Source: a virus
Taxonomy: Duplodnaviria; Caudoviricetes
Virus record (IMG/VR): IMGVR_UViG_3300037297_000386
Direction: 5' to 3' (one strand)
DNA length: 64,000 bases
The notes under the pieces are model-generated. The model saw only the letters and a list, made by a program, of their open reading frames with translations, was not told where the DNA came from and searched no databases. Positions 1-64,000 of the stretch are shown here, one piece after another. Position numbers and translations under genes: made by a program. How positions within the stretch are numbered: position 1 is the stretch's first letter; the number at the start of each line of letters is the position of its first letter.

Positions 1-119
1 ACAAACCATCTACTTATTGTTGTTTTGGTAACGCCGTAATGTTTTGCTATACCACTAAGACTTAGTGTCTTGTATAAATCCACCAATTCTTGCCTACTTA
101 CATTGTACCTGTGTTTCAT
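1..119 (-). CDS. Partial (runs off left edge) HTH-containing protein, possibly N-terminus of a homing endonuclease
   Basis: Manual translation from ATG at 119: MKHRYNVSRQELVDLYKTLSLSGIAKHYGVTKTTISRWF; 'IAKHYGVTKTTISRW' is an HTH pattern; not in ORF track because truncated. Confidence 0.55.
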   Translation of the reverse strand, partial: MKHRYNVSRQELVDLYKTLSLSGIAKHYGVTKTTISRWF

Positions 120-128
120 TTTAAACCC

Positions 129-154
129 TAGGGGCTAGGAAAACCCAGCCCCTA
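129..154 (-). terminator. GC-rich stem-loop downstream of gene 175-840 (terminator or translational hairpin)
   Basis: Minus-strand RNA UAGGGGCUGGG-UUUU-CCUAGCCCCUA (11 bp with one G-U); only a weak U tract follows. Confidence 0.45.
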
Positions 155-174
155 TGATCATTGTCAGCTAAATA

Positions 175-840
175 TTATGCGTTGTGATGTGCGCCAAAAT
201 ACTGAATCTTAATACGATCAAAAGTTTCGCTAGCACCAACAAGTCTTGCAGGCGTATTTACCATAGAGCCATTATTGGTTAGCTCAACAAATGCAGCGAT
301 CTTGTCACTAGTACCGGTTGCTCGACACAACTTACCAGTTAGCGTCTCACGATACAATACCGTACCTGGTAGAGGTGTGTCATATAGATTACCAGATGTA
401 GTAGGAACAACGTCACTTGAAACTGCGTCTAGTGACACAGCATAAAGCCCACCTTTATCCCATAGCGTAACCTTGCCAGAACCAGTAGTAGTGTGTGGGC
501 CAAGATTAGTACTAGTAGTGGACAGACCAACGGGTCCACCAACTACTGATCCAAACGTAACGCCATAATGAGTCGTTCCTTCGTCAGATAGATAGAAAAC
601 ATCGTAAGTTTCGCTTGCTTCATCAGCAATGCGAGCAACTACGCGAGTTGTTGCTTCAGTAACTTCATCTGCAATATATCCATCAAGTACGTCATAAGCT
701 GCTTTCTCAGTTGAAGTAATAGTTCTAGATGCTTCGTCAAGTACCATGACTTCTCCACCAAGTACACTAGATTGATCAGTGTCCAAAAGATCGAAATCAC
801 CTAATGGATGAAGTCCAGGTTGTAGTAAAAATAATGCCAT
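175..840 (-). CDS. Putative capsid decoration/cement-like structural protein (paralog of 7873-8583)
   Basis: GGAGG RBS; shares TxGSG(K/R)(V/I)T(L/V)W..G.(Y/F) motif with 7873-8583; beta-rich composition; head-gene context. Function inferred. Confidence 0.5.
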   Translation of the reverse strand: MALFLLQPGLHPLGDFDLLDTDQSSVLGGEVMVLDEASRTITSTEKAAYDVLDGYIADEVTEATTRVVARIADEASETYDVFYLSDEGTTHYGVTFGSVVGGPVGLSTTSTNLGPHTTTGSGKVTLWDKGGLYAVSLDAVSSDVVPTTSGNLYDTPLPGTVLYRETLTGKLCRATGTSDKIAAFVELTNNGSMVNTPARLVGASETFDRIKIQYFGAHHNA

Positions 841-933
841 TTTTTAATGACCTCCCAACTTATTTTTTTGGGAAAATTCTCTTAGAAAAACAAAAGTTGG
901 TCATCAGAGAATAACCACTTATATTAATACAAA

Positions 934-950
934 AATATTAGTAGATTTTT
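934..950 (-). promoter_or_regulatory. Putative phage late-promoter motif (AAAAATCTACTAATATT)
   Basis: 16/17 identical to 16357-16373; core TCTAYYAATATT also at 47223 and 52266; upstream of gene 175-840. Confidence 0.5.
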
Positions 951-2505
951 AATATTTTTGTATTCTTTGGTAAGCTTGTATTAAATTATTATAATCTATT
1001 ACATGTCCTATTTCTGGCACCACGAAAATACCAGAAAATCTATCTGTTCCTGCTTTCCTATTAAATTCATTTTCTAAATCTCGTAATCTTTCAGCTGTAT
1101 CTCTGTCTAATTTTCCACTAGGATGCAGTCCTAAAAACTCTTGTATTTTCAATATGTTAGTGTCGGTAATGCCTGCTTTTCCAGTTTCTTCAACCGACAC
1201 TCCAATTTGCGAACTTAATTTTCCAATTTGTCCTGATATATCTTTAACAAACTCGACTAAGTTATTTCCTAGAGCAAGTGCCACTGATTTATCAGTGGCA
1301 GAATTAACCACTAAGTCCCATTTCTCAAGATTATTGGTAATTTTGCTAATTTCCGTGGATATGCCAGATATGTATGATCTGATTGACTCAGGAGCATTAT
1401 CTTCTCCTAGGCCACTATTAACATTATTAGCAAGATGTGTAATTTTAGAAATAGAATTTTGTACATCCTGTGTTATTGATTGTCCTATTCCTTTCGAACC
1501 AACACTAGATAATGATGATTGAATAGAAGTTCCAGCCGATTCTACTCGTTTTGGGTCGTTATTCCCAAACCAATTGTATACTTTAATTGCGCCATAACCA
1601 GCTCCAAGGGTAGCTAGTCCAAGACCCAAGCGTTTTACTGTTTCTTTTGGAGTAATCCCAATTAATTTTCTTTTTAAAGATATTCTAGGATCCATTCGTT
1701 TTATCATATCGCCAACAAAACCAGGAGACATCTTCATCTTTGCCCACCTAGATGCATTGCTTGGATTGGCCATAAATAACTTAAAAGTTTCAGAATTACT
1801 TGGATCTGATGCTAAACTAATAGCTTCCTGGATAAATTTTCTATCATTAACGCCAGACCTGTTTAAACTATATACCTCATTAACATCGTCGATTAAATTT
1901 CTAAGTTCTGGTACATTTCTCTCAAGTCCACTACCAAAAAACCCACCAGCTTCTTTACGTTCCACATCTAGAAGATTTTTTAAATTTTGTAACCCATTTG
2001 GTTCACGCATAACATCCTTAGCTCGGTTTATATAATGCAGTTGAGCTTCTGCTTGTTGCACTCTTGACAATGGGTCACGTATCGTATTACGAACATAATT
2101 TTTTATAGCTTCTGGCCCACTACTTTTTATAGACTCTGGAACTATAATAACTCCTAAATTATCACCTACAGCACGCTGTATAAATTCATCTGGGCTATTT
2201 TCTAGTAGATCTCCTACTCTTTTAATGGGCCCTCCCGATTGTATCACTGAATTAGCTTGCGCTTCTGCACCAGATAAACTTTGATGTATTTTGTTTGTTG
2301 TTTCACGCACTCTTCTGGCAAAATCGCCAGCAAAATCTTTATGTAATGTGCTTTCTATCAATTCTCTTCCAGATTTTTCGACACCTTTTATACTTTGTTC
2401 TACAGCCTCGTCAGCTCCTTTCCATAAATGCCTTAACCCAGAAAATACATTATCACTGCTAGATGCAACAGCTTTTGCAGCCTGTTCGGCTGTTTCACGT
2501 CCCAA
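949..2505 (-). CDS. Hypothetical virion-associated protein with a hydrophobic segment and C-terminal peptidoglycan-binding-like motif
   Basis: LGLGLATLGAGYGAIKVY hydrophobic stretch; C-terminal ILKIQEFLGLHPSGKLDRDT resembles PG_binding_1. Confidence 0.45.
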   Translation of the reverse strand: MGRETAEQAAKAVASSSDNVFSGLRHLWKGADEAVEQSIKGVEKSGRELIESTLHKDFAGDFARRVRETTNKIHQSLSGAEAQANSVIQSGGPIKRVGDLLENSPDEFIQRAVGDNLGVIIVPESIKSSGPEAIKNYVRNTIRDPLSRVQQAEAQLHYINRAKDVMREPNGLQNLKNLLDVERKEAGGFFGSGLERNVPELRNLIDDVNEVYSLNRSGVNDRKFIQEAISLASDPSNSETFKLFMANPSNASRWAKMKMSPGFVGDMIKRMDPRISLKRKLIGITPKETVKRLGLGLATLGAGYGAIKVYNWFGNNDPKRVESAGTSIQSSLSSVGSKGIGQSITQDVQNSISKITHLANNVNSGLGEDNAPESIRSYISGISTEISKITNNLEKWDLVVNSATDKSVALALGNNLVEFVKDISGQIGKLSSQIGVSVEETGKAGITDTNILKIQEFLGLHPSGKLDRDTAERLRDLENEFNRKAGTDRFSGIFVVPEIGHVIDYNNLIQAYQRIQKY

Positions 2506-2597
2506 TTTACCGCTAATCTTAGATACGAGGGTAATTACACCTTTCCCTAGTGCACTTAAAATTCCTGCTTGTTTATATAGCGGGCTTACCCTGGAAC

Positions 2598-3041
2598 TTA
2601 TTTGCCTGGTGCCTTCTCGAAAGGGAGATCATCAATCTTTTCAAACAATACTATTGCCTTATCATAAACTACGTCAGAAAGGTTAGATTCTCCTATATCG
2701 TCCAATCTATCAGCCACTTTAACAAGTTCATTAATAGCGTGTGCGTATCTACCAACAAGAGAGCCGGTGGGCATCTTATTAAGCATTTCAATCAATTTAT
2801 TCTGTTGTTCAATTTGATTTTCTACAAGCCCGCCATCTCCACGTGCCTCAGCTACATATACTGATTCTGGATGTGCTTGTTCTATAATATTTTTTTCTGG
2901 AGATTTCTGTCTTTTTTCTTCAATAACCCTTTTGTCTTCTTGATGTGGGTTAGGTGAAGGTGTAGCAGTCTTCTTGATTCCAAACAAATCCTTCTCTTCA
3001 GCAATTTTCAAAAACTCTTCCAATACTATGGAATTATTCAT
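2598..3041 (-). CDS. Hypothetical head-region protein with AHP..LVE..EQQ motif and helical LADxLD module
   Basis: AGGAG RBS; motifs AHPESVYV..GLVENQIEQQ and LVKVADRLDDIGESNLSDVV shared with neighbours. Confidence 0.6.
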   Translation of the reverse strand: MNNSIVLEEFLKIAEEKDLFGIKKTATPSPNPHQEDKRVIEEKRQKSPEKNIIEQAHPESVYVAEARGDGGLVENQIEQQNKLIEMLNKMPTGSLVGRYAHAINELVKVADRLDDIGESNLSDVVYDKAIVLFEKIDDLPFEKAPGK

Positions 3042-3319
3042 TATACTCTCCTATTGTCGAACCTTTCTGCTTTATATTGTTTATGATTGGTGTATTGGCC
3101 ATTTGCAACTTTTATCATATGTCCCGGATCTAAATTGTTTTCTCTGCAATATTTGGACAAGTTTTTAATTATCTCAACTTTTCCACTTGGTTTTGTAATT
3201 TTCCAATGTTTCGCGTTAAATTTATGGCCAACTCACAATTTTTTACTTAAAGACTGTATAGTTTGCCCTATATATTTTTTATTATAAATTTCATTCCTGA
3301 CTACATATATTATTCCCAT
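3041..3319 (-). pseudogene. Degenerate GIY-YIG homing endonuclease (internal deletion plus in-frame TGA)
   Basis: Manual translation: MGIIYVVRNEIYNKKYIGQTIQSLSKKL*VGHKFNAKHWKITKPSGKVEIIKNLSKYCRENNLDPGHMIKVANGQYTNHKQYKAERFDNRRV*; GIY..YIG start, NUMOD-like C-terminal half, TGA at 3233-3235, GGAG RBS. Confidence 0.75.
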
Positions 3320-3332
3320 ATATAGTCTCCAT

Positions 3333-3974
3333 CTACATTAATCTGGTAAATGGTTGCATTAATTGAGACGGATCAGCTACAAAACTCATAAGTCCTTCTA
3401 AATTTTCATCAGTAAAATCTTTGCTTTCTGGAATTTCATGATTGTTAGTATCTTCTAGATATAACTGACCAGGCAATTTGGTTGTCCCAGACGTTTGCGC
3501 ATAAATATCTCCAATTTTTGTAAGTCCAACAGCCAATAATAGGAATTTGACTGCTTTCCACAGAATTTGTATTAACTTTGGTATTGCTCCAATAAGTTTT
3601 AATAATCCACCAAACCATGCTAGTTTAATAATATCATTTTCTGTAGCACCTACTGATGGTTTCAAAAGATTTTTAAGAAATCCGCCGATACCCTCTAATA
3701 AATCATTTTCTTGTATCTGTAGATTTGTGTTTGGAGCCCATCCCATAGCGTTATCTATTGCTTTTCCTAAATCCGAAAGACCGTATCCGAAAAAAGTAGC
3801 AATTTTCTCTAATATAAACACACCCCATCCAAGACCTGGGACAAAAGGAATCAAATATGTTATGATACGGAAGAAATTTTCACAGAATCCTTCGTTTTGG
3901 CGCCATACAGATTTTATGGTTTCACCTAGATCAGATAACTCCCATGCCCGTTTTGAAATAGCATTACCAGTCAT
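3333..3974 (-). CDS. Hypothetical membrane-associated protein with N-terminal ISKRA motif
   Basis: MTGNAISKRA start; hydrophobic segments IITYLIPFVPGLGWGVFIL and WFGGLLKLIGAIPKLIQILWKAVKFLLLAVGL. Confidence 0.55.
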   Translation of the reverse strand: MTGNAISKRAWELSDLGETIKSVWRQNEGFCENFFRIITYLIPFVPGLGWGVFILEKIATFFGYGLSDLGKAIDNAMGWAPNTNLQIQENDLLEGIGGFLKNLLKPSVGATENDIIKLAWFGGLLKLIGAIPKLIQILWKAVKFLLLAVGLTKIGDIYAQTSGTTKLPGQLYLEDTNNHEIPESKDFTDENLEGLMSFVADPSQLMQPFTRLM

Positions 3975-5412
3975 GTAACATCCTATAGGTCAATAATTCT
4001 TCGTCTTGAATCGGCCTATCTTTATATCCGCGGGGTTTTTCCGGCATAACTTGTCTTTGTGAAACTGGTCTAACAGGACCGAGGCCAGCCATGCCGGTTT
4101 CTATACCTTGTTTACTTAAGTTTCTTGCTATAGGAGCAATCACACGATACACACTTCTAAGCAATTGAGGTCTGTCGCGCATCATTTTAATATTTTGTAA
4201 TGCGTCAAACCCGACTTTAGATCTCTCAGCAACTTCTTGTTGGATTCTCCAATCAGAAGATATGGCTCCTACTAGAGCATCAGCTGTGACAGGCCCATAT
4301 ATTCCATCTTCTCTAACGACACCAGCACCAGAATTTAATGCCGTGTTAATCTGATTCACGACCAATTGCAAACCACGAATAAAAGGATCACCTCTCGACC
4401 TACTTTTACTTGGTACAGTTCTTTGTTTTTCTGGACTTTGGGATCTATCTCTAGGAAGAACTTTTCTACCATCGCCAAGTGTCAAAGCTCTTTTAGATAT
4501 TGCTTTATGCACACTAGCCTTGGCTGTAATCATTTCTATACCATGTTCCATTAATAGCTTAAGGTCTTGCATAGGCTTTGTAACAGATATTATTTCTTGT
4601 TGGGTCAATGGTGCATAACCTTCTGACTTTCCTAAAAGACGTTGTACTACATTCCAAGAAGCTCGTTCAGCATCTGTATCAAACGTGGGAGGCTTACCAC
4701 CTGACATTTCTGTTAACCTTGTATATAATCGATCAACATCTTTAGCCAACTTTTGATAATCAATTTTTGTTCGACTTTGTAAATCCTTAATTGTTTCTTG
4801 GGCCGCCTGTTGCGCTCTTACTTTAGCTTGTTCAACTGATTGTCCCATGGTTTTAGTAGTAAGTTGTAATGCATGCTCAGCTTGTGCATCATCCCATCCC
4901 CAATCTGTCAAATTTTCTTTTACCACCGGCCATTCGACCAACATCTGTTTTAGATATTCATAAACTTGTTTTATAGACATATATTTTTGAATATTCTGTC
5001 GAGCCCGTTCTTGTATATTAGTGGTAGTAGGTGGCAATTCTAGTACAGATTTGTAAGAATTTAACTGTTGTATCCAAGACTGTACTTTTGGAGCAGCAAT
5101 ATTATTTGGATCCAAATCCTCTAGACGATCTATAAGATCAGATAAATTATTATCCATTTGTCTAGTCAGATACCATATTCCCATAGTGAGAGCTGCACCA
5201 CCTAAAATAGCCCAACCAATCGGACCAGCGGCTGCACCTATACCAGCCATTGCACCGGCTCCACTAGCTGTACCTGCAACTCCAGCAGCTCCAGCTGCAA
5301 CAGCTGCATCTATTGCAGCACCAATACCAAGTTCTGTTATAATGTCTCTCCAGGTCCATCCTTCTTTTATGAACCAATCAGATGGATCTGTTTCAGTTTT
5401 AAGTTTGTGCAT
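3964..5412 (-). CDS. Hypothetical protein: Gly/Ala-rich hydrophobic N-terminus, ISKRA motif, C-terminal peptidoglycan-binding-like domain
   Basis: IGAAIDAAVAAGAAGVAGTASGAGAMAGIGAAAGPIGWAILGGAALTMGIWYL; ISKRA at 4486-4500; GLQLVVN..EDGIYGPVTADAL. Confidence 0.55.
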   Translation of the reverse strand: MHKLKTETDPSDWFIKEGWTWRDIITELGIGAAIDAAVAAGAAGVAGTASGAGAMAGIGAAAGPIGWAILGGAALTMGIWYLTRQMDNNLSDLIDRLEDLDPNNIAAPKVQSWIQQLNSYKSVLELPPTTTNIQERARQNIQKYMSIKQVYEYLKQMLVEWPVVKENLTDWGWDDAQAEHALQLTTKTMGQSVEQAKVRAQQAAQETIKDLQSRTKIDYQKLAKDVDRLYTRLTEMSGGKPPTFDTDAERASWNVVQRLLGKSEGYAPLTQQEIISVTKPMQDLKLLMEHGIEMITAKASVHKAISKRALTLGDGRKVLPRDRSQSPEKQRTVPSKSRSRGDPFIRGLQLVVNQINTALNSGAGVVREDGIYGPVTADALVGAISSDWRIQQEVAERSKVGFDALQNIKMMRDRPQLLRSVYRVIAPIARNLSKQGIETGMAGLGPVRPVSQRQVMPEKPRGYKDRPIQDEELLTYRMLHDW

Positions 5413-5422
5413 ATCTAGCCCA

Positions 5423-7072
5423 TTAAAATTGGTTTAAAATAATTCTTAAAGCATTACTATAACCATCTGGATTTGATAAATCGTGATATCTTTCTGATTG
5501 TTCTACCAATTTACGTATACGATTTTGTACACCTGGTTCATCTGCCCATCTAGAGTCCATTCTTACTAAATGACTATAAACTTGATCTTGTAATTTAAGT
5601 CTTGTGCGCTCGTCGGCAGCTACTCTTTCAGTAACTCCTGGCTTCCTAATCTCTTTAGGAGACTTAATGGCCATTTTGATGTCATAAGCTTCCTTTAATT
5701 TGGCACCACTACCATAATTTTCTTTAATATATGATAAGGCTCTTTGTATTCCTCTTCGCATTGGACGCGTAACACCATCTTCAATTCTATTTATAGGAAT
5801 GCGATGTTCACTTTTTACAAAATTTTCATCCCCAAGAATCCCCTTCATCATCTTCATATACCAATCAGCAAATTTCTTGGCAGTTGGCCAATCTGTTAAG
5901 ACCCTTTGTTTCCACGACATTGTTTTTATATCGCCAACACCTGCTTTACCCTTTTCATCAATAGGAGTCTTCATGTCATAAACCCCGGGAGCTTTAGATT
6001 CTACCTGTTGTTTTAAAGCCACATACTGGTTCATATATGGATACACAGCTGAAAGTGCTTCGTTAAATGTACTGCGTAGTTCGGGTTGTGAATTTACAAG
6101 TCTTTCAATATTATGTCGAGCTTCCTGAAAACTTCTGTTTTTTTGGTTTTGAATTATTGAACGTTGGCCACCAGCCGTAGCACCACCAGGAAGCCTGGAT
6201 ACCATAGTGTCAACCATAGTATCAACCATCTGTTTTTCAACATCTCTTAAAGCATTTTGTTGTGTCGTAGTAACTGCAACTTTTAATATTTCATCAATTC
6301 TATTAGCTGCCTCTGAATGTCCTATATTATCCAATTTATCGGCCAACATATTAAGAGTATAAAACACATAATCTTCCCTAGTGGCAATTTTGTTAATCGC
6401 CTTACGCAATTCTCCAAGATGTTTTCCATACCCCATCTTGTTAAGTTTCAGGTATAAATTAACCAAAGCCGCATATGTGCCTTTTGGAACACTTCTAGCT
6501 ACCCCAACATCGGCATCTTGCTGTTCGACAATTGTCTCGACCAAATTTTCATCAGTCTTACTGTGTGTTAATTCAGTTTTTGTGCCACCGCCAGGATGGG
6601 CCTTTTCTACAAGTTGTTCTCCAGTCTCACCAGATACATTATATATACTTTGTTCAGCGACTTTCTTACTGTCATTTTTATTGGTAGCTTGCTTATCTGA
6701 TTGAATAGATTGTGGAAAATGTTTTTTTAATAGTTGAAGAACCATTGGCTGCCAGCCAAACTCTTTAAATAATATTTGCCCAAGTTTAACCGGATCAGTT
6801 TTAGGAGGTATTTTCCATTGTTTTAAACTATTAAACAAACCAACTAATATTCTTTCTTTTCCCAAATCATTCAAAAAAGCGTCAAAAGCTTTTTTAGCTT
6901 CTGGAATAGCAATTGTAGTTCCCTTCTCAAAAGTTACCACCCCAGGTTCAGTACTCTCAGATTGTTCTACTACTTCAGTGGCTTCCTGAGCTTGTTTGAC
7001 TAGACCATTATTAACAGCAATACGGGCATATTCATTTAGAACTGTGCTTTGATCAAAACCGATATGTTTCAT
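5423..7072 (-). CDS. Hypothetical head-region protein with AHPGG-TELTH motif and helical LADxLD module
   Basis: GGAG RBS; AHPGGGTKTELTHSKTDENLVETIVEQQD also in the protease ORF; LADKLDNIGHSEAANRIDEIL. Confidence 0.6.
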   Translation of the reverse strand: MKHIGFDQSTVLNEYARIAVNNGLVKQAQEATEVVEQSESTEPGVVTFEKGTTIAIPEAKKAFDAFLNDLGKERILVGLFNSLKQWKIPPKTDPVKLGQILFKEFGWQPMVLQLLKKHFPQSIQSDKQATNKNDSKKVAEQSIYNVSGETGEQLVEKAHPGGGTKTELTHSKTDENLVETIVEQQDADVGVARSVPKGTYAALVNLYLKLNKMGYGKHLGELRKAINKIATREDYVFYTLNMLADKLDNIGHSEAANRIDEILKVAVTTTQQNALRDVEKQMVDTMVDTMVSRLPGGATAGGQRSIIQNQKNRSFQEARHNIERLVNSQPELRSTFNEALSAVYPYMNQYVALKQQVESKAPGVYDMKTPIDEKGKAGVGDIKTMSWKQRVLTDWPTAKKFADWYMKMMKGILGDENFVKSEHRIPINRIEDGVTRPMRRGIQRALSYIKENYGSGAKLKEAYDIKMAIKSPKEIRKPGVTERVAADERTRLKLQDQVYSHLVRMDSRWADEPGVQNRIRKLVEQSERYHDLSNPDGYSNALRIILNQF

Positions 7073-7117
7073 TATTATCTCCAGAATATATATAAAATTT
7101 TAAAAATTATTTCCACT

Positions 7118-7792
7118 TTAGCCGGCAGATATATTATTAAGCTCATTTATCATTTTCTTAATATCTTCATTGCTCAAAGAAGAAGCTATATGTTTTATAT
7201 TTCTTATAGTACGTTCAATCTTATAGGCAGTCTTATGATTACCCATTGTGCCATGTTTATAAGCCATATCTTCGAGAGCTGAATATATCGTAACTAACCC
7301 AGATTCTGGTGTAGCCAAGCCTTCTTCTACAGCTTCCTCGGCCCCGCTAGTTACTTCCGAAGTCTGAGCATCATCTTCATTTTCATCATTATCTTCTCTA
7401 TCACTATCTTTTTCATCTTCATCTTCTCTATCACTATCTTTTTCATCCTTGTCTTTGTCTTTTTTCAAGGGGCATTCTGGATTAGGGCCACTACCAGGAG
7501 GCCCACCACGTCCCATACCAACCGGATCATTACCATCGAATAAGATTTCCATTAAACTATTCTTACTAGATAATCTTTCAAAATCTCCACGCAGACATAT
7601 TGATTTAAGATTATTGTATAAATCATTTAGCACAACTAATAAAGTTTCATCGCTAGCTTGTCGAATTATTGGGTCTATCCATTTTCTTAAATCACCACTA
7701 GTAGCAAGACCCATAGATACAATTCTATCTTTTTCATTGCGAATCATATCGCAAGCAAGTTTTAGTGTGTATTCGTCATTAAGAGTAAACAT
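7118..7792 (-). CDS. Hypothetical acidic protein
   Basis: GGAG RBS; 224 aa; central D/E/K low-complexity tract. Confidence 0.6.
   Translation of the reverse strand: MFTLNDEYTLKLACDMIRNEKDRIVSMGLATSGDLRKWIDPIIRQASDETLLVVLNDLYNNLKSICLRGDFERLSSKNSLMEILFDGNDPVGMGRGGPPGSGPNPECPLKKDKDKDEKDSDREDEDEKDSDREDNDENEDDAQTSEVTSGAEEAVEEGLATPESGLVTIYSALEDMAYKHGTMGNHKTAYKIERTIRNIKHIASSLSNEDIKKMINELNNISAG
7391..7447. repeat. Tandem 27-nt direct repeat (period 30 nt) encoding DEKDSDRED x2
   Basis: atcttctctatcactatctttttcatc at 7391-7417 and 7421-7447. Confidence 0.85.
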
Positions 7793-7872
7793 TATTGCTC
7801 CTTAGAACTTTTTCTTAAATTTTAGATTGTTTGAATAGCGCACAATTTATCCTAGACACAACGAAACCATAT

Positions 7873-8583
7873 TTAAAACCAAATTAATTCTAATGTAGTA
7901 TTAATTCCGCTTGGTGGACCAGTTACCATAGCAATCCCAGGATGACTTGGTGTTGGCTGCTCGGTAGTAAAAAGTCCATCTCCATTACAAAATAACGTAG
8001 CATTTACTACATATCTTTTCTTTGCATCATATTGATCTGTCTCAAATATTCCACGACCAAACCAAACTGTAATTCTACCACTACCAATCGTAGTATTGTC
8101 ACCCGGAATATTAGCTATACGATATATGTAACTAACTATTGTACGAATGGAATCTGGTACGCCGTCTCCATCGGCATCCCAATTTAATGGCGTACCTGCT
8201 GGAGCAATTAGGATTCCATTATTATCATTCAAAATTAAACCTTCAATGTCGCAGGTAAAACTACTTCTAACAATGCTAGGTTTTCTGAGATCTTTCATGA
8301 CATCAATCACTGATACATATCTACCATAACCATCATGTGTTCCAACCGCTGGTATTACTACAACCTCATCTATCATAGGACGAGTAAAAGCAGATGTATT
8401 AATATCATCGATAATTCCAATAGGTGCTGTTCCATCTGAAACACCACAAACTATTTCATTGCCAATGACATTCAACTGAGCAACTTGCCCAGGTTGAAAC
8501 TCAGAAGAAGGATTTACTGGAAAACTTAATGGCAAAGTGTTGCCAATCTGTATTAACCTAAGTATGACACACCTCCTGGACAC
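7873..8583 (-). CDS. Putative capsid decoration/cement-like structural protein (paralog of 175-840)
   Basis: DNTTIGSGRITVWFGRGIF matches PHTTTGSGKVTLWDKGGLY of 175-840; RBS position suggests true start near 8565. Confidence 0.5.
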   Translation of the reverse strand: MSRRCVILRLIQIGNTLPLSFPVNPSSEFQPGQVAQLNVIGNEIVCGVSDGTAPIGIIDDINTSAFTRPMIDEVVVIPAVGTHDGYGRYVSVIDVMKDLRKPSIVRSSFTCDIEGLILNDNNGILIAPAGTPLNWDADGDGVPDSIRTIVSYIYRIANIPGDNTTIGSGRITVWFGRGIFETDQYDAKKRYVVNATLFCNGDGLFTTEQPTPSHPGIAMVTGPPSGINTTLELIWF

Positions 8584-8659
8584 GCCAGAGTTGTTATTTT
8601 ATTTTCCCTAAAAAACAACTTATGTTACATTCACTATTTTAATTAAAAAATATCTATTA

Positions 8660-8986
8660 TTACTCTTCGGACGACTTGTCTGATTGAAAGCTATCAACAA
8701 TAGTCTTTAATGCATCATCAACTAAATTAGATGCTTCTTCAGCGCCCATGTCATCAAGTTCACCAGCCAGTTTCACCAAATCATTAACCACACTTATTAA
8801 GCTGGCTTTTTTATCATTTTTTTCTTTTTCCTTATCCTTTGCCTCATCTTTCTTTTCTTCCTCGTCTTTTTCATCTTTATCATTTTCATCTTTATCATTT
8901 TCATCTTTTTTAGCTGCATTCTTAACCATATCAGTATTTAATAAGGATGCAAGTTCTAAAATCATTTCGTCTCCAGCTCGTGTCAT
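8660..8986 (-). CDS. Small acidic K/D/E-rich protein ending in helical LAxELD module
   Basis: GGAG RBS; DENDK repeats; LVKLAGELDDMGAEEASNLVDDAL. Confidence 0.6.
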   Translation of the reverse strand: MTRAGDEMILELASLLNTDMVKNAAKKDENDKDENDKDEKDEEEKKDEAKDKEKEKNDKKASLISVVNDLVKLAGELDDMGAEEASNLVDDALKTIVDSFQSDKSSEE

Positions 8987-9003
8987 TTTATATCTCCTTG
9001 TTT

Positions 9004-10335
9004 TTACTTATGCTTCTCTCTGAAAGCATTTGTAGCCCAGTCGTTAAACTGTTTAGTCTTGAAAATATTAGGAATATTATTTATATAAAAATCAGGATGT
9101 GTTCTGGCTATCTCGCCAGCCAAACGACGCATCTTGTTAAAAATTCTATCTTTAAATAAATATGTTTCAGGAATATTTTTAATTCTTTCTTTCTCAAATC
9201 TAATCAGATTGTTCCATAAATCAGGCAACATACTGTATATCTCCGGGCCTTGTTTATACAAATCAAACATTAATACTTCATGGGGATGACGTTTGATCGA
9301 TTCTGTAATTGCTTTGCCCATCCATTTCTTTAAATCATGTGGCCGACGTAATCCCCATTCAAAATATTTAATAGGATTATATTCTATTAAATTGTTCATA
9401 GCAATCTCTGTAGCACGTGGATCGCGCCCATCTCTTACTCTTTTATCCTTCCATATATCATTGCCACGCAGATATGTTTTAGGATAATGTTTCGCCAACC
9501 AAACGAGAGACCCACGCCCGTCAGCAGTTTCTCTCGTGCTTATTGACCTTTGTTTCGATTCTGCTTTTTTAAATCTTTCTGCATATGGAGAATCCTTTAT
9601 AGTATCATAAAACTCGGGGATTTCTTCGGATATCTTCTTCAATAATGACCTCATACGATAATGTAGAATGCCAGGAAATATATTACTTTTATCAGTTTCA
9701 GGTGTTTTCTTCAATTCATTGTCTATAGATTTTTCCCATAATTTTGGCAAAAGCTCTTTCATTCCTGGTCTATGGAAAAAAGCAAAAATATGTAATATAA
9801 GTGCTGTCTCTGGATCAGTATTAATCAAATTTTCAGCCGCTCTTTTCATCCATACAGGGTCATCTCCAGGTTTCCTTCTATACATTTCCCATTCAAAATA
9901 TTTTTCAGGCTCTTCTTCTACTATTTTATTAATAAGCTCTTTGGTCAATTTGGTATTAGTTGGATCTGATGCATAGCCTAAAAATGGATCGTGTCCTTTT
10001 AAATAAGCATATGGATAATTCTTGGCCACCCATTCAGGACTGCCAGCATTAGGATCTAACCAGGGTTGTTCGACATGTTCTACTCCAAAATCACTCTTTA
10101 ATTCCTCAACATTTTGATAAGATTCAGGAGCAATCATTTGTGGAATAGGTTGTTCTATTGGAATTGGTATAGCTGGAGCACCCCCTATATCCGGTTTTTC
10201 TTCTTCTAGACCCTCTAATTGTTCAGTTCTAGGATACGGCTTTAGTTGTTCAGTGACAGGTAAAGGTGGAGGGCTAATAATATCTAATATATTAGCCGCG
10301 AATTCAAACATTATTTCATCTCTAGTTTTGAGCAT
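9004..10335 (-). CDS. Hypothetical protein with a ~150-aa internal duplication (helical repeat)
   Basis: WVAKNYPYAYLKG..EPEKYFEWEMYRR vs WLAKHYPKTYLRG..NPIKYFEWGLRR. Confidence 0.65.
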   Translation of the reverse strand: MLKTRDEIMFEFAANILDIISPPPLPVTEQLKPYPRTEQLEGLEEEKPDIGGAPAIPIPIEQPIPQMIAPESYQNVEELKSDFGVEHVEQPWLDPNAGSPEWVAKNYPYAYLKGHDPFLGYASDPTNTKLTKELINKIVEEEPEKYFEWEMYRRKPGDDPVWMKRAAENLINTDPETALILHIFAFFHRPGMKELLPKLWEKSIDNELKKTPETDKSNIFPGILHYRMRSLLKKISEEIPEFYDTIKDSPYAERFKKAESKQRSISTRETADGRGSLVWLAKHYPKTYLRGNDIWKDKRVRDGRDPRATEIAMNNLIEYNPIKYFEWGLRRPHDLKKWMGKAITESIKRHPHEVLMFDLYKQGPEIYSMLPDLWNNLIRFEKERIKNIPETYLFKDRIFNKMRRLAGEIARTHPDFYINNIPNIFKTKQFNDWATNAFREKHK

Positions 10336-10492
10336 CTGTGTTTGTTCCGATCAAATAGTCAAATATACTTTTATGAATATCCCAATTAAACTCAAAAAAT
10401 CCAACTATTTCTTCTTCAGTAAGACCTAACTTTTTTAACTCGCTAATTTCATTTTGAAATTCCAAGCATGCCAACAGGTTTTTTATACTCAT
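10322..10492 (-). CDS. Small hypothetical protein (56 aa), not in ORF track
   Basis: MSIKNLLACLEFQNEISELKKLGLTEEEIVGFFEFNWDIHKSIFDYLIGTNTDAQN; AGGA upstream; fills intergenic gap. Confidence 0.5.
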   Translation of the reverse strand: MSIKNLLACLEFQNEISELKKLGLTEEEIVGFFEFNWDIHKSIFDYLIGTNTDAQN

Positions 10493-10516
10493 AATTATAA
10501 TCCTGTAGGTAAGGAG

Positions 10517-10551
10517 ATAGGGAAGAACGCGACATAAGCATTCTTCCCTAT
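10517..10551 (-). terminator. Stem-loop downstream of the protease/scaffold gene
   Basis: 11-bp perfect stem ATAGGGAAGAA/TTCTTCCCTAT; no U tract, so possibly a processing or stability hairpin. Confidence 0.4.
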
Positions 10552-10585
10552 ATGAATTCTGCTACATAAGGTTAATAGATATCAA

Positions 10586-13500
10586 TTACTTCCAACCTAG
10601 TCCGTTCAATTGCGTAACTAAATTTGGTTCTACCACTGGATCTGCACTTGCAGTAACTTCCATAGCTTTTGTAGCTGCATCGGCGCCAACTACTGGTAAT
10701 TTACCAGACTTTTTGTTAGATTTCATACTAGCCACAATGCGCTTAGTCGACTCAAAAGCCGCATTGTCAAACTTCATAATTTCATCGACATATGTATCTA
10801 GGGCAACTCGACTTGGTTCTATCATACCTTTTTCTTGAGCCATAAGACCAAGATCATAAGCCCGACGTAGCTTTACTTTATACGTTTTGTCTTCAGCTTC
10901 TTTTTTCTTGCCAGCAAAATCTTTACTTAGATCAGCACCAAAACTTCCCGTGTCTGGACCTTGGCTCCAATATTTCTTCCAGTATGATGCTGCCGCCGAA
11001 TCTACTTTGCCTTCTGCTACTAGTTTATCTAAATCTTCTACTTTGAGTGCTCCCTTGACAAACTGCTCCTGTAATTTCATCGCTGCTTCACGCACATTGC
11101 GTGGGCCAGATTCAGCAACATCACGCATGGCATCATGAATTTCAGATATTGTCTCGACTTTTGCTTCATCAGTCTTAGTGTGGGTTAATTCAGTCATAGT
11201 GCCTTTTCCACCGGGATGAGCTTCAAAATAAGTTTTCTCTGTCGCATTTTCTGCTTTACCAAGATCAAGCTCATACTTTCCAAGTATCTTATCAGTTGCT
11301 TGTACAACTAACTCTTCACGAGCTCTTTTGCGTGCTTCCTTAAGAGAGGCTTCACTCTCAACAACCTCGTCATCAGCATAACTAGAAGAATCATTAATAA
11401 GATCCTCTAAACTATCATCAGTATCTACTTCGGTGACAACACAGTCATCGGCCGGCACACCACAGTCATGCGCTTGACCAGGAACTAATTTGGATCCACA
11501 CTGCTCACAAAACTGTCCATTACCCATAGCTTTTGCTAGCAAGGCTGCGCGATTTTCGGATCTAATTTTTAATGCATCTTCTAAAAGTTTTTGGGCTTCT
11601 TTTTTATCTTCCTTGTCGTTTTCATCTTTCTCTTCTTTCTTATCCTTATCGTCTTTATCCTTATCGTCTTTCTTATCTTTGTCTTTACCTTTCTCTTTTT
11701 GGAATTTCTCTAGACCAGGAGGAAGTTTACCAGCTTCTTTCTTCTCATATTTTTCATCCTCATTTTTAGCCTTCTCTTCTTTTTTATCTTTCTTGTCGTT
11801 TTCATCTTTCTCTTCTTTCTTATCTTTATTTTTCTTAGCCTCAAGAACCATAGAAGTTTCTTTAAGAATAGTTTGTGAGTCTTCCCATGCTTGTTCAGCT
11901 GCCTTAAGCAATCTTTCATTCACTTCACCATCCAGCGCTTCACTAATAAGGGCTAGTTCATCAGCTGACTCGTTCAGAAGAGATTCTACTTTTAGAACTT
12001 CTTCGCGAGAAGCCAATGCACCTTCCATTGGTGCCATCTCTGGCGTCTTTTCAGCAGCTTCACCCTTGGAGTCCTCATCGATATTAACATCAATATCAAC
12101 TAATTCTTCTTCCATACCTGAAGCTAGATCACGAATTTCAGCAATTTTTTCTTCCATAGCATTTAATGCTGAATCAATTTTACCTTGCGTCTCTTCTTTT
12201 GGCTGTTTAACTTCAACTGGCTTTTCGGAATCTTTAGGAGCTGTTTCTCCACCTTCTGAAGGAATAGGTTCTCCTAATTGATCTCCTATTGGAGCCATTT
12301 CACCACCTGCTCCACCTGCTCCACCTGCTAATGGATCTGTCATAGGAGGTTGGGCTCCCTTCAATAAATAAGCAACGCGATCGAATCCTTCAGAACGAAT
12401 ATACTTTATAACATCTCCGCCATATTCTCTGGAACTCAGGTAATCCCAATTCTCATCTATATCATCACCAAAAATTTCGGAGCCGGTAGCCGTCAAAATA
12501 AGCTTGCCACCAGCATAAATATCCCATCTAGAGGCACTTTTACATAGCTGTCCATCATGATCAGCAACTTTTGTAAATTTTGCGCTAAGCTTGGCACGAA
12601 GTAACTTTTTCTTAAGTTCCATATCGCCAGGAACAGTGCCATCTTTTCCGCCCATATCATACAATCCCTGAAGATGTTTGTCTTCATTATTGCGAACTTT
12701 CTCTGCCATTGGGTCTTTTTCATACTTTGGTTTTCCAGGAGTAGGCTCATTAACACCACCACCGCCTAACCAATAAGCTCGACGTTTCATTGCCCTTTCT
12801 TCTAATTTAGCTTTACTCAAGTTTAGTCCATTACGACCAGCGTCACGTAATTTTTCCTCATCGCCAGGGTGCAAACCTTCTGATCCTGTTTCTAATGGCT
12901 GACCTGTCATTTGTTTGTCTTCTTTATTTCGAATGCTTTCTGCATCCTCTTTTTCATACTTTGGTTTTCCAGGAGTAGGCTCATTAACGCCACCACCGCC
13001 TAACCAATAAGCTCTTCGTGCCTTTGCACGAGCACGCAATCTCGCAGAATTCATGTTGTTCTCCTCCTTAGAGACTTTTTTAAGTTCGTTTAATGATTTT
13101 TGCATACTTTCCACCTTGGATCGAAGGAGACGTAATTCTTCTAAATAAGCACCCTGCTTGTCTCCTTCTTTACTTGCATATCTTTCTGTTGGTATCCCAG
13201 ACAATGGTGTAGAAGTTGGCAGTCCTTCTACACCCTCTTCTGACATGGGGCTCCAACTTGGACCACCAGGAGTAGGTCTCATAGGTGGTATAGTCTCATC
13301 TTCTATTTTTTCAATCGATTTATCTTTACTGATCAATTTTGTAATTTCTGCTAATATTTCTGCTGCTGCTTTTTCAGCACCCGCCTCTTTCAGCTCTCTA
13401 TAAGTAGCTGTAAGTTGAGCAAGAGTTCTGGCTTTATCCTCGTCCATTTCAGCAGCTTTTTCTAAATTTTCACTTTGCATCAAACTACTAATTTTTATTC

Positions 13501-14383
13501 GTATCTCATTAACAGTATCAGCTAGACTTTGTAATTCAGTTGGGTTTACACATCTTTGGTGCGTAAGTTCATCTATTCTATCTTGCTTATTTTGCACATA
13601 AGTATTTAGACTAGCTATAATATTCCTTATTTTAGCCCTGCCATCAGCCCCATTAACAACTAAACTAAGTTCAATCGGTGACAGATCTAAATTAATTTCA
13701 CCATAATTCTTCCTAGCAAGAATACACGGACAATATTCTTTCTCTGTGACGGCCACATTCCCGCACTCAGTACACACAGACCGCCCAACTGCTGTTCCCA
13801 TAGAAACACAATTTGCGTATCCAGTCTCAACTTTGCGCGCCAAATCCGCATAATTCTTTTTATCTAATGCAAACAACGCATGAACACGCTTAAATTTTGG
13901 ATCATAATATGTATCAATAATTATCCCGCGGATTCCATCAACGCTATCCGAACGATGATCCTTGCAAAGTGGTTTTCCAATCCACAGTTTATATGCTTTG
14001 ATAAGTTCAGCTTCACTAAATATATCTCCATTGGCATTTTTATATGGCATTATATTATCTGTCGAAACCCATCTAACCGAATTTTTGCCACTTTTGTTTT
14101 TAAACTCTTCAAAAAACCCAGACACAGGCTTGCCGTTTTTATTCATATTCGGTTCGCCAGTCTCTTGATTTACCAAAGAAGCTTCAGCTGCATGCATAAT
14201 AACCGCATGTCCGTATAAAAAATCTTTAGCTTTTGGAGCAACTCTTCGTAATTTTTTGGCTAATTTAACAAATCTTTTTAATACCAATTCATCCTTAAGG
14301 GCCTGTTTTGGCGACAAAATATTTTTTTCGGAACTGAATGTTAAATTTTCACCAAATTTTTCAAGCATTTTAAAACTCCTCAA
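10586..14383 (-). CDS. Putative prohead (capsid maturation) protease fused to long acidic scaffold-like region
   Basis: NANGDIF..L..AY..WIGKPLCKDH, VSMG, CTECG..C.C, ELSLV..GAD pattern typical of phage prohead-protease-like proteins; long charged coiled-coil C-terminus; likely start 14368 (MLEK, after GGAG). Confidence 0.65.
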   Translation of the reverse strand: MRSFKMLEKFGENLTFSSEKNILSPKQALKDELVLKRFVKLAKKLRRVAPKAKDFLYGHAVIMHAAEASLVNQETGEPNMNKNGKPVSGFFEEFKNKSGKNSVRWVSTDNIMPYKNANGDIFSEAELIKAYKLWIGKPLCKDHRSDSVDGIRGIIIDTYYDPKFKRVHALFALDKKNYADLARKVETGYANCVSMGTAVGRSVCTECGNVAVTEKEYCPCILARKNYGEINLDLSPIELSLVVNGADGRAKIRNIIASLNTYVQNKQDRIDELTHQRCVNPTELQSLADTVNEIRIKISSLMQSENLEKAAEMDEDKARTLAQLTATYRELKEAGAEKAAAEILAEITKLISKDKSIEKIEDETIPPMRPTPGGPSWSPMSEEGVEGLPTSTPLSGIPTERYASKEGDKQGAYLEELRLLRSKVESMQKSLNELKKVSKEENNMNSARLRARAKARRAYWLGGGGVNEPTPGKPKYEKEDAESIRNKEDKQMTGQPLETGSEGLHPGDEEKLRDAGRNGLNLSKAKLEERAMKRRAYWLGGGGVNEPTPGKPKYEKDPMAEKVRNNEDKHLQGLYDMGGKDGTVPGDMELKKKLLRAKLSAKFTKVADHDGQLCKSASRWDIYAGGKLILTATGSEIFGDDIDENWDYLSSREYGGDVIKYIRSEGFDRVAYLLKGAQPPMTDPLAGGAGGAGGEMAPIGDQLGEPIPSEGGETAPKDSEKPVEVKQPKEETQGKIDSALNAMEEKIAEIRDLASGMEEELVDIDVNIDEDSKGEAAEKTPEMAPMEGALASREEVLKVESLLNESADELALISEALDGEVNERLLKAAEQAWEDSQTILKETSMVLEAKKNKDKKEEKDENDKKDKKEEKAKNEDEKYEKKEAGKLPPGLEKFQKEKGKDKDKKDDKDKDDKDKKEEKDENDKEDKKEAQKLLEDALKIRSENRAALLAKAMGNGQFCEQCGSKLVPGQAHDCGVPADDCVVTEVDTDDSLEDLINDSSSYADDEVVESEASLKEARKRAREELVVQATDKILGKYELDLGKAENATEKTYFEAHPGGKGTMTELTHTKTDEAKVETISEIHDAMRDVAESGPRNVREAAMKLQEQFVKGALKVEDLDKLVAEGKVDSAAASYWKKYWSQGPDTGSFGADLSKDFAGKKKEAEDKTYKVKLRRAYDLGLMAQEKGMIEPSRVALDTYVDEIMKFDNAAFESTKRIVASMKSNKKSGKLPVVGADAATKAMEVTASADPVVEPNLVTQLNGLGWK
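12715..13014. repeat. 66-nt direct repeat (2 copies, 1 mismatch, 234 nt apart) encoding the RAYWLGGGGVNEPTPGKPKYEK repeat
   Basis: Copies at 12715-12780 and 12949-13014. Confidence 0.9.
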
Positions 14384-15528
14384 TCCTCTTCGTCTTCTTC
14401 AATACCTTCTAAAAATTTTTCTAATTCTTCTTCCATTTCATCAGACATTTCTACTTCTTCTGTGGAATCACATTCATCATTACTATCTTCTGCATCTATT
14501 GCTTTTTCATCGTCAGAATTAGCATCAAAAAAATCTAAAGTATTTTGACCTTCATCATGTTTAACGGCATCGACAATATTGTTAAACATTTCCTCTAAAT
14601 CTTTTTTAGATGGTTTCTTGCCGTGCATTAATTCAAAAAATCTCTTTTTGGCTGACTCTAAACCTTCTTGGGTTTTCTCCATGTCTTTAACTATCTTGTC
14701 TAATCCTAAATCTTTCGCCGAATCAGAAAAATCGAAATACCGTAGACGTCTAAAAAGTTCATTAAGACTTTTAATGGATTTTGAATTATTTTGATCGGCG
14801 TCATGTACAAAAATAATTAAATTCTTTTTAACCTTATCGTCTAATTTTTTAAGTGGGGCTTTTGGGCGGGCCGAAAATGATTTTAAAGCACGATCAACTT
14901 CAGAGGCAAGATCAAATTTTCTTTCTTGATCGAATTCATCAGCCATTTTTACCAACACAGATCTAATTTTATTCTCCACTACACTTGCCATTTTTCTCTC
15001 AGTTGATTTCATATCTTCCTGTGTAAACAACGGCTTCCTGTTTTCAACGACTTCGTGAGTTCCAGATAATGCTTCATCCAGATCTTTTTCTCTGCCAACA
15101 TGTTTTGGGTCAAATTCGAACTCTTCTTCTGATAATGTTGGTAAATCTGCTCCCTCTTCAAACCAACCACCTTCTTCTAATTTTCTAATCGTCTCTTTTG
15201 CAGCTTCTGGGACCATATATGTTTGTAATTCTGGAGTATCGCTAATATCACCAAGATTTAAGCCATCAGTCCATTTATCATGAATTTTTGGAATAGCTCG
15301 TACCATATTACCGCGCCCATCTGGGTCTGGCTCTAGAACTAAATCGAAACTGATGGCTTTTCCAAGGGACATAATAACTTCTGGCTTCAATCTAATGAGT
15401 TCAACCAGATCAATGTTCCCACCAGCTTCTTGTGCTAAAGATAAAATAAATTTATCCACTCTATTTGCCATTTTAAGTAAACCAGATTGATTAAGGCGAT
15501 CGGACAATTTGATCAATTTTACAAACAT
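14380..15528 (-). CDS. Hypothetical acidic head-region protein with two helical LxDxLD modules
   Basis: LIKLSDRLNQSGLLKMANRVDKFI and LVKMADEFDQERKFDLASEVDRAL. Confidence 0.6.
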   Translation of the reverse strand: MFVKLIKLSDRLNQSGLLKMANRVDKFILSLAQEAGGNIDLVELIRLKPEVIMSLGKAISFDLVLEPDPDGRGNMVRAIPKIHDKWTDGLNLGDISDTPELQTYMVPEAAKETIRKLEEGGWFEEGADLPTLSEEEFEFDPKHVGREKDLDEALSGTHEVVENRKPLFTQEDMKSTERKMASVVENKIRSVLVKMADEFDQERKFDLASEVDRALKSFSARPKAPLKKLDDKVKKNLIIFVHDADQNNSKSIKSLNELFRRLRYFDFSDSAKDLGLDKIVKDMEKTQEGLESAKKRFFELMHGKKPSKKDLEEMFNNIVDAVKHDEGQNTLDFFDANSDDEKAIDAEDSNDECDSTEEVEMSDEMEEELEKFLEGIEEDEED

Positions 15529-15695
15529 TATTTATCATCCTCGTCGTTACTATGATCGCATACAAGTTTATTATGATCTGAGCCAACTGACACTATAACA
15601 AGTTTTTTACCACATTTGTCACAAAATATTTCAGACCCATCTTCGTCAATATACGACAAAACAGGCATATCATCTCCAGTTTTTATTATAGCCAT
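15528..15695 (-). CDS. Small Cys-containing protein (55 aa), not in ORF track
   Basis: MAIIKTGDDMPVLSYIDEDGSEIFCDKCGKKLVIVSVGSDHNKLVCDHSNDEDDK; TAATG-coupled to both neighbours. Confidence 0.6.
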   Translation of the reverse strand: MAIIKTGDDMPVLSYIDEDGSEIFCDKCGKKLVIVSVGSDHNKLVCDHSNDEDDK

Positions 15696-16288
15696 TACCC
15701 ATTCCTCATAAAATATTTTATTATTCTTTTTCTACGCTGTATGTTAAAGTGTAAATTACTTATTTTCATTCGCCCTAATATATCATGGTCAATATGATTA
15801 AATAACTGATTGTCTATCACATCAATGATAGATTTTTGTCTTTTCTCAATTTGAGCCGTAATTTGTTCAATTGTTTTACTAAAACCCTCACGATCTGTTT
15901 CTTTTAATAAATCCATTACGGCTTCAGCACCATCAGAAAGTTCTCCAATTTCTGCAATAATAATTTCGCGGAGTCTAACCATATCCGGATCACTTATTTT
16001 AGACAATTTTTCCAATGAATTTTTAACATTAGATAAGAATTCATTAAATATATTACGTATTTTGCGTCTATACCTTAATAAACGACCACGATATTTATGT
16101 TTTAGATCTTCCTTGGATGGCCGTTCTTCGGCCATTGCATCGCGTAAATCTGTAATTGATCTTACAGATTTGTCAAGTTTTTGTAATATATTTCTGAAAT
16201 CCTCTTTTACTTGTTTGGCAACAGCGCGTTCATTATCTGTAACCATCAAAGTCATTCTTGGTCCAGCTAATGCATTTGATCGTATCAT
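15695..16288 (-). CDS. Hypothetical helical protein
   Basis: 197-aa ORF with GAGG RBS, downstream of putative late promoter. Confidence 0.6.
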   Translation of the reverse strand: MIRSNALAGPRMTLMVTDNERAVAKQVKEDFRNILQKLDKSVRSITDLRDAMAEERPSKEDLKHKYRGRLLRYRRKIRNIFNEFLSNVKNSLEKLSKISDPDMVRLREIIIAEIGELSDGAEAVMDLLKETDREGFSKTIEQITAQIEKRQKSIIDVIDNQLFNHIDHDILGRMKISNLHFNIQRRKRIIKYFMRNG

Positions 16289-16356
16289 CTGTTGCCCTCA
16301 TAACATCTCTCAAAAAAACTATTTAAAATATAACAATCCCTACGTTATAGTTTAGA

Positions 16357-16373
16357 AATATTAATAGATTTTT
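16357..16373 (-). promoter_or_regulatory. Putative phage late-promoter motif (AAAAATCTATTAATATT)
   Basis: Intergenic; near-identical to 934-950. Confidence 0.5.
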
Positions 16374-16380
16374 ACCAACG

Positions 16381-16411
16381 TTTGAATATTATAATAATCA
16401 TAATATTCAAA
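16381..16411. promoter_or_regulatory. AT-rich inverted repeat next to putative promoter
   Basis: TTTGAATATTAT-7 nt-ATAATATTCAAA perfect 12-bp arms. Confidence 0.35.
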
Positions 16412-16446
16412 ATATTAAGCATATTTATACAAAATTTATTAAAATC

Positions 16447-17202
16447 TTATTGTTTGCCATACGGAGGCTCTAAATTATTATAAGATGTATAAAAATAACT
16501 ATCAGAGAGTCCATTAAATCCAGAATGCTGGCTGAAATCTGTAGGAACACGGCCATTAGCGCCAACTAATACTTCAGTTCCACCATTTTCTTTTTTGTGC
16601 TTTCTCTTGGTTTTTTGTTTACGTTTTCTCTTCTGTCTACGCTCTAAATTTTTAATAGTTTCAAGCATTTCATCATCTATCATAGTCTTTAAAACGTTAT
16701 CTAACTCGCTAGCTTCACTATATAAGCCCATGTTATCTAATAGATCTGCTAGTTCAGCAATTTTTTCGGCTTCTGGGATATTAAAAACTCCTTGCATACC
16801 TCCAGCTGGTTCTCCAGTCATCATATACTCGCCAGACCCAGGATAATTCATTTGTACATCTGGAACATTATTTATTATTGAATCATTTAAATCATCTTCA
16901 AAATTACCATCTATAGCTGACATGGCATCAAATACCAATTGTGAAGCGTCTATGAAACCCGCTTCTTCCAAAAATCCAGCAATATCAGATAGTTTTGATA
17001 ATGCCTTGGTTTCTTTGTCATCAGTAGACCCATCATCAGCGCGATGTTTAAAAGTTTGTACTTCTTTTTCACGTTGTTTAGCACCAGCCAAAGAATCATA
17101 TGTTCCTAAATTACGTCGATGGCCACTTTCGTCTTTTTTACGACTATATAAACGATATTTACCACTAGGCAATTTTCTTATGATAGCTATTTTAATAAGC
17201 AT
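16447..17202 (-). CDS. Hypothetical protein with helical LADLLD modules and basic tract
   Basis: IAELADLLDNMGLYSEASELDNVL; KRKRKQKTKRKHKK. Confidence 0.6.
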   Translation of the reverse strand: MLIKIAIIRKLPSGKYRLYSRKKDESGHRRNLGTYDSLAGAKQREKEVQTFKHRADDGSTDDKETKALSKLSDIAGFLEEAGFIDASQLVFDAMSAIDGNFEDDLNDSIINNVPDVQMNYPGSGEYMMTGEPAGGMQGVFNIPEAEKIAELADLLDNMGLYSEASELDNVLKTMIDDEMLETIKNLERRQKRKRKQKTKRKHKKENGGTEVLVGANGRVPTDFSQHSGFNGLSDSYFYTSYNNLEPPYGKQ

Positions 17203-17234
17203 TTATTTACATCTCCTAGTTTAATAAAAACATA

Positions 17235-17726
17235 TTATTGTTGACGTAATTCATTTTTCAATATTTTTTGCATCCATGGAAACATTTTCCTTGCACGTTC
17301 TGTAGCAGGCCCATATAAAGCATCTTCTTTCAAGCGAGGCCCAAAACCACCTCTCACCCTCAAGCCCATATTTTTTAATTGATCCCAAATCTCGTTATAT
17401 TGTTTTTGAAATGCTAAAATATTTGGATCTCTTATTACATCAGGACGTATAACCTGTGGCTTTCCACGTTCTATTAACTTTTGTGGTTCCGGTTTCATAT
17501 TCTTCATTTGTTCGGCGCGATCCCGAAATTCAGCATAATAAGGCTCTGGAACATCCCCAAGACGATCAGTGATATATACATTTCCTTTTTCATCCTTCCA
17601 CTTAAAAATTGGTTGTTCAGCAATGCTTTTTATTACAGAATCTATTTCAGACGCTTCTATATAAAGACCTTTATCGTCCAATTTGTTAGCGAAACTTATA
17701 AGTTCTTCTAAAATTGATACACACAT
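17235..17726 (-). CDS. Hypothetical protein: helical module + DUF4124-like + peptidoglycan-binding-like motifs
   Basis: LISFANKLDDKGLYIEASEIDSVI; FKWKDEKGNVYITD; FQKQYN..EDALYGPATERA. Confidence 0.55.
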   Translation of the reverse strand: MCVSILEELISFANKLDDKGLYIEASEIDSVIKSIAEQPIFKWKDEKGNVYITDRLGDVPEPYYAEFRDRAEQMKNMKPEPQKLIERGKPQVIRPDVIRDPNILAFQKQYNEIWDQLKNMGLRVRGGFGPRLKEDALYGPATERARKMFPWMQKILKNELRQQ

Positions 17727-17735
17727 AACCTTCTC

Positions 17736-18110
17736 CTATTCCGCGCCCCATCCAGGCTGTAATCTTTGTTTTTTTATTTCTTCTCGTACTGGTTTAAATG
17801 ATGGCTGCACAACAATAATATCATATCGAACATTAGCAGTACCTCTCCCTCTCACTGCAGCTATCATAAAATGACCCATAGATTCTCTAACTTCAGCAAT
17901 CTCTCCGGATCTCAATTTAAATCTATATACAGGTGTAGCTTTTGCAAACTCAGTTGCAATTTCCTCATTAAGCTGCGCGTTTGGCATATGAGCAAATTCT
18001 GGATTAGCTCGTCTAAAATATTTACGTGCCGTGACACTGACACCAATATTTGCCGAAGACATTTCTATAGAAGTAGCAACTATTTTGTGTCGCAAAGATA
18101 TTGGTTTCAT
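17736..18110 (-). CDS. Hypothetical protein
   Basis: 124-aa ORF, ATGA-type overlap with upstream gene. Confidence 0.55.
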   Translation of the reverse strand: MKPISLRHKIVATSIEMSSANIGVSVTARKYFRRANPEFAHMPNAQLNEEIATEFAKATPVYRFKLRSGEIAEVRESMGHFMIAAVRGRGTANVRYDIIVVQPSFKPVREEIKKQRLQPGWGAE

Positions 18111-19003
18111 ATTTTTTTAATAATTTTATCGAGTTCATTAGCTTCATTATAAAATCTTTTTTGATCTAATTGATTAGCAATTTTTGTAAGAATATTAATT
18201 ACAAATGTTTGGCTCTTCTTTTCCCTCAACCAATCATACCAGTATTGTTCCTCATTTGTAACACTGGATGGTGGATCCATATACATTTCTTGTTCTGATG
18301 GAGGAATTGTTACGCCCTTTTCTTTTTGTTCTAACCAATCATTAACATCTTTGTCTGGCCAGTTTAGTTTATCATATGTACCGGCTGGAACTGGCCCATG
18401 GCGTTCATCCCATTCTTCACCACCTACTTCTCTATAAGTCTTCTCTATTTCATGTGGATCAGTAGGTACTTCTAATTTTTCATCTGGCATAACACTAAAC
18501 CTACCTATATTTTCTAATTCTTTCATCTTGCGTTCGTCTTCCAAATACTCATATATTTCTTTTTTATGCCTGTTTATAATTTCTGGGAGAGATTTCCCTA
18601 CATTATTTTCAAGAGTCCCTCTTCCTTTAAAAGTTTCATAGGCTATCTCGCCAGTCCATTCATCAGGATCATAATAATCAACAATAATTTTACCCATTGG
18701 ATCGTTTCTAAGAGCTTCGTCTAATAGTTCTTCTGCTTTTTCGGTCATCTCAACATCTACTAAATTTGATTTTTCTTCAATAGCCCATTCTTCTAAGTCT
18801 GTGTCAGAATATTCATTTATAATTCTATTTAAAAATGAGATCCTTCTTTGCCAATCATCATTGTCTAGATTATTATAATCCTCTCGTACTCTTTCCGCTA
18901 ATCCAGGCGAAACTTTGTATTCTTCTTCCTCAAACATAGAGTCGTCTTTATTTGTATCAACTGCTATTTTAACAAATTTATATGTATCCACTGGTATAGG
19001 CAT
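18107..19003 (-). CDS. Hypothetical acidic protein with C-terminal helical module
   Basis: Ends LTKIANQLDQKRFYNEANELDKIIKKI. Confidence 0.6.
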   Translation of the reverse strand: MPIPVDTYKFVKIAVDTNKDDSMFEEEEYKVSPGLAERVREDYNNLDNDDWQRRISFLNRIINEYSDTDLEEWAIEEKSNLVDVEMTEKAEELLDEALRNDPMGKIIVDYYDPDEWTGEIAYETFKGRGTLENNVGKSLPEIINRHKKEIYEYLEDERKMKELENIGRFSVMPDEKLEVPTDPHEIEKTYREVGGEEWDERHGPVPAGTYDKLNWPDKDVNDWLEQKEKGVTIPPSEQEMYMDPPSSVTNEEQYWYDWLREKKSQTFVINILTKIANQLDQKRFYNEANELDKIIKKI

Positions 19004-19020
19004 TTTAAAATCCTTGTGAA

Positions 19021-19953
19021 TTACTTATTTGGACTCTTCGTTTTACTATAGCGCTTGTATATCGAGCTACGTTTGGCATCAGACAGCTGATTGTCCCAGA
19101 TATCTCCAACAATTTCGCTTACACGTTTAGAAGAATAGTCCGGGTTCTTTTTCTTAATTTCGGCAACTTGTTCATTCCACCATTTTTTAGGAGCCTTATG
19201 CTCAGCCCCTTCAGGCTTTTTTTCTCCTGGACCTTTATATGTTTTATACTTAGTTTTCTTTTTAGAAGCTTCTTTCACTAATTCATCAAATTTGTTTGCT
19301 AATGCAGTTTCACCTAATTGATCAAAATAATCTGCAAGAGCAATCATATCATCGGGTTTAATACCAACGCGCTCCGCCATTGATTCCATGACCTTTTCTA
19401 TTTCTTTTGCTTCATTATACATTCCTTTTGTATCAAGTATATATGCTATCTTATACAATGCAACTAATGGACTCATCATAGCCTCCCTACGTTCATTCCT
19501 TTGTTTTAATAAATACAGATGACTTTCATGTAAATCAACCACACCTTGTAATAAATTATCAATCCCATCGGTTAATTCATTATCTTTTTCCATAGATGTT
19601 AAAGCATCAGAAACAATGGAAATAAATTTTTCTTCTGCTTTAATAGATAAAATTGGGAATTTATCTGCTGTATCGGTATCAGATATCAAATTACTTACTA
19701 TATTCGCAGTCATAGCGGTATTTTTATTTGGCCCTATAGAATCCGGGCCAAATATACCTATAGCCTTCTCAGCCACAGAATCTATCTCTTCTTCTATCTC
19801 ATCATATAATCTTTCATACAACAAATGATCTCCATAATAATTATTTCCTGAAGAATGCCAATGCATATGCTCATACATTTCTTCTAAAGCTTCCAAAAAA
19901 GAAAGTATGGTGCTCATATCGTTGGATCCATCTGCTAATACAATTTTAGACAT
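19021..19953 (-). CDS. Dps/ferritin-like domain protein fused to two helical modules and basic C-terminal domain
   Basis: HMHWHSSGNNYYGDHLLYERLYDEIEEEIDSVAEK resembles Dps HW..G..F...H..FE..Y......D..AE motif; GGAG RBS. Confidence 0.65.
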   Translation of the reverse strand: MSKIVLADGSNDMSTILSFLEALEEMYEHMHWHSSGNNYYGDHLLYERLYDEIEEEIDSVAEKAIGIFGPDSIGPNKNTAMTANIVSNLISDTDTADKFPILSIKAEEKFISIVSDALTSMEKDNELTDGIDNLLQGVVDLHESHLYLLKQRNERREAMMSPLVALYKIAYILDTKGMYNEAKEIEKVMESMAERVGIKPDDMIALADYFDQLGETALANKFDELVKEASKKKTKYKTYKGPGEKKPEGAEHKAPKKWWNEQVAEIKKKNPDYSSKRVSEIVGDIWDNQLSDAKRSSIYKRYSKTKSPNK

Positions 19954-19965
19954 GTTAGTCTCCTA

Positions 19966-20286
19966 TTACATAAAATCCCGGTTTTTTCTATTAAAAATTC
20001 TTTGACCAGTATTCATAACGGTTCGAGAGTGTTCTATCAAGTGGAACCCAGGAGGCCAAAACATTTCAATAGCATCTTCTGAAACATATATTTCATGTTC
20101 TCCATCAGAAGTTGTAAATATTAGAACACCACTATCTTCGTCATATTCTTTAAAAATAACACGCATAAGAGTGCCATTGATGGTTGTAGAATCAGCATAA
20201 GTAATCCATTCGCGATCTATCCCAGTATATAATTCTACTTCCTTGCCTTTAAAACGTTTTTCAAAAAATTTACCAAGCTGTGCCAT
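19966..20286 (-). CDS. Hypothetical small beta-rich protein
   Basis: 106-aa ORF with AAGGA RBS. Confidence 0.55.
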   Translation of the reverse strand: MAQLGKFFEKRFKGKEVELYTGIDREWITYADSTTINGTLMRVIFKEYDEDSGVLIFTTSDGEHEIYVSEDAIEMFWPPGFHLIEHSRTVMNTGQRIFNRKNRDFM

Positions 20287-20298
20287 TATTAAGTATCC

Positions 20299-20676
20299 TT
20301 ATAGTTTAAATAATATTTTATCTATTTCACTAGCTTCATCATAAAACCCATTTCGGTCTAAATTATTAGCCAAACTTACAAGATTATTAAATATATTTAA
20401 AGAAGATTGCTTAGGTAAACCAGTACTATCTACCTGAATACCAGGGTATTTTCTTTTTAATGTTCTAATATAATTCCATATTTCTGGCAAAAGGTCTTTT
20501 ATGCTTGAACCGTTAAATTCCTTATAACTTATCATTTCATTTGATTTGGTATCCATTACTACAACACTTACTGTAGCCATATTTAATATTTCATATCCAT
20601 TTACTTTTATTATATATTGTGACATTGTTTCGGCCTTTTTTGGAATTGTTATCATAATATTTTCATTAGATCTCAA
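20299..20676 (-). CDS. Hypothetical protein with C-terminal helical module
   Basis: Ends LVSLANNLDRNGFYDEASEIDKILFKL; start uncertain. Confidence 0.55.
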   Translation of the reverse strand: MRSNENIMITIPKKAETMSQYIIKVNGYEILNMATVSVVVMDTKSNEMISYKEFNGSSIKDLLPEIWNYIRTLKRKYPGIQVDSTGLPKQSSLNIFNNLVSLANNLDRNGFYDEASEIDKILFKL

Positions 20677-20774
20677 TATAAATCTAATTATTAGTATAAT
20701 ATTTTCTTTTCAACTGTTTAACTGTTGATTAGCCTTAATTAAATGGCATGTTTATCGGCTGCGATTCACGTACT

Positions 20775-21233
20775 CTAATTTTCATCTTTTTTTATCATCC
20801 ATAACCATTTCTTTCCATCTGTATGAACTAATACATATTTCCCTTTCGCTTTTCCGCTCGATATCTCGAACTCAATTTTTTTATTTGACCAACTAATAGG
20901 TTTGTAATGTCCTTTTTGATAAACTGAAACTTTCCCTGCTCCATATTCCCCAGAAGGTATAGTGTAACTACCTGTATAACTCAAAGGATGTGGTTCTGTG
21001 ATAGTTGCAAGTAATCTTTCTCCCTTTGATGGTAATTTCGCTTTTGGTATCGCCCAACTTTCCAGCACATTATCTTTTTGCAGACGTAAATCAAAATGAG
21101 TCCCAGCTCTATGTGCCTCATGTTTTTGGATAACAAATATATTTTTTCCTTTACCATTTTCTTTTGGCTCTTTCGTTTCATTGAAATTCCGTTTCTTTTT
21201 ATAAACTGATAAAGGATCTTTTGATATTGACTT
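20775..21233 (-). other. Polyprotein domain: LigD 3'-phosphoesterase (PE) module
   Basis: FVIQKHEAHRAGTHFDLRLQ..LESWAIPK..TEPHPLSY retains the His/His/Asp/Arg/Glu/His/Tyr catalytic set. Confidence 0.9.
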
Positions 21234-24200
21234 GGCTCTTTTTGATATATAACGAAAATTTGATTTAAAAGATTGTTTGTCTAATCTCTCAAGATCTTTA
21301 AAACTATTGGCTGTCAAAAAATCTAACAGATTAAATGGACCAACTTCAATGTCATTTGAAGCCAATATGTCTATCTTTTTAATATTTATTATTGGAAGAT
21401 ATGGAACAATATTTTGGACTCGTTTTAAATATAAATCATCAAAAGATGGAACTTGGACTTGCAAATAACCACGCAGTGTTACTAATCTAATCCATCCACG
21501 TTCGAAGGCAATATTATATATTTCATAATAATTCTTATCTGTAATTTCAGGTGCTCCTTCAAAAAGGTCTATATTTTCTGTAATAAATCGTGCATGTTCA
21601 AAAAATCCCACCGGATATAGTTTGTTATCTGGAGAAAGCCACCAAGCATCTGACGTATCCGCTCTTTTTGATATAAATGAATGTATAGATGCCCATTTAG
21701 ACGAAAACATATCATCAAATCCACTTGACGTAATAAACATAGAATATGGAATTTTTATTGGAAAAGCACCAGATGTGCCTTCCCATCTAGATGATGTTCT
21801 ATATTTCATAAATCTTTCTAAATCATCAAAACCACTTGACGCAACAAATATTGAATAAGGTATATTTAGTATATATCCTCCTGGCCAACTAATTTCTACC
21901 GATTTATATATACCTGGCAAATCAACAGATTGAACACGCCTAATATACTTATCTTCTTTAGCTGGGAATTCCAAATCCAAATTATTGTCTGCTTTTACAA
22001 TACGGATCCAATCATTATCAAATGCTATATCATATTCTCCACCAGACATATCTTTAAATAATTCCTTATGCTCATCAACAAAGATAGTATGACCAAATAC
22101 ATCAACTTCATATAATTGCCCGTCAGGAGAAAGCCACCACCCATATGGCAATTTTGCTCTCTTGGAAAGTACTTTTGGAAGTCGAAATGTTTTATTTTTT
22201 CCACAACCCCATATTTCTACTGAATCTATTAACCAGGAGCCTTCTGGAGTTTTTCCGTCATATTTAACTTTTGGAGGTTCCATATATTCTAAAGTTATAT
22301 GAGGACTGTAATTTTCAAAATGATCATCTACATCGATTCCAACGCTAACAAGCCCTTTTTTAAGTTCTTTGTGTAACTTCTTTAATTGTTCGGACAGTAT
22401 TTTTATTTTTGCCACTTTGCATCCATCCGAATGTTTAGTTGCAGGAAAATATGAAACTTTATTATCAAATTCAACAATAAAGGGCATCCATTTTTCTAAA
22501 ATTCTTTCTACAGTTTGTAAAAGCAGATTATGTTGATTATTTTTGACATTTTTACCAATATATAATAATGTTATATGCGGAACACTATTATCATGTTCTC
22601 CAAGTGAAGAAAACTGTTTTGATAAACTTTTTGGTAACACTGCAAATATACCAATTGGTTTCTTTTTAGCACATTTAGATAGCAAATATGTGCCTTCGCT
22701 ACTTGATTTATCTTTAAACAATGGTATAACTTTAGCTAATTCCTCTTGTTCGGATCCCTCTTTGTCGGAAATAATTTTTAACATTTTTTGATGTAAATCT
22801 TGGTCCATCAAAAATGATTGTAATTGTTTAAATGTCTCATAAGGATCTTTACTATTATATTCAAAAACGGTAATATATTGTGATTGATTTGCTTCATCAA
22901 CTATATATCTCAACCGAACAGAAGCATTATAGCCATGTTGTTCAGACACATGGGATCTGGCTTTATCAAGATAATTCCATAAAATATAAACATTTGGCAA
23001 TATTATGATTTTTCCTGACACTATACCATCTTCTTCAGCCGATGGAAACGGGAAAAAGCCAGGTAAATGTGATAATAATTCAAGAATATCATCTGGAATT
23101 CCTGATAAATATAATACAGATGCTACTATTTTATTTGTTTTTCCATTATCTCTAATCGACAAATGATCTCTTGCGTCATCTCCGCCATGACTAATGGGTT
23201 TTTTTATTCCACCATATTTTTCATGCAAAGCATACGGAACTCTAATGTTTCCGTTAGTTTTTAATGTTGTCGTATCTGTACGAACGCCATCACCTTTAAC
23301 TATTCCAGTAGTAAATCCATCAAAATCTTCATTTAAATCTTCGCACATTTCACGAAGTTCATTTCTCAAAGCATCAACATTAGTTTTTTTTGTATGAAAC
23401 TCCACATGATAACCAGTACCACCGCTTTCATAGATAGTAGGCTTGCCATATTTTGATTTAATCTTAGATGTAATTTTCTTTGCATATTTTAATGTTTTTT
23501 CCTTAGAAAAATTACCATGAACATCTAAATCAACAAATCCTAAATCTGTTTTAGATTCAATTACTCTATGAATTGATACCACACGACGATCTACCCAATA
23601 ATTATAATCTTTATTATCAGAAATTATTATCCTTTTATCATTATGATTTCGTTTGAGCACATTTTGGTTTTTACCTGTACCTATAAATAACATTACAGGT
23701 TTACCTTTTATTTCTGACATTATTTTTGATTTATTTTTTATATAATGATCGCGTATCTGTCTGCGAGTTAATTTTCTATCTTTATCTATCAGCACTTCAT
23801 CCCACTTTGGATCATTTTTTTCTTTTTCGTATTTACCGTCCTCTGATTCTTTTTCAGCACATTTAGATATAAATCTAGCCTCTTTTATCATTGACACAAT
23901 AGGTTCCTTGTACTCATGAGTTTTTTCGTCATATATGTTTTGAGCATCAAATGATTCCAGAAAATGTATTACATCTTCTCTAGATAGTTCTATATTGTGA
24001 GTTGCAGCTTGTGTTTGCCATATCTGAAGTTCTTTATTTATTTGTCCTATCCACTTACCTGGACGTCTATTAAATAAATTTTGCAGATCAAATCCACTAA
24101 TCAAAGGAACTAACGCCGTAGTTGTGGGAACTTTTTCAAATTGGCGTGTAAGATAATCATATCCTTCCATAGGAAAAGTTGGTAGCCATCCTCCTTTATG

Positions 24201-27200
24201 AGCTGCGGCATCGGCTAAAGCCACTTGCAAAGCACGTTTCCAGTCATCACCAAATTCTTGTGTAAGTTTCAAAATATTTCTTATTGCTTTTGCTGTAATC
24301 TTAGACGCTTTATCTGGATCTAAATCTACACGTCTAGCGGCATCAATTAAACTTTGTACACGCTTTATATCTTTACCTTTTGTTCCTTTAAGTTTGGTTA
24401 AAATATATTGAGCCGCTTGTATGCTGGAACGTTCATGCCCATGATATGTATTAACAAGTTTGTCTCCCATCTCTTTGACGCCTTGTACGGTAGGATCCAA
24501 TTTTCCAACATCGTGTAATAAAGTGGCCCAATTAAGTATATATCTATCAGCCTTATTTAAATCTTCATTTTTTGTAATTTCATAAATATTATCTAAGGCT
24601 TCCATTAAATGACCCCAAACATTAAATTCATGATGTGGGTTGTTTTGATCTAACTCCCATTCAGAATATTCATCTGGTAGTTGTAGAATTTCAGACCTAT
24701 ACCCTAAATCTTTAATTAATTCGAGGGCTTCACGCGGGCTACGATTCTCACTCATTATTTTTGATAATTCTTCTTGTCTACGTTCCCATGTAATCTTATT
24801 TCTAAATGCTTCCTGAACATCTTTATTTTTAGCTGCTGAGATTATTTCAGGATCTATTTTAAAATCAGGATATCTGTTAGCGAATCTTATTGCCCTTAAC
24901 ACACGTAATGGGTCGTCCAAAAATATTTGTTTAGCATCTATAAGTCTACCAACTTCTTTTTGTTGTTCTTCTGTGACAGTTTTTGGAGTTCGTAATATTT
25001 TATTTTTAATATCGTATATTCCTTGACCAGTAAAATCTTCTATCTTATTAGTATGTATATTATAAAATAAAGAATTAATTGTTAAATCTCTTCTAAATGC
25101 ATCTTTTATAGGAGAATCGGTAATAGTTACTATTGGTTTTCTTGATTCTTCATCATATTCTTCATCTCGCAAATTAACAACATCTATTGATTCTCCAAGC
25201 ATATGTATAACTGCTGTTTCTAAATGTTTTCCCTGTTCTGGTTTAGCAGGAATTAAACCAGCAGTAATATCAATATTATGGATACGTGCATAACGATTAA
25301 TATAATCGACGAATTCTTTACCAGTCATATTATCTATGGCTATATCAATATCTTTGGATTGCCGACCCATTAATTTATCTCGCACCCATCCACCAGCAAC
25401 TCTAATTGTAGTGCCAAGATTAAATTCGTCTACAGCAGATTTTAAAATATTGAAAATTTTTCTTTCCGTAGATGTAAGATTTATTGTATCATTAGCATAC
25501 TTAAGACGTTTCGAAATGTATGCCTTCGGATATTCCCAAAAACTAGGTTTATTACCTATCTCAGAAATATCAAATTGATGCCTCCAGAATTGTCCTCTTT
25601 CTTTATTAATTCGGTGCTCTTCCTTGGTCTTTTCTGATATAGATAGTTCTTTTTCTTTGTCAAAATCAGCTACCATTTTTTTAGCTTCTGGAATTATATC
25701 TTGTATTGCTTCTCTAATAACAGGGCTGGATTTTGCCAAATTCAAAATTTCAATTGGATTGTTTTTAAGTATATTTATAGCAGCTGTGTCAATAGCATGC
25801 TTAAACTCATCCTCTAAAAACAAACCAGAATTAAAATAAAAAGATGGGTTGAAATCTAATAAACGTAATAAGGCGTCTTGATTTACATCTTTTAATTCTG
25901 GCCTACGATAATATTTAAGAACAAAATATTCCTGCGGATGCAACATACTTAATTTAGTAGCTTGTGCAAGAATTAGATGAGGAAATTTTTCCATCAATTT
26001 TTTGTTATTTAAAAATGTACTTGGTTGGATAGCAAGGGCTTCCTCATCAGTATCTGGAAATATATTATTAGCGGCATTCTTATCTCTTAATGAAATTGGT
26101 TTTTCTGGATCATATTTAAACCATTCTGGTTGTTCAAATTCTATTTTATTTGGATCTTTAATGTTATGAGCAGCGCCAGCACTTTCTTCTAAATCTAGAA
26201 TGAGTGATTTTTCAAACCAATTTCCTAACCCATCTTCTTTTCCAAATCCCATATCTAATACTAATTCATCTTCACTATCTGCAATTCCCTGCCCATCAAA
26301 AGACTCATATTGAATAATGCCAAGTTTGTTTATCAAGTCCTCTGGAGGGTTAGAATACAAAAAATCTGCAAATATATTTTGTATTTGTTCATCTTCTATC
26401 GCTGAATAAATTGATGCAAAACGCTGGCGTGAATGTTCACGTACAGCTAATACCGCATCTTCATCAAATCGTGCAGACTCTACACCTACATGTACACACC
26501 CATTACCTTGTTCGATTAATGGTTTACGAAAAGTAACTGGTAGGGCAGGATTATCTGAAACAGCTTTAACTACAGCAGATATATCATATAAATCAGCGCC
26601 AGCTATGTCCAATGCTCTTCCTTTCAGATGTGAATACGGATTATTTGTTTCGGGAGGCCCAACAATATAACCATAATGTCTTTTTAATAACCTTGAAACT
26701 TGTCGCCAGACGCGCATATCGGATCTTAAATCTTGCGGAATTGTTTTTCCCGTAGCTTTTTTCCAGTAATGATTTAAAATATTTTTTTGGTCTTCTGGGG
26801 TTCTAACGCCTGAAGTCATTACTGCAGTTTCTGGCAAAAATGGTTTTAATGTTTTCCAGGCATTAAGTAGTAACTGATTAACTTTCGCTCTTGGAATCAT
26901 TAATATGCGTCTGTCTTCTTGTGAAATATTGATCAATTGTTTGTTCGGTTGGTTTATTCCCGATCTTAAATTATCGACCCAAACAATATCCGCCGGAGTT
27001 AATTCGGCACGTTTAGATATTAGTGGCTTAATATTTTGTTGAATAACACGTGCAATTTGTGGATTTTGTATTTGTATTAATTTTAAAACATAATCGTTTA
27101 TATTAGGCATACTAACGCTTCTAGCTAATACAATATGAACCACATTGTTTGCTACTCCTTCTTTATAAGGTGGTTGCATTAACTGTATCGATTCAGGAAA

Positions 27201-28679
27201 AATATTTGATACATATATCACGCGCTCACTAATAAGATTTAAATTAGGCCCACTAATATCAAATGCTATTCCTTCTTGATGAGCTGATTCTCCTGGCTCA
27301 GCAACGTCCGGACGATCAAACCCATCAGGTACAGTTCCAGCGACCATTATTCTGGATATTTTATTCAAAATATATTTATCCAAACGACTAAATGCTGTAC
27401 GATTAATCGATTTATTATATAATCGTTCAATTCTCCACGGATTTATTCTTTGTTCTATACCAAATGTTTTATGGAAATATCCTTCATATATTTTAGTATT
27501 CCATCTATTGTGCCACTTATGTCCGTCAAATACACCCCAACTTCTCCAATATTCTAATAATATTCTGGCTTGTTCGTGTTCATCCCTATAAACACTAGTA
27601 ATTGTAGAACCTGGTGGCAAAAATGGTGCTATAATTCTCCAAGCTATTTTAATACTTGGGTCATCAAATACGACATTTTTTCCTATATTGTTTACATTTA
27701 AATCTATATCAACTTGTGTCAATAGATTTTGAATATCAGTGGGATCCGAATATGGAATTGGCTGCTCTTCTTGTTGAATTGCTGGAGAAGCAGACATTGG
27801 TAGATCATCAGCCCTACAACTAATTGTGGCTTTTTTCTTTTTTCCCTCGTGTTTTTCAACCAATTCTGGATCAAGATACTGGTTTTTCAATGTAGATGCT
27901 TCGTGTCCAACTATTTCAGCAACTTCATTCAATGCATCTTTAAAATCTTTCTTTTTGAGCATTTCTTTCATCAAACGATTTGCATGAAATCCACGTAAAT
28001 CTTTCGCACTAATATCAAATTTAGAAAGATAGCGGTTAACTGCTCTGTCCCAAATCTTTTTACCATCGATTTCAAATATAAAATCGTCAGACTTTTTGCC
28101 TTTCATTAAATCCCGAATGACTTTTATTACTTTACTGTTTTCAAGGACAACATTTTGTTCAATTGCACCTTTTCCGGGAAAGTCAAACGTCATTTTATTG
28201 CCTTTCCCTTTTACATGTTTCACTTTAAGAGTAGACGCCCCAAATGTTCCTTCTTTAGCAGAATCCTCATTTCCGATACGCATAGCAGTATCGTCCATAA
28301 TGCCGACTATAGCAGCAATGGCACGAGTACGGTCATCGTCAGAGTTTAAATCTTTTTCATATTGTTTACGAACTTTCTTCAATTCTTTTTCAAGTTTCTT
28401 CAGTTTTTCTATCTTCTCATTCCACCGCTTTTTAATATGATCTTCTTTGTATTTATAAATAGTTCCGCCACTCTCACTTTTCTCTTTTTTTTCATACGCA
28501 GGCTTATCAGACACAACCTTGGCTCTTTTACTTATTTGTCTCATGTTTAGATCCTTTTTAAAGTTGTGATCAGCCAATAATGGTTGTAAGTTTTTATAAT
28601 AGCAGACTCGACGGAACCGATCTTTATCAATTAATCGTTTGCTCAATTTCTTGTTCATAATTGCCCACACCAAAGTCAT
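20775..28679 (-). CDS. Multi-enzyme polyprotein: topoisomerase IB / 2x M15 peptidase / CCA-type nucleotidyltransferase-HD / LigD-type primase-polymerase / 2H phosphoesterase / 2x unknown repeat / LigD 3'-phosphoesterase
   Basis: Single open frame of 2634 codons; family motifs recognised per domain (see sub-features); likely true start 28544 (MRQISKRA, after AAGGA). Confidence 0.85.
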   Translation of the reverse strand: MTLVWAIMNKKLSKRLIDKDRFRRVCYYKNLQPLLADHNFKKDLNMRQISKRAKVVSDKPAYEKKEKSESGGTIYKYKEDHIKKRWNEKIEKLKKLEKELKKVRKQYEKDLNSDDDRTRAIAAIVGIMDDTAMRIGNEDSAKEGTFGASTLKVKHVKGKGNKMTFDFPGKGAIEQNVVLENSKVIKVIRDLMKGKKSDDFIFEIDGKKIWDRAVNRYLSKFDISAKDLRGFHANRLMKEMLKKKDFKDALNEVAEIVGHEASTLKNQYLDPELVEKHEGKKKKATISCRADDLPMSASPAIQQEEQPIPYSDPTDIQNLLTQVDIDLNVNNIGKNVVFDDPSIKIAWRIIAPFLPPGSTITSVYRDEHEQARILLEYWRSWGVFDGHKWHNRWNTKIYEGYFHKTFGIEQRINPWRIERLYNKSINRTAFSRLDKYILNKISRIMVAGTVPDGFDRPDVAEPGESAHQEGIAFDISGPNLNLISERVIYVSNIFPESIQLMQPPYKEGVANNVVHIVLARSVSMPNINDYVLKLIQIQNPQIARVIQQNIKPLISKRAELTPADIVWVDNLRSGINQPNKQLINISQEDRRILMIPRAKVNQLLLNAWKTLKPFLPETAVMTSGVRTPEDQKNILNHYWKKATGKTIPQDLRSDMRVWRQVSRLLKRHYGYIVGPPETNNPYSHLKGRALDIAGADLYDISAVVKAVSDNPALPVTFRKPLIEQGNGCVHVGVESARFDEDAVLAVREHSRQRFASIYSAIEDEQIQNIFADFLYSNPPEDLINKLGIIQYESFDGQGIADSEDELVLDMGFGKEDGLGNWFEKSLILDLEESAGAAHNIKDPNKIEFEQPEWFKYDPEKPISLRDKNAANNIFPDTDEEALAIQPSTFLNNKKLMEKFPHLILAQATKLSMLHPQEYFVLKYYRRPELKDVNQDALLRLLDFNPSFYFNSGLFLEDEFKHAIDTAAINILKNNPIEILNLAKSSPVIREAIQDIIPEAKKMVADFDKEKELSISEKTKEEHRINKERGQFWRHQFDISEIGNKPSFWEYPKAYISKRLKYANDTINLTSTERKIFNILKSAVDEFNLGTTIRVAGGWVRDKLMGRQSKDIDIAIDNMTGKEFVDYINRYARIHNIDITAGLIPAKPEQGKHLETAVIHMLGESIDVVNLRDEEYDEESRKPIVTITDSPIKDAFRRDLTINSLFYNIHTNKIEDFTGQGIYDIKNKILRTPKTVTEEQQKEVGRLIDAKQIFLDDPLRVLRAIRFANRYPDFKIDPEIISAAKNKDVQEAFRNKITWERRQEELSKIMSENRSPREALELIKDLGYRSEILQLPDEYSEWELDQNNPHHEFNVWGHLMEALDNIYEITKNEDLNKADRYILNWATLLHDVGKLDPTVQGVKEMGDKLVNTYHGHERSSIQAAQYILTKLKGTKGKDIKRVQSLIDAARRVDLDPDKASKITAKAIRNILKLTQEFGDDWKRALQVALADAAAHKGGWLPTFPMEGYDYLTRQFEKVPTTTALVPLISGFDLQNLFNRRPGKWIGQINKELQIWQTQAATHNIELSREDVIHFLESFDAQNIYDEKTHEYKEPIVSMIKEARFISKCAEKESEDGKYEKEKNDPKWDEVLIDKDRKLTRRQIRDHYIKNKSKIMSEIKGKPVMLFIGTGKNQNVLKRNHNDKRIIISDNKDYNYWVDRRVVSIHRVIESKTDLGFVDLDVHGNFSKEKTLKYAKKITSKIKSKYGKPTIYESGGTGYHVEFHTKKTNVDALRNELREMCEDLNEDFDGFTTGIVKGDGVRTDTTTLKTNGNIRVPYALHEKYGGIKKPISHGGDDARDHLSIRDNGKTNKIVASVLYLSGIPDDILELLSHLPGFFPFPSAEEDGIVSGKIIILPNVYILWNYLDKARSHVSEQHGYNASVRLRYIVDEANQSQYITVFEYNSKDPYETFKQLQSFLMDQDLHQKMLKIISDKEGSEQEELAKVIPLFKDKSSSEGTYLLSKCAKKKPIGIFAVLPKSLSKQFSSLGEHDNSVPHITLLYIGKNVKNNQHNLLLQTVERILEKWMPFIVEFDNKVSYFPATKHSDGCKVAKIKILSEQLKKLHKELKKGLVSVGIDVDDHFENYSPHITLEYMEPPKVKYDGKTPEGSWLIDSVEIWGCGKNKTFRLPKVLSKRAKLPYGWWLSPDGQLYEVDVFGHTIFVDEHKELFKDMSGGEYDIAFDNDWIRIVKADNNLDLEFPAKEDKYIRRVQSVDLPGIYKSVEISWPGGYILNIPYSIFVASSGFDDLERFMKYRTSSRWEGTSGAFPIKIPYSMFITSSGFDDMFSSKWASIHSFISKRADTSDAWWLSPDNKLYPVGFFEHARFITENIDLFEGAPEITDKNYYEIYNIAFERGWIRLVTLRGYLQVQVPSFDDLYLKRVQNIVPYLPIINIKKIDILASNDIEVGPFNLLDFLTANSFKDLERLDKQSFKSNFRYISKRAKSISKDPLSVYKKKRNFNETKEPKENGKGKNIFVIQKHEAHRAGTHFDLRLQKDNVLESWAIPKAKLPSKGERLLATITEPHPLSYTGSYTIPSGEYGAGKVSVYQKGHYKPISWSNKKIEFEISSGKAKGKYVLVHTDGKKWLWMIKKDEN
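21249..22154 (-). repeat. Polyprotein: two paralogous domains of unknown function
   Basis: WWLSPDGQLYEV..H..F..AFDNDWIRIV and WWLSPDNKLYPV..H..F..AFERGWIRLV, each bounded by SKRA motifs. Confidence 0.75.
22170..22667 (-). other. Polyprotein domain: 2H phosphoesterase (LigT/ThpR-like)
   Basis: Two HxT motifs: VPHITLLYIG and SPHITLEY. Confidence 0.85.
23160..23855 (-). other. Polyprotein domain: LigD-type archaeo-eukaryotic primase-polymerase
   Basis: FVDLD, ESGGTGYHV, RTD..RVPYALH correspond to AEP motifs I-III. Confidence 0.7.
23871..25493 (-). other. Polyprotein domain: class II CCA-adding/poly(A) polymerase family nucleotidyltransferase with HD domain
   Basis: VAGGWVRDKL..DIDIAID, DAFRRDLTINSL, DDPLRVLRAIRFA, HHEFNVWGH..LLHDVGK. 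Confidence 0.9.
26460..26900 (-). other. Polyprotein domain: M15/LAS-type zinc peptidase 2
   Basis: MTSGVRTPEDQ; SHLKGRALD (H-x6-D); CVHV. Confidence 0.75.
27021..27809 (-). other. Polyprotein domain: M15/LAS-type zinc peptidase 1
   Basis: ITSVYRDEHEQ; SAHQEGIAFD (H-x6-D); VVHI. Confidence 0.7.
27825..28520 (-). other. Polyprotein domain: type IB DNA topoisomerase catalytic domain
   Basis: MRIGN, GASTL, FDFPGKG, SAKDLRGFHA, VGH..STLKNQYLDP supply the R-K-R-H-Y pentad of poxvirus/bacterial topo IB. Confidence 0.85.
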
Positions 28680-28962
28680 ATTTTAGTCTCTTTATTAAAT
28701 ATCCAATAAATCTCCGAATTTTTTGTGCCATAAGCTTTTGTGAATAACTCATGGTTTCTCCCAAGTCTTCACTTTCACGATATGTTAAACTTAATTTATC
28801 ATATATCTTTTTAATTGTGTCTATAACAGATTGAGCATGTGTTATATTTTTTCTAGACATAGATATCTCAAATTCCCTATTTAATGTCGTCAGGGCCTTT
28901 CGTATCGTATATTGATTATTATAGTCAATATACTTATCTATTTTTGTAAATAAATCTATCAT
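28627..28962 (-). CDS. Hypothetical protein
   Basis: 111-aa ORF, ATGA overlap with portal stop. Confidence 0.55.
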   Translation of the reverse strand: MIDLFTKIDKYIDYNNQYTIRKALTTLNREFEISMSRKNITHAQSVIDTIKKIYDKLSLTYRESEDLGETMSYSQKLMAQKIRRFIGYLIKRLKYDFGVGNYEQEIEQTIN

Positions 28963-31900
28963 GGTTTAATTGGCAGTGGTGTCCCACCTCCTGGCGTTGT
29001 AGCCGGGCCTTTAACACCTAATTCGCCTCCACCAGGACCAGGAATTATTGGACCACCCATACCAGGAGGAGCGCCTAATGGTGATGGGGCTCCTGTTGGA
29101 GGACCCCCTAATGGCGGTAATCCGCCGCCCATTGGGCCACCTAAACCACCAGGTACCAATCCTGCACCAGGGATACCAGATTCCTCTGCTCCCGGCGTAC
29201 CAGGTAATGGTGTTTCAGTTGGTTCTATAATATCTTCATCAGCTTTAATAGCTCTCAAAGCGCCTAGTGTCATTCCTTGTAATATTACAGCTTCCTTAGC
29301 TGTTATGGCATTATATATCATCTCTTCTTTTATTAACCTACGTTCTTCTTCCATATTGAGACCTAAACTTCTATATAATGTTGTCTGAGAAACTTTATTA
29401 TTCTGTGCTAAATTGTTTAATACATTTATATAATTATCCATATCAAACAATATCATTCGATTCCATTCCACTTCTGGAACTATTAACTTTTTATCCCCAT
29501 CCTTATACTCATAAAACTCTTGTATTTCACTAATCGGAGCGAATATTTTTTTGGTTAGCCACTGCGCCATCATATTTCTAAATGATTCATATCGCTGTTT
29601 TAATACTTCCAACCCAACAGTCGCACTATTAAAAGATGCCCCTTCTTGTGTAACTACAGCCTTTGGAACCATCAAACCAAACAAAATATTATCTAAAATA
29701 AAATTCATATCTGGTGTAATATCGATAATAGCGCCACTGGCTCCAACACGTTCAACAGATATTCCTGCATGAGATATTATCTTAAAGTCTTTGTCGTATT
29801 GAGCACTGTTCCCTAATATTATTAATGACTTATGACGTTTAGTAACAAATAATCCTCCAGGAACAGTAAAACACCATACCTTTCCATTATATTTTGTTTT
29901 ATTAAGAGTAGCACATTTGGATTTTGGATTTTGTCTATACATTGGAAATCTTCCTTTAGATCCGTCGCTCCAATTTGTAATCCAGTATTCCTTACCTTGC
30001 CCATTTTTAGTTTTATATACACTAGGCGAATATCCAGCCAAAAATGCAAGTTCAAAAATATCATTCGCTAAATTTTCAGATATAGTACTATATTTAAAAC
30101 CACATGTATTATTTTTATTAACATATGTGGTTCCATCACCATTGTTCAATGCTTTTAATAATATTTTCATTTGTCGAGGAGAAATAGAATACACCCACCT
30201 AGGAATTCGTTTATTATGTGAATTGCATTTACCATTTTCACCTATTTCATTAAAAATATGTCTAACTAATTTAGCATCATACACAATACCTTTCCATATT
30301 GATTTATGTTTATTTTCAGAAAATCCAGAACCATTATTAATAATTCTAGACTTAACCGTTTTGTTAAAATATTTAGCGATTTTCGTTAAATTATTTTCCA
30401 TCGCAAGTTTTTCTTCAGTTTCTTCTTCTTGGTATAAATTAATACTATTTGGATATTTATTATTTATAATACAAACATATCCTTCACTAATAACATTGCC
30501 CAAAAACTCCAGATAATCATCTGTTTTTATTTCATGTCCACATACATTTGTATACTCAATTTCAGTGCCATTAAAATTAGTTACCGCTCTAAACCTATAA
30601 TTAGTTTTAGACATGTTTTTTGCTTTTATAAATTCCCAATCAGACCACCCATCTTTTAATTTTCTACTAACAAACATTCTATGATTCGGAGTAACCATAG
30701 CATCTACTTGCTGCCCATTAAAATGATACATTTCACCATTATAATCATATAAATGAGATTTTAACGGAACACGGTATTCTAATTTTTCAGTATCTTTGTT
30801 AAAACAGGCTATCTTGAAACCAGGTTTAATGCTAGCTCTATAAGACCCATCATCGTTTTTAGTATAATCCATTACTTCATTATATTTTTTAAATCCTTTA
30901 TTAGTCAAAACTTGTGTTTGTTCATCGTGACATTCAAATGTTTGTCTCCACTTTTCTAAATCATCACCAGTTGGATGATATTCACCCTCAGCTGTTCCTC
31001 CAACTTTTACGATAGTTATTGGATTTACAAGATTGTCAGCTTGTGCAAATTTAGAGTTTCCTTGAATAGTATACAAACCATTGCGACGAGTAATAAATAA
31101 ACCAGTTGGAACTTCATAACACCAGACTAATCCATCATAATTTATTTTATCTATATTAGCCCCACCATGATTTGGATTACCATATATTAATGGTTCTTCT
31201 CCGTAATTAGTATTAGACCACGTAATAATATATTCGGTTGACTTATTGCTAACATTAGATATCAATATATTTGGAGAAAACCCACATTTATACACAAGCT
31301 CGCTTACATCATCTGCTAACTGTTTAGATACAGTAGAATATTTATAAGCAACTGATTTATTTTTATATTTACTTTTTATAACAGTTCCATCTCCTGCTAA
31401 TAATGCATTTAATAAAACCTGTAAATGTTCCCTGTGTAATTTAAGTATCCAGCGAGGAATTCGTTTATTATGAGAAGTACAATTTTCTCCATCTCCTATT
31501 TCTTTTATAAATAGATTCGTTAATTCCTTATTACATATCTTTCCTTCCCAATATTCATGTGGAGAATGCCTATTGAATCCAGCACCACGAATTTTCGTGT
31601 AATTATTACAATATAAACCTAAACTATTTGCAAAATTATTTGTACATTTAAATATTTTATCATAGTATTTTGACCTTGTTTCTTGCCCAATGATTATTTT
31701 GTTATCCGATCTTTTACCATAAATATAATTTTTATATATACAACCTTCGCTTAATAAATATCCTAAGAATTCCATATAACTGTTGGTAGAAATTTTCGAA
31801 TCAAATATTTCTATGGTGTCTCTTTTTTCTCCAATCCAATCTGCATGTGTTTTAAAACGATAATAACGCGATTTAGATATATTTTTGGCCAACTCAAAAT

Positions 31901-33200
31901 TCCAATCGGTCCAATTATTTTTAATTTTACTCGTAACCCACATACGATGTTCTGGGGTTACACATATATCCACCTTTTTGCCATTAAAATGGTACATTTC
32001 ACCTTTATATTTTGATATATGTACACCGGTAGGTTTATGATATTCTATTTGGTTAGTCCTTGAATTATAGCAAGCTATTTTAAGATTAGGTTTTACTTTA
32101 GCTGAAATTACTTCTCCGTTTTTGTCAGTCTGAAAATCTATTCCATCAATTCCTTTTATAATTCCATTTTCTGTAATAATCTCTGTATCTTGTGAATAAC
32201 ACTCGCGTAATTTGTCATATAGCATTAAATCTTTATATATGCTGACAATTGGAGAAGTTCCATGTATTCCATATGAAGAGGTTAACATTTTCAAATGGCT
32301 AACATGAAAATTATCCAACGGAATGTTGTTCCCCTTTTTAACATGATATAATATTTCTTCATCTATTTGTTTACGTAGCTGTATATCTGCAGGATTACTG
32401 CTATGAACCAATCTTTGTAAAGCAGCGTCTGGTCGCATAGATATTACTGGGTCACCACCTAATACGGATGTTTTAACATGTATATAATCAGGGTTTTGGA
32501 TAATTATATTGTTCCATATCCCTTTGTTTTCATCTAATTCAGCATATGGAAACACTTCACCCATTTTCCAAAATTCTAATGAAATAGATTGTAAAATATT
32601 CACAAGATCTATCTCATCAGCCATATCTTTGAAAAATTGTTCTACTTTATGATCTTTACATTTTATATTTATTTTGCTTATAGGATATGTAGCATGCAAA
32701 TTTATACAATTATGAACTAATGGATGGGTATCATAAAAATTCCTGTTCCACGCATTCATAGTTATACGATCCCGTGGTAATTGAAGGTTTGCAATCTGAA
32801 ATAATGGAGAATATATTTCTGGAGCTTGTCTAATGGTACTTCCAGAAGCACCTAATCTATTTCCATCTGATACCGTAAGACCGGCCGTTTTACTAAGCCC
32901 ATATGCCTCTCGTATTTCTTGAGATCTTTTGTATGAATTGCTATATACAATAATTGGGGACGGCCCAGATGAATTATTTGTGGTCTCAGTTGCTCTAATT
33001 AATTCTGTCTTTCGGTATTCTGATACGCCATCTGGGATAGATTCGTTATAAACAGAATTATCCCTATTAGATATATGATATTCTGAATTTGATACCCCTT
33101 CTTTTTTTAACTTGACCGAGCGAGCACCGTGGCGAGCAGTTTTAACAGTAGACAATTTATTTACTGGTTCTATCCTCCATTCTCCTCTTCGTATACCCAT
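28959..33200 (-). CDS. Portal protein interrupted by two inteins; Pro/Gly-rich C-terminus
   Basis: Immediately downstream of terminase; THPLV..CI, GEVFPY, NPDYIHV, HGTSPI motifs are portal-like; removal of both inteins leaves 656 aa. Confidence 0.75.
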   Translation of the reverse strand: MGIRRGEWRIEPVNKLSTVKTARHGARSVKLKKEGVSNSEYHISNRDNSVYNESIPDGVSEYRKTELIRATETTNNSSGPSPIIVYSNSYKRSQEIREAYGLSKTAGLTVSDGNRLGASGSTIRQAPEIYSPLFQIANLQLPRDRITMNAWNRNFYDTHPLVHNCINLHATYPISKINIKCKDHKVEQFFKDMADEIDLVNILQSISLEFWKMGEVFPYAELDENKGIWNNIIIQNPDYIHVKTSVLGGDPVISMRPDAALQRLVHSSNPADIQLRKQIDEEILYHVKKGNNIPLDNFHVSHLKMLTSSYGIHGTSPIVSIYKDLMLYDKLRECYSQDTEIITENGIIKGIDGIDFQTDKNGEVISAKVKPNLKIACYNSRTNQIEYHKPTGVHISKYKGEMYHFNGKKVDICVTPEHRMWVTSKIKNNWTDWNFELAKNISKSRYYRFKTHADWIGEKRDTIEIFDSKISTNSYMEFLGYLLSEGCIYKNYIYGKRSDNKIIIGQETRSKYYDKIFKCTNNFANSLGLYCNNYTKIRGAGFNRHSPHEYWEGKICNKELTNLFIKEIGDGENCTSHNKRIPRWILKLHREHLQVLLNALLAGDGTVIKSKYKNKSVAYKYSTVSKQLADDVSELVYKCGFSPNILISNVSNKSTEYIITWSNTNYGEEPLIYGNPNHGGANIDKINYDGLVWCYEVPTGLFITRRNGLYTIQGNSKFAQADNLVNPITIVKVGGTAEGEYHPTGDDLEKWRQTFECHDEQTQVLTNKGFKKYNEVMDYTKNDDGSYRASIKPGFKIACFNKDTEKLEYRVPLKSHLYDYNGEMYHFNGQQVDAMVTPNHRMFVSRKLKDGWSDWEFIKAKNMSKTNYRFRAVTNFNGTEIEYTNVCGHEIKTDDYLEFLGNVISEGYVCIINNKYPNSINLYQEEETEEKLAMENNLTKIAKYFNKTVKSRIINNGSGFSENKHKSIWKGIVYDAKLVRHIFNEIGENGKCNSHNKRIPRWVYSISPRQMKILLKALNNGDGTTYVNKNNTCGFKYSTISENLANDIFELAFLAGYSPSVYKTKNGQGKEYWITNWSDGSKGRFPMYRQNPKSKCATLNKTKYNGKVWCFTVPGGLFVTKRHKSLIILGNSAQYDKDFKIISHAGISVERVGASGAIIDITPDMNFILDNILFGLMVPKAVVTQEGASFNSATVGLEVLKQRYESFRNMMAQWLTKKIFAPISEIQEFYEYKDGDKKLIVPEVEWNRMILFDMDNYINVLNNLAQNNKVSQTTLYRSLGLNMEEERRLIKEEMIYNAITAKEAVILQGMTLGALRAIKADEDIIEPTETPLPGTPGAEESGIPGAGLVPGGLGGPMGGGLPPLGGPPTGAPSPLGAPPGMGGPIIPGPGGGELGVKGPATTPGGGTPLPIKP
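29808..30932 (-). mobile_element. Intein 2 in portal (375 aa) with LAGLIDADG endonuclease
   Basis: TFE|CHDEQTQV start, TPNH block B, FLGNVISEG / LNNGDG, ILGN|S end. Confidence 0.9.
31056..32201 (-). mobile_element. Intein 1 in portal (382 aa) with LAGLIDADG endonuclease
   Basis: LRE|CYSQDTE start, TPEH block B, FLGYLLSEG / LLAGDG, TRRNG..IQGN|S end. Confidence 0.9.
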
Positions 33201-33211
33201 CGTTTACCTCT

Positions 33212-35080
33212 TTATAACCCAGGCAAATATGCCAATATAGGTCCTGTACTTATTGCGTTAATCTGATGCGGTTTAATCTTAAACCCTTGAGTCAAATAAA
33301 ATTTATAAGCCAAATATGCGTACATCAGACTCATAAGCCCATCATTAGGACCAGAACCCTTCACATATCTAGTAATTACTCTTCCCTGAAATGTTCTAAT
33401 TTCTTTTTCCATTGAACAACAATGTTCTATTAACCACTGTATTCGTTCATAACTAACCCATGGAAACATGACTTTACTTTTTCTCATATTATTAAACAAA
33501 TCTTCCAACATTATGTGTGGATTACAAATAAGTCTAAGATCTTCAGAATCATATTTAACTGGGTTTATCAAACTTCCACTACTAAGGCAACCTATTACAC
33601 GAGATCCATATTCTCTTTGTAATTCTGGAACAATATCATTAGCATGTCCAAGGTCCGCTACAGCTATTTGAATATTAAATCTTCTAAACATCTCATCTAC
33701 TACATCTTTTTTGTGTTGAAAATTATTGCGTTTTAACTTAAAAGCATTTTCTATATGCATAATTCCATCTTTACTAACAGAAATAACTACTACAGATGAA
33801 AAGGATTTACCTCCTCTAGAGTTAAAAGTATCATTTTTCTCACCCCAGTCAATACCCATAAAAGTTGGCGAATAATTATTATTAACAACTTTGTAATTAT
33901 TATTTTTTTGAATTGAAGGAGATCCAAATGATATCTTCTTATTTACATCGCGACAATATTTATAAATTTCCTCTTCTGACATGGGTAAATCAGATCCACT
34001 ATAAAATTCTCCAAGAATTTCATTCTGCCAAATTCTTTCCGAATTCGTTGGATGTATTCCTGGCTTTTCCTTGAGTATAGTCTCTTTATGGAAAAATGGT
34101 ATTAATAATTGATTAAAATGGAAACCGACATATTGTGGCTCACTGCCATCTGGCAATTGCGTCTGGGACGAAACCCATTTTCCTCTTTCCACAGCTTGCA
34201 CCTTATCTTGTTGATGCTGACATTTTGGACACTCAACTATATTTCCAAATAACCATATCTTTTCCCAGTCATCGTTCCCAGGAGTGTATAACATAAAATA
34301 TTCTGAACAATTCTCACAGTGTAGATGATAGTATCTTTTATCAGAGGCATCCCACATTTTATGAAAATTGGATCCACGCTGCAACGGTGTGCCAAAATAT
34401 AATTGTATTCCTTGCCCTTTAGGCCCATATCTGGATGCAGTCAAAGTTCTTTTGCTATTTCCAATATCATCTTGATTCATACGCTGAACTTCATCATAAA
34501 ATATACCGTCTAATGACATACCATGAAGCCTTTGTGCATCATTGGCATTTGAATCGACCCAAAGTTTGTTTTCATTTTTAAATTGTTTTTCCGTAAGCGT
34601 ATCATCTGGAACATCTATCCTACGTCGTCCAGTTTCATTATCAAGAGACAATGATTGTTTTAGCACATAGTTATTGTTCGATGTTCGCATCATAGTACTA
34701 AGTTTATCTTTAGCAAATTTTTGTACTAATGCTAAAGCCGGGAAACAGTGTAAAATTCTAATTGGAGGCCTACCTATAGAGCCGCCAAATAATCCGCTGG
34801 TGCAAAAATATAACTCAAGGGCAGTGGCCATAGTAGTAGCACCAACTTGTCTTCCCTTCACACAAACGACAGGTTTTCCATTTTGACCTAATGCTTTAGT
34901 TGCAATATAACGATAAATGTCAGCTAAAAATTTCCATCCCGTTCCACCACCAAGTTCTAGCGGCTTTCCATCAATAGTAAGATATTCAGATGCAAAAAAA
35001 ACGGGATCTACTTTTAATACTTCTTTCTTTAGATCCTCGAAATATTTTTCTACTGTATGATTTGATTTATTGTTTACCAC
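33212..35080 (-). CDS. terL: Terminase large subunit (GpA-like)
   Basis: KGRQVGATT Walker A-like, IFYDE Walker B, GTP, CxxC zinc ribbons, GFHFNQL, GIDWG nuclease motif. Confidence 0.88.
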   Translation of the reverse strand: MVNNKSNHTVEKYFEDLKKEVLKVDPVFFASEYLTIDGKPLELGGGTGWKFLADIYRYIATKALGQNGKPVVCVKGRQVGATTMATALELYFCTSGLFGGSIGRPPIRILHCFPALALVQKFAKDKLSTMMRTSNNNYVLKQSLSLDNETGRRRIDVPDDTLTEKQFKNENKLWVDSNANDAQRLHGMSLDGIFYDEVQRMNQDDIGNSKRTLTASRYGPKGQGIQLYFGTPLQRGSNFHKMWDASDKRYYHLHCENCSEYFMLYTPGNDDWEKIWLFGNIVECPKCQHQQDKVQAVERGKWVSSQTQLPDGSEPQYVGFHFNQLLIPFFHKETILKEKPGIHPTNSERIWQNEILGEFYSGSDLPMSEEEIYKYCRDVNKKISFGSPSIQKNNNYKVVNNNYSPTFMGIDWGEKNDTFNSRGGKSFSSVVVISVSKDGIMHIENAFKLKRNNFQHKKDVVDEMFRRFNIQIAVADLGHANDIVPELQREYGSRVIGCLSSGSLINPVKYDSEDLRLICNPHIMLEDLFNNMRKSKVMFPWVSYERIQWLIEHCCSMEKEIRTFQGRVITRYVKGSGPNDGLMSLMYAYLAYKFYLTQGFKIKPHQINAISTGPILAYLPGL

Positions 35081-35859
35081 TATTGTTTGGCTCCATCATA
35101 TTTCATAAAATCAGCAATTTCATCGTCGTATTCTTCATTTGCATCAGTTCCAACACGTCCTACATCAGAAAAATTTGATTCTTGTATAGTGCCATCACTA
35201 AAATAATTCTTCCGATCTTTTAGATATTCTATAAGTTCGTCATCTGTGAAACTCACATCTTTATCTAGCAAATTACGTAAAAAATATATTAGTGAATGAA
35301 TGCTTTTTGTTCCACCACTATGTTTACAATGACTATCAATAGCACTTTGTAATTCTGGATTATTCTTAATTTGTCTTACTATCGATTCAGTTTGTTCATT
35401 AGCATGTCGTATTGACAATGGTTTAAAAGAAGTATAGGTATCTTTAGAAAATAATTCAACCAGTTTAGAATGTACTTTTTGTAGCGAATCTTTAAGTTGT
35501 TCTTCCGGAATATACCTTGTTTGAGCCGGCTGAGAAGTAATCCATTTGTTTAGTTCCTCTTCACTTAATCCTTGTTGTTTTATATGTTCTAATGATTTGT
35601 CTAATTGTTGTTGCGACCACCAAAATGATACCTGATAAAATGTCCGTCCTTTTCTCTCTATAATTTGACCAGTAATTATACCAGCTCCCTTGTCTGGATC
35701 ATTTATTAATTCTACCACATCACCTCTTTTCCATTTAGATTGTGCCCGTTTATTCAAATAATCTTCAAGCGAGTCATAAGAGACAACTTTACGAATAGAA
35801 GCATCGTATTTTTCTGCACGATTGGTTAATTTTGCAATGGATTTGATATATTTAACCAT
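35080..35859 (-). CDS. Hypothetical protein upstream of terminase
   Basis: 259-aa ORF; PLSIRHA motif shared with ligase leader. Confidence 0.6.
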   Translation of the reverse strand: MVKYIKSIAKLTNRAEKYDASIRKVVSYDSLEDYLNKRAQSKWKRGDVVELINDPDKGAGIITGQIIERKGRTFYQVSFWWSQQQLDKSLEHIKQQGLSEEELNKWITSQPAQTRYIPEEQLKDSLQKVHSKLVELFSKDTYTSFKPLSIRHANEQTESIVRQIKNNPELQSAIDSHCKHSGGTKSIHSLIYFLRNLLDKDVSFTDDELIEYLKDRKNYFSDGTIQESNFSDVGRVGTDANEEYDDEIADFMKYDGAKQ

Positions 35860-36010
35860 TTACTTTTGCTCCCTTTTTAAGGTTTTCTTCTGCCCAAAGT
35901 GACCTACATTCTTTACAATCCGACCTATATCCATCCGACTTCTGTTTATCTTTGGTAAATGCTGAATACGGTTTTTCTTTACAACATTTAGTACATTTCT
36001 TAAGTTTCAT
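35852..36010 (-). CDS. Small CxxC..CxxC zinc-finger protein (52 aa), probable homing-endonuclease remnant; not in ORF track
   Basis: MKLKKCTKCCKEKPYSAFTKDKQKSDGYRSDCKECRSLWAEENLKKGAKVNG. Confidence 0.6.
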   Translation of the reverse strand: MKLKKCTKCCKEKPYSAFTKDKQKSDGYRSDCKECRSLWAEENLKKGAKVNG

Positions 36011-36012
36011 AA

Positions 36013-37227
36013 CTATTTGTCCACTTTAACTTCTTTTTGTGGTTTGTCTGGGCGAAGTCGTGAATAACCCATGTGTCTAAACTTGCCACTTTCCATTTTT
36101 TCTTGGTATGAGACTTCTATAACAACTACTTTACCGTTATCAATCTTTTTTCTAACCTCTTGCTCTTCTTCTTTTGGCAATCCAGATAATTTACCAACTT
36201 CTACCAATTTTCCATTATAATATTGATATGCAGGAAATACTAATTTGTCTTCTCCCTTATTATACTTATTTAATATAACCTCATCAGTCTTAGCTTTAGC
36301 CCCAGGTTTAAATTTGGCCCATTCACCATATGGTTCATTAGATCCTTTTGCACCATATTTATATTTCGAATCTTTTGGTTTTAATACAATACCTTCAGCG
36401 TTTACTTTTAATGCATCATTAATTGCTTTATCTTTGTCTGAATATGTATAATTATCTACTATCTTAATTGTATCTGTTCCTTTACCAATTAATTCTTTTA
36501 GTTTATTATATCTTTCAATATAATCCTTCTTGGTAATATCATCACCATTAAACCACAATAAATCATAAACATAAAATAATGCTTTTCCGTTACCACTTTT
36601 AATTTTTTCTTGTGCTTTCTCTGGAGAACTGTTAACTACAGTTTGGATATCCGATATAGATTGTTTACCATTTTTATCTTCCCATACAAGTTCACCAAGA
36701 AAAAAACTCCCATTTTCCATTTTATCTTCTAAATCTTTTACTAGGCTTGGCACATTTGAACTAAAATCTTCTCCGCGCCTCGTGTACAATTTAACAGCAC
36801 CAGCTTTATCCTTGATTGCCTGTGTTTTAAAACCATCTAATTTAATTTGTATTATTATATTACTATCATCATTATTTTTTAGAATATCATCCGGGTTCTC
36901 TAATTTTTTTAATTTCATCGGCGCAATGGGGCCAATTCCACTTGCATGTCGTAATGATAGAGGCCTATAAATAATATTAGCCTGTTTTATTTTATTTCGT
37001 GACTCTGAAGAACTTGACTCTGAAGAACTTATTGTATCCAAACCAACTTGCTCACGATAATTTTGAACAATATTTTCAACACTTTCAGATTTTTTATTAT
37101 TAATAGTATTTAAAATATCTTGGACAGATGATAATTCGTGTTTTGCTAATGATTGTAAAAATTCACAAAACCAATCACCGCCAGATTCTGACAACATTTG
37201 TAAGTCGTTGCGCGATACTTTTACCAT
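36013..37227 (-). CDS. ATP-dependent DNA ligase (minimal catalytic + OB domains) with ~95-aa N-terminal leader
   Basis: Motif I QIKLDG, III FLGEL, IIIa YVYDLL, IV EGIVLK, V WAKFK, VI RLRPDK. Confidence 0.9.
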   Translation of the reverse strand: MVKVSRNDLQMLSESGGDWFCEFLQSLAKHELSSVQDILNTINNKKSESVENIVQNYREQVGLDTISSSESSSSESRNKIKQANIIYRPLSLRHASGIGPIAPMKLKKLENPDDILKNNDDSNIIIQIKLDGFKTQAIKDKAGAVKLYTRRGEDFSSNVPSLVKDLEDKMENGSFFLGELVWEDKNGKQSISDIQTVVNSSPEKAQEKIKSGNGKALFYVYDLLWFNGDDITKKDYIERYNKLKELIGKGTDTIKIVDNYTYSDKDKAINDALKVNAEGIVLKPKDSKYKYGAKGSNEPYGEWAKFKPGAKAKTDEVILNKYNKGEDKLVFPAYQYYNGKLVEVGKLSGLPKEEEQEVRKKIDNGKVVVIEVSYQEKMESGKFRHMGYSRLRPDKPQKEVKVDK

Positions 37228-37237
37228 GATTATCCTC

Positions 37238-37414
37238 TTATATACTAATTTCTATTTTCCAAGTATTATCATCTGGACATTCATCTATTATATCATTGAT
37301 TTCAATATATAGCCTATCTCTAATTGGATCGTGGTTTATCTTATTAAATTCTTCATAAACCACTATATCATTGATTATTTCGTATAACTCCTCAGGAATA
37401 CTAATATTACTCAT
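37238..37414 (-). CDS. Small acidic hypothetical protein (58 aa), not in ORF track
   Basis: MSNISIPEELYEIINDIVVYEEFNKINHDPIRDRLYIEINDIIDECPDDNTWKIEISI fills the gap exactly. Confidence 0.5.
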   Translation of the reverse strand: MSNISIPEELYEIINDIVVYEEFNKINHDPIRDRLYIEINDIIDECPDDNTWKIEISI

Positions 37415-37426
37415 AATAATCGCATC

Positions 37427-38353
37427 TTAAGACTGGTAATTGGTTAGCCAATCCACACCATCGCCAGACGCCGGATCAGATGGTTCATTAATCAATCCTC
37501 TATCACGATATAATGGATAACCATAATCATGAACTAATTGTTGAATAGCTAACTCCTCACGGGAAGTAAAATTATATTTATTTTTTAATTTTTCATAAGT
37601 TTCTTCTATATTGCGGCCAGCAGATACCTTAGAATTTATCATTGTTCCAACTATTGCACGCTCAAATGCACTAACATACACATTGATTATTGGAGTATTA
37701 GCAGTTTTTTCTAATCCATCATTATGACGTATTTTCTCACTTTCACAACTCATGCACACAAGTGTGTCATTAATTGTATCATGCCACATTGGAGCAGAAG
37801 AATTACATTTATCGCAATGGCCCTCAGATACTAGACGTACATCCATCGAAGCCTTTTTCTTGCCTGTTAACTTCTTAATTTGTCTATCTAATCTATCGAT
37901 CATATCTTCCAAGCTTTTTCTAATCTGGTCAATTTCTTGTTCATCGATGACACCTTTTAAATCAGTCCTCATAGCTTTACTAATTTCACTATCTAATTTT
38001 TTTAAAAAAGCTTTGGCTCGCTCACATCCAGGGACAGTCTCTCCGGAATGTCGAGGAATTTTGGTTAATTTATCTTTAACATAATTTACAAAATCCGCAT
38101 GATGTCCGTCCTCTTTCCATGTTTTCGGTTTATCATCATCTGCTTTGGCTTCCTCAAATTTACACCCAGGAGCACCAGGAACTTCTAGAATCATCCCTTC
38201 TTCATTTGGATTTTCCTCTACTATTAATATCTCAGGCATATCGATATCATCTTCATCTATCACAAGATTTTCGTCATTTTCTAAAAGAAAATCTTGTGAT
38301 TCATTAACCATTATAGTATCATTTGTCATGTCATAGAAATTTGTCATTTCCAA
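37427..38353 (-). CDS. Hypothetical protein with zinc ribbon
   Basis: GGAGG RBS; CDKC..CMSC; KKAS and EKTA motifs flank the ribbon. Confidence 0.65.
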   Translation of the reverse strand: MEMTNFYDMTNDTIMVNESQDFLLENDENLVIDEDDIDMPEILIVEENPNEEGMILEVPGAPGCKFEEAKADDDKPKTWKEDGHHADFVNYVKDKLTKIPRHSGETVPGCERAKAFLKKLDSEISKAMRTDLKGVIDEQEIDQIRKSLEDMIDRLDRQIKKLTGKKKASMDVRLVSEGHCDKCNSSAPMWHDTINDTLVCMSCESEKIRHNDGLEKTANTPIINVYVSAFERAIVGTMINSKVSAGRNIEETYEKLKNKYNFTSREELAIQQLVHDYGYPLYRDRGLINEPSDPASGDGVDWLTNYQS

Positions 38354-38366
38354 TCCTCCTGGTTAC

Positions 38367-39299
38367 CTAAAACTGATTTCTTTCATATAATAATTGTTTG
38401 AATTTATCACGTTTTCTTTTTAAATATATACTTGAATTTTCATACATCCAATTTCCCAATTTTATTGAGTCATGTGTCGAATAAGAAATTTTATAAATAT
38501 TACTTTGTTTAACATATCGAACATTTTTATTCCCTATCAATGTGCTTTCATTTATATATTTATTTATGTTTTCAAGCATATTCTTTGTACCGAGAAAGTA
38601 AGAACACCAAACACTTGTTGTTTTTGTCTTACTTATACACCCATCTCCGTCAAAATAACCTCTAATAAAATGTTTTATATATTTTCGCGGCATCTCTGGA
38701 AATTTAAGTGTTAAAGATTTTCTTGGAGTCACGCCCAATGTCACTAATCTGTTACACATATATTTAGAACAAATTTCAAGCGATACACATGATTTATTCT
38801 TAGATACGTATATTTTATTTTTTGGAGCTACTAAATTTCTTATAGCAATTAAATGTTCTTTATCTTTTGTTGACAATTTAATTCCTAATTTAAATCTGTT
38901 TTTTGATACATTTCCATCGGCAGCAATGAAGCCTAAAATATATGCCATTTCATCCGACCATTTGTCAAAAAAAGAATGATCAATTCCTGGTGGCATTTTA
39001 TATCTATTTAGACGTCTAATTCCATTCTTTACTGCCATTTTTCTTATGGCTGTCCATGGGCGCTTTATTTTGCACATTATTTCTTTTTTTGTTGCAACTG
39101 GAAACAATTTCTTTAACAATTTTATCTCTTTTTCTGTCCACTTATTATATTGATTATGTTTTTTAATACCTAACAAGTTAGCTCGCCTTTTAACAGAATT
39201 ATAACTACGACTTAATTTCTTTGCTATATTTTTACAAGATTCTTTTTTATAATTATTTATGATATAATTATCTTCTTCTTTGGCCCATATTTTACGCAT
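38367..39299 (-). CDS. Free-standing LAGLIDADG homing endonuclease with N-terminal W..EE repeats
   Basis: AYILGFIAADG and FIRGYFDGDG motifs. Confidence 0.88.
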   Translation of the reverse strand: MRKIWAKEEDNYIINNYKKESCKNIAKKLSRSYNSVKRRANLLGIKKHNQYNKWTEKEIKLLKKLFPVATKKEIMCKIKRPWTAIRKMAVKNGIRRLNRYKMPPGIDHSFFDKWSDEMAYILGFIAADGNVSKNRFKLGIKLSTKDKEHLIAIRNLVAPKNKIYVSKNKSCVSLEICSKYMCNRLVTLGVTPRKSLTLKFPEMPRKYIKHFIRGYFDGDGCISKTKTTSVWCSYFLGTKNMLENINKYINESTLIGNKNVRYVKQSNIYKISYSTHDSIKLGNWMYENSSIYLKRKRDKFKQLLYERNQF

Positions 39300-39307
39300 A
39301 TTAAACC

Positions 39308-39997
39308 TTATCTATTTACCTGGCGTGGGCCAAACCATTTATCAGAAAGATGATATAACAAGCCTGTATCAGACCTTTTGTTTTCATATTTTTGCCTTTG
39401 TTTGGACAAGTACTTTTCAACTTTATCAAATGTTTTAGTATATTCTTCTTTTATCTTTTCTAATTTTATTAATAAGTTTTGTAATAAATCATCTTTTTCT
39501 GGTTTATCACATTTATCGTAATATTTCACACTTAATTTAACAAAATTGTTTATTTCGCGTCCTAATAAACTAAATAATCCAAAGAATAGATTACGACTCT
39601 CATTGTTGTCGGCATAAAAGCCTAAAGGATATCCATATAATCCATCTAATCCTATTCCATGAAAAGTTTGTGGAAATAATGGACTGCCTCTAAAAGCAGG
39701 GACTCTTTTGCCAGCCGCAGTATCGCCAAAATCACAATCTACCTTTCCATATTCATCTAATATTTTATCAGCATATGGACACTTACGACATTCTTTATGA
39801 TAAGCATAAACCAGTCTATTTGCTTTAGCTATTCCATCTGATTCTTTTTCATCCTCAATTGGTGCCATTCTTATAATAGAGTTTCCAGCATTTTCACAAC
39901 CCTCTGGAATCGGTAATCCAAATGGGCAATTACGAACATTTTTACCACGAATTGTTGACTCTTTTACAACAACAGATATGCATTCTGTTCTATTCAT
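39308..39997 (-). CDS. Hypothetical Cys-rich protein
   Basis: CPFGLPIPEGC, CRKCPY, CDFGD. Confidence 0.6.
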   Translation of the reverse strand: MNRTECISVVVKESTIRGKNVRNCPFGLPIPEGCENAGNSIIRMAPIEDEKESDGIAKANRLVYAYHKECRKCPYADKILDEYGKVDCDFGDTAAGKRVPAFRGSPLFPQTFHGIGLDGLYGYPLGFYADNNESRNLFFGLFSLLGREINNFVKLSVKYYDKCDKPEKDDLLQNLLIKLEKIKEEYTKTFDKVEKYLSKQRQKYENKRSDTGLLYHLSDKWFGPRQVNR

Positions 39998-40487
39998 TGT
40001 GACTCCAATAATCTAAATTAGAACGCCAAAAAGATGGGGCAGTATCTTCACACTCATCGCCACCTTTATCGCCTTTATTACTTTTTGATTTATCTTTAGC
40101 AATTTTAGTAGAATTATACTCGATCGAACCCCTAATGCCAGCGACAGAATTAGAATCTGGAACATCCTTGTAATCATTTTTACCAAATAATCTAGAAATA
40201 GCAGCCCAACTTTTACCAGTTATTTCTCTAACTAAATTCTCAAAGTTTGATCGATCATTTGCATCATCCGCGGATTGTGCTGTTTGTTGCTGTATTTTGG
40301 ACTTCATTTGCTCTAACGATGTAACTTGGGTTTCTATATTTCTTATTAATTCATTAACCATATTCAGCTGATTTGGAAGATCCCTAAGCATAGGAGACAA
40401 TCTGTTTAATTCATTTTTTAATGTTTGAATATTTTGCATTGTCGTGGTAGAAGCCATATCTTGCGCAAGTTTGGAAATTCTTTTCAT
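39990..40487 (-). CDS. Hypothetical coiled-coil protein starting MKRISKLA
   Basis: 165-aa ORF; N-terminal ISKxA motif. Confidence 0.55.
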   Translation of the reverse strand: MKRISKLAQDMASTTTMQNIQTLKNELNRLSPMLRDLPNQLNMVNELIRNIETQVTSLEQMKSKIQQQTAQSADDANDRSNFENLVREITGKSWAAISRLFGKNDYKDVPDSNSVAGIRGSIEYNSTKIAKDKSKSNKGDKGGDECEDTAPSFWRSNLDYWSHNE

Positions 40488-41294
40488 TTAAAGGGCCCTC
40501 ACTAATCGTCTTTGTTGTATTAGTATATCAGAAAGTGTTTTGGTTAATGGAACTAATGGAAGAAGTTTAAATTTAATTAACATTTCAATACCATTGTCAT
40601 CATCTATCTTGGCAATTTCAGTTATTTTATCTTGCACAAATTTTACTGGAAGATTTTGTATTTTTTTACGATTATTTAACATAGCTGTTTTCAGTTTTTC
40701 TTCTATTTTAAATCCAAATTTCACAGCAAACTTTATAGCTCTCAAAATTCTTCTTGGATCAACACCAATTGTTATATCTGGATTAATAGGGCATTGAATA
40801 ATACCAGACTGTATATCTCCAATACCATCACCAGTTAAATCATATATTGAAGAAAAATCTAAACTTTCAAGGAGAGTGTTTATAGTAAAATCTCTACTAT
40901 ATAATTCTAATTTCATAGAATCTATATCTTTAACCCCTTTTTTTCTGAGATCATCTTCAATACCTGAAATAATAAAATTACTTGAAAAATCGATGTGTAG
41001 CCCCATAATATCTATTGAAGCGTGACCGTCATCATATATCTTATAAGAACTATTAGGAATTTCTTTGTTTAATTTTTCGGCTAATAACAAAGAATCCTTA
41101 GATCCTGTGGTTATATCTATATCTTTTAAATTTGACTTACCACTACGTTTACCTAATATTCGATCTCTTGGGATGCCACCAACAATAAAAGGCTTATCAA
41201 ACTTGGACACGCGGGCAATATGTTGTATTTGTGATAATAGATCATCAATTTTCATTATTTTATTCCGTTGGTAGTTCTTTCTTAATTTTCCCAA
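40488..41294 (-). CDS. Stand-alone class II tRNA nucleotidyltransferase / poly(A) polymerase family protein (no HD domain)
   Basis: FIVGGIPRD, KDIDIT, SRDFTINTL, DPRRILRAIKFA; likely start 41255 (MKIDD). Confidence 0.85.
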   Translation of the reverse strand: MGKLRKNYQRNKIMKIDDLLSQIQHIARVSKFDKPFIVGGIPRDRILGKRSGKSNLKDIDITTGSKDSLLLAEKLNKEIPNSSYKIYDDGHASIDIMGLHIDFSSNFIISGIEDDLRKKGVKDIDSMKLELYSRDFTINTLLESLDFSSIYDLTGDGIGDIQSGIIQCPINPDITIGVDPRRILRAIKFAVKFGFKIEEKLKTAMLNNRKKIQNLPVKFVQDKITEIAKIDDDNGIEMLIKFKLLPLVPLTKTLSDILIQQRRLVRAL

Positions 41295-42729
41295 CTGGTT
41301 TGCTCATCAATTCACCAGTGTCTATTTGTTTAGTTACCGGCACAGATGGTTGTTTTGGTATAACAGGGATAGGTGCTTGTTCGAGTGTCTCATCCCTATT
41401 TTTCGTACCTGATCCACTACCACGCAATTTGGCTATTATATTTTCAATCTTGTTGCTTGCATATCCAAATGATTCTATCATTTTGGCTTGGGCATCTGTT
41501 AATTCTGGAAAATAACTTGCCATACCAAGATCGTTTAACAAAATATCGATACTAGCCAATTCACGTATCATATCACGCGATTTAAGCGATTTACTTATAG
41601 ACTCGAGACGATCTATAATAGTTTGTATAGTAGACATCTGGGTACTTTGTGGCGGTAGATCTGGATCTTTTGATTTTGCTTCTGGTAAAGATTTTAACAC
41701 TTCACTATCAATTTGATCTTCTGCGCACTTATATAGATAAGCGGCCCCTTCGATAAATCCACATTTGTTCATTATATTAGCAGAACGAATTACACAATCT
41801 TGTAAAGAAGCATAAACGTCCAATTTATTTACACTCTTTTCCAATTTATAAAGTTCGTCATACACATTATCTAAATCTTGTTTAGGCAAAACATCATTAT
41901 ATTTTTCTACTAATCTTTTAAAGGAGCGTAGTCGTGCTTTCATTTTATTTTTAAACTGTTTAGCCTTATGTAGCTCTTCTTCACGTTTTGTATATTCTTG
42001 TTTTTTCTGTCTTGTGGACATATACATTTTATCGTTTGAGCGATCTTCTCTATTTACCCAAGACTCAGGAATAGAAAAAGCTGGCTCAAATGCTTTCTTG
42101 ATGAATTCGGCGGTTTTCACGTTATATTTCTCCGCAGTTCCATCTTCATAATATCGCATCCAATTTATAAATTTTTGTTTTTCATCTAAATCCCAATTTA
42201 ACGTAAAATTATTTATTGCATCTTTACGATTAAACCTTTTATTATGTATAGAAGTATAAATATTCTTCAACGTGTTAATCCATTTATCAATGTCATAAAT
42301 TTGCCCTCTATCTTCTTTACCAGATATATTAGGATAAGCTTGTTTCGATAACTTATTACATAACCATTTATAAATCAACAATCTATAATCAGTCAAATCA
42401 TCTAAATTATAATCTCCGCCACGTCTATGTTCCATCATAAAATGATGTAAATCTTTCCTTTTATGCGGGTCAAGCTTTATACCAAAAGTGTCATCTAAAA
42501 TATCATCAGAAAATCGTAAAACAAAAAAATAAGCATTATAATCATCTTCATTATCTACACCTAAATCACTGGCATATTGGGCATCTTCAAGTAATTCATC
42601 AACCAATGCCTCATCTACACCATTTTGTGTAACTTCCTGAAGACGCTTTTTCATATAATTATTAATTGTGCCTTTTTTAAATGCTTGTGAAATTTTATTT
42701 ATCATCGAGTTCCTCTTCGAATTCGGCAT
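41260..42729 (-). CDS. Hypothetical protein
   Basis: 489-aa ORF; likely start 42705 (MINKISQA, after GAGG). Confidence 0.6.
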   Translation of the reverse strand: MPNSKRNSMINKISQAFKKGTINNYMKKRLQEVTQNGVDEALVDELLEDAQYASDLGVDNEDDYNAYFFVLRFSDDILDDTFGIKLDPHKRKDLHHFMMEHRRGGDYNLDDLTDYRLLIYKWLCNKLSKQAYPNISGKEDRGQIYDIDKWINTLKNIYTSIHNKRFNRKDAINNFTLNWDLDEKQKFINWMRYYEDGTAEKYNVKTAEFIKKAFEPAFSIPESWVNREDRSNDKMYMSTRQKKQEYTKREEELHKAKQFKNKMKARLRSFKRLVEKYNDVLPKQDLDNVYDELYKLEKSVNKLDVYASLQDCVIRSANIMNKCGFIEGAAYLYKCAEDQIDSEVLKSLPEAKSKDPDLPPQSTQMSTIQTIIDRLESISKSLKSRDMIRELASIDILLNDLGMASYFPELTDAQAKMIESFGYASNKIENIIAKLRGSGSGTKNRDETLEQAPIPVIPKQPSVPVTKQIDTGELMSKPVGKIKKELPTE

Positions 42730-43423
42730 CTTGTAGGTCTTCTAATTTTACTGGCTCTAATAATGCTTGTGGTCTATATGATGTATTAGATATTTTTCTA
42801 TTAAGTCTTTCTAAAAACATCATTGCCTTCTCCGGTTCAAAATAATCAATACATTCGCGTATTACATCCTGTATCATTACTATTTGATCGTTAAACACAG
42901 TAATATTTACATTATGATCAACAGTTTTATCTGCCAATCCTTCTACAAATTTTTTATACTGGCCAAGCAAATTCATTTGTCTGTCCATAAATTGCCTTAA
43001 TTCTTTATCTCCTTTAGATGCTTGTTCTTCACCACTTGCTACAGCGTTAAACCAATATTCCATTCTCGTTTCTATAATTTTGTCTAATTCCAATATTCTT
43101 CTTGCCACATCTAGTTTGGAATCAACTATTTCATTTATCTTACGATTATAAGCATCTGAGGCTTCAAGCTGCTTTTGCCGTTCTTGTTCCTCTTCTATTT
43201 GTTTTTGAGTGCGTCCGGCTTCTTGTATATCTTTAAGAACTTTTCCTTCTAATTGTAAATTATCTTTTCTAAATTTTTGAAGTGTTACCGACGAAAGCCA
43301 TAATTTCTTATTACTAGAATATTTAGATTTTAACCAAGCTTCTATTTTTCTGACAGATTCTCCGTTATTAAGTTTCTCAATTATTATTTCTTTATCTGGA
43401 TGATTTAATATTTTCTTACTCAT
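42695..43423 (-). CDS. Hypothetical protein with N-terminal HTH-like motif (possible small terminase)
   Basis: HPDKEIIIEKLNNGESVRKIEAWL followed by helical region; small-terminase role is only a guess. Confidence 0.45.
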   Translation of the reverse strand: MSKKILNHPDKEIIIEKLNNGESVRKIEAWLKSKYSSNKKLWLSSVTLQKFRKDNLQLEGKVLKDIQEAGRTQKQIEEEQERQKQLEASDAYNRKINEIVDSKLDVARRILELDKIIETRMEYWFNAVASGEEQASKGDKELRQFMDRQMNLLGQYKKFVEGLADKTVDHNVNITVFNDQIVMIQDVIRECIDYFEPEKAMMFLERLNRKISNTSYRPQALLEPVKLEDLQDAEFEEELDDK

Positions 43424-43538
43424 AATCGAATCTCTTTGCCGCGATGTTCATTATAGTAGCCTTTTACAAGATTATATGTTTGTGAACTATTAGGACATTT
43501 TCCAGTCTTTATTTTGTTGACAATACTTACCACATTTC

Positions 43539-44675
43539 TTAATTGACGACATTTAGAATTTTCTCCCTTGAGTCAAACAGTCTATGTGGTACAGAATAGC
43601 CAGCAGAATCAGGAGTTTGTGCAGCAACCGAAGATCCTGGATGTTCATTCCCATCATAATCTGTCCATCCAGTTTCCCAATTATACACCTGGCCATCTAT
43701 CGGGCATTGATAAGTATTTTCTCCAATCCTACCCATCATCACACCAATATGTTGTGGGCAATGACGAATGCTTAAATGCCCAGCATCTACATGTTGTTGT
43801 GTATTAACATGATGTTTATCTCTCCCTTCGCGATCTATCCTTTCTTGCTCAGTTTTCGGTTCTCGGGTTTGAAGGGAATGGTGATATTTAGAATCATACC
43901 TCTTGCTTTGTTCTGTATCACCTTCACCTTTATAGTCTAAAAAATCTTCAGCCTGCTTTTTAATAAAATTGTCTATAAGATTTGCCTCTTCAATTGCCCC
44001 GACTTTATCTAATCTATCGGCTAAATCAGCGAGTTTTTCAAATGTCTTGCCTGTAGCGCCAAGACTCAACTCCTGGTGTTCTGCTGGAGGAGGAAGAGCA
44101 CCTTCATCATCCTTTACACCATATTGTTCATAATGATTATCCAAAAGCTTTTTCAGATTATTCAGATTATTTTCATGTGGATGCTTAAAATACACATCCA
44201 AGAAAGTTAAAATATGATTTACCCAATCAACTTTGCCAAACTCATCTTCTTCTATATATCTATCTTCGTAATCTGCATGTTTTTGCATTTGATTCTTGAG
44301 TCCAGCAAATATTCCACCTTCTCCAGGGCCATATTCTTCTGACCATTTTATATATTTTGCTAATTCATGTACTAATTCATCATAACGTTCTGCCGTTGGA
44401 TTGCTCAAAAATTCTTTAACCATTTTAGGTATTGTTGATGATTGTTCTCTAGCACCTGGTATACTTTCTACTAATGGTACTTTAGTTTCTTGATATGATT
44501 CTACTGGTTCATATTCTGGTAAGTCCAAAGACACTTCATTTCCATTTTTTACTACATTGTTATTCAATTTAGACAAACCCTCAATTAAACCATCAATTGC
44601 TGCAGCTTTTTCAAATTCACCTTTCTCATCTAAATGATCAGCTAAAGCTATTAGTTCTTTTATATCAAATGTCAT
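43539..44675 (-). CDS. Hypothetical protein with two helical LADxLD modules and C-terminal Cys/His cluster
   Basis: LIALADHLDEKGEFEKAAAIDGL; LADLADRLDKVGAIEEANLIDNF; RHCPQH..QCPID. Confidence 0.6.
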   Translation of the reverse strand: MTFDIKELIALADHLDEKGEFEKAAAIDGLIEGLSKLNNNVVKNGNEVSLDLPEYEPVESYQETKVPLVESIPGAREQSSTIPKMVKEFLSNPTAERYDELVHELAKYIKWSEEYGPGEGGIFAGLKNQMQKHADYEDRYIEEDEFGKVDWVNHILTFLDVYFKHPHENNLNNLKKLLDNHYEQYGVKDDEGALPPPAEHQELSLGATGKTFEKLADLADRLDKVGAIEEANLIDNFIKKQAEDFLDYKGEGDTEQSKRYDSKYHHSLQTREPKTEQERIDREGRDKHHVNTQQHVDAGHLSIRHCPQHIGVMMGRIGENTYQCPIDGQVYNWETGWTDYDGNEHPGSSVAAQTPDSAGYSVPHRLFDSREKILNVVN

Positions 44676-44685
44676 TTTTTTCCCC

Positions 44686-46434
44686 TTATGCCATAAATAT
44701 TTTAGCTGAACTCATAGCTGCTCCACTTTCATTGCTTGGATTCAGCTTTTCTCTTTCTACTGCCGTACGTAGTCTGCAATTACCATCCTCTCCAACTACT
44801 ACCTTGTGCATTGGCACACCAAAATGCCCACAACGAGGATATATAGACCCTTGACCAGCTGGAATCATTTTTGAACATGATTTTTGTTCATTATTTTCCA
44901 AATTAGCTTGCTGCATAAGAATATAATGATAATCTGCGACAGCATTTTTAAAATCCTCTTCAGGAAATTTATCTTCTATCTCTCCTAGCACTGCTTCACA
45001 TGTAACATAATCTTTGTCGCTAGCCGCTTTAAGTATCTCATCTTTCAATTCCGGAAGAGTCATATAAGAAAATGCTGTTGAACAAGATATATTTGAACTG
45101 GAAGGCGCTGGCAAACTTATAGCAAAACGTTGTAGCTTATAAGTTGTAAAATCCTCAACTAATCCATCATAAGCGAAATAAGTTGGTAACAACGGTAAAT
45201 ATTTATCACCAGCTACTGCTTGCATTTCAATTGGGACTTCTATTTCAGCTGGTCCTTTAGGAGTATTAATAGTAGCCAAATAAACAACAGAGTCCCCACT
45301 TTCGCTGCCAAATTTTACTTGAGCATTCTTAAATCCTGCCGATATTAACTCTTTGGCAACCATTTCTTTACCTTTGCGAATCGTATCCATACCAAATATA
45401 CTGGCAGCTTCGAGAATATCGTCTTCAAAATCTCTAGCTAGATGTGCAAGTTCTTGCGGCATCTCAACATTTTGCGTTGTGTCAATATTCGGTCTTCCCT
45501 CTTCATATTCGCGATTAACAAAAAGATTTGGTACATTCATGTCTATATCTTTATCAGCATCTTCAAATAACCCTTCAATATTAGTACGCATTTCATCGTC
45601 TGTGGCCGCCATTTTAGTATATCCAGTTAAAATACCAACCACTGTTAATACATCAGAAGCTTTTGGAACACTGAAGTCATTACTTTCTGATTTAGCATCA
45701 ATAAAATATTCCAGATTATTCTGTGTAAGCTCTTTGAGATGTGTATTAGCGACAAAAGTACTAGGAAATAGAACCCTGTTATCTCTAATTTCGGTAGGGA
45801 TAGCAACTGTCACTCTACCCTTCCTTGTATTAAAATGTGCTGCATATACTATAATATTAGGGTCTCCGCCCATTATTTCCACATCATAATCTTTTTGTCC
45901 AAGTGCCTGAAGTTCCGCTGATACAAACCCTATTCCGTCCTGAGCAATCCTTTGATCAAATGCTTTAATTGAATCAATACTTCCACCAAATACTGATGTT
46001 AAAGCATTTACAAGATTTGGATTAGTCATATCATCTGTCGTTATATGTGAATCCTCGGCATCAATACGATTCATTCTAGTATAATCCTGGTTCCTTGACG
46101 AAAAATCGGCCTTCTTATTCAAAAGAAGATGACCCAAGATGTCTCTAAATTTAGATTCACCGCTCAAACGAACAAAATGATTGTGAATTTCAGATATTTG
46201 AGATTGATTTATAATTTCACCTGGAGGAGCCTTCTCTGCCATTTTTTCAATAGTAGATGCAACCTGCCTAATAACAGGATCCTCTGGATAACGTTCATAT
46301 GCAGCACGAGTAACATTATAAACGTCCTCAAGCATAAACTCTTGCCCATTTGTTGTAGCATCGAGCGCTGCTTTAGCGATTCGGGCTAATTCGCCAATGT
46401 TTAAACTGCCAGTCATGTTTGTGTTCTCCTCCAA
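44686..46434 (-). CDS. Hypothetical structural-region protein with internal domain duplication
   Basis: GGAGG RBS; ELQALG..VYAAHFNTRKGRVTVAIPTEI vs ELISAG..VYLATINTPKGPAEIEVPIEM. Confidence 0.6.
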   Translation of the reverse strand: MEENTNMTGSLNIGELARIAKAALDATTNGQEFMLEDVYNVTRAAYERYPEDPVIRQVASTIEKMAEKAPPGEIINQSQISEIHNHFVRLSGESKFRDILGHLLLNKKADFSSRNQDYTRMNRIDAEDSHITTDDMTNPNLVNALTSVFGGSIDSIKAFDQRIAQDGIGFVSAELQALGQKDYDVEIMGGDPNIIVYAAHFNTRKGRVTVAIPTEIRDNRVLFPSTFVANTHLKELTQNNLEYFIDAKSESNDFSVPKASDVLTVVGILTGYTKMAATDDEMRTNIEGLFEDADKDIDMNVPNLFVNREYEEGRPNIDTTQNVEMPQELAHLARDFEDDILEAASIFGMDTIRKGKEMVAKELISAGFKNAQVKFGSESGDSVVYLATINTPKGPAEIEVPIEMQAVAGDKYLPLLPTYFAYDGLVEDFTTYKLQRFAISLPAPSSSNISCSTAFSYMTLPELKDEILKAASDKDYVTCEAVLGEIEDKFPEEDFKNAVADYHYILMQQANLENNEQKSCSKMIPAGQGSIYPRCGHFGVPMHKVVVGEDGNCRLRTAVEREKLNPSNESGAAMSSAKIFMA

Positions 46435-46437
46435 AAA

Positions 46438-47211
46438 TTATGCTTCCAAAAACTCTGCATTAAGTTTGTTTAATATATCTACTATTTGTTCTCTATCAAA
46501 ATCTCCAACTTTTCGAATCGCATAAGCTGCCATTTGAACAGCTTCTGCAATGTCGTCTTCTCGATCAACGGATTCTTGCCCTAATGGTTCTTCTTCAAAT
46601 CCTTTACTCAAATCTTCTTCATAATCTCGTCTTTCTTGCCAGTAAGGATCATTTTGTCGTTCCCATTCTGTTGGTGGCTCAGCAGCCAACGATCGTAATT
46701 CAGGAAATCTCGAAACTAAAGAATTTAATTTATCTTTTGGCTGTGAATTTAAAAATTTAGATGTAAAATTTTTATCTGATGCCAATTTATTAATTAGACT
46801 TTTTTGGAAAATATGTATATCTTTATTTGTGAACCCATATTCGGATGAAGAAAATCGTTGAATAGGATAATTTTTATACACAAGAGTGATATTTCGGCCA
46901 CCGCGATCTGATAATGCTTTCCAATGGCTTTTAACTTCTAGCGCTTGAGACTCAACGTCATCATATTGAGCAACCAGATATTGGTCTCCATCATCACTCT
47001 CTTCCAAAATCCATAATGATTCTACGGGAGAAGAGTTCAATTGAAACACATCAAATGCAATTTTTGTGAATAGATGTTTGTTTGATTCATACGGTATTTT
47101 ACTATTATTAGGTGTCACATCCTTGGCTAATTTAGTCCAATCTAAAGTTTCCATTACACAGCTCCTACGAAAATTTTCAAATATAGGGACTGGATAAACC
47201 ACTCCCGACAC
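46438..47211 (-). CDS. Hypothetical protein, first gene of head module
   Basis: Likely start 47154 (METLDW, after AGGAG). Confidence 0.6.
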   Translation of the reverse strand: MSGVVYPVPIFENFRRSCVMETLDWTKLAKDVTPNNSKIPYESNKHLFTKIAFDVFQLNSSPVESLWILEESDDGDQYLVAQYDDVESQALEVKSHWKALSDRGGRNITLVYKNYPIQRFSSSEYGFTNKDIHIFQKSLINKLASDKNFTSKFLNSQPKDKLNSLVSRFPELRSLAAEPPTEWERQNDPYWQERRDYEEDLSKGFEEEPLGQESVDREDDIAEAVQMAAYAIRKVGDFDREQIVDILNKLNAEFLEA

Positions 47212-47222
47212 TATTAGAATAG

Positions 47223-47234
47223 AATATTGATAGA
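47223..47234 (-). promoter_or_regulatory. Putative late-promoter motif TCTATCAATATT at the start of the head module
   Basis: Variant of TCTAYYAATATT, between the infC terminator and first head-module gene. Confidence 0.5.
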
Positions 47235-47349
47235 AAGCGTGGATTTATAGTAAGATGGGAGATTTTTATATTAAAATAAAAAAATCGACGGGATTTTTTG
47301 CATCCGGAGCGAAAAAATTCGGATGGGATAAATGATTATTTTAAAACGC

Positions 47350-47381
47350 AAAAAAGCCGGATAACCAAAAGATTATCCGGC
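47350..47381 (-). terminator. Rho-independent terminator closing the replication module
   Basis: GCCGGAUAAUC-UUUU-GGUUAUCCGGC followed by UUUUUU, ~25 nt after infC stop. Confidence 0.85.
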
Positions 47382-47405
47382 ACTTAATTAAATCTTTATA
47401 TTTGT

Positions 47406-47882
47406 CTATTTTTTGGTAGGAATCAAGAATGCAGTTAAATTTCGTCCATCGAATTCAGACATTTTATCTACCACTGCTAGATCAGAATTAAGCAATGAAT
47501 TAATTATAAAATTCATTTTTTCTAAACCAATATCTTTTAATACTATTTGCCTTGCTCTAAATTGCATAGTTATCTTGGTTTTTAAACCTTTTCCAAGAAA
47601 TTCTTTAATATGTTTTAATTTTATATCCAAATCGTGTTTGTCTATCGAAGGACCAATTTTAACTTCTTTAACTTTATGGGTTCTTCTATGTGATCTTTGT
47701 TTCTTTTGGCGTTTCCTCTGTTCATATTTTAATTTGCCGGCATCGACCATCCTATATACATTTTTGGCCACCATTATAATGCTTTTATTAAATTCTTTAG
47801 CCTTTTGTTCTGCAATCTCGATAGACATATTACCAACTTTTCTACCATCTTCTCCAATAAGTATGACATTCATATTGTTCAA
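47406..47882 (-). CDS. infC: Translation initiation factor IF-3
   Basis: KLKYEQRK; VKEVKIGPSIDKHDLDIKLKHIKEFLGKG..KITMQFRARQ. Confidence 0.9.
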   Translation of the reverse strand: MNNMNVILIGEDGRKVGNMSIEIAEQKAKEFNKSIIMVAKNVYRMVDAGKLKYEQRKRQKKQRSHRRTHKVKEVKIGPSIDKHDLDIKLKHIKEFLGKGLKTKITMQFRARQIVLKDIGLEKMNFIINSLLNSDLAVVDKMSEFDGRNLTAFLIPTKK

Positions 47883-47908
47883 CTTTCTTTTTTAAAGACC
47901 CAATAAAC

Positions 47909-48367
47909 TTAATATTCACAAGTCAAGCACTCTTCTCGCATTTTTTTTAATATTTCTATTATTTTCTTATTATTAGCGCACAACTTTCTTATCTTCTTTA
48001 AAGCCCCTCCGTATCGCTTTTTTTGATTATTATAGTCTATATTACCCTGAAGTATTTTATGTATAGTAGTCTGATGTTTTCCAAGTTCACTCGATATCTC
48101 GTTTTGAGTCTTACCTTCTAAATACGTCATTTTCATTACTTCTTTTTGTTTATCAGTAAGACAGTTTTCTACCACATACATTACCTCACTAAGTAATTCA
48201 TTTCTAAGTTTTTGAAATTCTTCAGAACATGATTGAGTAGATAAAAAAGCACTCATTCCTTCTTCATTAGAAAAATTATTAAGCAAATTAGGATCAATAC
48301 TTATTTCTACATAGTTATTAGAAATATCTGGGTCCCCCGAACTACTACAGGTAAAATTTTTTGGCAT
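47909..48367 (-). CDS. Sigma-70 region-4-like HTH protein
   Basis: LTDKQKEVMKMTYLEGKTQNEISSELGKHQTTIHKI. Confidence 0.75.
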   Translation of the reverse strand: MPKNFTCSSSGDPDISNNYVEISIDPNLLNNFSNEEGMSAFLSTQSCSEEFQKLRNELLSEVMYVVENCLTDKQKEVMKMTYLEGKTQNEISSELGKHQTTIHKILQGNIDYNNQKKRYGGALKKIRKLCANNKKIIEILKKMREECLTCEY

Positions 48368-48381
48368 TCATTCCTCCTAAT

Positions 48382-49149
48382 TTACCATAATGTTTTTATT
48401 TCCACATTATCAAAATTTGTCCTTTCTCCAGTAAATAATTTTATATCGCCGCCCTTACGCAAATATTCATCCAAATCCTTATACCCACGCGGAGTAAACT
48501 CATACGTTAGATTGATATGCTCAGTGCGACCAAATCTATTCATAACTTTACTAGCACTAGTCTTACCAGCTTCGTCATTATCAAAAAGTAAACATATATT
48601 ATTAGTATATCTAGACAAAATAATTAATTGTCTTTCTGAAAATATTGTTCCACAAGTTGCAACAACATTATAAATGCCTTTTTGATGGGCCATTATTTTA
48701 TCAAAATAACCTTCTACAACAAATACTTTATTTGTTTCACGAATTGATTCTATTGAATGATCTAATCCAAACAAATAAGATGTTTTTTTATAAGAACTAT
48801 TTCTATATTTTGGTACTCCTAGACGCTTACGTTTTTTATTACTCAAAAGTGTTCTTGCACCAATAGCAACTGGAACACCACTAGTATTGCATATTGGAAT
48901 TACAATAGGATATATTTTAAATTGGCTATGATCAGCGTTCCATATTATATTTTGTTCCCTAAGTTTTTTTGGATCAAGATTATGATATTTATAGAGTTTA
49001 CGTAAATCTTCCGGAAAAGCACCTAATTTATAAGTACTAATTATTCTGTCAGTTACACCCCTGCGTACCTTCAAGTAGTACATTAAATTTTCACTATTTA
49101 ATAATAACTTATGGCAAACATTAGTTAATTCGACAAAAAACTGGTTCAT
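48382..49149 (-). CDS. dnaG: DNA primase (DnaG-type catalytic/TOPRIM core, no zinc-binding domain)
   Basis: IVIPICN..G..AIGAR..PKYRNS; VFVVEGYFD; FDNDEAG. Confidence 0.85.
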   Translation of the reverse strand: MNQFFVELTNVCHKLLLNSENLMYYLKVRRGVTDRIISTYKLGAFPEDLRKLYKYHNLDPKKLREQNIIWNADHSQFKIYPIVIPICNTSGVPVAIGARTLLSNKKRKRLGVPKYRNSSYKKTSYLFGLDHSIESIRETNKVFVVEGYFDKIMAHQKGIYNVVATCGTIFSERQLIILSRYTNNICLLFDNDEAGKTSASKVMNRFGRTEHINLTYEFTPRGYKDLDEYLRKGGDIKLFTGERTNFDNVEIKTLW

Positions 49150-49529
49150 TTTTTATTCTTTTTTCTAGACTTTTTCTTTGTTGCGCCATTGTTTAACCCG
49201 GTATCTATCTTTTTTAATTCTCCGGCCTCTTCTATTGCCAACTTGAATGACGCATGTATTTTTATCGGATTGTAGCAAATCTTACATATAGTCTGGTTAT
49301 TTTGGTCCAAAACTATTTCACGATTAGTTCTACAATTTGGGCAGGCAAACGTAAAAGCCCGTCTCTCTGATCTAACAACTTGCCCAAAACTTTTCAAAGT
49401 ACGTTTCATGGGTTCAGATATATTACTAATAGGTTTGCCACATTCTTGGCAAATTACTTCCATAGTCTCGGTATCTAAAAGAGCATTAGATGTTTTAGAA
49501 CACTTTTTATTATTACACATTATTAACAT
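49146..49529 (-). CDS. Multi-zinc-ribbon protein
   Basis: CNNKKC, CQEC, CPNC, CKIC; GGAG RBS; ATGA overlap with primase. Confidence 0.65.
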   Translation of the reverse strand: MLIMCNNKKCSKTSNALLDTETMEVICQECGKPISNISEPMKRTLKSFGQVVRSERRAFTFACPNCRTNREIVLDQNNQTICKICYNPIKIHASFKLAIEEAGELKKIDTGLNNGATKKKSRKKNKK

Positions 49530-49574
49530 ATATTTCTCCTTGATTATCTTATCAAAATACTAATTTTTACATTA

Positions 49575-50690
49575 TCACTCATCAATATCTTCATCATTTA
49601 GTAATAATGGCTTAACACAATTTCTTTTAGCTTCCTTAGCACGTTCTAATACATAATGTTGTAATTCTTCATTATTAAGTAACATATTAGCCATGGCTTC
49701 TTTTCCATTGTATTTTATACCATCTAATTCCCATATCTTATTATTTGGACGTTGAATTATTCCATAACGAGCTCCTATATCACGCACCTCTATGTGTTTA
49801 TCCACTACACCTTCGGTATATTTAATTCCAAATTCTGCAGTTCTAAACGGTGGGGCCTTTTTATTTTTCTGTATTTTGGCTCGTATATGATGACCAACTT
49901 GATCACCATCTTCTTCAATTCTAGACTCTTTACCAGTAATAATACCGAAATTAATCATTTGAGCACAGGCATGTTTTAATGCTTGGCCACCAGGAGAATT
50001 AGTAGGATCACCATACATAACCTCTGGTTGGAATCTAAGTTGATTGATTGCAATAAAAAGAACACCAGTAGATGTTAAGAGAGGAGTAAGTTTCCTTAAT
50101 TCTGGCGGCAAAAATCTTGCCATCAATGCTATATTCGCTTTACCAGGTTTGCTTGCTTCTTCCATTGGAGTACTCATGGCTGCCACACTATCTAACACTA
50201 TAACACCTAGACCGGTACCACCTGTTTCTAGCTCTATGTCTAAAATTCCTGGTTTTACTTTTTTGACTTCGCCGGTTCGTTTGTTTGGTTTTCCAGGAAC
50301 ACCTACTAACCTAGAAAATATCTCAGCGCCCTTGTTTTCTCTATAAACCATGAGACGTGATGTATCAACGCCCAAATATTCAGCCCAGTCTTGTTGGTAT
50401 GTAAATTCCGCGTCAATAAACATAGCCCAATTTGTCGAATCTAATTTTTGCCACTCAGCTATTGTAGACAGAGACATTAATGTTTTACCAGATTGTTCAA
50501 ATCCAGCAAATTGAACGATATGTCCTTTTGGTAACCCCCAAATACCTAATGCGTCATCAAGCGCGTAACTTCCAGTAGATATGACATCTGAATAAGTGGT
50601 CATATCACTATTTCCAGAATAAATACCTTCGTTACCATGCTGTTTTTCCATTTCTTTCCAAGTATCTGCCATCGTTTTACGTCTACTCAT
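49575..50690 (-). CDS. recA: RecA/UvsX-family recombinase
   Basis: ISTGSYALDDALGIWGLPKG, GFEQSGKT Walker A, FIDAE, VIVLDSVAA, INQLR, PGGQALK. Confidence 0.92.
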   Translation of the reverse strand: MSRRKTMADTWKEMEKQHGNEGIYSGNSDMTTYSDVISTGSYALDDALGIWGLPKGHIVQFAGFEQSGKTLMSLSTIAEWQKLDSTNWAMFIDAEFTYQQDWAEYLGVDTSRLMVYRENKGAEIFSRLVGVPGKPNKRTGEVKKVKPGILDIELETGGTGLGVIVLDSVAAMSTPMEEASKPGKANIALMARFLPPELRKLTPLLTSTGVLFIAINQLRFQPEVMYGDPTNSPGGQALKHACAQMINFGIITGKESRIEEDGDQVGHHIRAKIQKNKKAPPFRTAEFGIKYTEGVVDKHIEVRDIGARYGIIQRPNNKIWELDGIKYNGKEAMANMLLNNEELQHYVLERAKEAKRNCVKPLLLNDEDIDE

Positions 50691-50707
50691 AATTACTCCC
50701 AGACATA

Positions 50708-51724
50708 TTATTCATGCATTACATTCTTTAATTTATTTAATAATTCTTTTTCTTCATTTGATGTCTGCTTTGGTATACATATTTTTACGACAACCAAGTG
50801 ATTTCCTTTATTGGACTTTTGTATTATACCTTTACCAGATATCTTTAATATGTCATTTGGTTGAGTACCTTGTGGTATAGTTAATTTGATTTTGCCATGA
50901 ACCGTATCAACTTGAACCTTAGTACCCAATATAGCATCAATATAGTTAATATATTCTTCAGATATAATATTCAGGCCATTCCTTTTATACCTATCATGAG
51001 GTTTTATAGCAACTGATAAATACAAATTGCCAGGTTCCGTACCATGTGAACTAGGCATACCCTTTCCTAATATACGCATAGTAGTTCCATTATCTATACC
51101 AGCGGGTATATTAATTTTAATATTTTCATTATTTGTGACTGTACCTTTACCGAAGCAAATCGTACATTTTTCTTTTATATTATTTCCAGTTCCATTACAT
51201 TTGTGGCATGTTTGTAAAATATGCATAAAGCCTTGGTTATACCCTATTTTACCAACGCCAGCACAATCATCACATTTATCTACACTATTGCCATCCTTTG
51301 ACCCATTTCCATTACATGCTGAACATTTATGTGGATATTGTATAGATATCTTTTTAGTACATCCTTTTACTGATTCCATAAAATCTATATATATTGTATG
51401 ACGTAAATCATCTCCACGTGTACTTTGTCGTTGATTGAGAAAGTCGTCAAATCCTATGCTAAATACAGAATTTCTTATATGTTCGAATGGATCTATTCCA
51501 TTAAATTTATCATAATCGCTACCATACCTATCGTATTGTTGTCGTTTCTGTGGATCGCTTAAGATTTCATAAGCTGCAGATAGATCCTTAAATTTATTTT
51601 CGGCCTCAGGATCACTTGAATTTCTATCTGGGTGGTATTGCAAAGCAAGTTTTCTATATACTTTTTTGATTTCCTCTTGAGTGGCATCATTTTTAACGCC
51701 GAGCACTTCATAAGGGTTCTTCAT
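50708..51724 (-). CDS. dnaJ: DnaJ chaperone (J domain with HPD, CxxCxGxG repeats, C-terminal domain)
   Basis: [21 protein letters not shown]; four CxxCxGxG motifs; GNLY. Confidence 0.95.
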
Positions 51725-52242
51725 TTTTTTCTACGCTTTCTCTTCTTGTGCTTAGGTTTTATTTCATTAATATTCAACTTTTCCATTTCGTAACCAGCCA
51801 AACCTAATACAATGGCATCAACTATATCATTGTGCTTCTTAAACTCATACTTTAGTTTAAATTTTTTATTGATAGTATCAAATGCTGCTTCTTTAGTATT
51901 TTTTATACCAACCAGTTTTCTAGCCTGAACAGCCATAATACTAATTGGCATATTGCTAGTTTTTTCATAAATTGACTTAATAGCTACACCACGGAATAAT
52001 GACAGTGTTTTAAATGTTATTATACTTGGACCACGGTAGATATCTTCGATTACTATAGTATCTGGGTTAATATAATTGATAAGATCTTTAATAGAATTTT
52101 CAAATTCTACCAATCTTTCTCCCATATTCGTGTTTGAGTTTATTACAATTAATCCGGATTGCTTCTTGTTAATCTTTCCATTTTTGATAACAGCCCAACC
52201 AATATTTCGTGAAGCTATATCTATTCCTAATATGATAGACAT
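51721..52242 (-). CDS. ruvC: RuvC-like Holliday junction resolvase
   Basis: [25 protein letters not shown] RNase H-fold motifs. Confidence 0.85.
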
Positions 52243-52285
52243 GGGTGCCTCCTATGTCTATTTATAATATTAATAGAAGGCACCC
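52243..52285 (-). promoter_or_regulatory. RBS-sequestering hairpin before ruvC overlapping a putative late promoter
   Basis: GGGUGCCUUCUAU / AUAGGAGGCACCC 13-bp stem (one G-U), 17-nt loop, ends at the ATG; TCTATTAATATT at 52266-52277. Confidence 0.75.
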
Positions 52286-52300
52286 AATTATCCGATAATA

Positions 52301-52954
52301 TTAATCGTCAAAATCAAAATCATCTTCATCATCAGTTGAAGACTCTACAGATGTGTTTTCAAAATCATTATCAACATCCTCAGTTGATAACCCACCTGAC
52401 AAACCAAGTTTTTCTCGTATTTCATCTGGCGTTGAAGCTTCTGTCATCTTCGAGATATCAACATTAGAAATAAACTCTTTAACCATTTCAATTTCATCGT
52501 TAGCGAGTTTTTCTTTTGGTTCAGGTGATACTATATAAAGTGGCTGTGAACCCTTCGGCTGTCGTTCAATATCGATATCAAAATTACGCGGATTCCCCCA
52601 CTTAGGCTTCTTTTTCAGACCTAAAATTTGCTTAAAAATTTGTGGCCCAATTTCAAGAATTGCACAATGCCCGCTTTTCCTATTTATTACGGGAACATAC
52701 CAACGAGCACTGGCACGTTCTCCAGCCTGGCACAAAGGACACCCATCAAGTGCGCAATGTACTTTACGATTTGCACCAGTAGCATCTTTTGACCAATGAA
52801 TATAAAATTGATATGGGGAACCGACTAAGCGAACCGGATTGGAACCTTCTTCCAAATTCATAAAGTTACTATTGCCTAAATCAGCATCTCCCCAGTCATC
52901 CAATTTTCCTACTACTCTTGTACTCATTTTGATCTCCTTATTGTCCTTGGGCAT
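52301..52954 (-). CDS. Single-stranded DNA-binding protein (phage type)
   Basis: Aromatic-rich OB-like core (YIHW, WYVPV, FDIDIER..Y), acidic tail DDEDDFDFDD; replication context. Confidence 0.7.
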   Translation of the reverse strand: MPKDNKEIKMSTRVVGKLDDWGDADLGNSNFMNLEEGSNPVRLVGSPYQFYIHWSKDATGANRKVHCALDGCPLCQAGERASARWYVPVINRKSGHCAILEIGPQIFKQILGLKKKPKWGNPRNFDIDIERQPKGSQPLYIVSPEPKEKLANDEIEMVKEFISNVDISKMTEASTPDEIREKLGLSGGLSTEDVDNDFENTSVESSTDDEDDFDFDD

Positions 52955-53008
52955 ATTTTAGCTATCGGTTACCATAACCTATCGCATTTGAACCAGCGGA
53001 CATAATCT

Positions 53009-53039
53009 ATTATACATATTTGACAACAAATGTCAAATA
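53009..53039 (-). promoter_or_regulatory. Consensus sigma-70 promoter overlapped by a 9-5-9 inverted repeat
   Basis: TTGACA (53036-53031), 16-nt spacer, TATAAT (53014-53009); TATTTGACA-N5-TGTCAAATA at 53017-53039. Confidence 0.7.
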
Positions 53040-53044
53040 AAAAA

Positions 53045-53578
53045 TTACCACGTGGCATCATTATCATACATATCTTCATCTACTGAACCATTCCATCCTG
53101 AAGCACGTTCATGTGGATAGGCACGATCTAAGATTTTTTTACAAAGATAATGCATCCTTATAAAACTATTATATTTACTGTCGATCCATTTAACGAATGC
53201 CAATACTTCATCATATTTATTACATGATTCTATATAATCATCATCTATTTCGGCCATCGCGGCCCGCAATTTATCTGTTTTAATTTTTTTATCATCTTTA
53301 TATTTTACAAAAGCCATGTTATATGCTATATTTTTCTTAGTTTTCGCTTTTGCAATATGAGCTGCAGCAATAGCTAACATTTCTCCGCAAATATCAGCAC
53401 CACGTAAATATTTAGTAGCCAATGTTTCGGCATTATTTATATCAATATTTCCATCTCTTGGTAGCGCATTTGATAATTCACGGATTTCTAATGTATCTAT
53501 ATCCAATAAATTAAACTCACTTCTTATTAAATCACGTACAGTTAATTTACCCATTTTAAACTCCGATAACCTTTTCAA
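53045..53578 (-). CDS. UvsY-like recombination mediator (putative)
   Basis: Helical coiled-coil pattern next to SSB/RecA; resemblance only. Confidence 0.4.
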   Translation of the reverse strand: MKRLSEFKMGKLTVRDLIRSEFNLLDIDTLEIRELSNALPRDGNIDINNAETLATKYLRGADICGEMLAIAAAHIAKAKTKKNIAYNMAFVKYKDDKKIKTDKLRAAMAEIDDDYIESCNKYDEVLAFVKWIDSKYNSFIRMHYLCKKILDRAYPHERASGWNGSVDEDMYDNDATW

Positions 53579-53834
53579 TTTTACTTAATCTATTATCATT
53601 TATTCTTATATGTTGATTAATCATAACATTCTGTATAAAAAATAATATCACCCAAGGTATGTTTTTAGTAGGATGAATAATTGTTATTATTCCATTTTCA
53701 TCTGTATCAAACAAATCTTGGAAAAAGTCATTACCATTTTGTCCATCGTTAGAATACTCTTTAACTAATTTTTGATAATATTCATATTCTAACTCAGTTA
53801 TATCTACTTTTTGATAAGCAATTCCTTTTATCAT
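53556..53834 (-). CDS. Hypothetical protein
   Basis: 92-aa ORF coupled to neighbours. Confidence 0.55.
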   Translation of the reverse strand: MIKGIAYQKVDITELEYEYYQKLVKEYSNDGQNGNDFFQDLFDTDENGIITIIHPTKNIPWVILFFIQNVMINQHIRINDNRLSKIEKVIGV

Positions 53835-54382
53835 TATTCCGACCTATGAAAAGAATTTTTTCCGCCAGACCTAGATAAAATTATATCTTGTCTGTGTTGT
53901 TGTAACTTTTTATTCATTAGTTCATGGGTATCTCCATCATCTAATAATACACTATCTTCGTCACCAAATCCATATCTATCTTTAACGGCACCAGATAAAG
54001 CTTCATCGCGCATTTTTTTCAATATCTCTTTGGCCTCAGCTAATTGTTTGGTTTTAAATTCATAATCAGTATCCTCACTTTCTTCTTCAACATTAACATC
54101 TTGTCCATAATTTTCTTCATCATTAGGCTGTTCAACAACTTGTGATTCACTATTATTATTAAATAACTGCTTAATTTCAAAATTAGCCATAATTAATGAA
54201 GCAAGTTTATCTATATTCACATCTTTGACTGAGATATAATTATCTAATAATTCTCTTAAACCCAAAAAAGCAGCGAGTTTGGCCTTTTGCATAATACATT
54301 TGCCACAGGCTGGACATTTATTAACACTTATAGCATATATAAATTCTGGCATAATTGTGACATTACAATTTTCACATTTCAT
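53834..54382 (-). CDS. Zinc-ribbon protein
   Basis: MKCENC..KCPACG. Confidence 0.6.
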   Translation of the reverse strand: MKCENCNVTIMPEFIYAISVNKCPACGKCIMQKAKLAAFLGLRELLDNYISVKDVNIDKLASLIMANFEIKQLFNNNSESQVVEQPNDEENYGQDVNVEEESEDTDYEFKTKQLAEAKEILKKMRDEALSGAVKDRYGFGDEDSVLLDDGDTHELMNKKLQQHRQDIILSRSGGKNSFHRSE

Positions 54383-54388
54383 TATTTA

Positions 54389-57300
54389 TTACCCCACTTG
54401 TTCTAATGAATTTAATACTAACATATGTGTATCTTTATAAACATTTACTCTACATAATGCTCTTATCGGTCTCCCAGCAATAATTTTATCTTTTACATGT
54501 TTCCATGATTCAGACCATATTTTCATAATAGCACTATTTTTGTTTCTATCCATAACAGTACAATTACCATAAATTTTGCCTTTATTTTTCCCACTTTTTA
54601 TTTTCGGTTGAGTAATATTTTCAACTACAACCTCTACTCTAATCGGTGTTCCATCAGCCAATTTCTTAAGACGTTTTAAAGATACACATTTATTGGTAAA
54701 AAATCCACCATATAAATCATTGATATCTCCTGAAATATATTCTCCCAGTGTTTCGCCTTCCGCAGTCAATATCTCTTTTTTATTCCATTCCTCATTTACA
54801 TGATCAATTGAAAATTCGAGATCTTTCATTAATTCCCAGGTGTTTTTTCCGGTTATAGCTGTCTTTTTGGCATGAGAATTTGCCTTAATTCTTATATTTG
54901 AATAATATGTAAAAGCAGATTTTCTTGTAATATTAAGGCTATCAAAACATCCAGCTTTGGCTAACGCTTGGATAACTTTTTTATTAACTATATTAGAATT
55001 AGTTCTATATAAAAAGTCAGCAAAAGATATAAATGAATGTTCCATTCTGGTTTCTATAATATTTTTAACAGCTTTAATACCGACACCTTTGATAACAGCA
55101 AGCCCCATTATAATAGTTTTATCATCTACAACTGTAAAATAATCACCACTTTTGTTTATATCCGGGGCCATTATTTTGATGCCCATACGAATAGCTTCTT
55201 TCTTATATAATTTAATTTTTTCTTCGCTCGAAGATGATTTTTCTACTTCAGATTTAAGAGCAGCTGCCATAAAAGCAGATGGATAATGATATTTATAATA
55301 AGCTGTATGATATCCATTTAAACTATAAAAAATTCCATGCGGTTTGTTGAAGCCATATCCACCAAACGGCTCAATAATCTCTTCCCATATTTCCAGAGCT
55401 TGTTTGTTTGTTAGATTACTGTGTTTTACTGAACCAGTAATAAAATCATCTTTCAATTTTTTAACCATCTCTGGATGTTTACCTTTATATTTAGTTAATT
55501 TTCTCAATCCATCGGCCTCATTTAAATCCCATCCAGCGACCACATTTGCGAATTTCATTAACTGATCTTCATAAACACACACACCAAGTGTATCTTCAAG
55601 TGCCTCTTTTACACACGGATGTTTATATTTAATCTTTATATTTTTATTTCTAAATTTTATATAATCTTCACGTGATTTTATAGCAGAAGGCCTTCCAAGT
55701 GCATTTACTAAACTAAGATCTTCAATACTTTGTGGTTTAATTCGCTTACATAAATTTCTCATATGTTGCGACCCCATTTGAAACACACATGTTGTATGTC
55801 CATTTGATATCATATCCCATACATTTTTATCATCAAATGGAGCCAATTTTGGTGTATCCAGACATTGCCCACCAAGCATTTTAACATTTAATATAGTATT
55901 ATCAATAATTTTTAAATGTTCTAATCCCAATAAATCCATCTTAATTAGGCCCACTTCTTCACATCTTTCCTTTTCATATTGAAGTGAAATGGTTCCTTTT
56001 TTATCGTATCTGAGTGGCACAAGTTCGGAGAGATTTCTATCGCTCACAACAATTCCAGCTGCATGAGTGGAATATGTTTTTTCTAAACCAACTAATTTTT
56101 TGCCATATTTTTCTAATTCTGGATAAGACGCACAAAACTCTCTAAACTTTTCTGACGTCCTAAGTGCGTCCTCAAATGTTTCAGAATCCTTAGGTATTGA
56201 ATCAGTTATTGCATTAGCTATTTTAAATGCATCACTTTTACTACCTCCTAGTTGTAAAGATCTGGCAACATCTTTAATAACAACCTTGGGAGTCATTGTA
56301 GATAGATTGGATACATGAGCAACACATTCTTTTCCATATCGATTAATTATATATTGTTCGACCCAATTTCTACCGTCCGGGGAAAAATCTGTGTCAATAT
56401 CTGGAAAAGCTTTTTTATATATATTAATAAATCTTTCAAAAAGTAGGCCATATTGTAATGGATCAACCTCATGAATATCTAATAAATAAGCAACCAAAGA
56501 TCCGCCAACAGATCCTCTTCCAGGCCCAACCCTAATTCCTTGTTCTTTTGCTTTGATAATAAAGTCGGACACAATTAATAAATAAGAAGCAAAGTTTCGG
56601 GATTCCAGGACTTTAATCTCCTTAATCATTCTTTCTTTATATTCTTTCTTTTGTTCTTTAGAAAGATGTTTAAATTTATTTTTAAAACTATTAATGCAAC
56701 GGTATCTTAAAAAAGCATGATCATCATATTTAGGTAATCTATTTTGTCGCTTTTTCCATTTTAAAAAATTCTGATAATCTTGTTCAATTGTTATATCAAA
56801 TTTAGGAAATTTTATTGTATCATCTTCTAAATAATTAGAATCATCACACCTATTAGCAATTAATACAGAATTTTTACACACCTCATCTGCTAATTTAGAA
56901 TTAAATTTAGTAGAAAAATATTCATTAATGTCTTCATAGGATTTCAAATAAAATTCTTGTTCTTCATATCTATGCCTATTTAAATCACTGAATGGTTTTT
57001 TAGCATTAATTGCCATCAACATATCATGAATTTCGGCATCTTCTTTATTAATATAATGCACATCACATGTTGCAACAACAGGAATATTTAATTCTTTAGA
57101 AATACCTATTAGTTTATTATTAGTATATTCCTGGTCAACAACAATAATAGCATCACCATTAGAATCACATTCAACTTCATTAGTTTTGCGATTCTTCTTA
57201 TATACTTTTAAATTATGTGGTTGTACTTCTAAATATAAATTAGATTCAAATAATTCTTTTAGTTTATTAGCTGTTTTAAGAGTTTGTATATAACAAGAAT

Positions 57301-57781
57301 TTTGGTCCCACACATTATCTTCATTAAGTGCAAATAAAGATGCCGCGAGTGGCCCAGATCCACAAGCAGTTAAACATATTATACCATCTTTATGCTCTTG
57401 TAAAATTTTCCAATCTACTCTTGGAAAAACTTTGTCCAATACAGGAATATACTGAAAATTAACATATCCTTTGTAATTAATTTGAAGAAGATTTTTATAT
57501 CCTACCTCATTTTTGGCCAATAAAACAAGATGATATCTTTTACATTTAGAATTTTGAATATCATTGACAAAATAAATTTCACACCCAGGAATATATTTAA
57601 TACCATACTTTTTAGAACACTTATGGGCATCAAAAACAGCTGCCATAGTTCCGTGATCGGTTATAGCAATGGATGTTTGCCCCATTTTTTTTGCCATTTT
57701 AAATATATCATCTATTGGGGTCATTGCGTCTTGCATACTACCTATAGAAGTGTGCGTATGTAAATGTACAAAATTATTCAT
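54389..57781 (-). CDS. dnaE: DNA polymerase III alpha subunit (family C)
   Basis: HLHTHT PHP start, GPGRGSVGGSLVAYLL, FERF, PDIDTDF, KMDLLGL, GFNKPH, C-terminal OB fold. Confidence 0.97.
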   Translation of the reverse strand: MNNFVHLHTHTSIGSMQDAMTPIDDIFKMAKKMGQTSIAITDHGTMAAVFDAHKCSKKYGIKYIPGCEIYFVNDIQNSKCKRYHLVLLAKNEVGYKNLLQINYKGYVNFQYIPVLDKVFPRVDWKILQEHKDGIICLTACGSGPLAASLFALNEDNVWDQNSCYIQTLKTANKLKELFESNLYLEVQPHNLKVYKKNRKTNEVECDSNGDAIIVVDQEYTNNKLIGISKELNIPVVATCDVHYINKEDAEIHDMLMAINAKKPFSDLNRHRYEEQEFYLKSYEDINEYFSTKFNSKLADEVCKNSVLIANRCDDSNYLEDDTIKFPKFDITIEQDYQNFLKWKKRQNRLPKYDDHAFLRYRCINSFKNKFKHLSKEQKKEYKERMIKEIKVLESRNFASYLLIVSDFIIKAKEQGIRVGPGRGSVGGSLVAYLLDIHEVDPLQYGLLFERFINIYKKAFPDIDTDFSPDGRNWVEQYIINRYGKECVAHVSNLSTMTPKVVIKDVARSLQLGGSKSDAFKIANAITDSIPKDSETFEDALRTSEKFREFCASYPELEKYGKKLVGLEKTYSTHAAGIVVSDRNLSELVPLRYDKKGTISLQYEKERCEEVGLIKMDLLGLEHLKIIDNTILNVKMLGGQCLDTPKLAPFDDKNVWDMISNGHTTCVFQMGSQHMRNLCKRIKPQSIEDLSLVNALGRPSAIKSREDYIKFRNKNIKIKYKHPCVKEALEDTLGVCVYEDQLMKFANVVAGWDLNEADGLRKLTKYKGKHPEMVKKLKDDFITGSVKHSNLTNKQALEIWEEIIEPFGGYGFNKPHGIFYSLNGYHTAYYKYHYPSAFMAAALKSEVEKSSSSEEKIKLYKKEAIRMGIKIMAPDINKSGDYFTVVDDKTIIMGLAVIKGVGIKAVKNIIETRMEHSFISFADFLYRTNSNIVNKKVIQALAKAGCFDSLNITRKSAFTYYSNIRIKANSHAKKTAITGKNTWELMKDLEFSIDHVNEEWNKKEILTAEGETLGEYISGDINDLYGGFFTNKCVSLKRLKKLADGTPIRVEVVVENITQPKIKSGKNKGKIYGNCTVMDRNKNSAIMKIWSESWKHVKDKIIAGRPIRALCRVNVYKDTHMLVLNSLEQVG

Positions 57782-58141
57782 TTAATCTTCCATTGATATC
57801 TGGATATTTAATTTATTTGATATCCATTTAACCAAGCAACTTTCGAATTCAATTTTCCTAACAGCTTTGTTCAAATCGGTATTATTAAATTTCTTTGGCA
57901 TTACAAATTTGATCACTTTGGCATTGAGTCTTCCTTCTATATGATACCCGCCATTAGCATCTATGCGTAACAAACTTACAGATTTAAGTGGATACACAGG
58001 TTTACCAAAATTCGTAAAATATTTTGTTATATTTCTATCGATTTGACATGGAAGTGAATAGAAAAGAGAAAGACACTTTGCGCAACCAGATTTTTTTATC
58101 TTAACTATATCAGAAAATTTTAACATGAAAAGACTTTCCAA
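57782..58141 (-). CDS. Hypothetical protein
   Basis: 119-aa ORF; GCAKC. Confidence 0.5.
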   Translation of the reverse strand: MESLFMLKFSDIVKIKKSGCAKCLSLFYSLPCQIDRNITKYFTNFGKPVYPLKSVSLLRIDANGGYHIEGRLNAKVIKFVMPKKFNNTDLNKAVRKIEFESCLVKWISNKLNIQISMED

Positions 58142-58174
58142 ATTGAAAAATATCTAATGCGAAAAAATTATGAT

Positions 58175-58390
58175 TTATTTCATAAATACAGAAAGACCTA
58201 CATCAGTATCACCAGTTTGATGCGACAATAATGCTTTTAATACGTCTCCCATATCATAATTTCCTGCTCCAATATCATCGACATCGGCCTCTAGGACAAG
58301 CTTTACTCTTTCCGAATCTTTTGCTTTTTTAACTTGAAAAGTAACTACTTTAAATCCTGTAACTGACTGTTTATTCGTTTCTGTCAACAT
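58175..58390 (-). CDS. Small hypothetical protein
   Basis: Start reassigned to ATG 58390 (after GAGGA) to limit overlap with tig. Confidence 0.5.
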   Translation of the reverse strand: MLTETNKQSVTGFKVVTFQVKKAKDSERVKLVLEADVDDIGAGNYDMGDVLKALLSHQTGDTDVGLSVFMK

Positions 58391-59669
58391 TGCTTTCCTC
58401 ACTTTCTTTGTTAGCATTGTTTATTATAAAATCTATTGTATTTGATGTTTTTAAAATACCCATAAAATTATCCATTTGTCCTGAATTATACAAATTACTG
58501 ACAAGATCATCTTTGGACATATTATTGTGTCTGGCATGATCTTCTAATAATTTATCTAATTCATCTGGCGTAATCTCAATACTATTTTCTTTTTCATATA
58601 TCGAATCAAGTAATATGGCACATTTGACACTACGTTCAGCAATTTTTTGCAATTCGTCTTTATCCTTATGTGATAAATCTTGTAATTTATTCTTGCCTGA
58701 TATACGTAACATTTCTTTTTTTATCATAGATTTTGGAGCGTCGAATTGATTTATATCTAAAAGCTTAGATACAATTTGTTCTCCTAAAACTGTTCTATTA
58801 TTAATATTATTATCTTTATGCAATTCAGATTTAATATAATTAAATAATTCATCTACTGATTCGTATCCAACCATCATTGCTAAATCATTATCAACTTCAG
58901 CAAGTTTGATTTCTATTATACTATGAACAGTAATTGTAAATTTGGCTTCTTTCCCAGCCAGATGTTTGGCACGATATTCATCTGGAAATGTTACATAAAT
59001 ATCTTTAGATTGGCCGACCATCATATCAACCATTTGATCCTCAAATCCTGGAACAAAATTGCCATTGCCAAAATTTTCAATAGAGTAACCCTGGGCAGCT
59101 CCACCGTCAAAAGGCATATTGTCGACATATCCTATAAAATCTATAACCAATGAATCCCCAAATTGGGCACCGCGATCATTGATTTGCCGTCTTTCAGCAA
59201 ATTGTTTCTGATATTCGTGTAATTTAGTATTAAACATAGCATCTTCATCATATTGTGGAAAATCTAATTTAATTCCATTATATCCGATTGGATCTATTTT
59301 CGGTAAAACTTCGACTAATAAATCTACTGAATATGAATTATCGAATCCAAATTTTCCGGGATATTTATCAGACATATCAGAAAATGTTGGGTTTTCAACA
59401 GGATTTATTTCATAATTTGCAATCGCTTGATTATAATACTCACTTATGAGCATTTGAGCTACATTTGATTTAGCTTTGTTACCGAACAACTGTTTAATTC
59501 GCTGTAAAGGGGCCCGCCCTTTTCTAAATCCAGGTATCTGTATTTGATTTTTTATGCTATTAAAAAATTGATCGAATTTTTTATCTACTAATTCTGAAGG
59601 AACATTGATTGAAATCTTATATTCGGTATTATTTAATTCTTCAATATTAATTATATCTTGCATTTTCAC
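58371..59669 (-). CDS. tig: Trigger factor (ribosome-associated chaperone/PPIase)
   Basis: IPGFRKGRAP ribosome-binding signature; IDFIG..FDGG..FVPGFEDQMV..FPDEYRAKHLAGKEAKF FKBP domain; C-terminal helical domain. Confidence 0.95.
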   Translation of the reverse strand: MKMQDIINIEELNNTEYKISINVPSELVDKKFDQFFNSIKNQIQIPGFRKGRAPLQRIKQLFGNKAKSNVAQMLISEYYNQAIANYEINPVENPTFSDMSDKYPGKFGFDNSYSVDLLVEVLPKIDPIGYNGIKLDFPQYDEDAMFNTKLHEYQKQFAERRQINDRGAQFGDSLVIDFIGYVDNMPFDGGAAQGYSIENFGNGNFVPGFEDQMVDMMVGQSKDIYVTFPDEYRAKHLAGKEAKFTITVHSIIEIKLAEVDNDLAMMVGYESVDELFNYIKSELHKDNNINNRTVLGEQIVSKLLDINQFDAPKSMIKKEMLRISGKNKLQDLSHKDKDELQKIAERSVKCAILLDSIYEKENSIEITPDELDKLLEDHARHNNMSKDDLVSNLYNSGQMDNFMGILKTSNTIDFIINNANKESEESNVDRNE

Positions 59670-60418
59670 CTCTTGAGTTTTTTCATAAATTCTTCTCTAT
59701 AACGATCCAGCTGTTTCTCAAATGCTGACCCTCTCATACCATCAGCCAAATCGGATTCAGCCTTATCGATTTCATCTTTTTCGAGAGCATATTTATCTGT
59801 ATTATAAAGTAATCTATTTAATTTTTCTATCCATATTTGTGCTATTACGTCGAAATCTGGAGCCAATTTCGATATTAATCTATCGTCATATAAAGTGTCT
59901 ACAACTACCATATTTTCCGGAATATTAAGTCCCTGATAGTATGATAATACAGAATCTTTAAGCGCCCAACGCGTTAAATCATTCTGTGATGGAAAATTTT
60001 TACTTTCTATTTTATTTTTTTCATCAAAAACTTCTTGTTCTAATATAGATATCAAATTTCCAAATTTTGGCTTTAATTCATTTTCTAAATTAGTATCAAC
60101 ATTTACTATATCATTTTGTTCAGGTAATTGTGTAGATATACTTTTTAAAGCCTTTTTACATTCTAAACAGTCTTTATAAGATGAATATTTAGAAATACCT
60201 TTATGTCTAAAATTATGAATTATAGAAATAATTTCTCTTATTGTTTGTAGATTATTAAAATTATATGTGAGGAATTCCTTTTCTTTTTTAATTCTTTTTA
60301 ATATTTTATCACGATTAATAGACGATATACTATGTAATTGTGACTCATATCGGGCAATACATTTACGAGCGGCAATTTTTTGATTCGATATTAAAAGTTT
60401 TAAATGAAATTTATGCAT
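59666..60418 (-). CDS. Hypothetical protein
   Basis: 250-aa ORF in operon. Confidence 0.55.
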   Translation of the reverse strand: MHKFHLKLLISNQKIAARKCIARYESQLHSISSINRDKILKRIKKEKEFLTYNFNNLQTIREIISIIHNFRHKGISKYSSYKDCLECKKALKSISTQLPEQNDIVNVDTNLENELKPKFGNLISILEQEVFDEKNKIESKNFPSQNDLTRWALKDSVLSYYQGLNIPENMVVVDTLYDDRLISKLAPDFDVIAQIWIEKLNRLLYNTDKYALEKDEIDKAESDLADGMRGSAFEKQLDRYREEFMKKLKR

Positions 60419-60424
60419 TTTAAA

Positions 60425-61285
60425 TTACCTATCAAATAATTCTCTAACCTGCTTGTTTTTTGATAGCTCCTTTAATTTTATATTAGCTCCTGCGCTTGAT
60501 AGACCAACTTCTTCAGCAGCAGCCTTGATAGAATAATCATTAAAATATATCAATTCTATTATCCTAATTAAACGTGGGTCTTTATTTTTTAACCATTTGT
60601 TTATATCACATATAAAAATTATATTATCATCTATGTTTGTAATGTTATTATTCATTGTAAAATCTTTAAATTCCAAAGTATTATCACGGGTCCCCGGCAT
60701 TAATGAAGACTCATTTACTTCAGACATTACCATTGGTGTCTTTTTATTACCGTCACCGATAATAGTATTACATTTTGGACATTTTGTTTCATATCCATTA
60801 CCAAATTTATCAATAAACGAATATCCACATTTACATGATATATTGAATATTCCAATATTTAAATAAGTAGCATTTTTTGATATTCTATTTTTATCTCGTA
60901 TATCATTTATTAATCTTCGATTAACTCTCATTTCAATAAATGTTGATAATTTTGTATTTTTTTCTGGATTGTACTTTGGTATCCCTTCAAGTATATGAAC
61001 TATAATATCATGTTTAGTATCTTCAAATAGATTTCCATTGATATGATATCGACATGCCAATTTTAATATTAACGGTTCTAACTTGTTGATAACTTCTTTA
61101 TAACCCTCCCCACTTTCAGTATTGATATATATCTCTGAATCATATAACAATACTGTGCCAGCAAATCCAATGCGTCCTCCATTCTCTTCATTAAAAAAAT
61201 ATTCAAAATCTTGTTTAAGTTTAACATTTTCTTTGTTATTTGCATTTTTCATTTTGACTCCTACCAGGTTTGTTGGGCCGGACAA
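60425..61285 (-). CDS. Phage RNA polymerase sigma factor with inserted zinc ribbon
   Basis: Region 2 (EDTKHD..PKYNPEKNTKLSTFI..RRLINDIR), CKCG..CPKC insert, region 4 HTH (YSIKAAAEEVGLS). Confidence 0.75.
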   Translation of the reverse strand: MSGPTNLVGVKMKNANNKENVKLKQDFEYFFNEENGGRIGFAGTVLLYDSEIYINTESGEGYKEVINKLEPLILKLACRYHINGNLFEDTKHDIIVHILEGIPKYNPEKNTKLSTFIEMRVNRRLINDIRDKNRISKNATYLNIGIFNISCKCGYSFIDKFGNGYETKCPKCNTIIGDGNKKTPMVMSEVNESSLMPGTRDNTLEFKDFTMNNNITNIDDNIIFICDINKWLKNKDPRLIRIIELIYFNDYSIKAAAEEVGLSSAGANIKLKELSKNKQVRELFDR

Positions 61286-62055
61286 ATGTTTTTAAAATCA
61301 CACCAATCACAGAGTCTAGTTGGAATTGGTGTCCATACATTTTCTACCATTATTTTATTCCCATATTCTATGAGAGTTTTTTCTATTTTATTTATATCTT
61401 CTATTGTGAAATCATAACTCTTCGAATTTGAATTATGTCTTAATAAAATATAAGATCCTCTAAATGATTGCATTTCGGGATATTTCTTTTTAAGCCATAA
61501 TCCATAAACGAGCAATTGAAAATCATCTATATATTGTGTGTTTTTCGTTGTTTTATAATCTATAATATGAAATCGCCCATCTCTCATTAAATCAAATCTA
61601 TCTAATAGACCACGTACTAATATTTTATCATTAAGGTAAAAGCTAAATGATGTTTCTATTCCTTGAACATTTGGTATACCTTCTTTCTTAAGCATACCTA
61701 AATATCCTAATTTTAATTCTCCATTTTCATCTAAATATTGAACGCTCAATAAATCTTTAGCTTTTTGAACAATGTTCCCACTTAATTTTGGAAATGCCTT
61801 TCTAGCTTTAATGAAAGATTTACTCATGATTTCAGCATAATCGTTTTTATTTACATATTTTTTCATACAATATTCATGAAAGAACTCCAAAGTCTTATGA
61901 CACAAATGCCCAAGGCCTAAGTGATCCCACTCTTTTCTAGGAACTCTCTCAATATAATTGAAAAAATATTTCTTTGGACATTGTTCATAAGTTTTTACAG
62001 AACTTGCGGAAAGTTTTATCAATTGTAATTTTTTAGTTTGTTTTTTAATTGTCAT
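61261..62055 (-). CDS. PD-(D/E)XK RecB/Cas4-like exonuclease
   Basis: LSASSVKTYEQCP, RGLLDR..IIDYKT, QLLVY, CDWCDFKNICP. Confidence 0.85.
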   Translation of the reverse strand: MTIKKQTKKLQLIKLSASSVKTYEQCPKKYFFNYIERVPRKEWDHLGLGHLCHKTLEFFHEYCMKKYVNKNDYAEIMSKSFIKARKAFPKLSGNIVQKAKDLLSVQYLDENGELKLGYLGMLKKEGIPNVQGIETSFSFYLNDKILVRGLLDRFDLMRDGRFHIIDYKTTKNTQYIDDFQLLVYGLWLKKKYPEMQSFRGSYILLRHNSNSKSYDFTIEDINKIEKTLIEYGNKIMVENVWTPIPTRLCDWCDFKNICPAQQTW

Positions 62056-62067
62056 ATATTATTCCTA

Positions 62068-62973
62068 TTAAATACTAGATTGTTTGCCACGATAGATCCA
62101 TTCGAATACTAGCGGCTGTCCTACAGATCTTACCCCAACATTATTCGTGCTTGTGATATCACTCGGGAGCTCTTGTATATTTCTTATATGTCTACCTTCA
62201 TTATGATCAAAATAGTAAGATACCATTACATTATTTTTAGAATTATAAAATCTTCTAACAAATCCACCACTGACATAAGTAGAATCATCAGCAGGTTCTC
62301 GAATTCTTTTACCACCAAATTCTTTGTATGGGTCATGTAATCCGCCAAATCCTCTTAATATTAATTGTAAATCATTAGATTTACGATTATCTATTAATAT
62401 CATTCTTGCATCAGGATTAAACATTTCACCAATTTCAGGGGTCGAAAATGGAACAAATCCATTATCAACTAATGACGATGTAGAATCTGGATCAGGAACC
62501 CCAACTTTAATCTCCGTACCTTCAGCAATACCTTCAAATCCGCGATCTTCTCGTATGATATCTAATGTTTCTAAATCTACATCAATAAATCTAGCTGGTG
62601 CACCCTCAGCATCATACCAATCTGGAACATCTTCACCAGTATCTGCTCTGTCTAAAATAAACCCTTCTCCTTTTATATTTCTGGCGACTGTTATTTCGCT
62701 CGTATCAGGAGCAAACACTTGGGTTAAGATGGGCCCAAATATTCCATTATTATCTACCCCAAATGCACTTAATATAACAGAATTAACGCCAGATGGCATT
62801 TCAAAGCTTCCAACATATATTGGAGAACTTGTAGTTGGAACTGTACCATCAATTGTAAAAAATATGGTTGCTGGAATATTAGAAGTAATAGACATAGTTT
62901 CCGGTATACCAGAAATTATCTCGTCATCCGATCCAGTAAATGTAAGAGTTACGACAGCCATCATTGTCCTCAA
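62068..62973 (-). CDS. Hypothetical protein with N-terminal Fn3-associated/CHB_HEX_C-like domain
   Basis: ATIFFTIDGTVPTTSSPIYVGSF. Confidence 0.55.
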   Translation of the reverse strand: MRTMMAVVTLTFTGSDDEIISGIPETMSITSNIPATIFFTIDGTVPTTSSPIYVGSFEMPSGVNSVILSAFGVDNNGIFGPILTQVFAPDTSEITVARNIKGEGFILDRADTGEDVPDWYDAEGAPARFIDVDLETLDIIREDRGFEGIAEGTEIKVGVPDPDSTSSLVDNGFVPFSTPEIGEMFNPDARMILIDNRKSNDLQLILRGFGGLHDPYKEFGGKRIREPADDSTYVSGGFVRRFYNSKNNVMVSYYFDHNEGRHIRNIQELPSDITSTNNVGVRSVGQPLVFEWIYRGKQSSI

Positions 62974-62984
62974 AAAAAATAATA

Positions 62985-63326
62985 TTATTGCACTACTCTT
63001 AAAAATCTTTCACTATTTTTAACATGCCCCTTTCTTATATATTCGCGTTGTATCCGATGCGCTAAAATTCTTAAAATAGATGCTAATCTATAATAAACAG
63101 ATTTGATTGATTTTTCATTATCATTGTTTTCACCAATATTACGAGCACGTTTAATAACAGCTTGATGCATATCCATTAACATTTCATCTGCATCATCTAT
63201 TTCATTTATGGCAATTAAGGATCTAGTAAGCATTCTATTATATGTTTCATCATCTCCATATTTAATAATACTTTGTACAAACATATTTAGCTCTTCTTCT
63301 TTTAATATATAGTGTTTGAATTCCAT
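62985..63326 (-). CDS. Hypothetical protein
   Basis: 113-aa helical ORF. Confidence 0.55.
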   Translation of the reverse strand: MEFKHYILKEEELNMFVQSIIKYGDDETYNRMLTRSLIAINEIDDADEMLMDMHQAVIKRARNIGENNDNEKSIKSVYYRLASILRILAHRIQREYIRKGHVKNSERFLRVVQ

Positions 63327-63928
63327 TGTATCTTTAACCTTTGTATTTGCTTTAATATATCTTCAAAATTAAACGCTCGATATATTTTAAATCTATCTAT
63401 TTCATTATTATATTTTCTATTTACTATAATTGTATGAATTCCATTTTTAGATGCTTCGAGGGCAGTGGACATTTTATCCTCTATTATAATAGGAATTCCA
63501 TAATTTTTGCAAAATAAAATTTTATTATGGGTAAAAAATACATTATCAACACAAATATTATGATTATTTAACCATGTATATGTATCATACTTTATTTGTT
63601 TCTGTATTTCTAACGGAAATTTTTGATCCCATTCGCCTATCCGAGCAGTTACAATAAAAATATTACACGTGTCATTAAGTTTTTTAACAAATTCAGAAGC
63701 CCCATTAAATATTGGTAATTTAACAAATCCACCCTGTTGAATCCATTTTTTACTGGCTTCATCGAGATCAACAAAATCTACTCCATGACCCCAGTCTTTA
63801 AATAAGTAACTGTGCGGTTCCGAATGTATATTCAAATTACAATTATAATTACTATTAAGATAACCAGCGAATCCCTTATAAAAATCGGCTATAACACCAT
63901 CCATATCGAGTAATACTCTTAATTTCAT
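63302..63928 (-). CDS. HAD-family 5'(3')-deoxyribonucleotidase-like protein
   Basis: LLDMDGVIADF motif I, IVTAR, IIEDK. Confidence 0.8.
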   Translation of the reverse strand: MKLRVLLDMDGVIADFYKGFAGYLNSNYNCNLNIHSEPHSYLFKDWGHGVDFVDLDEASKKWIQQGGFVKLPIFNGASEFVKKLNDTCNIFIVTARIGEWDQKFPLEIQKQIKYDTYTWLNNHNICVDNVFFTHNKILFCKNYGIPIIIEDKMSTALEASKNGIHTIIVNRKYNNEIDRFKIYRAFNFEDILKQIQRLKIQWNSNTIY

Positions 63929-63929
63929 A

Positions 63930-64000
63930 TTAAATACCCTTCTGTCTTACTTCAAAATTGTCAATATATAAATGTATATTATTTTCGTATTCGGGATGGT
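63930..64000 (-). CDS. C-terminal fragment of a gene entering from the right edge
   Basis: ..HPEYENNIHLYIDNFEVRQKGI* ends 1 nt before next ATG. Confidence 0.4.
   Translation of the reverse strand, partial: HPEYENNIHLYIDNFEVRQKGI

Follow-up and report, generated by a model that had tools for sequence, protein, structure and literature searches.

A two-helix module shared by unrelated proteins encoded mostly among the head genes of a Caudoviricetes virus

Ten otherwise unrelated proteins of the uncultivated virus IMGVR_UViG_3300037297_000386 (Duplodnaviria; Caudoviricetes) have in common a real, conserved two-helix domain, which is unannotated and occurs in 14 copies. Nine of these carriers, with 12 of the copies, are encoded within a 30.5-kb block that extends from the end of the portal gene to the start of the gene for the major capsid protein (MCP) and represents 18.8% of the genome. 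The module might serve as a portable domain for docking during head assembly, a reading that we favor only tentatively. Coordinates (Table 1) refer to the window, i.e., the whole stretch of 64,000 nucleotides that was analyzed.

Sequence, predicted fold and carriers of the module

All six frames of the 162,416-bp genome were translated, and the resulting ORFs were searched with a profile HMM of the module copies. The 14 copies scored 30.9-47.0 bits, while the best match outside the modules reached 7.1 bits; reversed ORFs gave 5.3 bits at most and 20 residue shuffles 6.7 bits at most. Such a scan, here and in relatives, had been proposed in the initial annotation to check its claim of a helical module in at least ten proteins, and all 14 copies were recovered in the ORFs it had named, well above the shuffled controls. 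Profiles built with one protein left out (LOO) found all ten proteins again (14-37 bits; best non-member below 2.5 bits). Among single copies, the first in ORF 16447 was not found independently and the second in ORF 19021 was weak; the family alignment of the latter shows the invariant columns, and AlphaFold2 (AF2) places its helices at residues 200-212 and 216-232. Weaker copies suggested earlier in ORFs 7118 and 41260 received no HMM support. The segment in ORF 41260 carries a different conserved motif (L..D.LG.A..FPEL), which the distant relative L012 shares.

The module comprises 28-30 residues with the consensus (I/F)xxL(I/V)KLA(D/N)xLDxxGxxxEA(D/N)x(I/V)DxΦΦK, in which Asp12, Gly15, and Asp24 are invariant or nearly so, and its mean net charge is -2.7. 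Over the 24-residue core the 14 copies share 34% identity on average, and at third codon positions their identity is 0.40, compared with 0.34 expected, which indicates that the copies are old and not recent DNA repeats. The frequent terminal placement described initially needs correction: only three copies are N-terminal and two form the exact C-terminus, two others lie no more than 15 residues from the C-terminus, and seven are internal. No Pfam or PHROG entry matched the module when the ten carriers were scanned, and a profile search against PDB sequences returned no significant match, only a resemblance to designed TPR proteins.

Two helices per module were predicted by AF2 in the models of ORF 19021 and ORF 43539 (pLDDT 70-96). 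In ORF 43539 they span residues 5-17 and 21-40 (pLDDT 94-96) and residues 206-225 and 228-245; the whole-chain pTM of 0.29 suggests that the modules are independent units on disordered linkers. As modeled, each module is a small helix-turn-helix hairpin that folds autonomously and is joined to the rest of its protein by flexible linkers. Conserved hydrophobic residues occupy positions 1, 4, 5, 7, 8, and 11 of helix A and 16/17, 20, 23, 26, and 27 of helix B.

Outside the module the ten carriers are unrelated to one another, and most are strongly acidic (net charge -5 to -34), a property of scaffolding proteins too. ORF 2598 encodes an acidic protein of 147 residues with the module near its C-terminus, and the 549-residue product of ORF 5423 belongs to the ortholog family of P0129. 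The scaffold-like product of ORF 8660 (108 residues; K/D/E-rich, net charge -16) is encoded downstream of the protease gene. In ORF 19021, residues 12-158 form a Dps-type four-helix bundle (TM 0.77-0.81 and rmsd 2.2 Å to PDB Dps chains), directly followed by module 1, which bears out the earlier suggestion of Dps-like cargo; the suggested peptidoglycan-binding-like cargo was not confirmed by Pfam. Module 2 of ORF 43539 precedes a conserved Zn-ribbon-like C-terminal domain (residues ~250-378), and a Foldseek search with the model of this protein against BFVD and the ESM Atlas returned a single uncharacterized protein from an uncultured phage.

Table 1. Positions of the module copies, a module relic, and gene landmarks in the window
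Feature	ORF and residues	Coordinates	Strand	Evidence
Module	ORF 2598-3041, aa 100-135	2637..2744	-	HMM 35.9 bits; LOO 18.7
Module, internal	ORF 5423-7072, aa 234-267	6272..6373	-	HMM 39.7 bits; LOO 22.6
Module	ORF 8660-8986, aa 65-99	8690..8794	-	HMM 42 bits; LOO 30.6
Module 1, N-terminus	ORF 14380-15528, aa 1-34	15427..15528	-	HMM 40.4 bits; LOO 16.2
Module 2	ORF 14380-15528, aa 188-221	14866..14967	-	HMM 38.4 bits; LOO 20.6
Module a, most divergent copy	ORF 16447-17202, aa 65-100	16903..17010	-	HMM 30.9 bits; no LOO recovery
Module b	ORF 16447-17202, aa 143-177	16672..16776	-	HMM 37.6 bits; LOO 27.8
Module, N-terminus	ORF 17235-17726, aa 3-38	17613..17720	-	HMM 43.1 bits; LOO 30.9
Module, exact C-terminus	ORF 18107-19003, aa 266-298	18110..18208	-	HMM 47.1 bits; LOO 36.8
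Module 1	ORF 19021-19953, aa 160-195	19369..19476	-	HMM 41.6 bits; AF2 helices 162-175, 179-196
Module 2, tandem with module 1	ORF 19021-19953, aa 199-231	19261..19359	-	HMM 33.2 bits; LOO 8.3
Module, exact C-terminus	ORF 20299-20676, aa 93-125	20302..20400	-	HMM 45 bits; LOO 32.1
Module 1, N-terminus, outside head block	ORF 43539-44675, aa 2-36	44568..44672	-	HMM 35.8 bits
Module 2	ORF 43539-44675, aa 209-243	43947..44051	-	HMM 41.6 bits; AF2 pLDDT 87-92
Decayed module relic	ORF 39308-39997, aa 149-179	39461..39553	-	Below HMM detection
Portal protein gene with LAGLIDADG-containing insertion		28959..33200	-	PHROG portal families, E 3e-46; Pfam LAGLIDADG_3
1265-aa protein, prohead-protease-like domain	aa 116-225	10586..14383	-	phrog_2774, phrog_18299 head maturation protease, E 1e-12
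2634-aa multi-enzyme polyprotein with ISKR[AL] linkers		20775..28679	-	PHROG nucleotidyltransferase match; motif counts

Gene context in this genome and its relatives

The placement of the carriers in the head block has a descriptive binomial probability of 2e-6. The initial description of the carriers as head-region proteins holds for nine of the ten; ORF 43539 lies outside the block, ~4 kb downstream of the primase gene, and in relatives its family is found, together with its neighbor gene, between the primase and packaging genes. As first noted, no replication gene contains a copy, and outside the ten carriers none was detected in six frames of the 162-kb genome. The clustering could partly reflect local duplication and shuffling and not a shared function. 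A search for a promoter k-mer shared upstream of the module genes revealed only AT-richness and a ribosome-binding site. The polyprotein gene is located between the portal gene and the module genes, and the MCP gene is split by two insertions. ORF 9004, considered as a candidate for the MCP, was rejected, with the ESM Atlas giving a helical protein and weak ARM/HEAT-like matches. A decayed relic of the module is present in ORF 39308; its orthologs in L003 and L005 (57-69% identical) have an intact module at the same position.

Clustering of carriers with portal, protease, and MCP genes recurs in at least six divergent relatives. In L039, which has an ortholog of the 1265-aa protease-domain protein, the order is portal, protease fusion, four neighboring ORFs that match the module (one only weakly), and MCP. 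Carriers in L040, P0129 (the ORF 5423 homolog) among them, are found just upstream of the MCP gene, those in L049 flank the protease gene, and a carrier is encoded downstream of the portal gene in L112, where it adjoins that gene, and in L116. G005 contains five copies right after the polyprotein. No module was detected in ~92 kb of upstream non-structural DNA of G001, a 105-kb contig. In the complete 335-kb genome G008, one copy is part of an 886-aa ORF directly upstream of the MCP gene, and four of the five copies (three of the four being weak) are far from head genes. The three-copy protein P0002 is encoded among MoxR/vWA, ligase, and exonuclease genes.

The module profile matches 1,408 representative metagenomic proteins. 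With the module masked, the top 150 matches fall into 66 unrelated groups, and 92 of their copies lie at the very start of the protein and 32 at its C-terminus. Most of the top matches hold two or three copies, an excess due in part to a scoring artefact, as ranking by summed bits puts multi-copy proteins first; tandem pairs with ~10-residue linkers are very common. Six of the 150 members contain Ferritin or DUF5856 (Dps/ferritin) domains, and two match the Pfam family of T7 capsid-assembly (scaffold) proteins. The most widespread carrier family is that of ORF 43539. A DNA-pattern scan of IMG/VR yielded 79 stretches, 78 of them new loci; the HMM identified true modules in 22 of the 78, and the other 56 constitute negative controls.

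In G007, nearly identical modules open each of 12 consecutive genes, whose remaining sequences are unrelated, and the modules are homogenized within the genome. A CCA-type nucleotidyltransferase, which forms part of the head-block polyprotein here, carries a C-terminal module in G007. PHROG annotation recognized no head genes around the G007 array, and no TerL, portal protein, or MCP detectably common to G007 and the present clade was found, so a common capsid receptor would have to be structural and not conserved in sequence. The MCP of phage G is 54% identical to that of this clade, and phage G has no module copy. Searches of GenBank phages (tblastn with ORF 43539 and ORF 19021) revealed no cultured carrier.

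Proposed function and alternative explanations

Gene context and protein architecture lend partial support to a capsid-docking function. Terminal position, flexible linkers, variable cargo, and arrays of module-first genes are what a docking tag would look like, and the portable docking hairpin envisaged in the initial annotation stands insofar as the module is discrete, portable, folded, and attached to unrelated proteins clustered with head genes; the location of ORF 43539 does not fit it. Scaffold-like proteins and accessory cargo proteins, among which we would count the Dps-type ferroxidase, the acidic proteins, and the zinc-ribbon protein, may carry one to three modules on flexible linkers. 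The hairpin would bind a common procapsid site, either the inner face of a phage-G-type MCP or the scaffold/protease core, and the proteins bearing it would be co-assembled into the prohead. We infer both this binding to a procapsid component and the fate of the carriers, which would end up within the head, either for a time, as scaffold does, or for good, as ejection proteins do. A predicted complex between the modules of ORF 8660 and ORF 17235 (score 0.07, mark 0.32) weighs neither way on binding.

A broader form of this proposal appears rather doubtful at present: the module might be a sequence-readable, position-independent, and uncleaved address domain that loads fast-changing cargo into the heads of many uncultivated large phages. 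It would then serve more than 1,400 protein clusters in several lineages, with a Dps-type ferroxidase dodecamer and nucleic-acid enzymes among the cargo. In that case the set of packaged or injected proteins would be legible from sequence, and the head would act as a cargo compartment in the manner of an encapsulin.

The receptor of one module might instead be another module, with hairpins pairing as four-helix bundles or stacking in trans in a TPR-like manner. One-copy proteins would be recruited, while two- and three-copy proteins would cross-link into an internal core, scaffold, or condensate, and heads would be loaded by co-polymerization with module-bearing scaffold proteins and not by binding to the capsid protein. 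Such self-association would easily explain the presence of the module in lineages without detectable common capsid genes, and the abundance of tandem and multi-copy proteins, the homogenized modules of G007, and the presence of more conserved hydrophobic positions per helix than a lone two-helix hairpin needs are consistent with it. It is nevertheless considered unlikely: the multi-copy enrichment is in part the scoring artefact described above, and the model of ORF 43539 gives both modules a confident fold but no confident placement relative to each other or to the other domains. An adaptor function unrelated to the capsid seems similarly improbable. Here the hairpin would tether phage proteins to a host chaperone, protease, or polymerase, or to a phage replication, transcription, or assembly factory, and its concentration near the head genes would have arisen only because carriers are expressed together late or because domains were shuffled locally. 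The strong placement near portal, protease, and MCP genes, repeated in many relatives, argues against this, as do the scaffold-like acidic proteins among the carriers and the lack of copies in the ~130 kb of the remaining genome (ORF 43539 apart) and in the 92 kb of G001; on the other side are the commonest carrier family and P0002, both encoded among non-structural genes, the dispersed copies of G008, the occurrence of the module in lineages without detectable shared structural genes, and a TPR-like pattern typical of general protein-protein adaptors.

Least probable, and in our estimate very unlikely, is a T4-style cleavable leader that would target the prohead core and then be cut by the prohead protease at a terminal Φ-x-K/R-x-A/S/G site. 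The pattern Φ-x-[KR]-x-[AGS] closes half of the 301 family modules and 17 of the 19 in G007 (6.6% expected); it has the same form as the ISKRA linkers in the head-block polyprotein, and many copies begin at residues 2-6. Only three of the 14 copies in this genome have such an end, however, none with the strict I-S-K-R-A/L signature; modules are also internal or at exact C-termini, K-x-A could be no more than the last residues of helix B, and ISKRA cleavage is itself putative. The putative processing motif ISKR[AL] is present in the polyprotein, ORF 3333, and ORF 3964, and a search of the module proteins of this genome found it in none, so a T4-like target-then-cut scheme is not evident. The copies of this genome thus bear little resemblance to a cleaved leader, and the module is probably retained on its protein or acts as part of it.

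Should the module prove to be a head-docking domain, sequence alone could serve to predict the internal or ejected proteome of a large group of uncultivated phages related to Bacillus phage G. It would also provide a natural, folded, and position-independent loading tag for HK97-type shells, useful for the encapsulation of cargo, for which an engineered P22 scaffold hairpin (PMC9962691) and the T4 capsid-targeting sequence (CTS) are already used. Through the Dps cargo, head assembly in phages would be connected with the cargo loading of encapsulins. Whatever its function, the domain deserves a family model, being unannotated and having over 1,400 representative members.

Comparison with known targeting and adaptor elements

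By analogy, the module appears related in kind to the T4 CTS and to the helix-turn-helix of the P22 scaffolding protein. The CTS brings diverse internal proteins of T4 into the scaffolding core (PMC3012670). Like the CTS of IPI-III and Alt (PMC3012670, PMC9026906), the module is a single element present on diverse, unrelated, and fast-changing proteins encoded with or near head genes; its presumed role is likewise entry into the prohead scaffolding core, and enzymes are among the cargo. The CTS is a short peptide of ~10 residues that is always N-terminal and is cut off by the prohead protease, whereas the module is a folded hairpin that may be N-terminal, C-terminal, or internal and present in two or three copies. 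T4 internal proteins are basic while module carriers are mostly acidic, the two elements show no sequence similarity, and no putative ISKRA-type processing site adjoins the module in this genome. Encapsulin cargo peptides (PMC8346489, PMC8802124) similarly are appended elements that send cargo, including ferritin- and Dps-like proteins, into an HK97-fold shell, and the Dps-fold protein with two modules (ORF 19021) would be comparable cargo. These peptides are short, extended, and C-terminal, in contrast to a hairpin placed at any position, and they share no sequence similarity with it; the compartment is an encapsulin shell in one case and a DNA-filled phage capsid in the other. The analogy with both systems drawn in the initial annotation extends to an element shared by unrelated head-block proteins and to Dps cargo; the module departs from both systems as a folded unit of 28-30 residues that can be placed anywhere in a protein and repeated.

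The scaffolding protein of P22 docks on the inside of the procapsid shell by means of a C-terminal helix-turn-helix (PMC12005531), which resembles the module in fold and size (~30-40 residues) and ends an acidic, helical assembly protein (PMC12005531, PMC9965877); the product of ORF 8660 has the same overall layout as P22 gp8. The P22 hairpin is portable, since fusions take foreign cargo into procapsids, and has been engineered as a cargo tag (PMC9962691). It binds coat protein via basic residues, whereas the module is acidic, with two near-invariant Asp residues and no basic surface. No scaffold chain was recovered at E ≤ 10 with the module profile among all PDB sequences. Moreover, the P22 hairpin is naturally present on the scaffold alone, while the module is found here on ten or more different proteins.

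Pfam TPR models gave no match to the ten carriers at E ≤ 0.1. The module is solitary or paired while TPRs form arrays of three or more repeats, and its invariant Asp12, Gly15, and Asp24 are not TPR features. The module shares with TPRs the helix-turn-helix of ~30 residues, small residues at the helix contact (Ala 8 and 20), and Leu at positions 4, 7, and 11; its best resemblances among PDB and cellular sequences are designed or fungal TPR proteins.

Recognition and fold of a shared hairpin module

The helical module of about 25 residues that the initial annotation had described as common to several window proteins is real and constitutes a conserved, widespread and unannotated domain family, with no matching entry in Pfam, PHROG or PDB. 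A profile HMM was built from an alignment of the 14 segments named there and searched against all stop-to-stop ORFs of at least 40 amino acids from a six-frame translation of the complete genome. The 14 copies, distributed over ten proteins (hereafter carriers), score 30.9-47.0 bits, against 7.1 bits for the next match in the whole genome; the motif also stands far above the shuffled controls that the annotation had proposed (maximum of 6.7 bits in 20 residue shuffles) and above reversed ORFs (maximum of 5.3 bits). To check for circularity, the HMM was rebuilt ten times, each time with one protein omitted. All ten omitted proteins were recovered at 14-37 bits (non-members all ≤2.5 bits), the exceptions at the level of copies being 16447a, which was missed, and 19021b, which was recovered weakly (ORFs are named after their lower coordinate, letters denoting copies). 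An HMM enlarged with the copies of relatives revealed no additional copy anywhere in the genome, and the weaker copies proposed for ORFs 7118 and 41260 are therefore unsupported. With the module masked, BLAST finds no similarity among the ten carriers, in agreement with the proposal that they are otherwise unrelated. Across a core of 24 residues the copies share 34% amino-acid identity, whereas their third codon positions are close to random; they are old and have been maintained as protein sequence.

The consensus derived from 299 copies reads (I/F)-x-x-L-(I/V)-K-L-A-(D/N)-x-L-D-x-x-G-x-x-x-E-A-(D/N)-x-(I/V)-D-x-Φ-Φ-K, with L4, A8, L11, D12 (99%), G15 (98%), A20 (96%) and D24 (92%) as the conserved positions; the mean net charge of the module is about -2.7 to -2.9. 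Its proposed helix-hairpin nature is borne out by AlphaFold2 models, which contain two helices per module: residues 162-175/179-196 and 200-212/216-232 in ORF 19021 (pLDDT 70-79), and 5-17/21-40 (pLDDT 94-96) and 206-225/228-245 (pLDDT 87-92) in ORF 43539. As the whole-chain pTM of the latter is only 0.29 with high module pLDDT, the model indicates that its modules are independently folded units on disordered linkers. The Leu/Ala pattern at the helix contacts resembles that of TPRs, whereas the invariant Asp-x-x-Gly and the second Asp are foreign to them. A designed TPR provides the best PDB resemblance, which is non-significant, and a fungal TPR protein is the sole cellular entry among the top profile matches.

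Genomic setting of the carriers

The window comes from a single-contig virus record of 162,416 bp, in which it spans bases 23,692-87,691 on the reverse strand; all window genes lie on the minus strand. An intact major capsid protein (MCP) of the clade (locus L039, 13368-14387) is 54% identical to gp27 of Bacillus phage G, and no GenBank phage entry exceeds 25% identity to the terminase; the source phage is therefore uncultivated and only distantly related to phage G. The MCP gene, located just past the window start, consists of three blocks divided by two insertions of ~1.0-1.2 kb, each containing a LAGLIDADG endonuclease ORF and probably representing a group I intron. Two further LAGLIDADG ORFs lie just upstream of the split gene, and the MCP is also split in a relative (L040). 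At least one intein-like insertion is probable in the portal protein, since it comprises 1413 aa, compared with about 630-660 aa in the close relatives L005 and L013, and contains a LAGLIDADG_3 domain (aa 597-657). ORF 9004 (443 aa), encoded after the protease gene, was rejected as a capsid protein because its Atlas model is all-helical with only weak ARM/HEAT/TPR-like matches (TM about 0.3); a search for its relatives in IMG/VR by peptide patterns found none.

Coordinates of features in the window (upper rows, from primase to the last ORFs, in the direction of transcription), in the genome and in other sequences
Feature	Coordinates	Strand	Remark
Primase	48382-49149	-	
Sigma-like factor, IF3-like gene		-	after primase, before ORF 43539
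ORF 43539	43539-44675	-	carrier
Nucleotidyltransferase gene, then DNA ligase	36013 (ligase)	-	after ORF 43539
Large terminase	33212-35080	-	
Portal	28959-33200	-	LAGLIDADG insertion
Multi-enzyme polyprotein	20775-28679	-	2634 aa
Run of small ORFs	from 20299 to 14380	-	
Prohead-protease-like domain protein	10586-14383	-	1265 aa
ORF 9004	9004-10335	-	
Remaining ORFs	8660, 7873, 7118, 5423, 3964, 3333, 2598, 949, 175	-	after ORF 9004
ORF 39308	39308-39997	-	decayed eleventh module at 39461-39553
ORF 19021	19021-19953	-	carrier
ORF 3964	3964-5412	-	
ORF 3333	3333-3974	-	
MCP blocks, genome	89227-89514, 90547-90756, 91934-92452		
MCP blocks, L033	4228-4515, 5548-5757, 6935-7453		same blocks
ORF 43539 homologue, L012	3896-4615		
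Module array, G007	53052-61743		12 genes
CCA-type nucleotidyltransferase, G007	110497-112863	-	789 aa

Nine of the ten carriers (12 of 14 copies) are encoded within the 30.5 kb from the portal gene end to the MCP gene start, a block that makes up 18.8% of the genome (binomial probability 2e-6, descriptive only, as the genes are non-independent). The placement in the head region suggested initially thus holds for all carriers except ORF 43539, which lies outside the block, downstream of the primase. Among relatives, a genome with an 81% identical terminase (G005) has five copies directly after the polyprotein. In L039, the portal is followed by a 1148-aa protease fusion, four neighbouring ORFs that match the module (one of them weakly), two small genes and the MCP; the module ORFs sit among genes of 182, 224, 291, 211 and 699 aa and occupy the canonical scaffold position. 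Carriers are also found just upstream of the split MCP (L040), on either side of the protease gene (L049), immediately after the portal (L112) or about 1.4 kb downstream of it (L116). In the complete 335-kb genome G008, one copy belongs to the next ORF upstream of the MCP (886 aa). The 105-kb contig G001 stops a short distance past the terminase; its only three copies are found in the 8 kb upstream of that gene, and the remaining 92 kb or so contain none.

Exceptions are ORF 43539, joined in relatives by the next gene, some 4-5 kb downstream of the primase gene; a three-copy protein (P0002) encoded among MoxR/vWA, ligase and exonuclease genes; and four (three weak) of the five copies in G008, far from head genes. 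Besides ORF 43539 and its neighbour, relatives possess a third carrier, some 3 kb upstream of the terminase gene. Its window ortholog, ORF 39308, retains a decayed copy only, and the module is intact at the equivalent position in the L003 and L005 orthologs (57-69% identical), so the module repertoire differs even among close relatives. The clade of G003 and G004 (terminase 44% identical) has no HMM-detectable copy; where the two modules would lie, its ORF 43539 homologue shows degenerate module-like segments, the homologue of the more distant clade in L012 having degenerate modules only.

Diversity of the carriers

Members of the ORF 43539 family combine two modules with a strongly conserved C-terminal domain (aa ~250-378, motif CPxH...QCPxDG..YNWETGW..GGSVAAQTP) of zinc-ribbon-like beta structure (pLDDT 79-93), which has no assignment in Pfam, PHROG, BFVD or Atlas. 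The Dps-like cargo noted earlier is confirmed in ORF 19021 by the structural match of this protein to PDB Dps chains (TM 0.77-0.81, rmsd 2.2 Å); the two tandem modules constitute the best-conserved portion of this family's alignment. A basic three-helix domain at the C-terminus of ORF 19021 (aa 256-302, weak HMG-box match with E 0.0013) is restricted to a subset of the family and may be an accessory part for DNA binding. ORF 8660 (108 aa, net charge -16, module near the C-terminus) is scaffold-like.

Run against 1.84 billion representative proteins, the 14-copy profile matched 1,408 at E≤1e-3, of which 79 reached E≤1e-10. The top 150 matches range from 61 to 1365 aa, and most contain two or three copies, for which a ranking effect accounts in part; no more than 8 residues separate 92 copies from the N-terminus and 32 from the C-terminus. 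After masking, these proteins and the ten window carriers fall into 66 groups, 54 of which are singletons, the ORF 43539 and ORF 19021 families forming the two large ones. Pfam domains among the top 150 include Ferritin/DUF5856 (six proteins) as well as the double zinc ribbon and the T7 capsid-assembly (scaffold) family (two proteins each).

The IMG/VR contigs G006 and G007 (68 and 223 kb) hold 18-22 copies, and no terminase, portal or MCP similarity to the window clade was detected in them. Twelve consecutive genes of G007 (IMG/VR 3300007513_000004) each open, immediately behind the start codon, with a near-identical module (M-I-N-E-L-I-K-L-A-T-H-L-D-K-K-G-L-H-K-E-A-D-Y-I-D-A-V-I-K-K), and the sequences that come after it are unrelated; the same array is present in L115, and it is the clearest case of a tag joined to variable cargo. 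G007 also encodes a protein that ends in the module and contains a CCA-type nucleotidyltransferase domain. This domain shares 31% identity with residues 1089-1332 of the polyprotein encoded in the window's head block, so the same type of enzyme occurs in both settings.

Possible roles of the module

The best-supported, though tentative, reading is that the hairpin serves as a portable docking domain of head assembly, by which scaffold-like proteins, such as ORF 8660, and accessory cargo would attach to a common procapsid site. From the capsid-targeting tag envisaged initially, the discrete hairpin on unrelated proteins and the head-block context stand, packaging being a plausible reading only; a head-docking role is plausible and context-supported but unproven. 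Two precedents fit docking: the helix-turn-helix of the P22 scaffolding protein, which binds the inner procapsid surface (PMC12005531) and serves as an engineered cargo tag (PMC9962691), and the T4 capsid targeting sequence, with which diverse internal proteins are loaded into the scaffolding core (PMC3012670). The module lies outside both families, without sequence similarity to either, and differs from them in being acidic rather than basic, position-independent, multi-copy and not evidently cleaved.

Alternatively, the modules might associate with each other and build a multivalent core, which is considered unlikely, and an adaptor for a non-capsid hub seems just as doubtful. A cleavable leader is the least probable of these alternatives. 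The motif ISKR[AL], a candidate prohead-protease site, occurs seven times in the polyprotein and once each in ORF 3333 (residue 6) and ORF 3964 (residue 305), and nowhere else among the 57 window proteins, with none in module proteins. Only three of the 14 copies in the window genome end in Φ-x-[KR]-x-[AGS], which shares its form with ISKRA, and none carries the strict signature, so a T4-like mechanism of targeting and subsequent removal is not indicated there. The same ending is present in half of the family's copies and in 17 of 19 in G007, against 6.6% expected, and such a mechanism is possible in some lineages.

Follow-up and report, generated by a model that had tools for sequence, protein, structure and literature searches.

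A giant protein encoded within the window (the whole stretch of 64,000 nucleotides analysed here) carries at least eight different types of module with intact catalytic signatures, and a short tag, [IL]SKRA or a variant of it, recurs in its linkers and at the starts of its modules. We consider it to be, with a probability of about 0.55, a virion-delivered polyvalent protein that is processed as a polyprotein at these tags, with a prohead protease as the best candidate for the processing enzyme. About ten autonomous modules would be carried on disordered linkers, each headed by a tag of the form hydrophobic-[IL]-S-K-R-A.

The giant reading frame and its genomic setting

The source of the window is a huge phage. 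The viral record, derived from wetland metagenomes, is 162 kb long and represents about 40% of the genome according to the CheckV estimate. The giant ORF (20775..28679, minus strand) is a single open frame without stop codons over 7.9 kb and encodes 2634 residues counted from the first ATG, in agreement with the frame of about 2600 residues claimed in the initial annotation. The probable start had been placed at 28544 (M46), which is supported by an AAGGA Shine-Dalgarno sequence and by the resulting N-terminus MRQISKRA, parallel to the MRQ[IL]SKRA N-termini of the homologues P0010 and P0025. However, M8 (28658), from which the protein would begin MNKKLSKRL as at the N-terminus of P0009, is also a likely start, and the choice between the two is ambiguous.

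The giant ORF is situated immediately 3' of the genes of the large terminase (gpA-type; 33212..35080, minus strand) and the portal protein (28959..33200, minus strand), and 5' of the prohead protease gene. The portal gene, its upstream neighbour, is interrupted by two inteins. The location directly downstream of terminase and portal, as described earlier, is thus borne out, and the gene order terminase, portal, small ORF, giant ORF, small ORFs and protease-scaffold is kept in relatives (L002 and L003). No major capsid protein was identified within the 64-kb window. From the gene position and the presence of cell-wall peptidase modules we infer that the giant protein is packaged in the virion and injected along with the DNA.

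Modules of the giant protein

All the modules are encoded on the minus strand. The first is a Topo IB module (27825..28523, aa 53-285) with candidate catalytic residues R134, K152/154, R229, H259 and Y268. It is followed by two LAS/VanY-like peptidase modules, A (27021..27809, aa 291-553; H467-x6-D474 and H515) and B (26421..27005, aa 559-753; H684-x6-D691 and H730), which had been listed as M15 peptidases. Both fall below the Pfam thresholds (VanY, E=0.0019) and keep the H-x6-D...H signature, and the peptidase part of the AlphaFold model has weak fold matches to VanXY/VanY. The next region, of unknown function (25518..26399, aa 761-1054), comprises a truncated copy of a conserved 'GDWFEKSP...FFYRGLH' helical-repeat module, a variant tag site ISLRD and further helical repeats.

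A CCA-adding nucleotidyltransferase with an HD domain (23871..25502, aa 1060-1603) shows GGWVRD at 1096, DIDIA at 1110 and LLHDVGK at 1387. The following segment (22683..23855) consists of a LigD-type primase-polymerase of the AEP class (aa 1609 to about 1839), a variant site LSIRD and an unknown module (aa 1845-1999). The AEP module is also below the Pfam threshold (LigD_Prim-Pol, E=8e-4) and keeps the DxD and sGxGyH signatures, with VDLDVHG at aa 1716 and GGTGYHVEF at aa 1753. In the 2H phosphoesterase module (22170..22667, aa 2005-2170) the HITL motif occurs twice, at 2035 and 2127. An unknown domain follows in two copies, copy A with 'WWLSPDG' (21675..22154, aa 2176-2335) and copy B with 'WWLSPDN' (21249..21659, aa 2341-2477). 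The protein ends in a LigD 3'-phosphoesterase module (20778..21233, aa 2483-2634) with QKHEAHRAGTHFDLR at aa 2518, which matches PF13298 (5e-22) and PDB entry 3p43 (2e-26).

The domain list of the initial annotation is supported by Pfam or PDB sequence matches for Topo IB, the CCA-adding enzyme, 2H and the LigD phosphoesterase, and weakly for HD; the 'M15' and AEP assignments stand on their signatures with sub-threshold scores. The roles of the modules are predicted, and that of the 2H module in signal destruction is a guess.

The phosphoesterase (PE) and AEP modules recall bacterial LigD of NHEJ, which is composed of PE, Pol and ligase; the PE is strong here and the AEP Pol has intact DxD and sGxGyH signatures. 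Unlike bacterial LigD, the giant ORF has no ligase domain; a ligase is encoded by its own gene (36013..37227), and other modules and tags lie between PE and Pol. In several homologues an ATP-dependent ligase domain occurs within the same protein. As judged from these comparisons, the LigD-related modules constitute a dispersed set of parts and not a LigD enzyme.

Conservation and placement of the tag

All nine motif sites described earlier were recovered on the minus strand, the ISKRL site being confined to 25503..25517 (earlier given as 25494-25517), together with a tenth motif, two variants and one decayed site. The tenth, LSKRL (28632..28646, aa 12-16), is a leader copy present only if the start is M1 or M8. 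ISKRA (28521..28535, aa 49-53) directly precedes the Topo IB module, and is followed by ISCRA (27810..27824, aa 286-290) in a variable-length Lys-rich/Pro-rich linker and by ISKRA (27006..27020, aa 554-558). The decayed site ASIYSA (26400..26417, aa 755-760; FASIYSA, aa 754-760) corresponds to ASISKRA in most of the homologues. ISKRL (aa 1055-1059) lies ahead of the CCA module; the others are ISKCA (23856..23870, aa 1604-1608), LSKCA (22668..22682, aa 2000-2004), LSKRA (22155..22169, aa 2171-2175) and two further copies of ISKRA (21660..21674, aa 2336-2340; 21234..21248, aa 2478-2482). The variants ISLRD (26082-26096, aa 862-866) and LSIRD (23148-23162, aa 1840-1844, after AEP) are found at module ends, also on the minus strand.

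In the AlphaFold model, the sites at 49, 286 and 554 and the decayed site at 754 are each located within a segment of pLDDT<50 (aa 40-60, 280-311, 551-560 and 753-764, respectively) between confident domains, and the remaining tag sites align with module starts in homologues. The boundary check proposed earlier thus places three canonical sites, and a degenerate one, outside the folds in linkers of low confidence, and the statement that no motif lies inside a catalytic core holds.

The homologue set comprises 49 metagenomic proteins with reshuffled cassettes, 48 of them from independent samples and the other, P0002, an identical protein. Across the family no pentapeptides are commoner than ISKRA and LSKRA, and [IL]SKRA occurs 173 times in the 49 proteins against 0.2 expected. 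The offset from tag to module is 0-3 residues for Topo IB in 24 of 27 cases, for CCA in 10 of 11 and for 2H in 13 of 16. This placement at module starts persists though the order and content of the modules vary, and the tag-bearing linkers are of variable length; the initial annotation had suggested a search for different cassettes joined by a common linker, and such cassettes are found, with the tag conserved. HExxH zincin modules (HEL[TI]HMMQ) number 17, in 14 of the 49 homologues, the other 35 being without them. PF18760, in our reading ART-PolyVal, is among the domains given for P0016 and P0050.

In the giant protein itself, [IL]S[KC][RC][AL] has 10 occurrences, whereas 5000 shuffles gave a mean of 0.019 and never more than 1. 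Lys-rich linkers and a metagenome assembly as the source might lead one to suspect that the pattern arose by chance, from low-complexity composition, through a repeat at the nucleotide level or from a contig, chimeric or wrongly assembled, in which separate genes were joined. Such an artefact is extremely unlikely. It is contradicted by the shuffles (0.02 expected against 10 observed), by the tags of the homologues and by the dissimilar tag codons, those for Ser, Arg and Ala varying from copy to copy; the signal and its selection are therefore at the level of the peptide and not of DNA. Mis-assembly, which the initial annotation had named as a ground for rejecting the finding, is further opposed by the stop-free frame, by P0002, which comes from a second assembly (a 311,797-bp contig), and by the same architecture in the 48 other homologues.

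The tag is also found in other proteins of the window. A 482-aa protein (3964..5412, minus strand) has a Gly/Ala-rich hydrophobic segment at its N-terminus. Further on it carries ISKRA at aa 305-309 (nt 4486-4500), with S-K-R-A invariant in 10 homologues, followed by a 'DGIYGPxTADAL' segment and then by a second site, VSQRQ/ISQRD. A Pfam search of this protein gave no match; in our reading the 'DGIYGPxTADAL' segment resembles peptidoglycan-binding domains, and the protein is likely an ejection or tape-measure-like protein. The neighbouring 213-aa hydrophobic protein (3333..3974, minus strand) begins with MTGNAISKRA (motif at nt 3945-3959), and 31 of 56 distant homologues of this family have the tag within the first 20 residues. 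A 165-aa coiled-coil protein (39990..40487, minus strand) has a weaker variant at its N-terminus, MKRISKLA (nt 40464-40478). N-termini of the form M-x(0-12)-[IL]SKRA are shared by the giant-protein family, where most clade-1 proteins start M-x(1-12)-tag, by the 213-aa family and by genes that stand alone in L002 and L003; the tagged (M-x-ISKRA) stand-alone head-module genes of relatives include a NUDIX enzyme. In P0228, from another phage, a single protein joins the two families, the 482-aa one in front and the 213-aa one behind, and LSKRA marks the joint. The occurrence on stand-alone head-module genes and at a fusion joint fits a processing or a targeting signal.

Several homologues of the giant protein terminate just past a tag. 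A cut at such extreme C-terminal tags would release only 1-10 residues, a placement that cleavage alone explains poorly.

It is worth considering that the tag is never cut and acts as a recognition element, for instance in sorting or incorporation of the protein or in docking to the portal, the scaffold or a chaperone of ejection, the giant protein being delivered whole. N4 vRNAP, ArdC and TraC1 are precedents of uncut delivery (Iyer, Burroughs, Anand, de Souza and Aravind 2017; PMC5512222), little is gained by cutting at the C-terminal tags, the tagged proteins form a functional class that is likely ejected, and the tag is not found in the usual substrates of the protease. We regard this explanation as improbable, since a polypeptide requires only one sorting signal, not one ahead of each module. 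The tag has been retained at joints despite repeated reshuffling of cassettes, the N-terminal tag of the downstream partner survives at the joint of P0228, and the tags lie in exposed, disordered linkers of variable length, where protease sites are typically found. The T4 targeting sequence doubles as the cleavage site, so that targeting and cutting are compatible.

The candidate protease and comparison with known systems

Processing at the tag, the preferred reading, calls for a protease, and the best candidate is the protease-scaffold protein of 1265 aa encoded at 10586..14383 (minus strand). Its protease domain (about aa 53-244, nt 13652-14227) has a Zn-ribbon insert and invariant H143 and S194, the remainder of the protein being a coiled-coil/low-complexity scaffold. 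The domain matches the head-maturation-protease family phrog_18299 (1e-12), and its model has T4 gp21 (Z 8.5) and VZV assemblin (Z 7.0) as the best structural matches; the protease domain noted earlier at this locus thus has an assemblin fold. The parallels with T4 gp21 and its capsid-targeting sequences and with phiKZ/SPN3US suggest this serine protease as the probable cutter. [IL]SKRA is absent from eight protease-scaffold proteins and from the other head ORFs of the window. The only resemblance seen was [KR][KR]A[YFMW], noticed post hoc.

The cut might be made instead by another enzyme, either a zincin (HExxH) metallopeptidase, perhaps encoded elsewhere, or a host protease that acts after ejection and would thereby switch on the enzymes within the cell. 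The HExxH modules of some homologues, the lack of the tag in the protease-scaffold, and the sampling of only about 40% of the genome, which leaves room for a zincin gene, speak for such an enzyme, and autoprocessing of polyvalent proteins by MPTase domains has been proposed by Iyer et al. (PMC5512222). Yet the giant protein and the 162-kb record lack HExxH modules and gave no match to PF18818, S8 or trypsin-like proteases, although the tags are all retained, and 35 of the 49 homologues have no zincin. Since the tagged proteins include both membrane- or peptidoglycan-targeted proteins and cytoplasmic nucleic-acid enzymes, a single host protease in one compartment is a poor explanation, and four tag positions that are strictly conserved throughout a varied clade of phages better fit a co-inherited phage enzyme. 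We consider a different cutter unlikely.

The prohead protease systems of T4, phiKZ and SPN3US offer a close parallel to the preferred reading. Shared with the present phage are an assemblin-fold serine protease encoded in the head module and a short conserved motif at the end of N-terminal leaders, in head proteins that are internal or ejected, with a hydrophobic residue shortly ahead of the cut, which is predicted here. Their motif is of the x-E type, and in T4 and phiKZ it is common to the cargo, the protease, the scaffold and the capsid protein. The motif described here differs in being basic (S-K-R-A), in occurring up to 14 times per protein and in bounding whole enzymes rather than propeptides; the protease-scaffold is without the tag, and cleavage is predicted. 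As in these systems, the motif is confined to a subset of head proteins; the SPN3US protease is selective, cutting some head proteins at short motifs and not others (PMC10052503). The T4/phiKZ-style polyprotein of the initial annotation thus agrees with the linker placement, conservation and gene position, but not with the absence of the tag from the protease-scaffold and head ORFs.

RNA-virus polyproteins (picornavirus, nidovirus and potyvirus) similarly have one ORF, many enzymes and, at each joint, a short conserved site within a flexible linker. They differ in that the present source is a dsDNA tailed phage, there is no homology, and the proposed products are virion cargo and not replication proteins. 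The giant protein contains no protease module besides the LAS cell-wall-type peptidases, so that a cognate protease within the polyprotein is lacking.

Polyvalent proteins of phages and conjugative elements combine 2 to 15 disparate, mostly catalytic domains per polypeptide, are encoded among portal/terminase late genes and are predicted to be delivered with DNA; their hallmark domains include MuF, MPTase-PolyVal, ART-PolyVal, 2H and DD-peptidase, and it was suggested that they may be split into their component domains (PMC5512222). The giant protein resembles them in its many unrelated catalytic domains, its late portal/terminase location and its 2H and DD-peptidase-type domains, and some of its homologues carry PF18760 or HExxH modules. 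It differs in that no MuF match was detected in it and that the tag is also present on stand-alone cargo genes. The concept of a multi-enzyme virion protein injected with DNA and possibly processed is already published. In a word search of PMC5512222 linkers, LigD and CCA-adding enzymes were absent and 'topoisomerase' occurred once; neither a fixed delimiter peptide between all modules nor a repair set of Topo IB, CCA-adding enzyme and LigD PE and Pol appears to have been described there.

If the preferred reading is correct, the tag would be a general mark of cargo and ejection proteins in this phage clade. Site-specific proteolysis at the tag, predicted to occur beside its Arg or Ala during virion maturation, would trim the leaders and release the modules as individual enzymes, which would enter the cell together with the DNA.

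Modules and delimiter peptide of the giant protein

The reading frame at 20775..28679 (-) extends for 2634 codons without a stop and encodes a multi-enzyme protein; all the genes of the window lie on the same strand. Pfam and PDB sequence searches have confirmed the topoisomerase IB (aa 86-277), the class-II CCA-adding nucleotidyltransferase with its HD domain (the HD match being weak), the 2H phosphoesterase and the LigD 3'-phosphoesterase. The two modules assigned to M15 peptidases in the initial annotation fall below the Pfam threshold (VanY, E=0.0019) but retain the zinc-ligand pattern H-x6-D...H. The proposed primase-polymerase is likewise below threshold (LigD_Prim-Pol, E=8e-4) but has kept the AEP signatures VDLDVHG and GGTGYHVEF, and LigD_Prim-Pol is matched outright in homologues of the protein. 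All the named enzyme modules have intact catalytic signatures. In fold comparison of the modelled N-terminal part the top match is variola topoisomerase IB, and the matches to VanXY and VanY are weak. Two 'WWLSPD' repeats and the region aa 1845-1999 belong to no recognisable family, with no Pfam match to either repeat or to aa 1844-2003 and none in the ESM Atlas to repeat A. An ATP-dependent DNA ligase is encoded here by a stand-alone gene upstream of the terminase (36013-37227 (-)), whereas in several relatives the ligase sits as a module within the giant protein.

The modules are separated by a pentapeptide tag, [IL]SKRA, and looser variants of it. All the motif sites listed in the initial annotation are present in the sequence, and an extra copy, LSKRL, is located by the N-terminus at aa 12. 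The pattern [IL]S[KC][RC][AL] occurs 10 times in the protein against a mean of 0.019 in 5000 composition-preserving shuffles, the maximum in any shuffle being 1. Comparison of the 15 bases beneath each copy reveals that Ser is encoded by AGT, TCT, TCG, TCC and TCA and Arg by AGA, CGT, AGG and CGG, and that the Ala codons vary too, which indicates that the peptide and not a DNA or RNA element is conserved. Nucleotide-level readings (promoter, recombination site, internal start) have been rejected because of these varying codons and because CTA and CTT cannot initiate. Among the long real ORFs in a six-frame translation of the window, the strict motif is found on the coding strand only, in the giant ORF and two others. 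The active site of topoisomerase IB carries an 'SKxxY' motif; a relationship of the tag to it has been discarded, as no Tyr follows the tag.

One copy has decayed in this lineage, FASIYSA (aa 754-760) standing in place of the ASISKRA of most relatives. Variant sites at module ends, ISLRD (aa 862) and LSIRD (aa 1840), are repeated in relatives as [IL]S[LIVA]RD. An AlphaFold2 model of aa 40-880, built from a 17-sequence alignment of the region from topoisomerase IB through peptidases A and B (mean pLDDT 71), has segments of pLDDT below 50 between its confident domains, at aa 40-60, 280-311, 551-560 and 753-764. The sites at 49, 286 and 554 and the decayed one at 754 fall in these segments, so that within aa 40-880 the tags are predicted to lie outside the folded cores, as had been claimed earlier. 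In the same alignment the tag columns are near-invariant and the neighbouring linkers, Lys-rich upstream of the tag and Pro-rich downstream, differ in length and composition. The placement of the tag in exposed, disordered linkers of variable length argues for proteolysis.

Cassette exchange and tagged genes outside the giant ORF

A group of 49 homologues of 1450-3800 aa has been identified in the metagenomic protein collection and one more in IMG/VR. The GenBank phage collection contains no close relative, matches there being limited to the CCA module and, distantly, a terminase. The source record, from IMG/VR, is a linear fragment 162,416 bp long that CheckV rates as 40% complete; an identical giant protein is encoded on a 311,797-bp contig of a second assembly, and the DNA is present in sequencing runs from wetland and marsh metagenomes.

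The expectation that different cassettes would be joined by the same delimiter is borne out, since the 49 homologues differ in module content and have reshuffled module order with the tag retained. Extra modules in some of them include ATP-dependent DNA or RNA ligase, DJ-1/PfpI, ASCH, PF18760 (which we take to be ART-PolyVal), an extra 2H and an HExxH peptidase. Among the pentapeptides of the homologue set ISKRA ranks first (99 occurrences) and LSKRA second (74), ahead of the top word of a catalytic core (28), and the 173 copies of [IL]SKRA compare with 0.2 expected. Ser, Arg and Ala are the positions of highest information content, and I/L and Lys come next. Single-linkage clustering of the motif-delimited segments gave one family, as some segments hold several modules, and each module of the giant ORF was instead projected onto the homologues in a per-module boundary analysis. 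Module starts lie 0-3 residues from a tag in 24/27 cases for topoisomerase IB, 10/11 for the CCA-adding enzyme, 13/16 for 2H and nearly all for the repeat modules. Retention of the tag at every joint despite repeated exchange of cassettes favours proteolysis over a purely passive linker or a sorting signal that serves once. One alternative is that the protein stays uncut, as N4 vRNAP does.

Elsewhere in the 162-kb record strong copies of the tag are confined to a few other coding-strand ORFs. A 482-aa ORF (3964..5412), for which Pfam gives no match, has a Gly/Ala-rich hydrophobic N-terminal segment and ISKRA at aa 305, followed by a 'DGIYGPxTADAL' stretch that by its sequence resembles peptidoglycan-binding domains. 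S-K-R-A is invariant in 10 homologues of this family with identity down to 32%, within a linker of variable length, and a second site of ISQRD type lies downstream of ISKRA. The product of the next ORF (3333..3974) begins with MTGNAISKRA, and an exhaustive HMMER scan places the tag in the first 20 residues of 31/56 of its homologues, several of them starting M-ISKRA. In one homologue, P0228 (991 aa), the two families are naturally fused, and LSKRA lies precisely at the joint. In relatives, the tag also stands at the N-terminus of stand-alone genes located between those for the giant protein and the protease. These are head-module genes in which the tag serves as a leader, at 20629-21165 and 21165-21533 of locus L002 and 19093-19425 and 19449-20993 of locus L003, and their N-termini read MYISKRA (a NUDIX hydrolase), MHISKLA, MMDRLSLSKRH and MKKFYLSKRA. 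The occurrence of the tag at module starts, at gene N-termini and at a fusion joint indicates that autonomous units, fused or not, bear it at their N-terminal edge, and its presence both on separate genes and at their joint again argues for proteolysis. A 2141-aa ORF at base 109845 of the record, outside the window, has LSKRA at aa 315.

A different tag, helical and of about 25 aa ([LIV]A[DN]xLDxxG...EA..ID), is shared by six or more ORFs that lie around the head module and are otherwise unrelated (upper coordinates 2717, 6346, 8770, 16752, 20373, 44024 and 44645, minus strand); the giant ORF lacks it. This phage may thus have two different cargo or sorting signals.

The candidate protease and its rivals

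The gene order, kept in both homologue clades, is terminase, portal, a small ORF, the giant ORF, about 10 small ORFs and a 1265-aa protease-scaffold protein (10586..14383 (-)). The latter matches a head-maturation-protease PHROG and is one of a family with at least 803 members, which are 50-77% identical across the first 330 residues and several of which share contigs with giant-protein homologues. The motifs CKDH143 and VS194MGT are invariant. In a full VIA-align scan of 48,161 chains the protease model has T4 gp21 as its best match (Z 8.5, rmsd 2.8, 122 residues) and also matches varicella-zoster assemblin (Z 7.0); Foldseek gives T4 gp21 weakly, at E 0.04. The PHROG match, the invariant motifs and the gp21/assemblin fold together identify a genuine prohead protease. 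Its domain includes a Cys-rich Zn-ribbon insert (CTECGN...YCPC), and outside this domain the sequence is coiled-coil and rich in Lys, Glu and Asp, as a fused scaffold would be.

Pfam intein families are found in the protease domain of some homologues (P0073, P0124, P0164). The portal gene (28959-33200 (-), 1413 aa) corresponds to the 670-aa portal of L002 (62-77% identity) with two interruptions, at about aa 335-713, starting with Cys and matching LAGLIDADG_3 at aa 597-657, and at about aa 756-1131, also starting with Cys and followed by an extein Ser. Both interruptions resemble inteins, so that a single portal would carry two. A 443-aa ORF after the protease gene (9004-10335 (-)) is built from 'DPxxYFxW..' helical repeats and is not a recognisable capsid protein; no major capsid protein has been identified in the window. 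These repeats resemble the 'DPEKFFYRGLHKEYP' repeats in an unknown module (aa 761-1054) that is conserved across the giant-protein family and partly deleted in this phage.

T4 gp21 is known to cut capsid-targeting leaders at L/I-x-E. The herpesvirus assemblins cleave after an Ala that has a basic or polar residue at P2, and cuts after the Ala and after the Arg of the tag would therefore be equally plausible. By analogy with T4 gp21 and gp245 of phage SPN3US, which offer the right precedent, the tag would be cleaved by the prohead protease of 10586..14383. In SPN3US only a subset of the head proteins is cut by gp245, at a short motif (PMC10052503). The protease-scaffold and all 7 of the homologues inspected lack the tag, and so do the window's remaining head ORFs. 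A pattern seen post hoc, [KR][KR]A[YFMW], occurs in the protease-scaffold in 3 copies against about 0.2 expected, two of RRAYWLGGGGVNEPTPGKPKYEK and a C-terminal RRAYD, and is kept in homologues; it has a dibasic-Ala flavour in common with S-K-R-A. Complex prediction for the protease domain (aa 40-265) and a junction peptide (aa 2462-2497) scored 0.02, which weighs neither way.

Apart from the prohead protease no protease was found, and Pfam searches of the record for S78, S8, trypsin-like and MPTase-PolyVal families gave no match. CheckV puts the record at about 40% of the genome, so the cutting enzyme could be encoded elsewhere. An HExxH zincin is one such alternative: it is present in 14/49 homologues, and a processing enzyme of this kind has been suggested for polyvalent proteins by Iyer et al., but it is absent from this phage's own record, itself about 40% complete. 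A host protease could also do the cutting. Co-inheritance of the tag across a diverse clade, and its occurrence on proteins bound for different compartments, count against a host enzyme, and a phage enzyme fits better. OmpT is known to prefer K/R-K/R-A; dibasic host cleavage of this type is judged unlikely, since the I/L and Ser of the tag are strictly conserved.

We give a probability of roughly 0.4 to a true polyprotein strategy for the injected cargo in this clade of huge tailed dsDNA phages. Under it [IL]SKRA, as a universal tag, would be both ticket and cut site, and any tagged enzyme, whether it has a gene to itself or has been spliced into the giant ORF, would be packaged, freed and delivered along with the DNA.

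Relation to polyvalent proteins and implications

The giant ORF has the architecture and context that define the polyvalent proteins (Iyer et al. 2017, PMC5512222). In a word search of that paper linkers, LigD and CCA-adding enzymes are unmentioned and topoisomerase appears once, so that a fixed delimiter peptide and a repair-oriented cargo seem to have no place in it. As words, ISKRA and LSKRA retrieve unrelated papers only, and other literature searches, which led to papers on polyvalent proteins and on SPN3US and T4, gave no description of this tag. The system differs from T4-type processing in the chemistry of the tag, in that the tags bound whole enzymes and not propeptides, and in that the scaffold of the protease itself has no tag. 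At the level of sequence the tag is a strong, well-conserved rule; its biochemical role is a proposal.

Polyvalent proteins are thought to be the first strike of the phage on host defence, and the handling of a chain of about 300 kDa of unrelated enzymes has so far been guesswork. A fixed delimiter across dozens of shuffled architectures and stand-alone cargo genes turns this guess into a testable rule that predicts the exact mature products, and offers a sequence signature by which the cargo proteins of uncultured huge phages could be spotted. The tag would also, if confirmed, be a simple handle for putting foreign proteins into capsids. The cargo is unusual in combining DNA end-repair (LigD phosphoesterase and polymerase, topoisomerase IB) with RNA-end and tRNA repair (CCA-adding enzyme, 2H), a mix that hints that the phage may arrive equipped to reverse nuclease-based defences ahead of its own gene expression. 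Should the polyprotein strategy be true, it would explain the rapid shuffling of cassettes and constitute a natural plug-and-play rule for head loading.

Follow-up and report, generated by a model that had tools for sequence, protein, structure and literature searches.

The start of ruvC in an uncultured huge wetland phage is enclosed in a strong RNA hairpin, which is predicted to bury the ribosome-binding site of the gene and overlaps a putative late-class promoter element. The best single explanation, for which the chances are put at about even, is a switch like that of T4 gene 49. The full history proposed here falls somewhat short of an even chance: an ssb terminator would have been turned into a temporal translational switch, leaving ruvC and dnaJ silent early and made from a late RNA, in convergence with T4 gene 49. 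The window, i.e., the whole 64,000-nt stretch of DNA that was analysed, corresponds to positions 23,692-87,691 of a 162,416-bp viral contig, read on the reverse strand, and coordinates below are those of the window unless stated otherwise. The hairpin consists of the following parts.

52273..52285, minus strand: 5′ arm, GGGUGCCUUCUAU, in the ssb 3′ UTR, 15 nt past the ssb stop codon
52256..52272, minus strand: loop, UAAUAUUAUAAAUAGAC, 17 nt, A/U-rich
52243..52255, minus strand: 3′ arm, AUAGGAGGCACCC, containing the GGAGG of ruvC and abutting the AUG at 52242

Thirteen contiguous pairs, one of them G·U, make up the stem, which reaches 14 bp when U52286·A52242 is counted; the 3′ arm includes the ruvC Shine-Dalgarno sequence GGAGG (52252-52248, minus strand) at a distance of 5 nt from the AUG. 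The minimum free energy of the 76-nt context is −27.5 kcal/mol versus −13.6 ± 2.9 for shuffled sequences (z −4.76, 0 of 200 shuffles as good), which confirms the 13-bp stem ending at the ruvC ATG with GGAGG inside that had been noticed in a preliminary description of this DNA. Among the 137 genes of the contig, ruvC has the most structured start (−28.2 versus a mean of −8.0, standard deviation 4.4), and it is also one of the 6 that carry a full GGAGG. The U·G pair of the stem is conserved and favours folding of the sense-strand RNA (−22.0 versus −18.0 kcal/mol). Nowhere else in the contig are the two arms found together as a pair.

Regarding the setting, the contig has 33% G+C, an estimated completeness of ~40% (CheckV), and a single-strand gene layout, with 137 of the 144 crude gene calls on one strand and an intergenic share of 4.1%. 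Read along the minus strand, the order begins with DNA polymerase III alpha and three small ORFs, continues with an ssb-like gene, ruvC, dnaJ, recA, a zinc-ribbon ORF, primase, and a 152-aa sigma-like ORF, and reaches a canonical terminator, beyond which lies a packaging and head module with ligase, terminase, portal, and protease. The genes most relevant to the hairpin are listed below.

52301..52954, minus strand: ssb-like gene with an acidic DFDFDD tail and PHROG matches
51721..52242, minus strand: ruvC, 173 aa, RuvC-family resolvase
50708..51724, minus strand: dnaJ, without a Shine-Dalgarno sequence, its start overlapping the ruvC stop
60425..61285, minus strand: phage sigma70-family factor, 286 aa (Sigma70_r2, E 7e-12; PHROG sigma matches)
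47909..48367, minus strand: another sigma-like ORF, 152 aa, similar to sigma factors in their C-terminal part only

The ruvC product matches the RuvC profile (Pfam PF02075, E 4.4e-12, 46.5 bits versus a cut-off of 22.2), and its acidic tetrad D8, E66, D139, and D142 is invariant across 11 homologues; we take these residues to correspond to D7, E66, D138, and D141 of the E. coli protein. As for the ssb product, its matches to the PHROG single-strand DNA binding protein have E values of 3.5e-9 to 1.9e-8, and the true start is likely 52927 (208 aa), in agreement with a 208-aa gene call in a related contig. The ruvC TGA and the dnaJ ATG share the ATGA at 51721-51724 (minus strand), and the same overlap is found in relatives. 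Judging from this arrangement, dnaJ is probably translationally coupled to ruvC, and the kept overlap suggests that coupling of the DnaJ chaperone to the resolvase is obligatory. With no Shine-Dalgarno sequence of its own and an ATG that overlaps the ruvC TGA, dnaJ is probably under the same hairpin lock as ruvC. The phage collection searched by DNA and by protein contains no cultured relative, and published transcript maps therefore do not apply to this phage.

According to the folding models, the Shine-Dalgarno sequence is paired with a probability of 0.999 on leaders that include both arms (47-760 nt), and freeing positions −13 to +5 on these leaders costs ~23 kcal/mol. Opening takes 9.8 kcal/mol on RNAs that start in the loop (52259 or 52257) and 4.6-5.9 kcal/mol on those that start at 52250-52246. 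Comparing long and short leaders, which had been suggested earlier as a check, thus gives the expected difference (~23 kcal/mol with both arms versus ~5-10 kcal/mol from the loop or later), and on any RNA with both arms the hairpin must, as modelled, mask the ruvC Shine-Dalgarno sequence. A ribosome terminating on ssb stops 15 nt short of the stem and should not open it; for the same reason, opening by ribosomes translating ssb was judged unlikely. An alternative, anti-sequestering pairing was sought by folding, and none was found.

A second small hairpin, AUAGACAU/AUGUCUAU (52254-52261 with 52235-52242, minus strand; −10.2 kcal/mol), could form on RNAs without the 5′ arm, where it would bury the AUG and hold the Shine-Dalgarno sequence in its loop. 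It has an analogue in the relative whose RuvC is 63% identical. This hairpin was set aside and is not relied on here, since the sister lineage described below breaks one of its pairs.

A long RNA that includes both arms can, judging by promoter sequence, be supplied from upstream of ssb, with read-through of the hairpin assumed.

53009..53036, minus strand: ssb promoter, TTGACA-16-TATAAT, perfect sigma70-type

This promoter is the sole 12/12 match in the contig and the sole intergenic match of at least 11/12, and relatives as well as the sister lineage keep it at 11-12/12. It lies 770 nt upstream of ruvC, and between the two the consensus scan finds no canonical terminator. At the ruvC hairpin itself the scan predicts no terminator either: the tail past the stem, AUGUCUAUCAUA, has 4 U in the first 8 nt and 5 in 12, broken by G and C, and the tail AUGUCUAU has four U only. 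Between the promoter and the likely ssb start at 52927 there is an ssb 5′ UTR of ~85 nt (52928-53036, minus strand), the beginning of which, ATGTCCGCTGG, is also kept by the sister lineage and by relatives whose RuvC is 46% identical. By analogy with T4 gene 32, this UTR may serve as a leader for autoregulation.

The sister lineage was found via the 90% protein cluster of RuvC, in which a second sequence is present on 22 contigs from several samples. Its RuvC is 92.5% identical in amino acids, ssb, ruvC, and dnaJ are 86-87% identical in nucleotides, and identity at the third codon positions of ruvC is 71%. The spacer between ssb and ruvC has the same architecture in this lineage (−24.6 kcal/mol, z −4.90). 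Within the stem, the changes of G52285/G52284 to A/A are matched by changes of C52243/C52244 to U/U, which leaves two fully compensatory pairs (GG/CC to AA/UU), eleven invariant ones, and no broken pair; covariation in related phages, also proposed in the preliminary description, thereby gains qualitative support. Neutral drift would not be expected to leave four stem substitutions all of which are compensatory, and on this comparison the hairpin is under selection. The covariation evidence is qualitative, because with two distinct sequences the shuffle control (131 of 500) has no power. In the loop, the sister lineage has a 3-nt insertion directly past the 12-mer discussed below and one substitution; the 12-mer itself is conserved at 12/12, and the significance of two sequences sharing its 7 loop bases is weak. 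Since complementarity rather than sequence is conserved and the U·G pair is kept, the element seems to act as sense-strand RNA and not as a protein operator. Among three DNA runs whose contigs were compared with the window, one may come from the source sample, and one contains a relative that is ~88% identical, with contigs that end at 52260 and 52304 and so leave out the spacer.

More distant relatives suggest where the hairpin came from. Around RuvC homologues at 39-63% identity the gene order ssb-ruvC-dnaJ-(protease)-recA is kept, and about 15 of the 19 distinct relatives have a canonical intrinsic terminator between the acidic-tail ssb and ruvC. The stems of these terminators are G+C-rich (−17 to −28 kcal/mol), are followed by 4-7 U in the next 8 nt, and end 5-24 nt before the ATG of a ruvC that has no Shine-Dalgarno sequence. 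Several of them read GGGGTGC/GCACCCC, which is close to the stem base GGGTGCC/GGCACCC here. The ruvC hairpin thus has the position, the G+C-rich stem base, and the stability of the relatives' ssb terminators. It differs from them in its loop, which is 17-20 nt long and holds a promoter motif, whereas theirs are short, as well as in the GGAGG within the stem, the stem that abuts the ATG, and the absence of a U-tract.

Because an ordinary terminator occupies the same position in these ~15 of 19 relatives, the lock is a derived state of the ssb terminator. As far as the sequences compared here go, it is lineage-specific, being found so far in the two sister lineages only. Both the ssb-terminator position and the probable coupling of dnaJ had been overlooked in the preliminary description. 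Given that the hairpin sits at the site of the relatives' ssb terminator, insulation from ssb transcription is also involved. The relative with the 63%-identity RuvC has an extra 210-aa gene (2331-2963 in that relative) between its ssb terminator, GGGGTGCtactGCACCCCTTTT (2253-2331), and ruvC; its ruvC start lies in an unrelated 10-bp hairpin (−11.0 kcal/mol) with the Shine-Dalgarno sequence in the loop.

The second component of the proposed switch is a 12-mer that spans the 5′ arm and the loop. Its copies in the window are the following.

52266..52277, minus strand: nested copy, TCTATTAATATT, its first 5 nt belonging to the 5′ arm and the remaining 7 to the loop
47223..47234, minus strand: copy at the start of the packaging and head module, ~100 nt past the canonical terminator, orthologous in six related contigs
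16357..16368, minus strand: copy upstream of the head-region gene 15695-16288
934..945, minus strand: copy TCTACTAATATT, upstream of the gene 175-840

The repeated motif at 52266-52277 had been described before as straddling arm and loop, and it does so with the 5 and 7 nt given above. The 162-kb contig contains 7 gene-strand copies of TCTAYYAATATT, all 7 of them intergenic and 23-95 nt before start codons, and the opposite strand has one copy, which is within a gene. With an intergenic share of 4.1%, such a placement is far from random. No copy is found in the first 35 kb of the contig, its early or replication side; the ruvC copy comes first and is the sole one in the replication module. The next copy (47223-47234) opens the terminase, portal, and head module, and in six related contigs it is conserved together with a downstream block, T(T/A)ATA(T/A)TGT(T/A)AGG. 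In a 105-kb relative the single 12-mer is at 89,986, with ~90 kb before it that have none. The chance of one of seven copies falling within the 30-nt hairpin span of a 162-kb contig is ~1e-3.

Taken at the sequence level, the distribution of the 12-mer supports a real cis-element that behaves as a late-module promoter element, and the 286-aa sigma70-family protein is a candidate reader of such late-class promoters. The late promoter that was said to overlap the hairpin is therefore partly upheld: the 7 of 7 intergenic gene-strand copies and the conserved copy at the module start speak for it, whereas the −10-like hexamer present in most other copies is missing at ruvC. The 12-mer is absent from the literature searched. 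A scan of viral contigs for the two-block pattern (12-mer plus hexamer) returned mostly unrelated AT-rich matches, together with six orthologous promoters. As regards a gp55-type system, the search was limited to Sigma70_r2 and the RNA polymerase beta subunit, and the latter was not found in the contig.

Several other features are of note. The 152-aa sigma-like ORF is directly upstream of the terminator and of the conserved late-class promoter copy. A perfect 15-bp inverted repeat made of A/T only (926-964) surrounds the copy at 934-945. Outside the window, the 12-mer precedes two HNH/EndoVII-like homing-endonuclease genes (contig 97279-98225 and 126153-127119), one of them immediately followed by tail sheath, as well as a TnpB gene located where the contig ends (161739-162416). 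Mobile genes here carry the late-class element of this phage, as many T4 homing endonucleases do. Strong hairpins that start with AUAGGG and have no U-tract are found just upstream of genes at 10517-10551 and ~120-174 (both minus strand), with stems of 14 and 11 bp; these may be 5′-terminal stabilising stem-loops of transcripts starting at a GTAGG-type element. Two near-identical structured intergenic copies of ~95 nt lie 100 kb apart (contig 1-135 and ~101,100-101,220, outside the window) and may represent a small RNA or a repeated regulatory element. The other 12-mer copies have no significant hairpin (z −1.4 to +1.1), which makes the ruvC lock a one-off in this genome.

The rival explanation that survives best, though it is a rather unlikely one, does without any temporal switch. 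According to it, the hairpin is a constitutive damper or insulator, a remnant of the ssb terminator, and the 12-mer within it is not a working promoter. The hairpin would pause or partly terminate the polymerase, shield the 3′ end of the abundant ssb mRNA against exonucleases, and hold translation of ruvC and dnaJ low for good. The terminators at exactly this position in ~15 of 19 relatives, whose ruvC has no Shine-Dalgarno sequence, make low read-through expression the ancestral state, and the resemblance of the stem base to the relatives' stems points the same way, as does the absence of a −10-like hexamer from the ruvC copy. Resolvases are needed in small amounts, which also counts for this reading. 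It has, however, to contend with the lack of a U-tract (4 U in 8 nt, interrupted) and with a scan that finds no terminator. A lock of 23 kcal/mol on a Shine-Dalgarno sequence that is among the strongest in the genome would nearly silence a conserved gene, and a late-class 12-mer nested at this very place, kept at 12/12 while the rest of the loop changed, would be left unexplained.

If the nested copy is a working promoter, two geometries can be considered for its start site. A −10-like hexamer (A2, T6) stands 6-8 nt past the 12-mer in 4 of the 7 contig copies and in six of six orthologues, with GTAGG-type purines directly behind it; the ruvC copy and its sister counterpart do not have such a hexamer. 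Transcription from the ruvC copy could therefore begin within either the loop or the Shine-Dalgarno sequence, or the copy could be weak. If the hexamer is the −10 element (geometry 1), transcription would start ~20 nt past the 12-mer, i.e., at 52250-52246 for ruvC, which is within or beyond the Shine-Dalgarno sequence. Alternatively, the −10 element may be the invariant AATATT within the 12-mer, with TCTAYY as an extended element (geometry 2), in which case the start would be ~7 nt downstream. At ruvC that would be near A52259, giving an RNA with the whole 3′ arm and the Shine-Dalgarno sequence and without the 5′ arm; on this view, the hexamer and purines further downstream would belong to the leader. 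Geometry 2 fits the sequences better on three observations, namely, that the 5-6 nt just past the 12-mer vary, that ruvC tolerates a 3-nt indel there, and that the Shine-Dalgarno sequences of the compact copies are 12-19 nt past the 12-mer. With either geometry the predicted RNA is without the 5′ arm, and the same is true of any start 6-20 nt downstream of the 12-mer.

Two other promoter candidates in the loop were rejected. The best host-type match, TAGACA-17-TATCAT (10/12), would place the start inside the ruvC ORF, and the T4 late consensus TATAAATA, which occurs in the loop at 52266-52259, is not enriched in the window (20 versus 15.8 expected).

That the nested promoter works with the two-block geometry is improbable, and less probable than the damper. 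Here the late RNA would start at ~52250-52246 and yield a nearly leaderless, poorly translated ruvC, the hairpin still silencing the early RNA. The hexamer and GTAGG purines behind most copies favour this reading, the compact copies before TnpB and an HNH gene would also place the RNA start at the Shine-Dalgarno sequence, and leaders from 52250 or 52246 are the least structured of all (4.6-5.9 kcal/mol). In the ruvC copy, however, the expected place holds no A2/T6 hexamer, and the distance from the 12-mer to the Shine-Dalgarno sequence varies by 3 nt between the lineages, which a fixed geometry would tolerate poorly. A strong GGAGG that is never used in the open state would also be hard to explain.

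The remaining readings are unlikely, starting with an element that acts as DNA, either an inverted repeat for a dimeric regulator or a cruciform controlling the nested promoter, which has very little probability left. An inverted repeat does flank a promoter-like motif, but complementarity and not sequence is kept (GG/CC to AA/TT), the half-sites are 17-20 bp apart and not equally spaced in the two lineages, the conserved U·G pair is functional in sense-strand RNA only, and the contig has no second pair of these arms. Least probable of all is an RNA thermometer, a ligand switch, or a functionless chance palindrome: the one weak match in Rfam 15, to the ToxT thermometer (23.4 bits versus a gathering score of 81, E 0.37), is far below threshold and on the non-coding strand, nothing in Rfam 15 is above threshold, environmental temperatures would not suffice to melt a perfect 13-bp stem with 7 G-C pairs (−22 kcal/mol), folding shows no alternative anti-sequestering pairing, and chance is excluded by the shuffles and the compensatory changes.

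The preferred reading thus remains a T4-like switch. In its proposed course, the ancestral ssb terminator would have lost its U-tract, grown its loop, and gained a strong Shine-Dalgarno sequence in the 3′ arm. RNAs from the ssb promoter would read through ssb and fold the hairpin, and neither ruvC nor the coupled dnaJ would be initiated, while recA and the other downstream genes on the long RNA would still be translatable from ribosome sites of their own. A polymerase starting at the nested late-class 12-mer would make an RNA without the 5′ arm, on which the lock could not form, so ruvC and dnaJ would be translated when this promoter class is active. Some mechanism of relief is needed, since ruvC is intact, conserved, and among the six genes with a full GGAGG site. 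We infer that the nested copy fires, as well as its start site and its timing. A late-class promoter at ruvC would also drive dnaJ, recA, and primase, so at the level of transcription the switch would not be specific to the resolvase; the earlier claim that RuvC is made only at packaging time was an over-reach.

In T4, late genes present in early and middle polycistronic RNAs have their ribosome site sequestered by a hairpin, which forms on the long transcripts only, and the late promoter is placed so that its RNA omits the inhibitory arm (PMC2988022). This device is described for I-TevI, I-TevII, I-TevIII, segB, soc, e, and Aeh1 mobE (PMC2988022), and the case of gene 49, which encodes endonuclease VII, is credited there to Barth et al. 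1988. The T4 anatomy on which the preliminary description relied was reproduced by folding. In gene 49, AAUAAUAAAUACCCUUAUCU/AGGUAAGGGUUUAUUAU forms a hairpin with a local energy of −14.4 kcal/mol, in which the 5′ arm with AATAAATA pairs with AGGUAAGGGUUUAUUAU abutting the AUG; the hairpin of I-TevI is analogous (−10.8 kcal/mol), and both agree with the rule given in PMC2988022.

The likeness to gene 49 includes a junction-resolving nuclease gene on a long RNA (here a predicted one) from an upstream promoter, a stem that ends at the AUG with the Shine-Dalgarno sequence in its 3′ arm, and a late-promoter-type motif in the 5′ arm. The logic of gene 49 that had been ascribed to ruvC is thus retained as far as hairpin, masking, upstream promoter, and shared anatomy are concerned, and is weakened by the ruvC copy having no −10-like hexamer. 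There are also clear differences. Endonuclease VII and RuvC have unrelated folds and come from unrelated phage lineages, and the promoter is the gp55-read TATAAATA in T4 versus a 12-mer here that is probably read via a phage sigma70-family protein. The stem is stronger here (−22 to −27 kcal/mol, −22 locally), the hairpin derives from an intrinsic terminator, and no nested internal-start product is evident for ruvC. The mechanism proposed here is a prediction from sequence. Unlike the I-TevI group, the endonuclease and TnpB genes that carry the 12-mer in this phage have no significant hairpin, and ruvC alone has one.

As for what the finding means, TCTAYYAATATT, with its usual −10-like hexamer and GTAGG, is a candidate late-promoter element for a clade of uncultured huge phages, which aids annotation and gives a target for testing phage sigma proteins. 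The value of the lock itself is comparative rather than conceptual, because its class of mechanism is textbook. A convergent device, to which slightly less than an even probability is given, would use a nuclease, a promoter class, and a sigma system unrelated to those of T4. If this is true, delaying a junction-resolving nuclease through a hairpin that hides its ribosome site and is bypassed by a late promoter would be a recurrent phage solution and not a peculiarity of T4-like phages. The locus would then also offer a rare evolutionary series, from a plain terminator in most relatives to a lock with a nested promoter in the two sister lineages.
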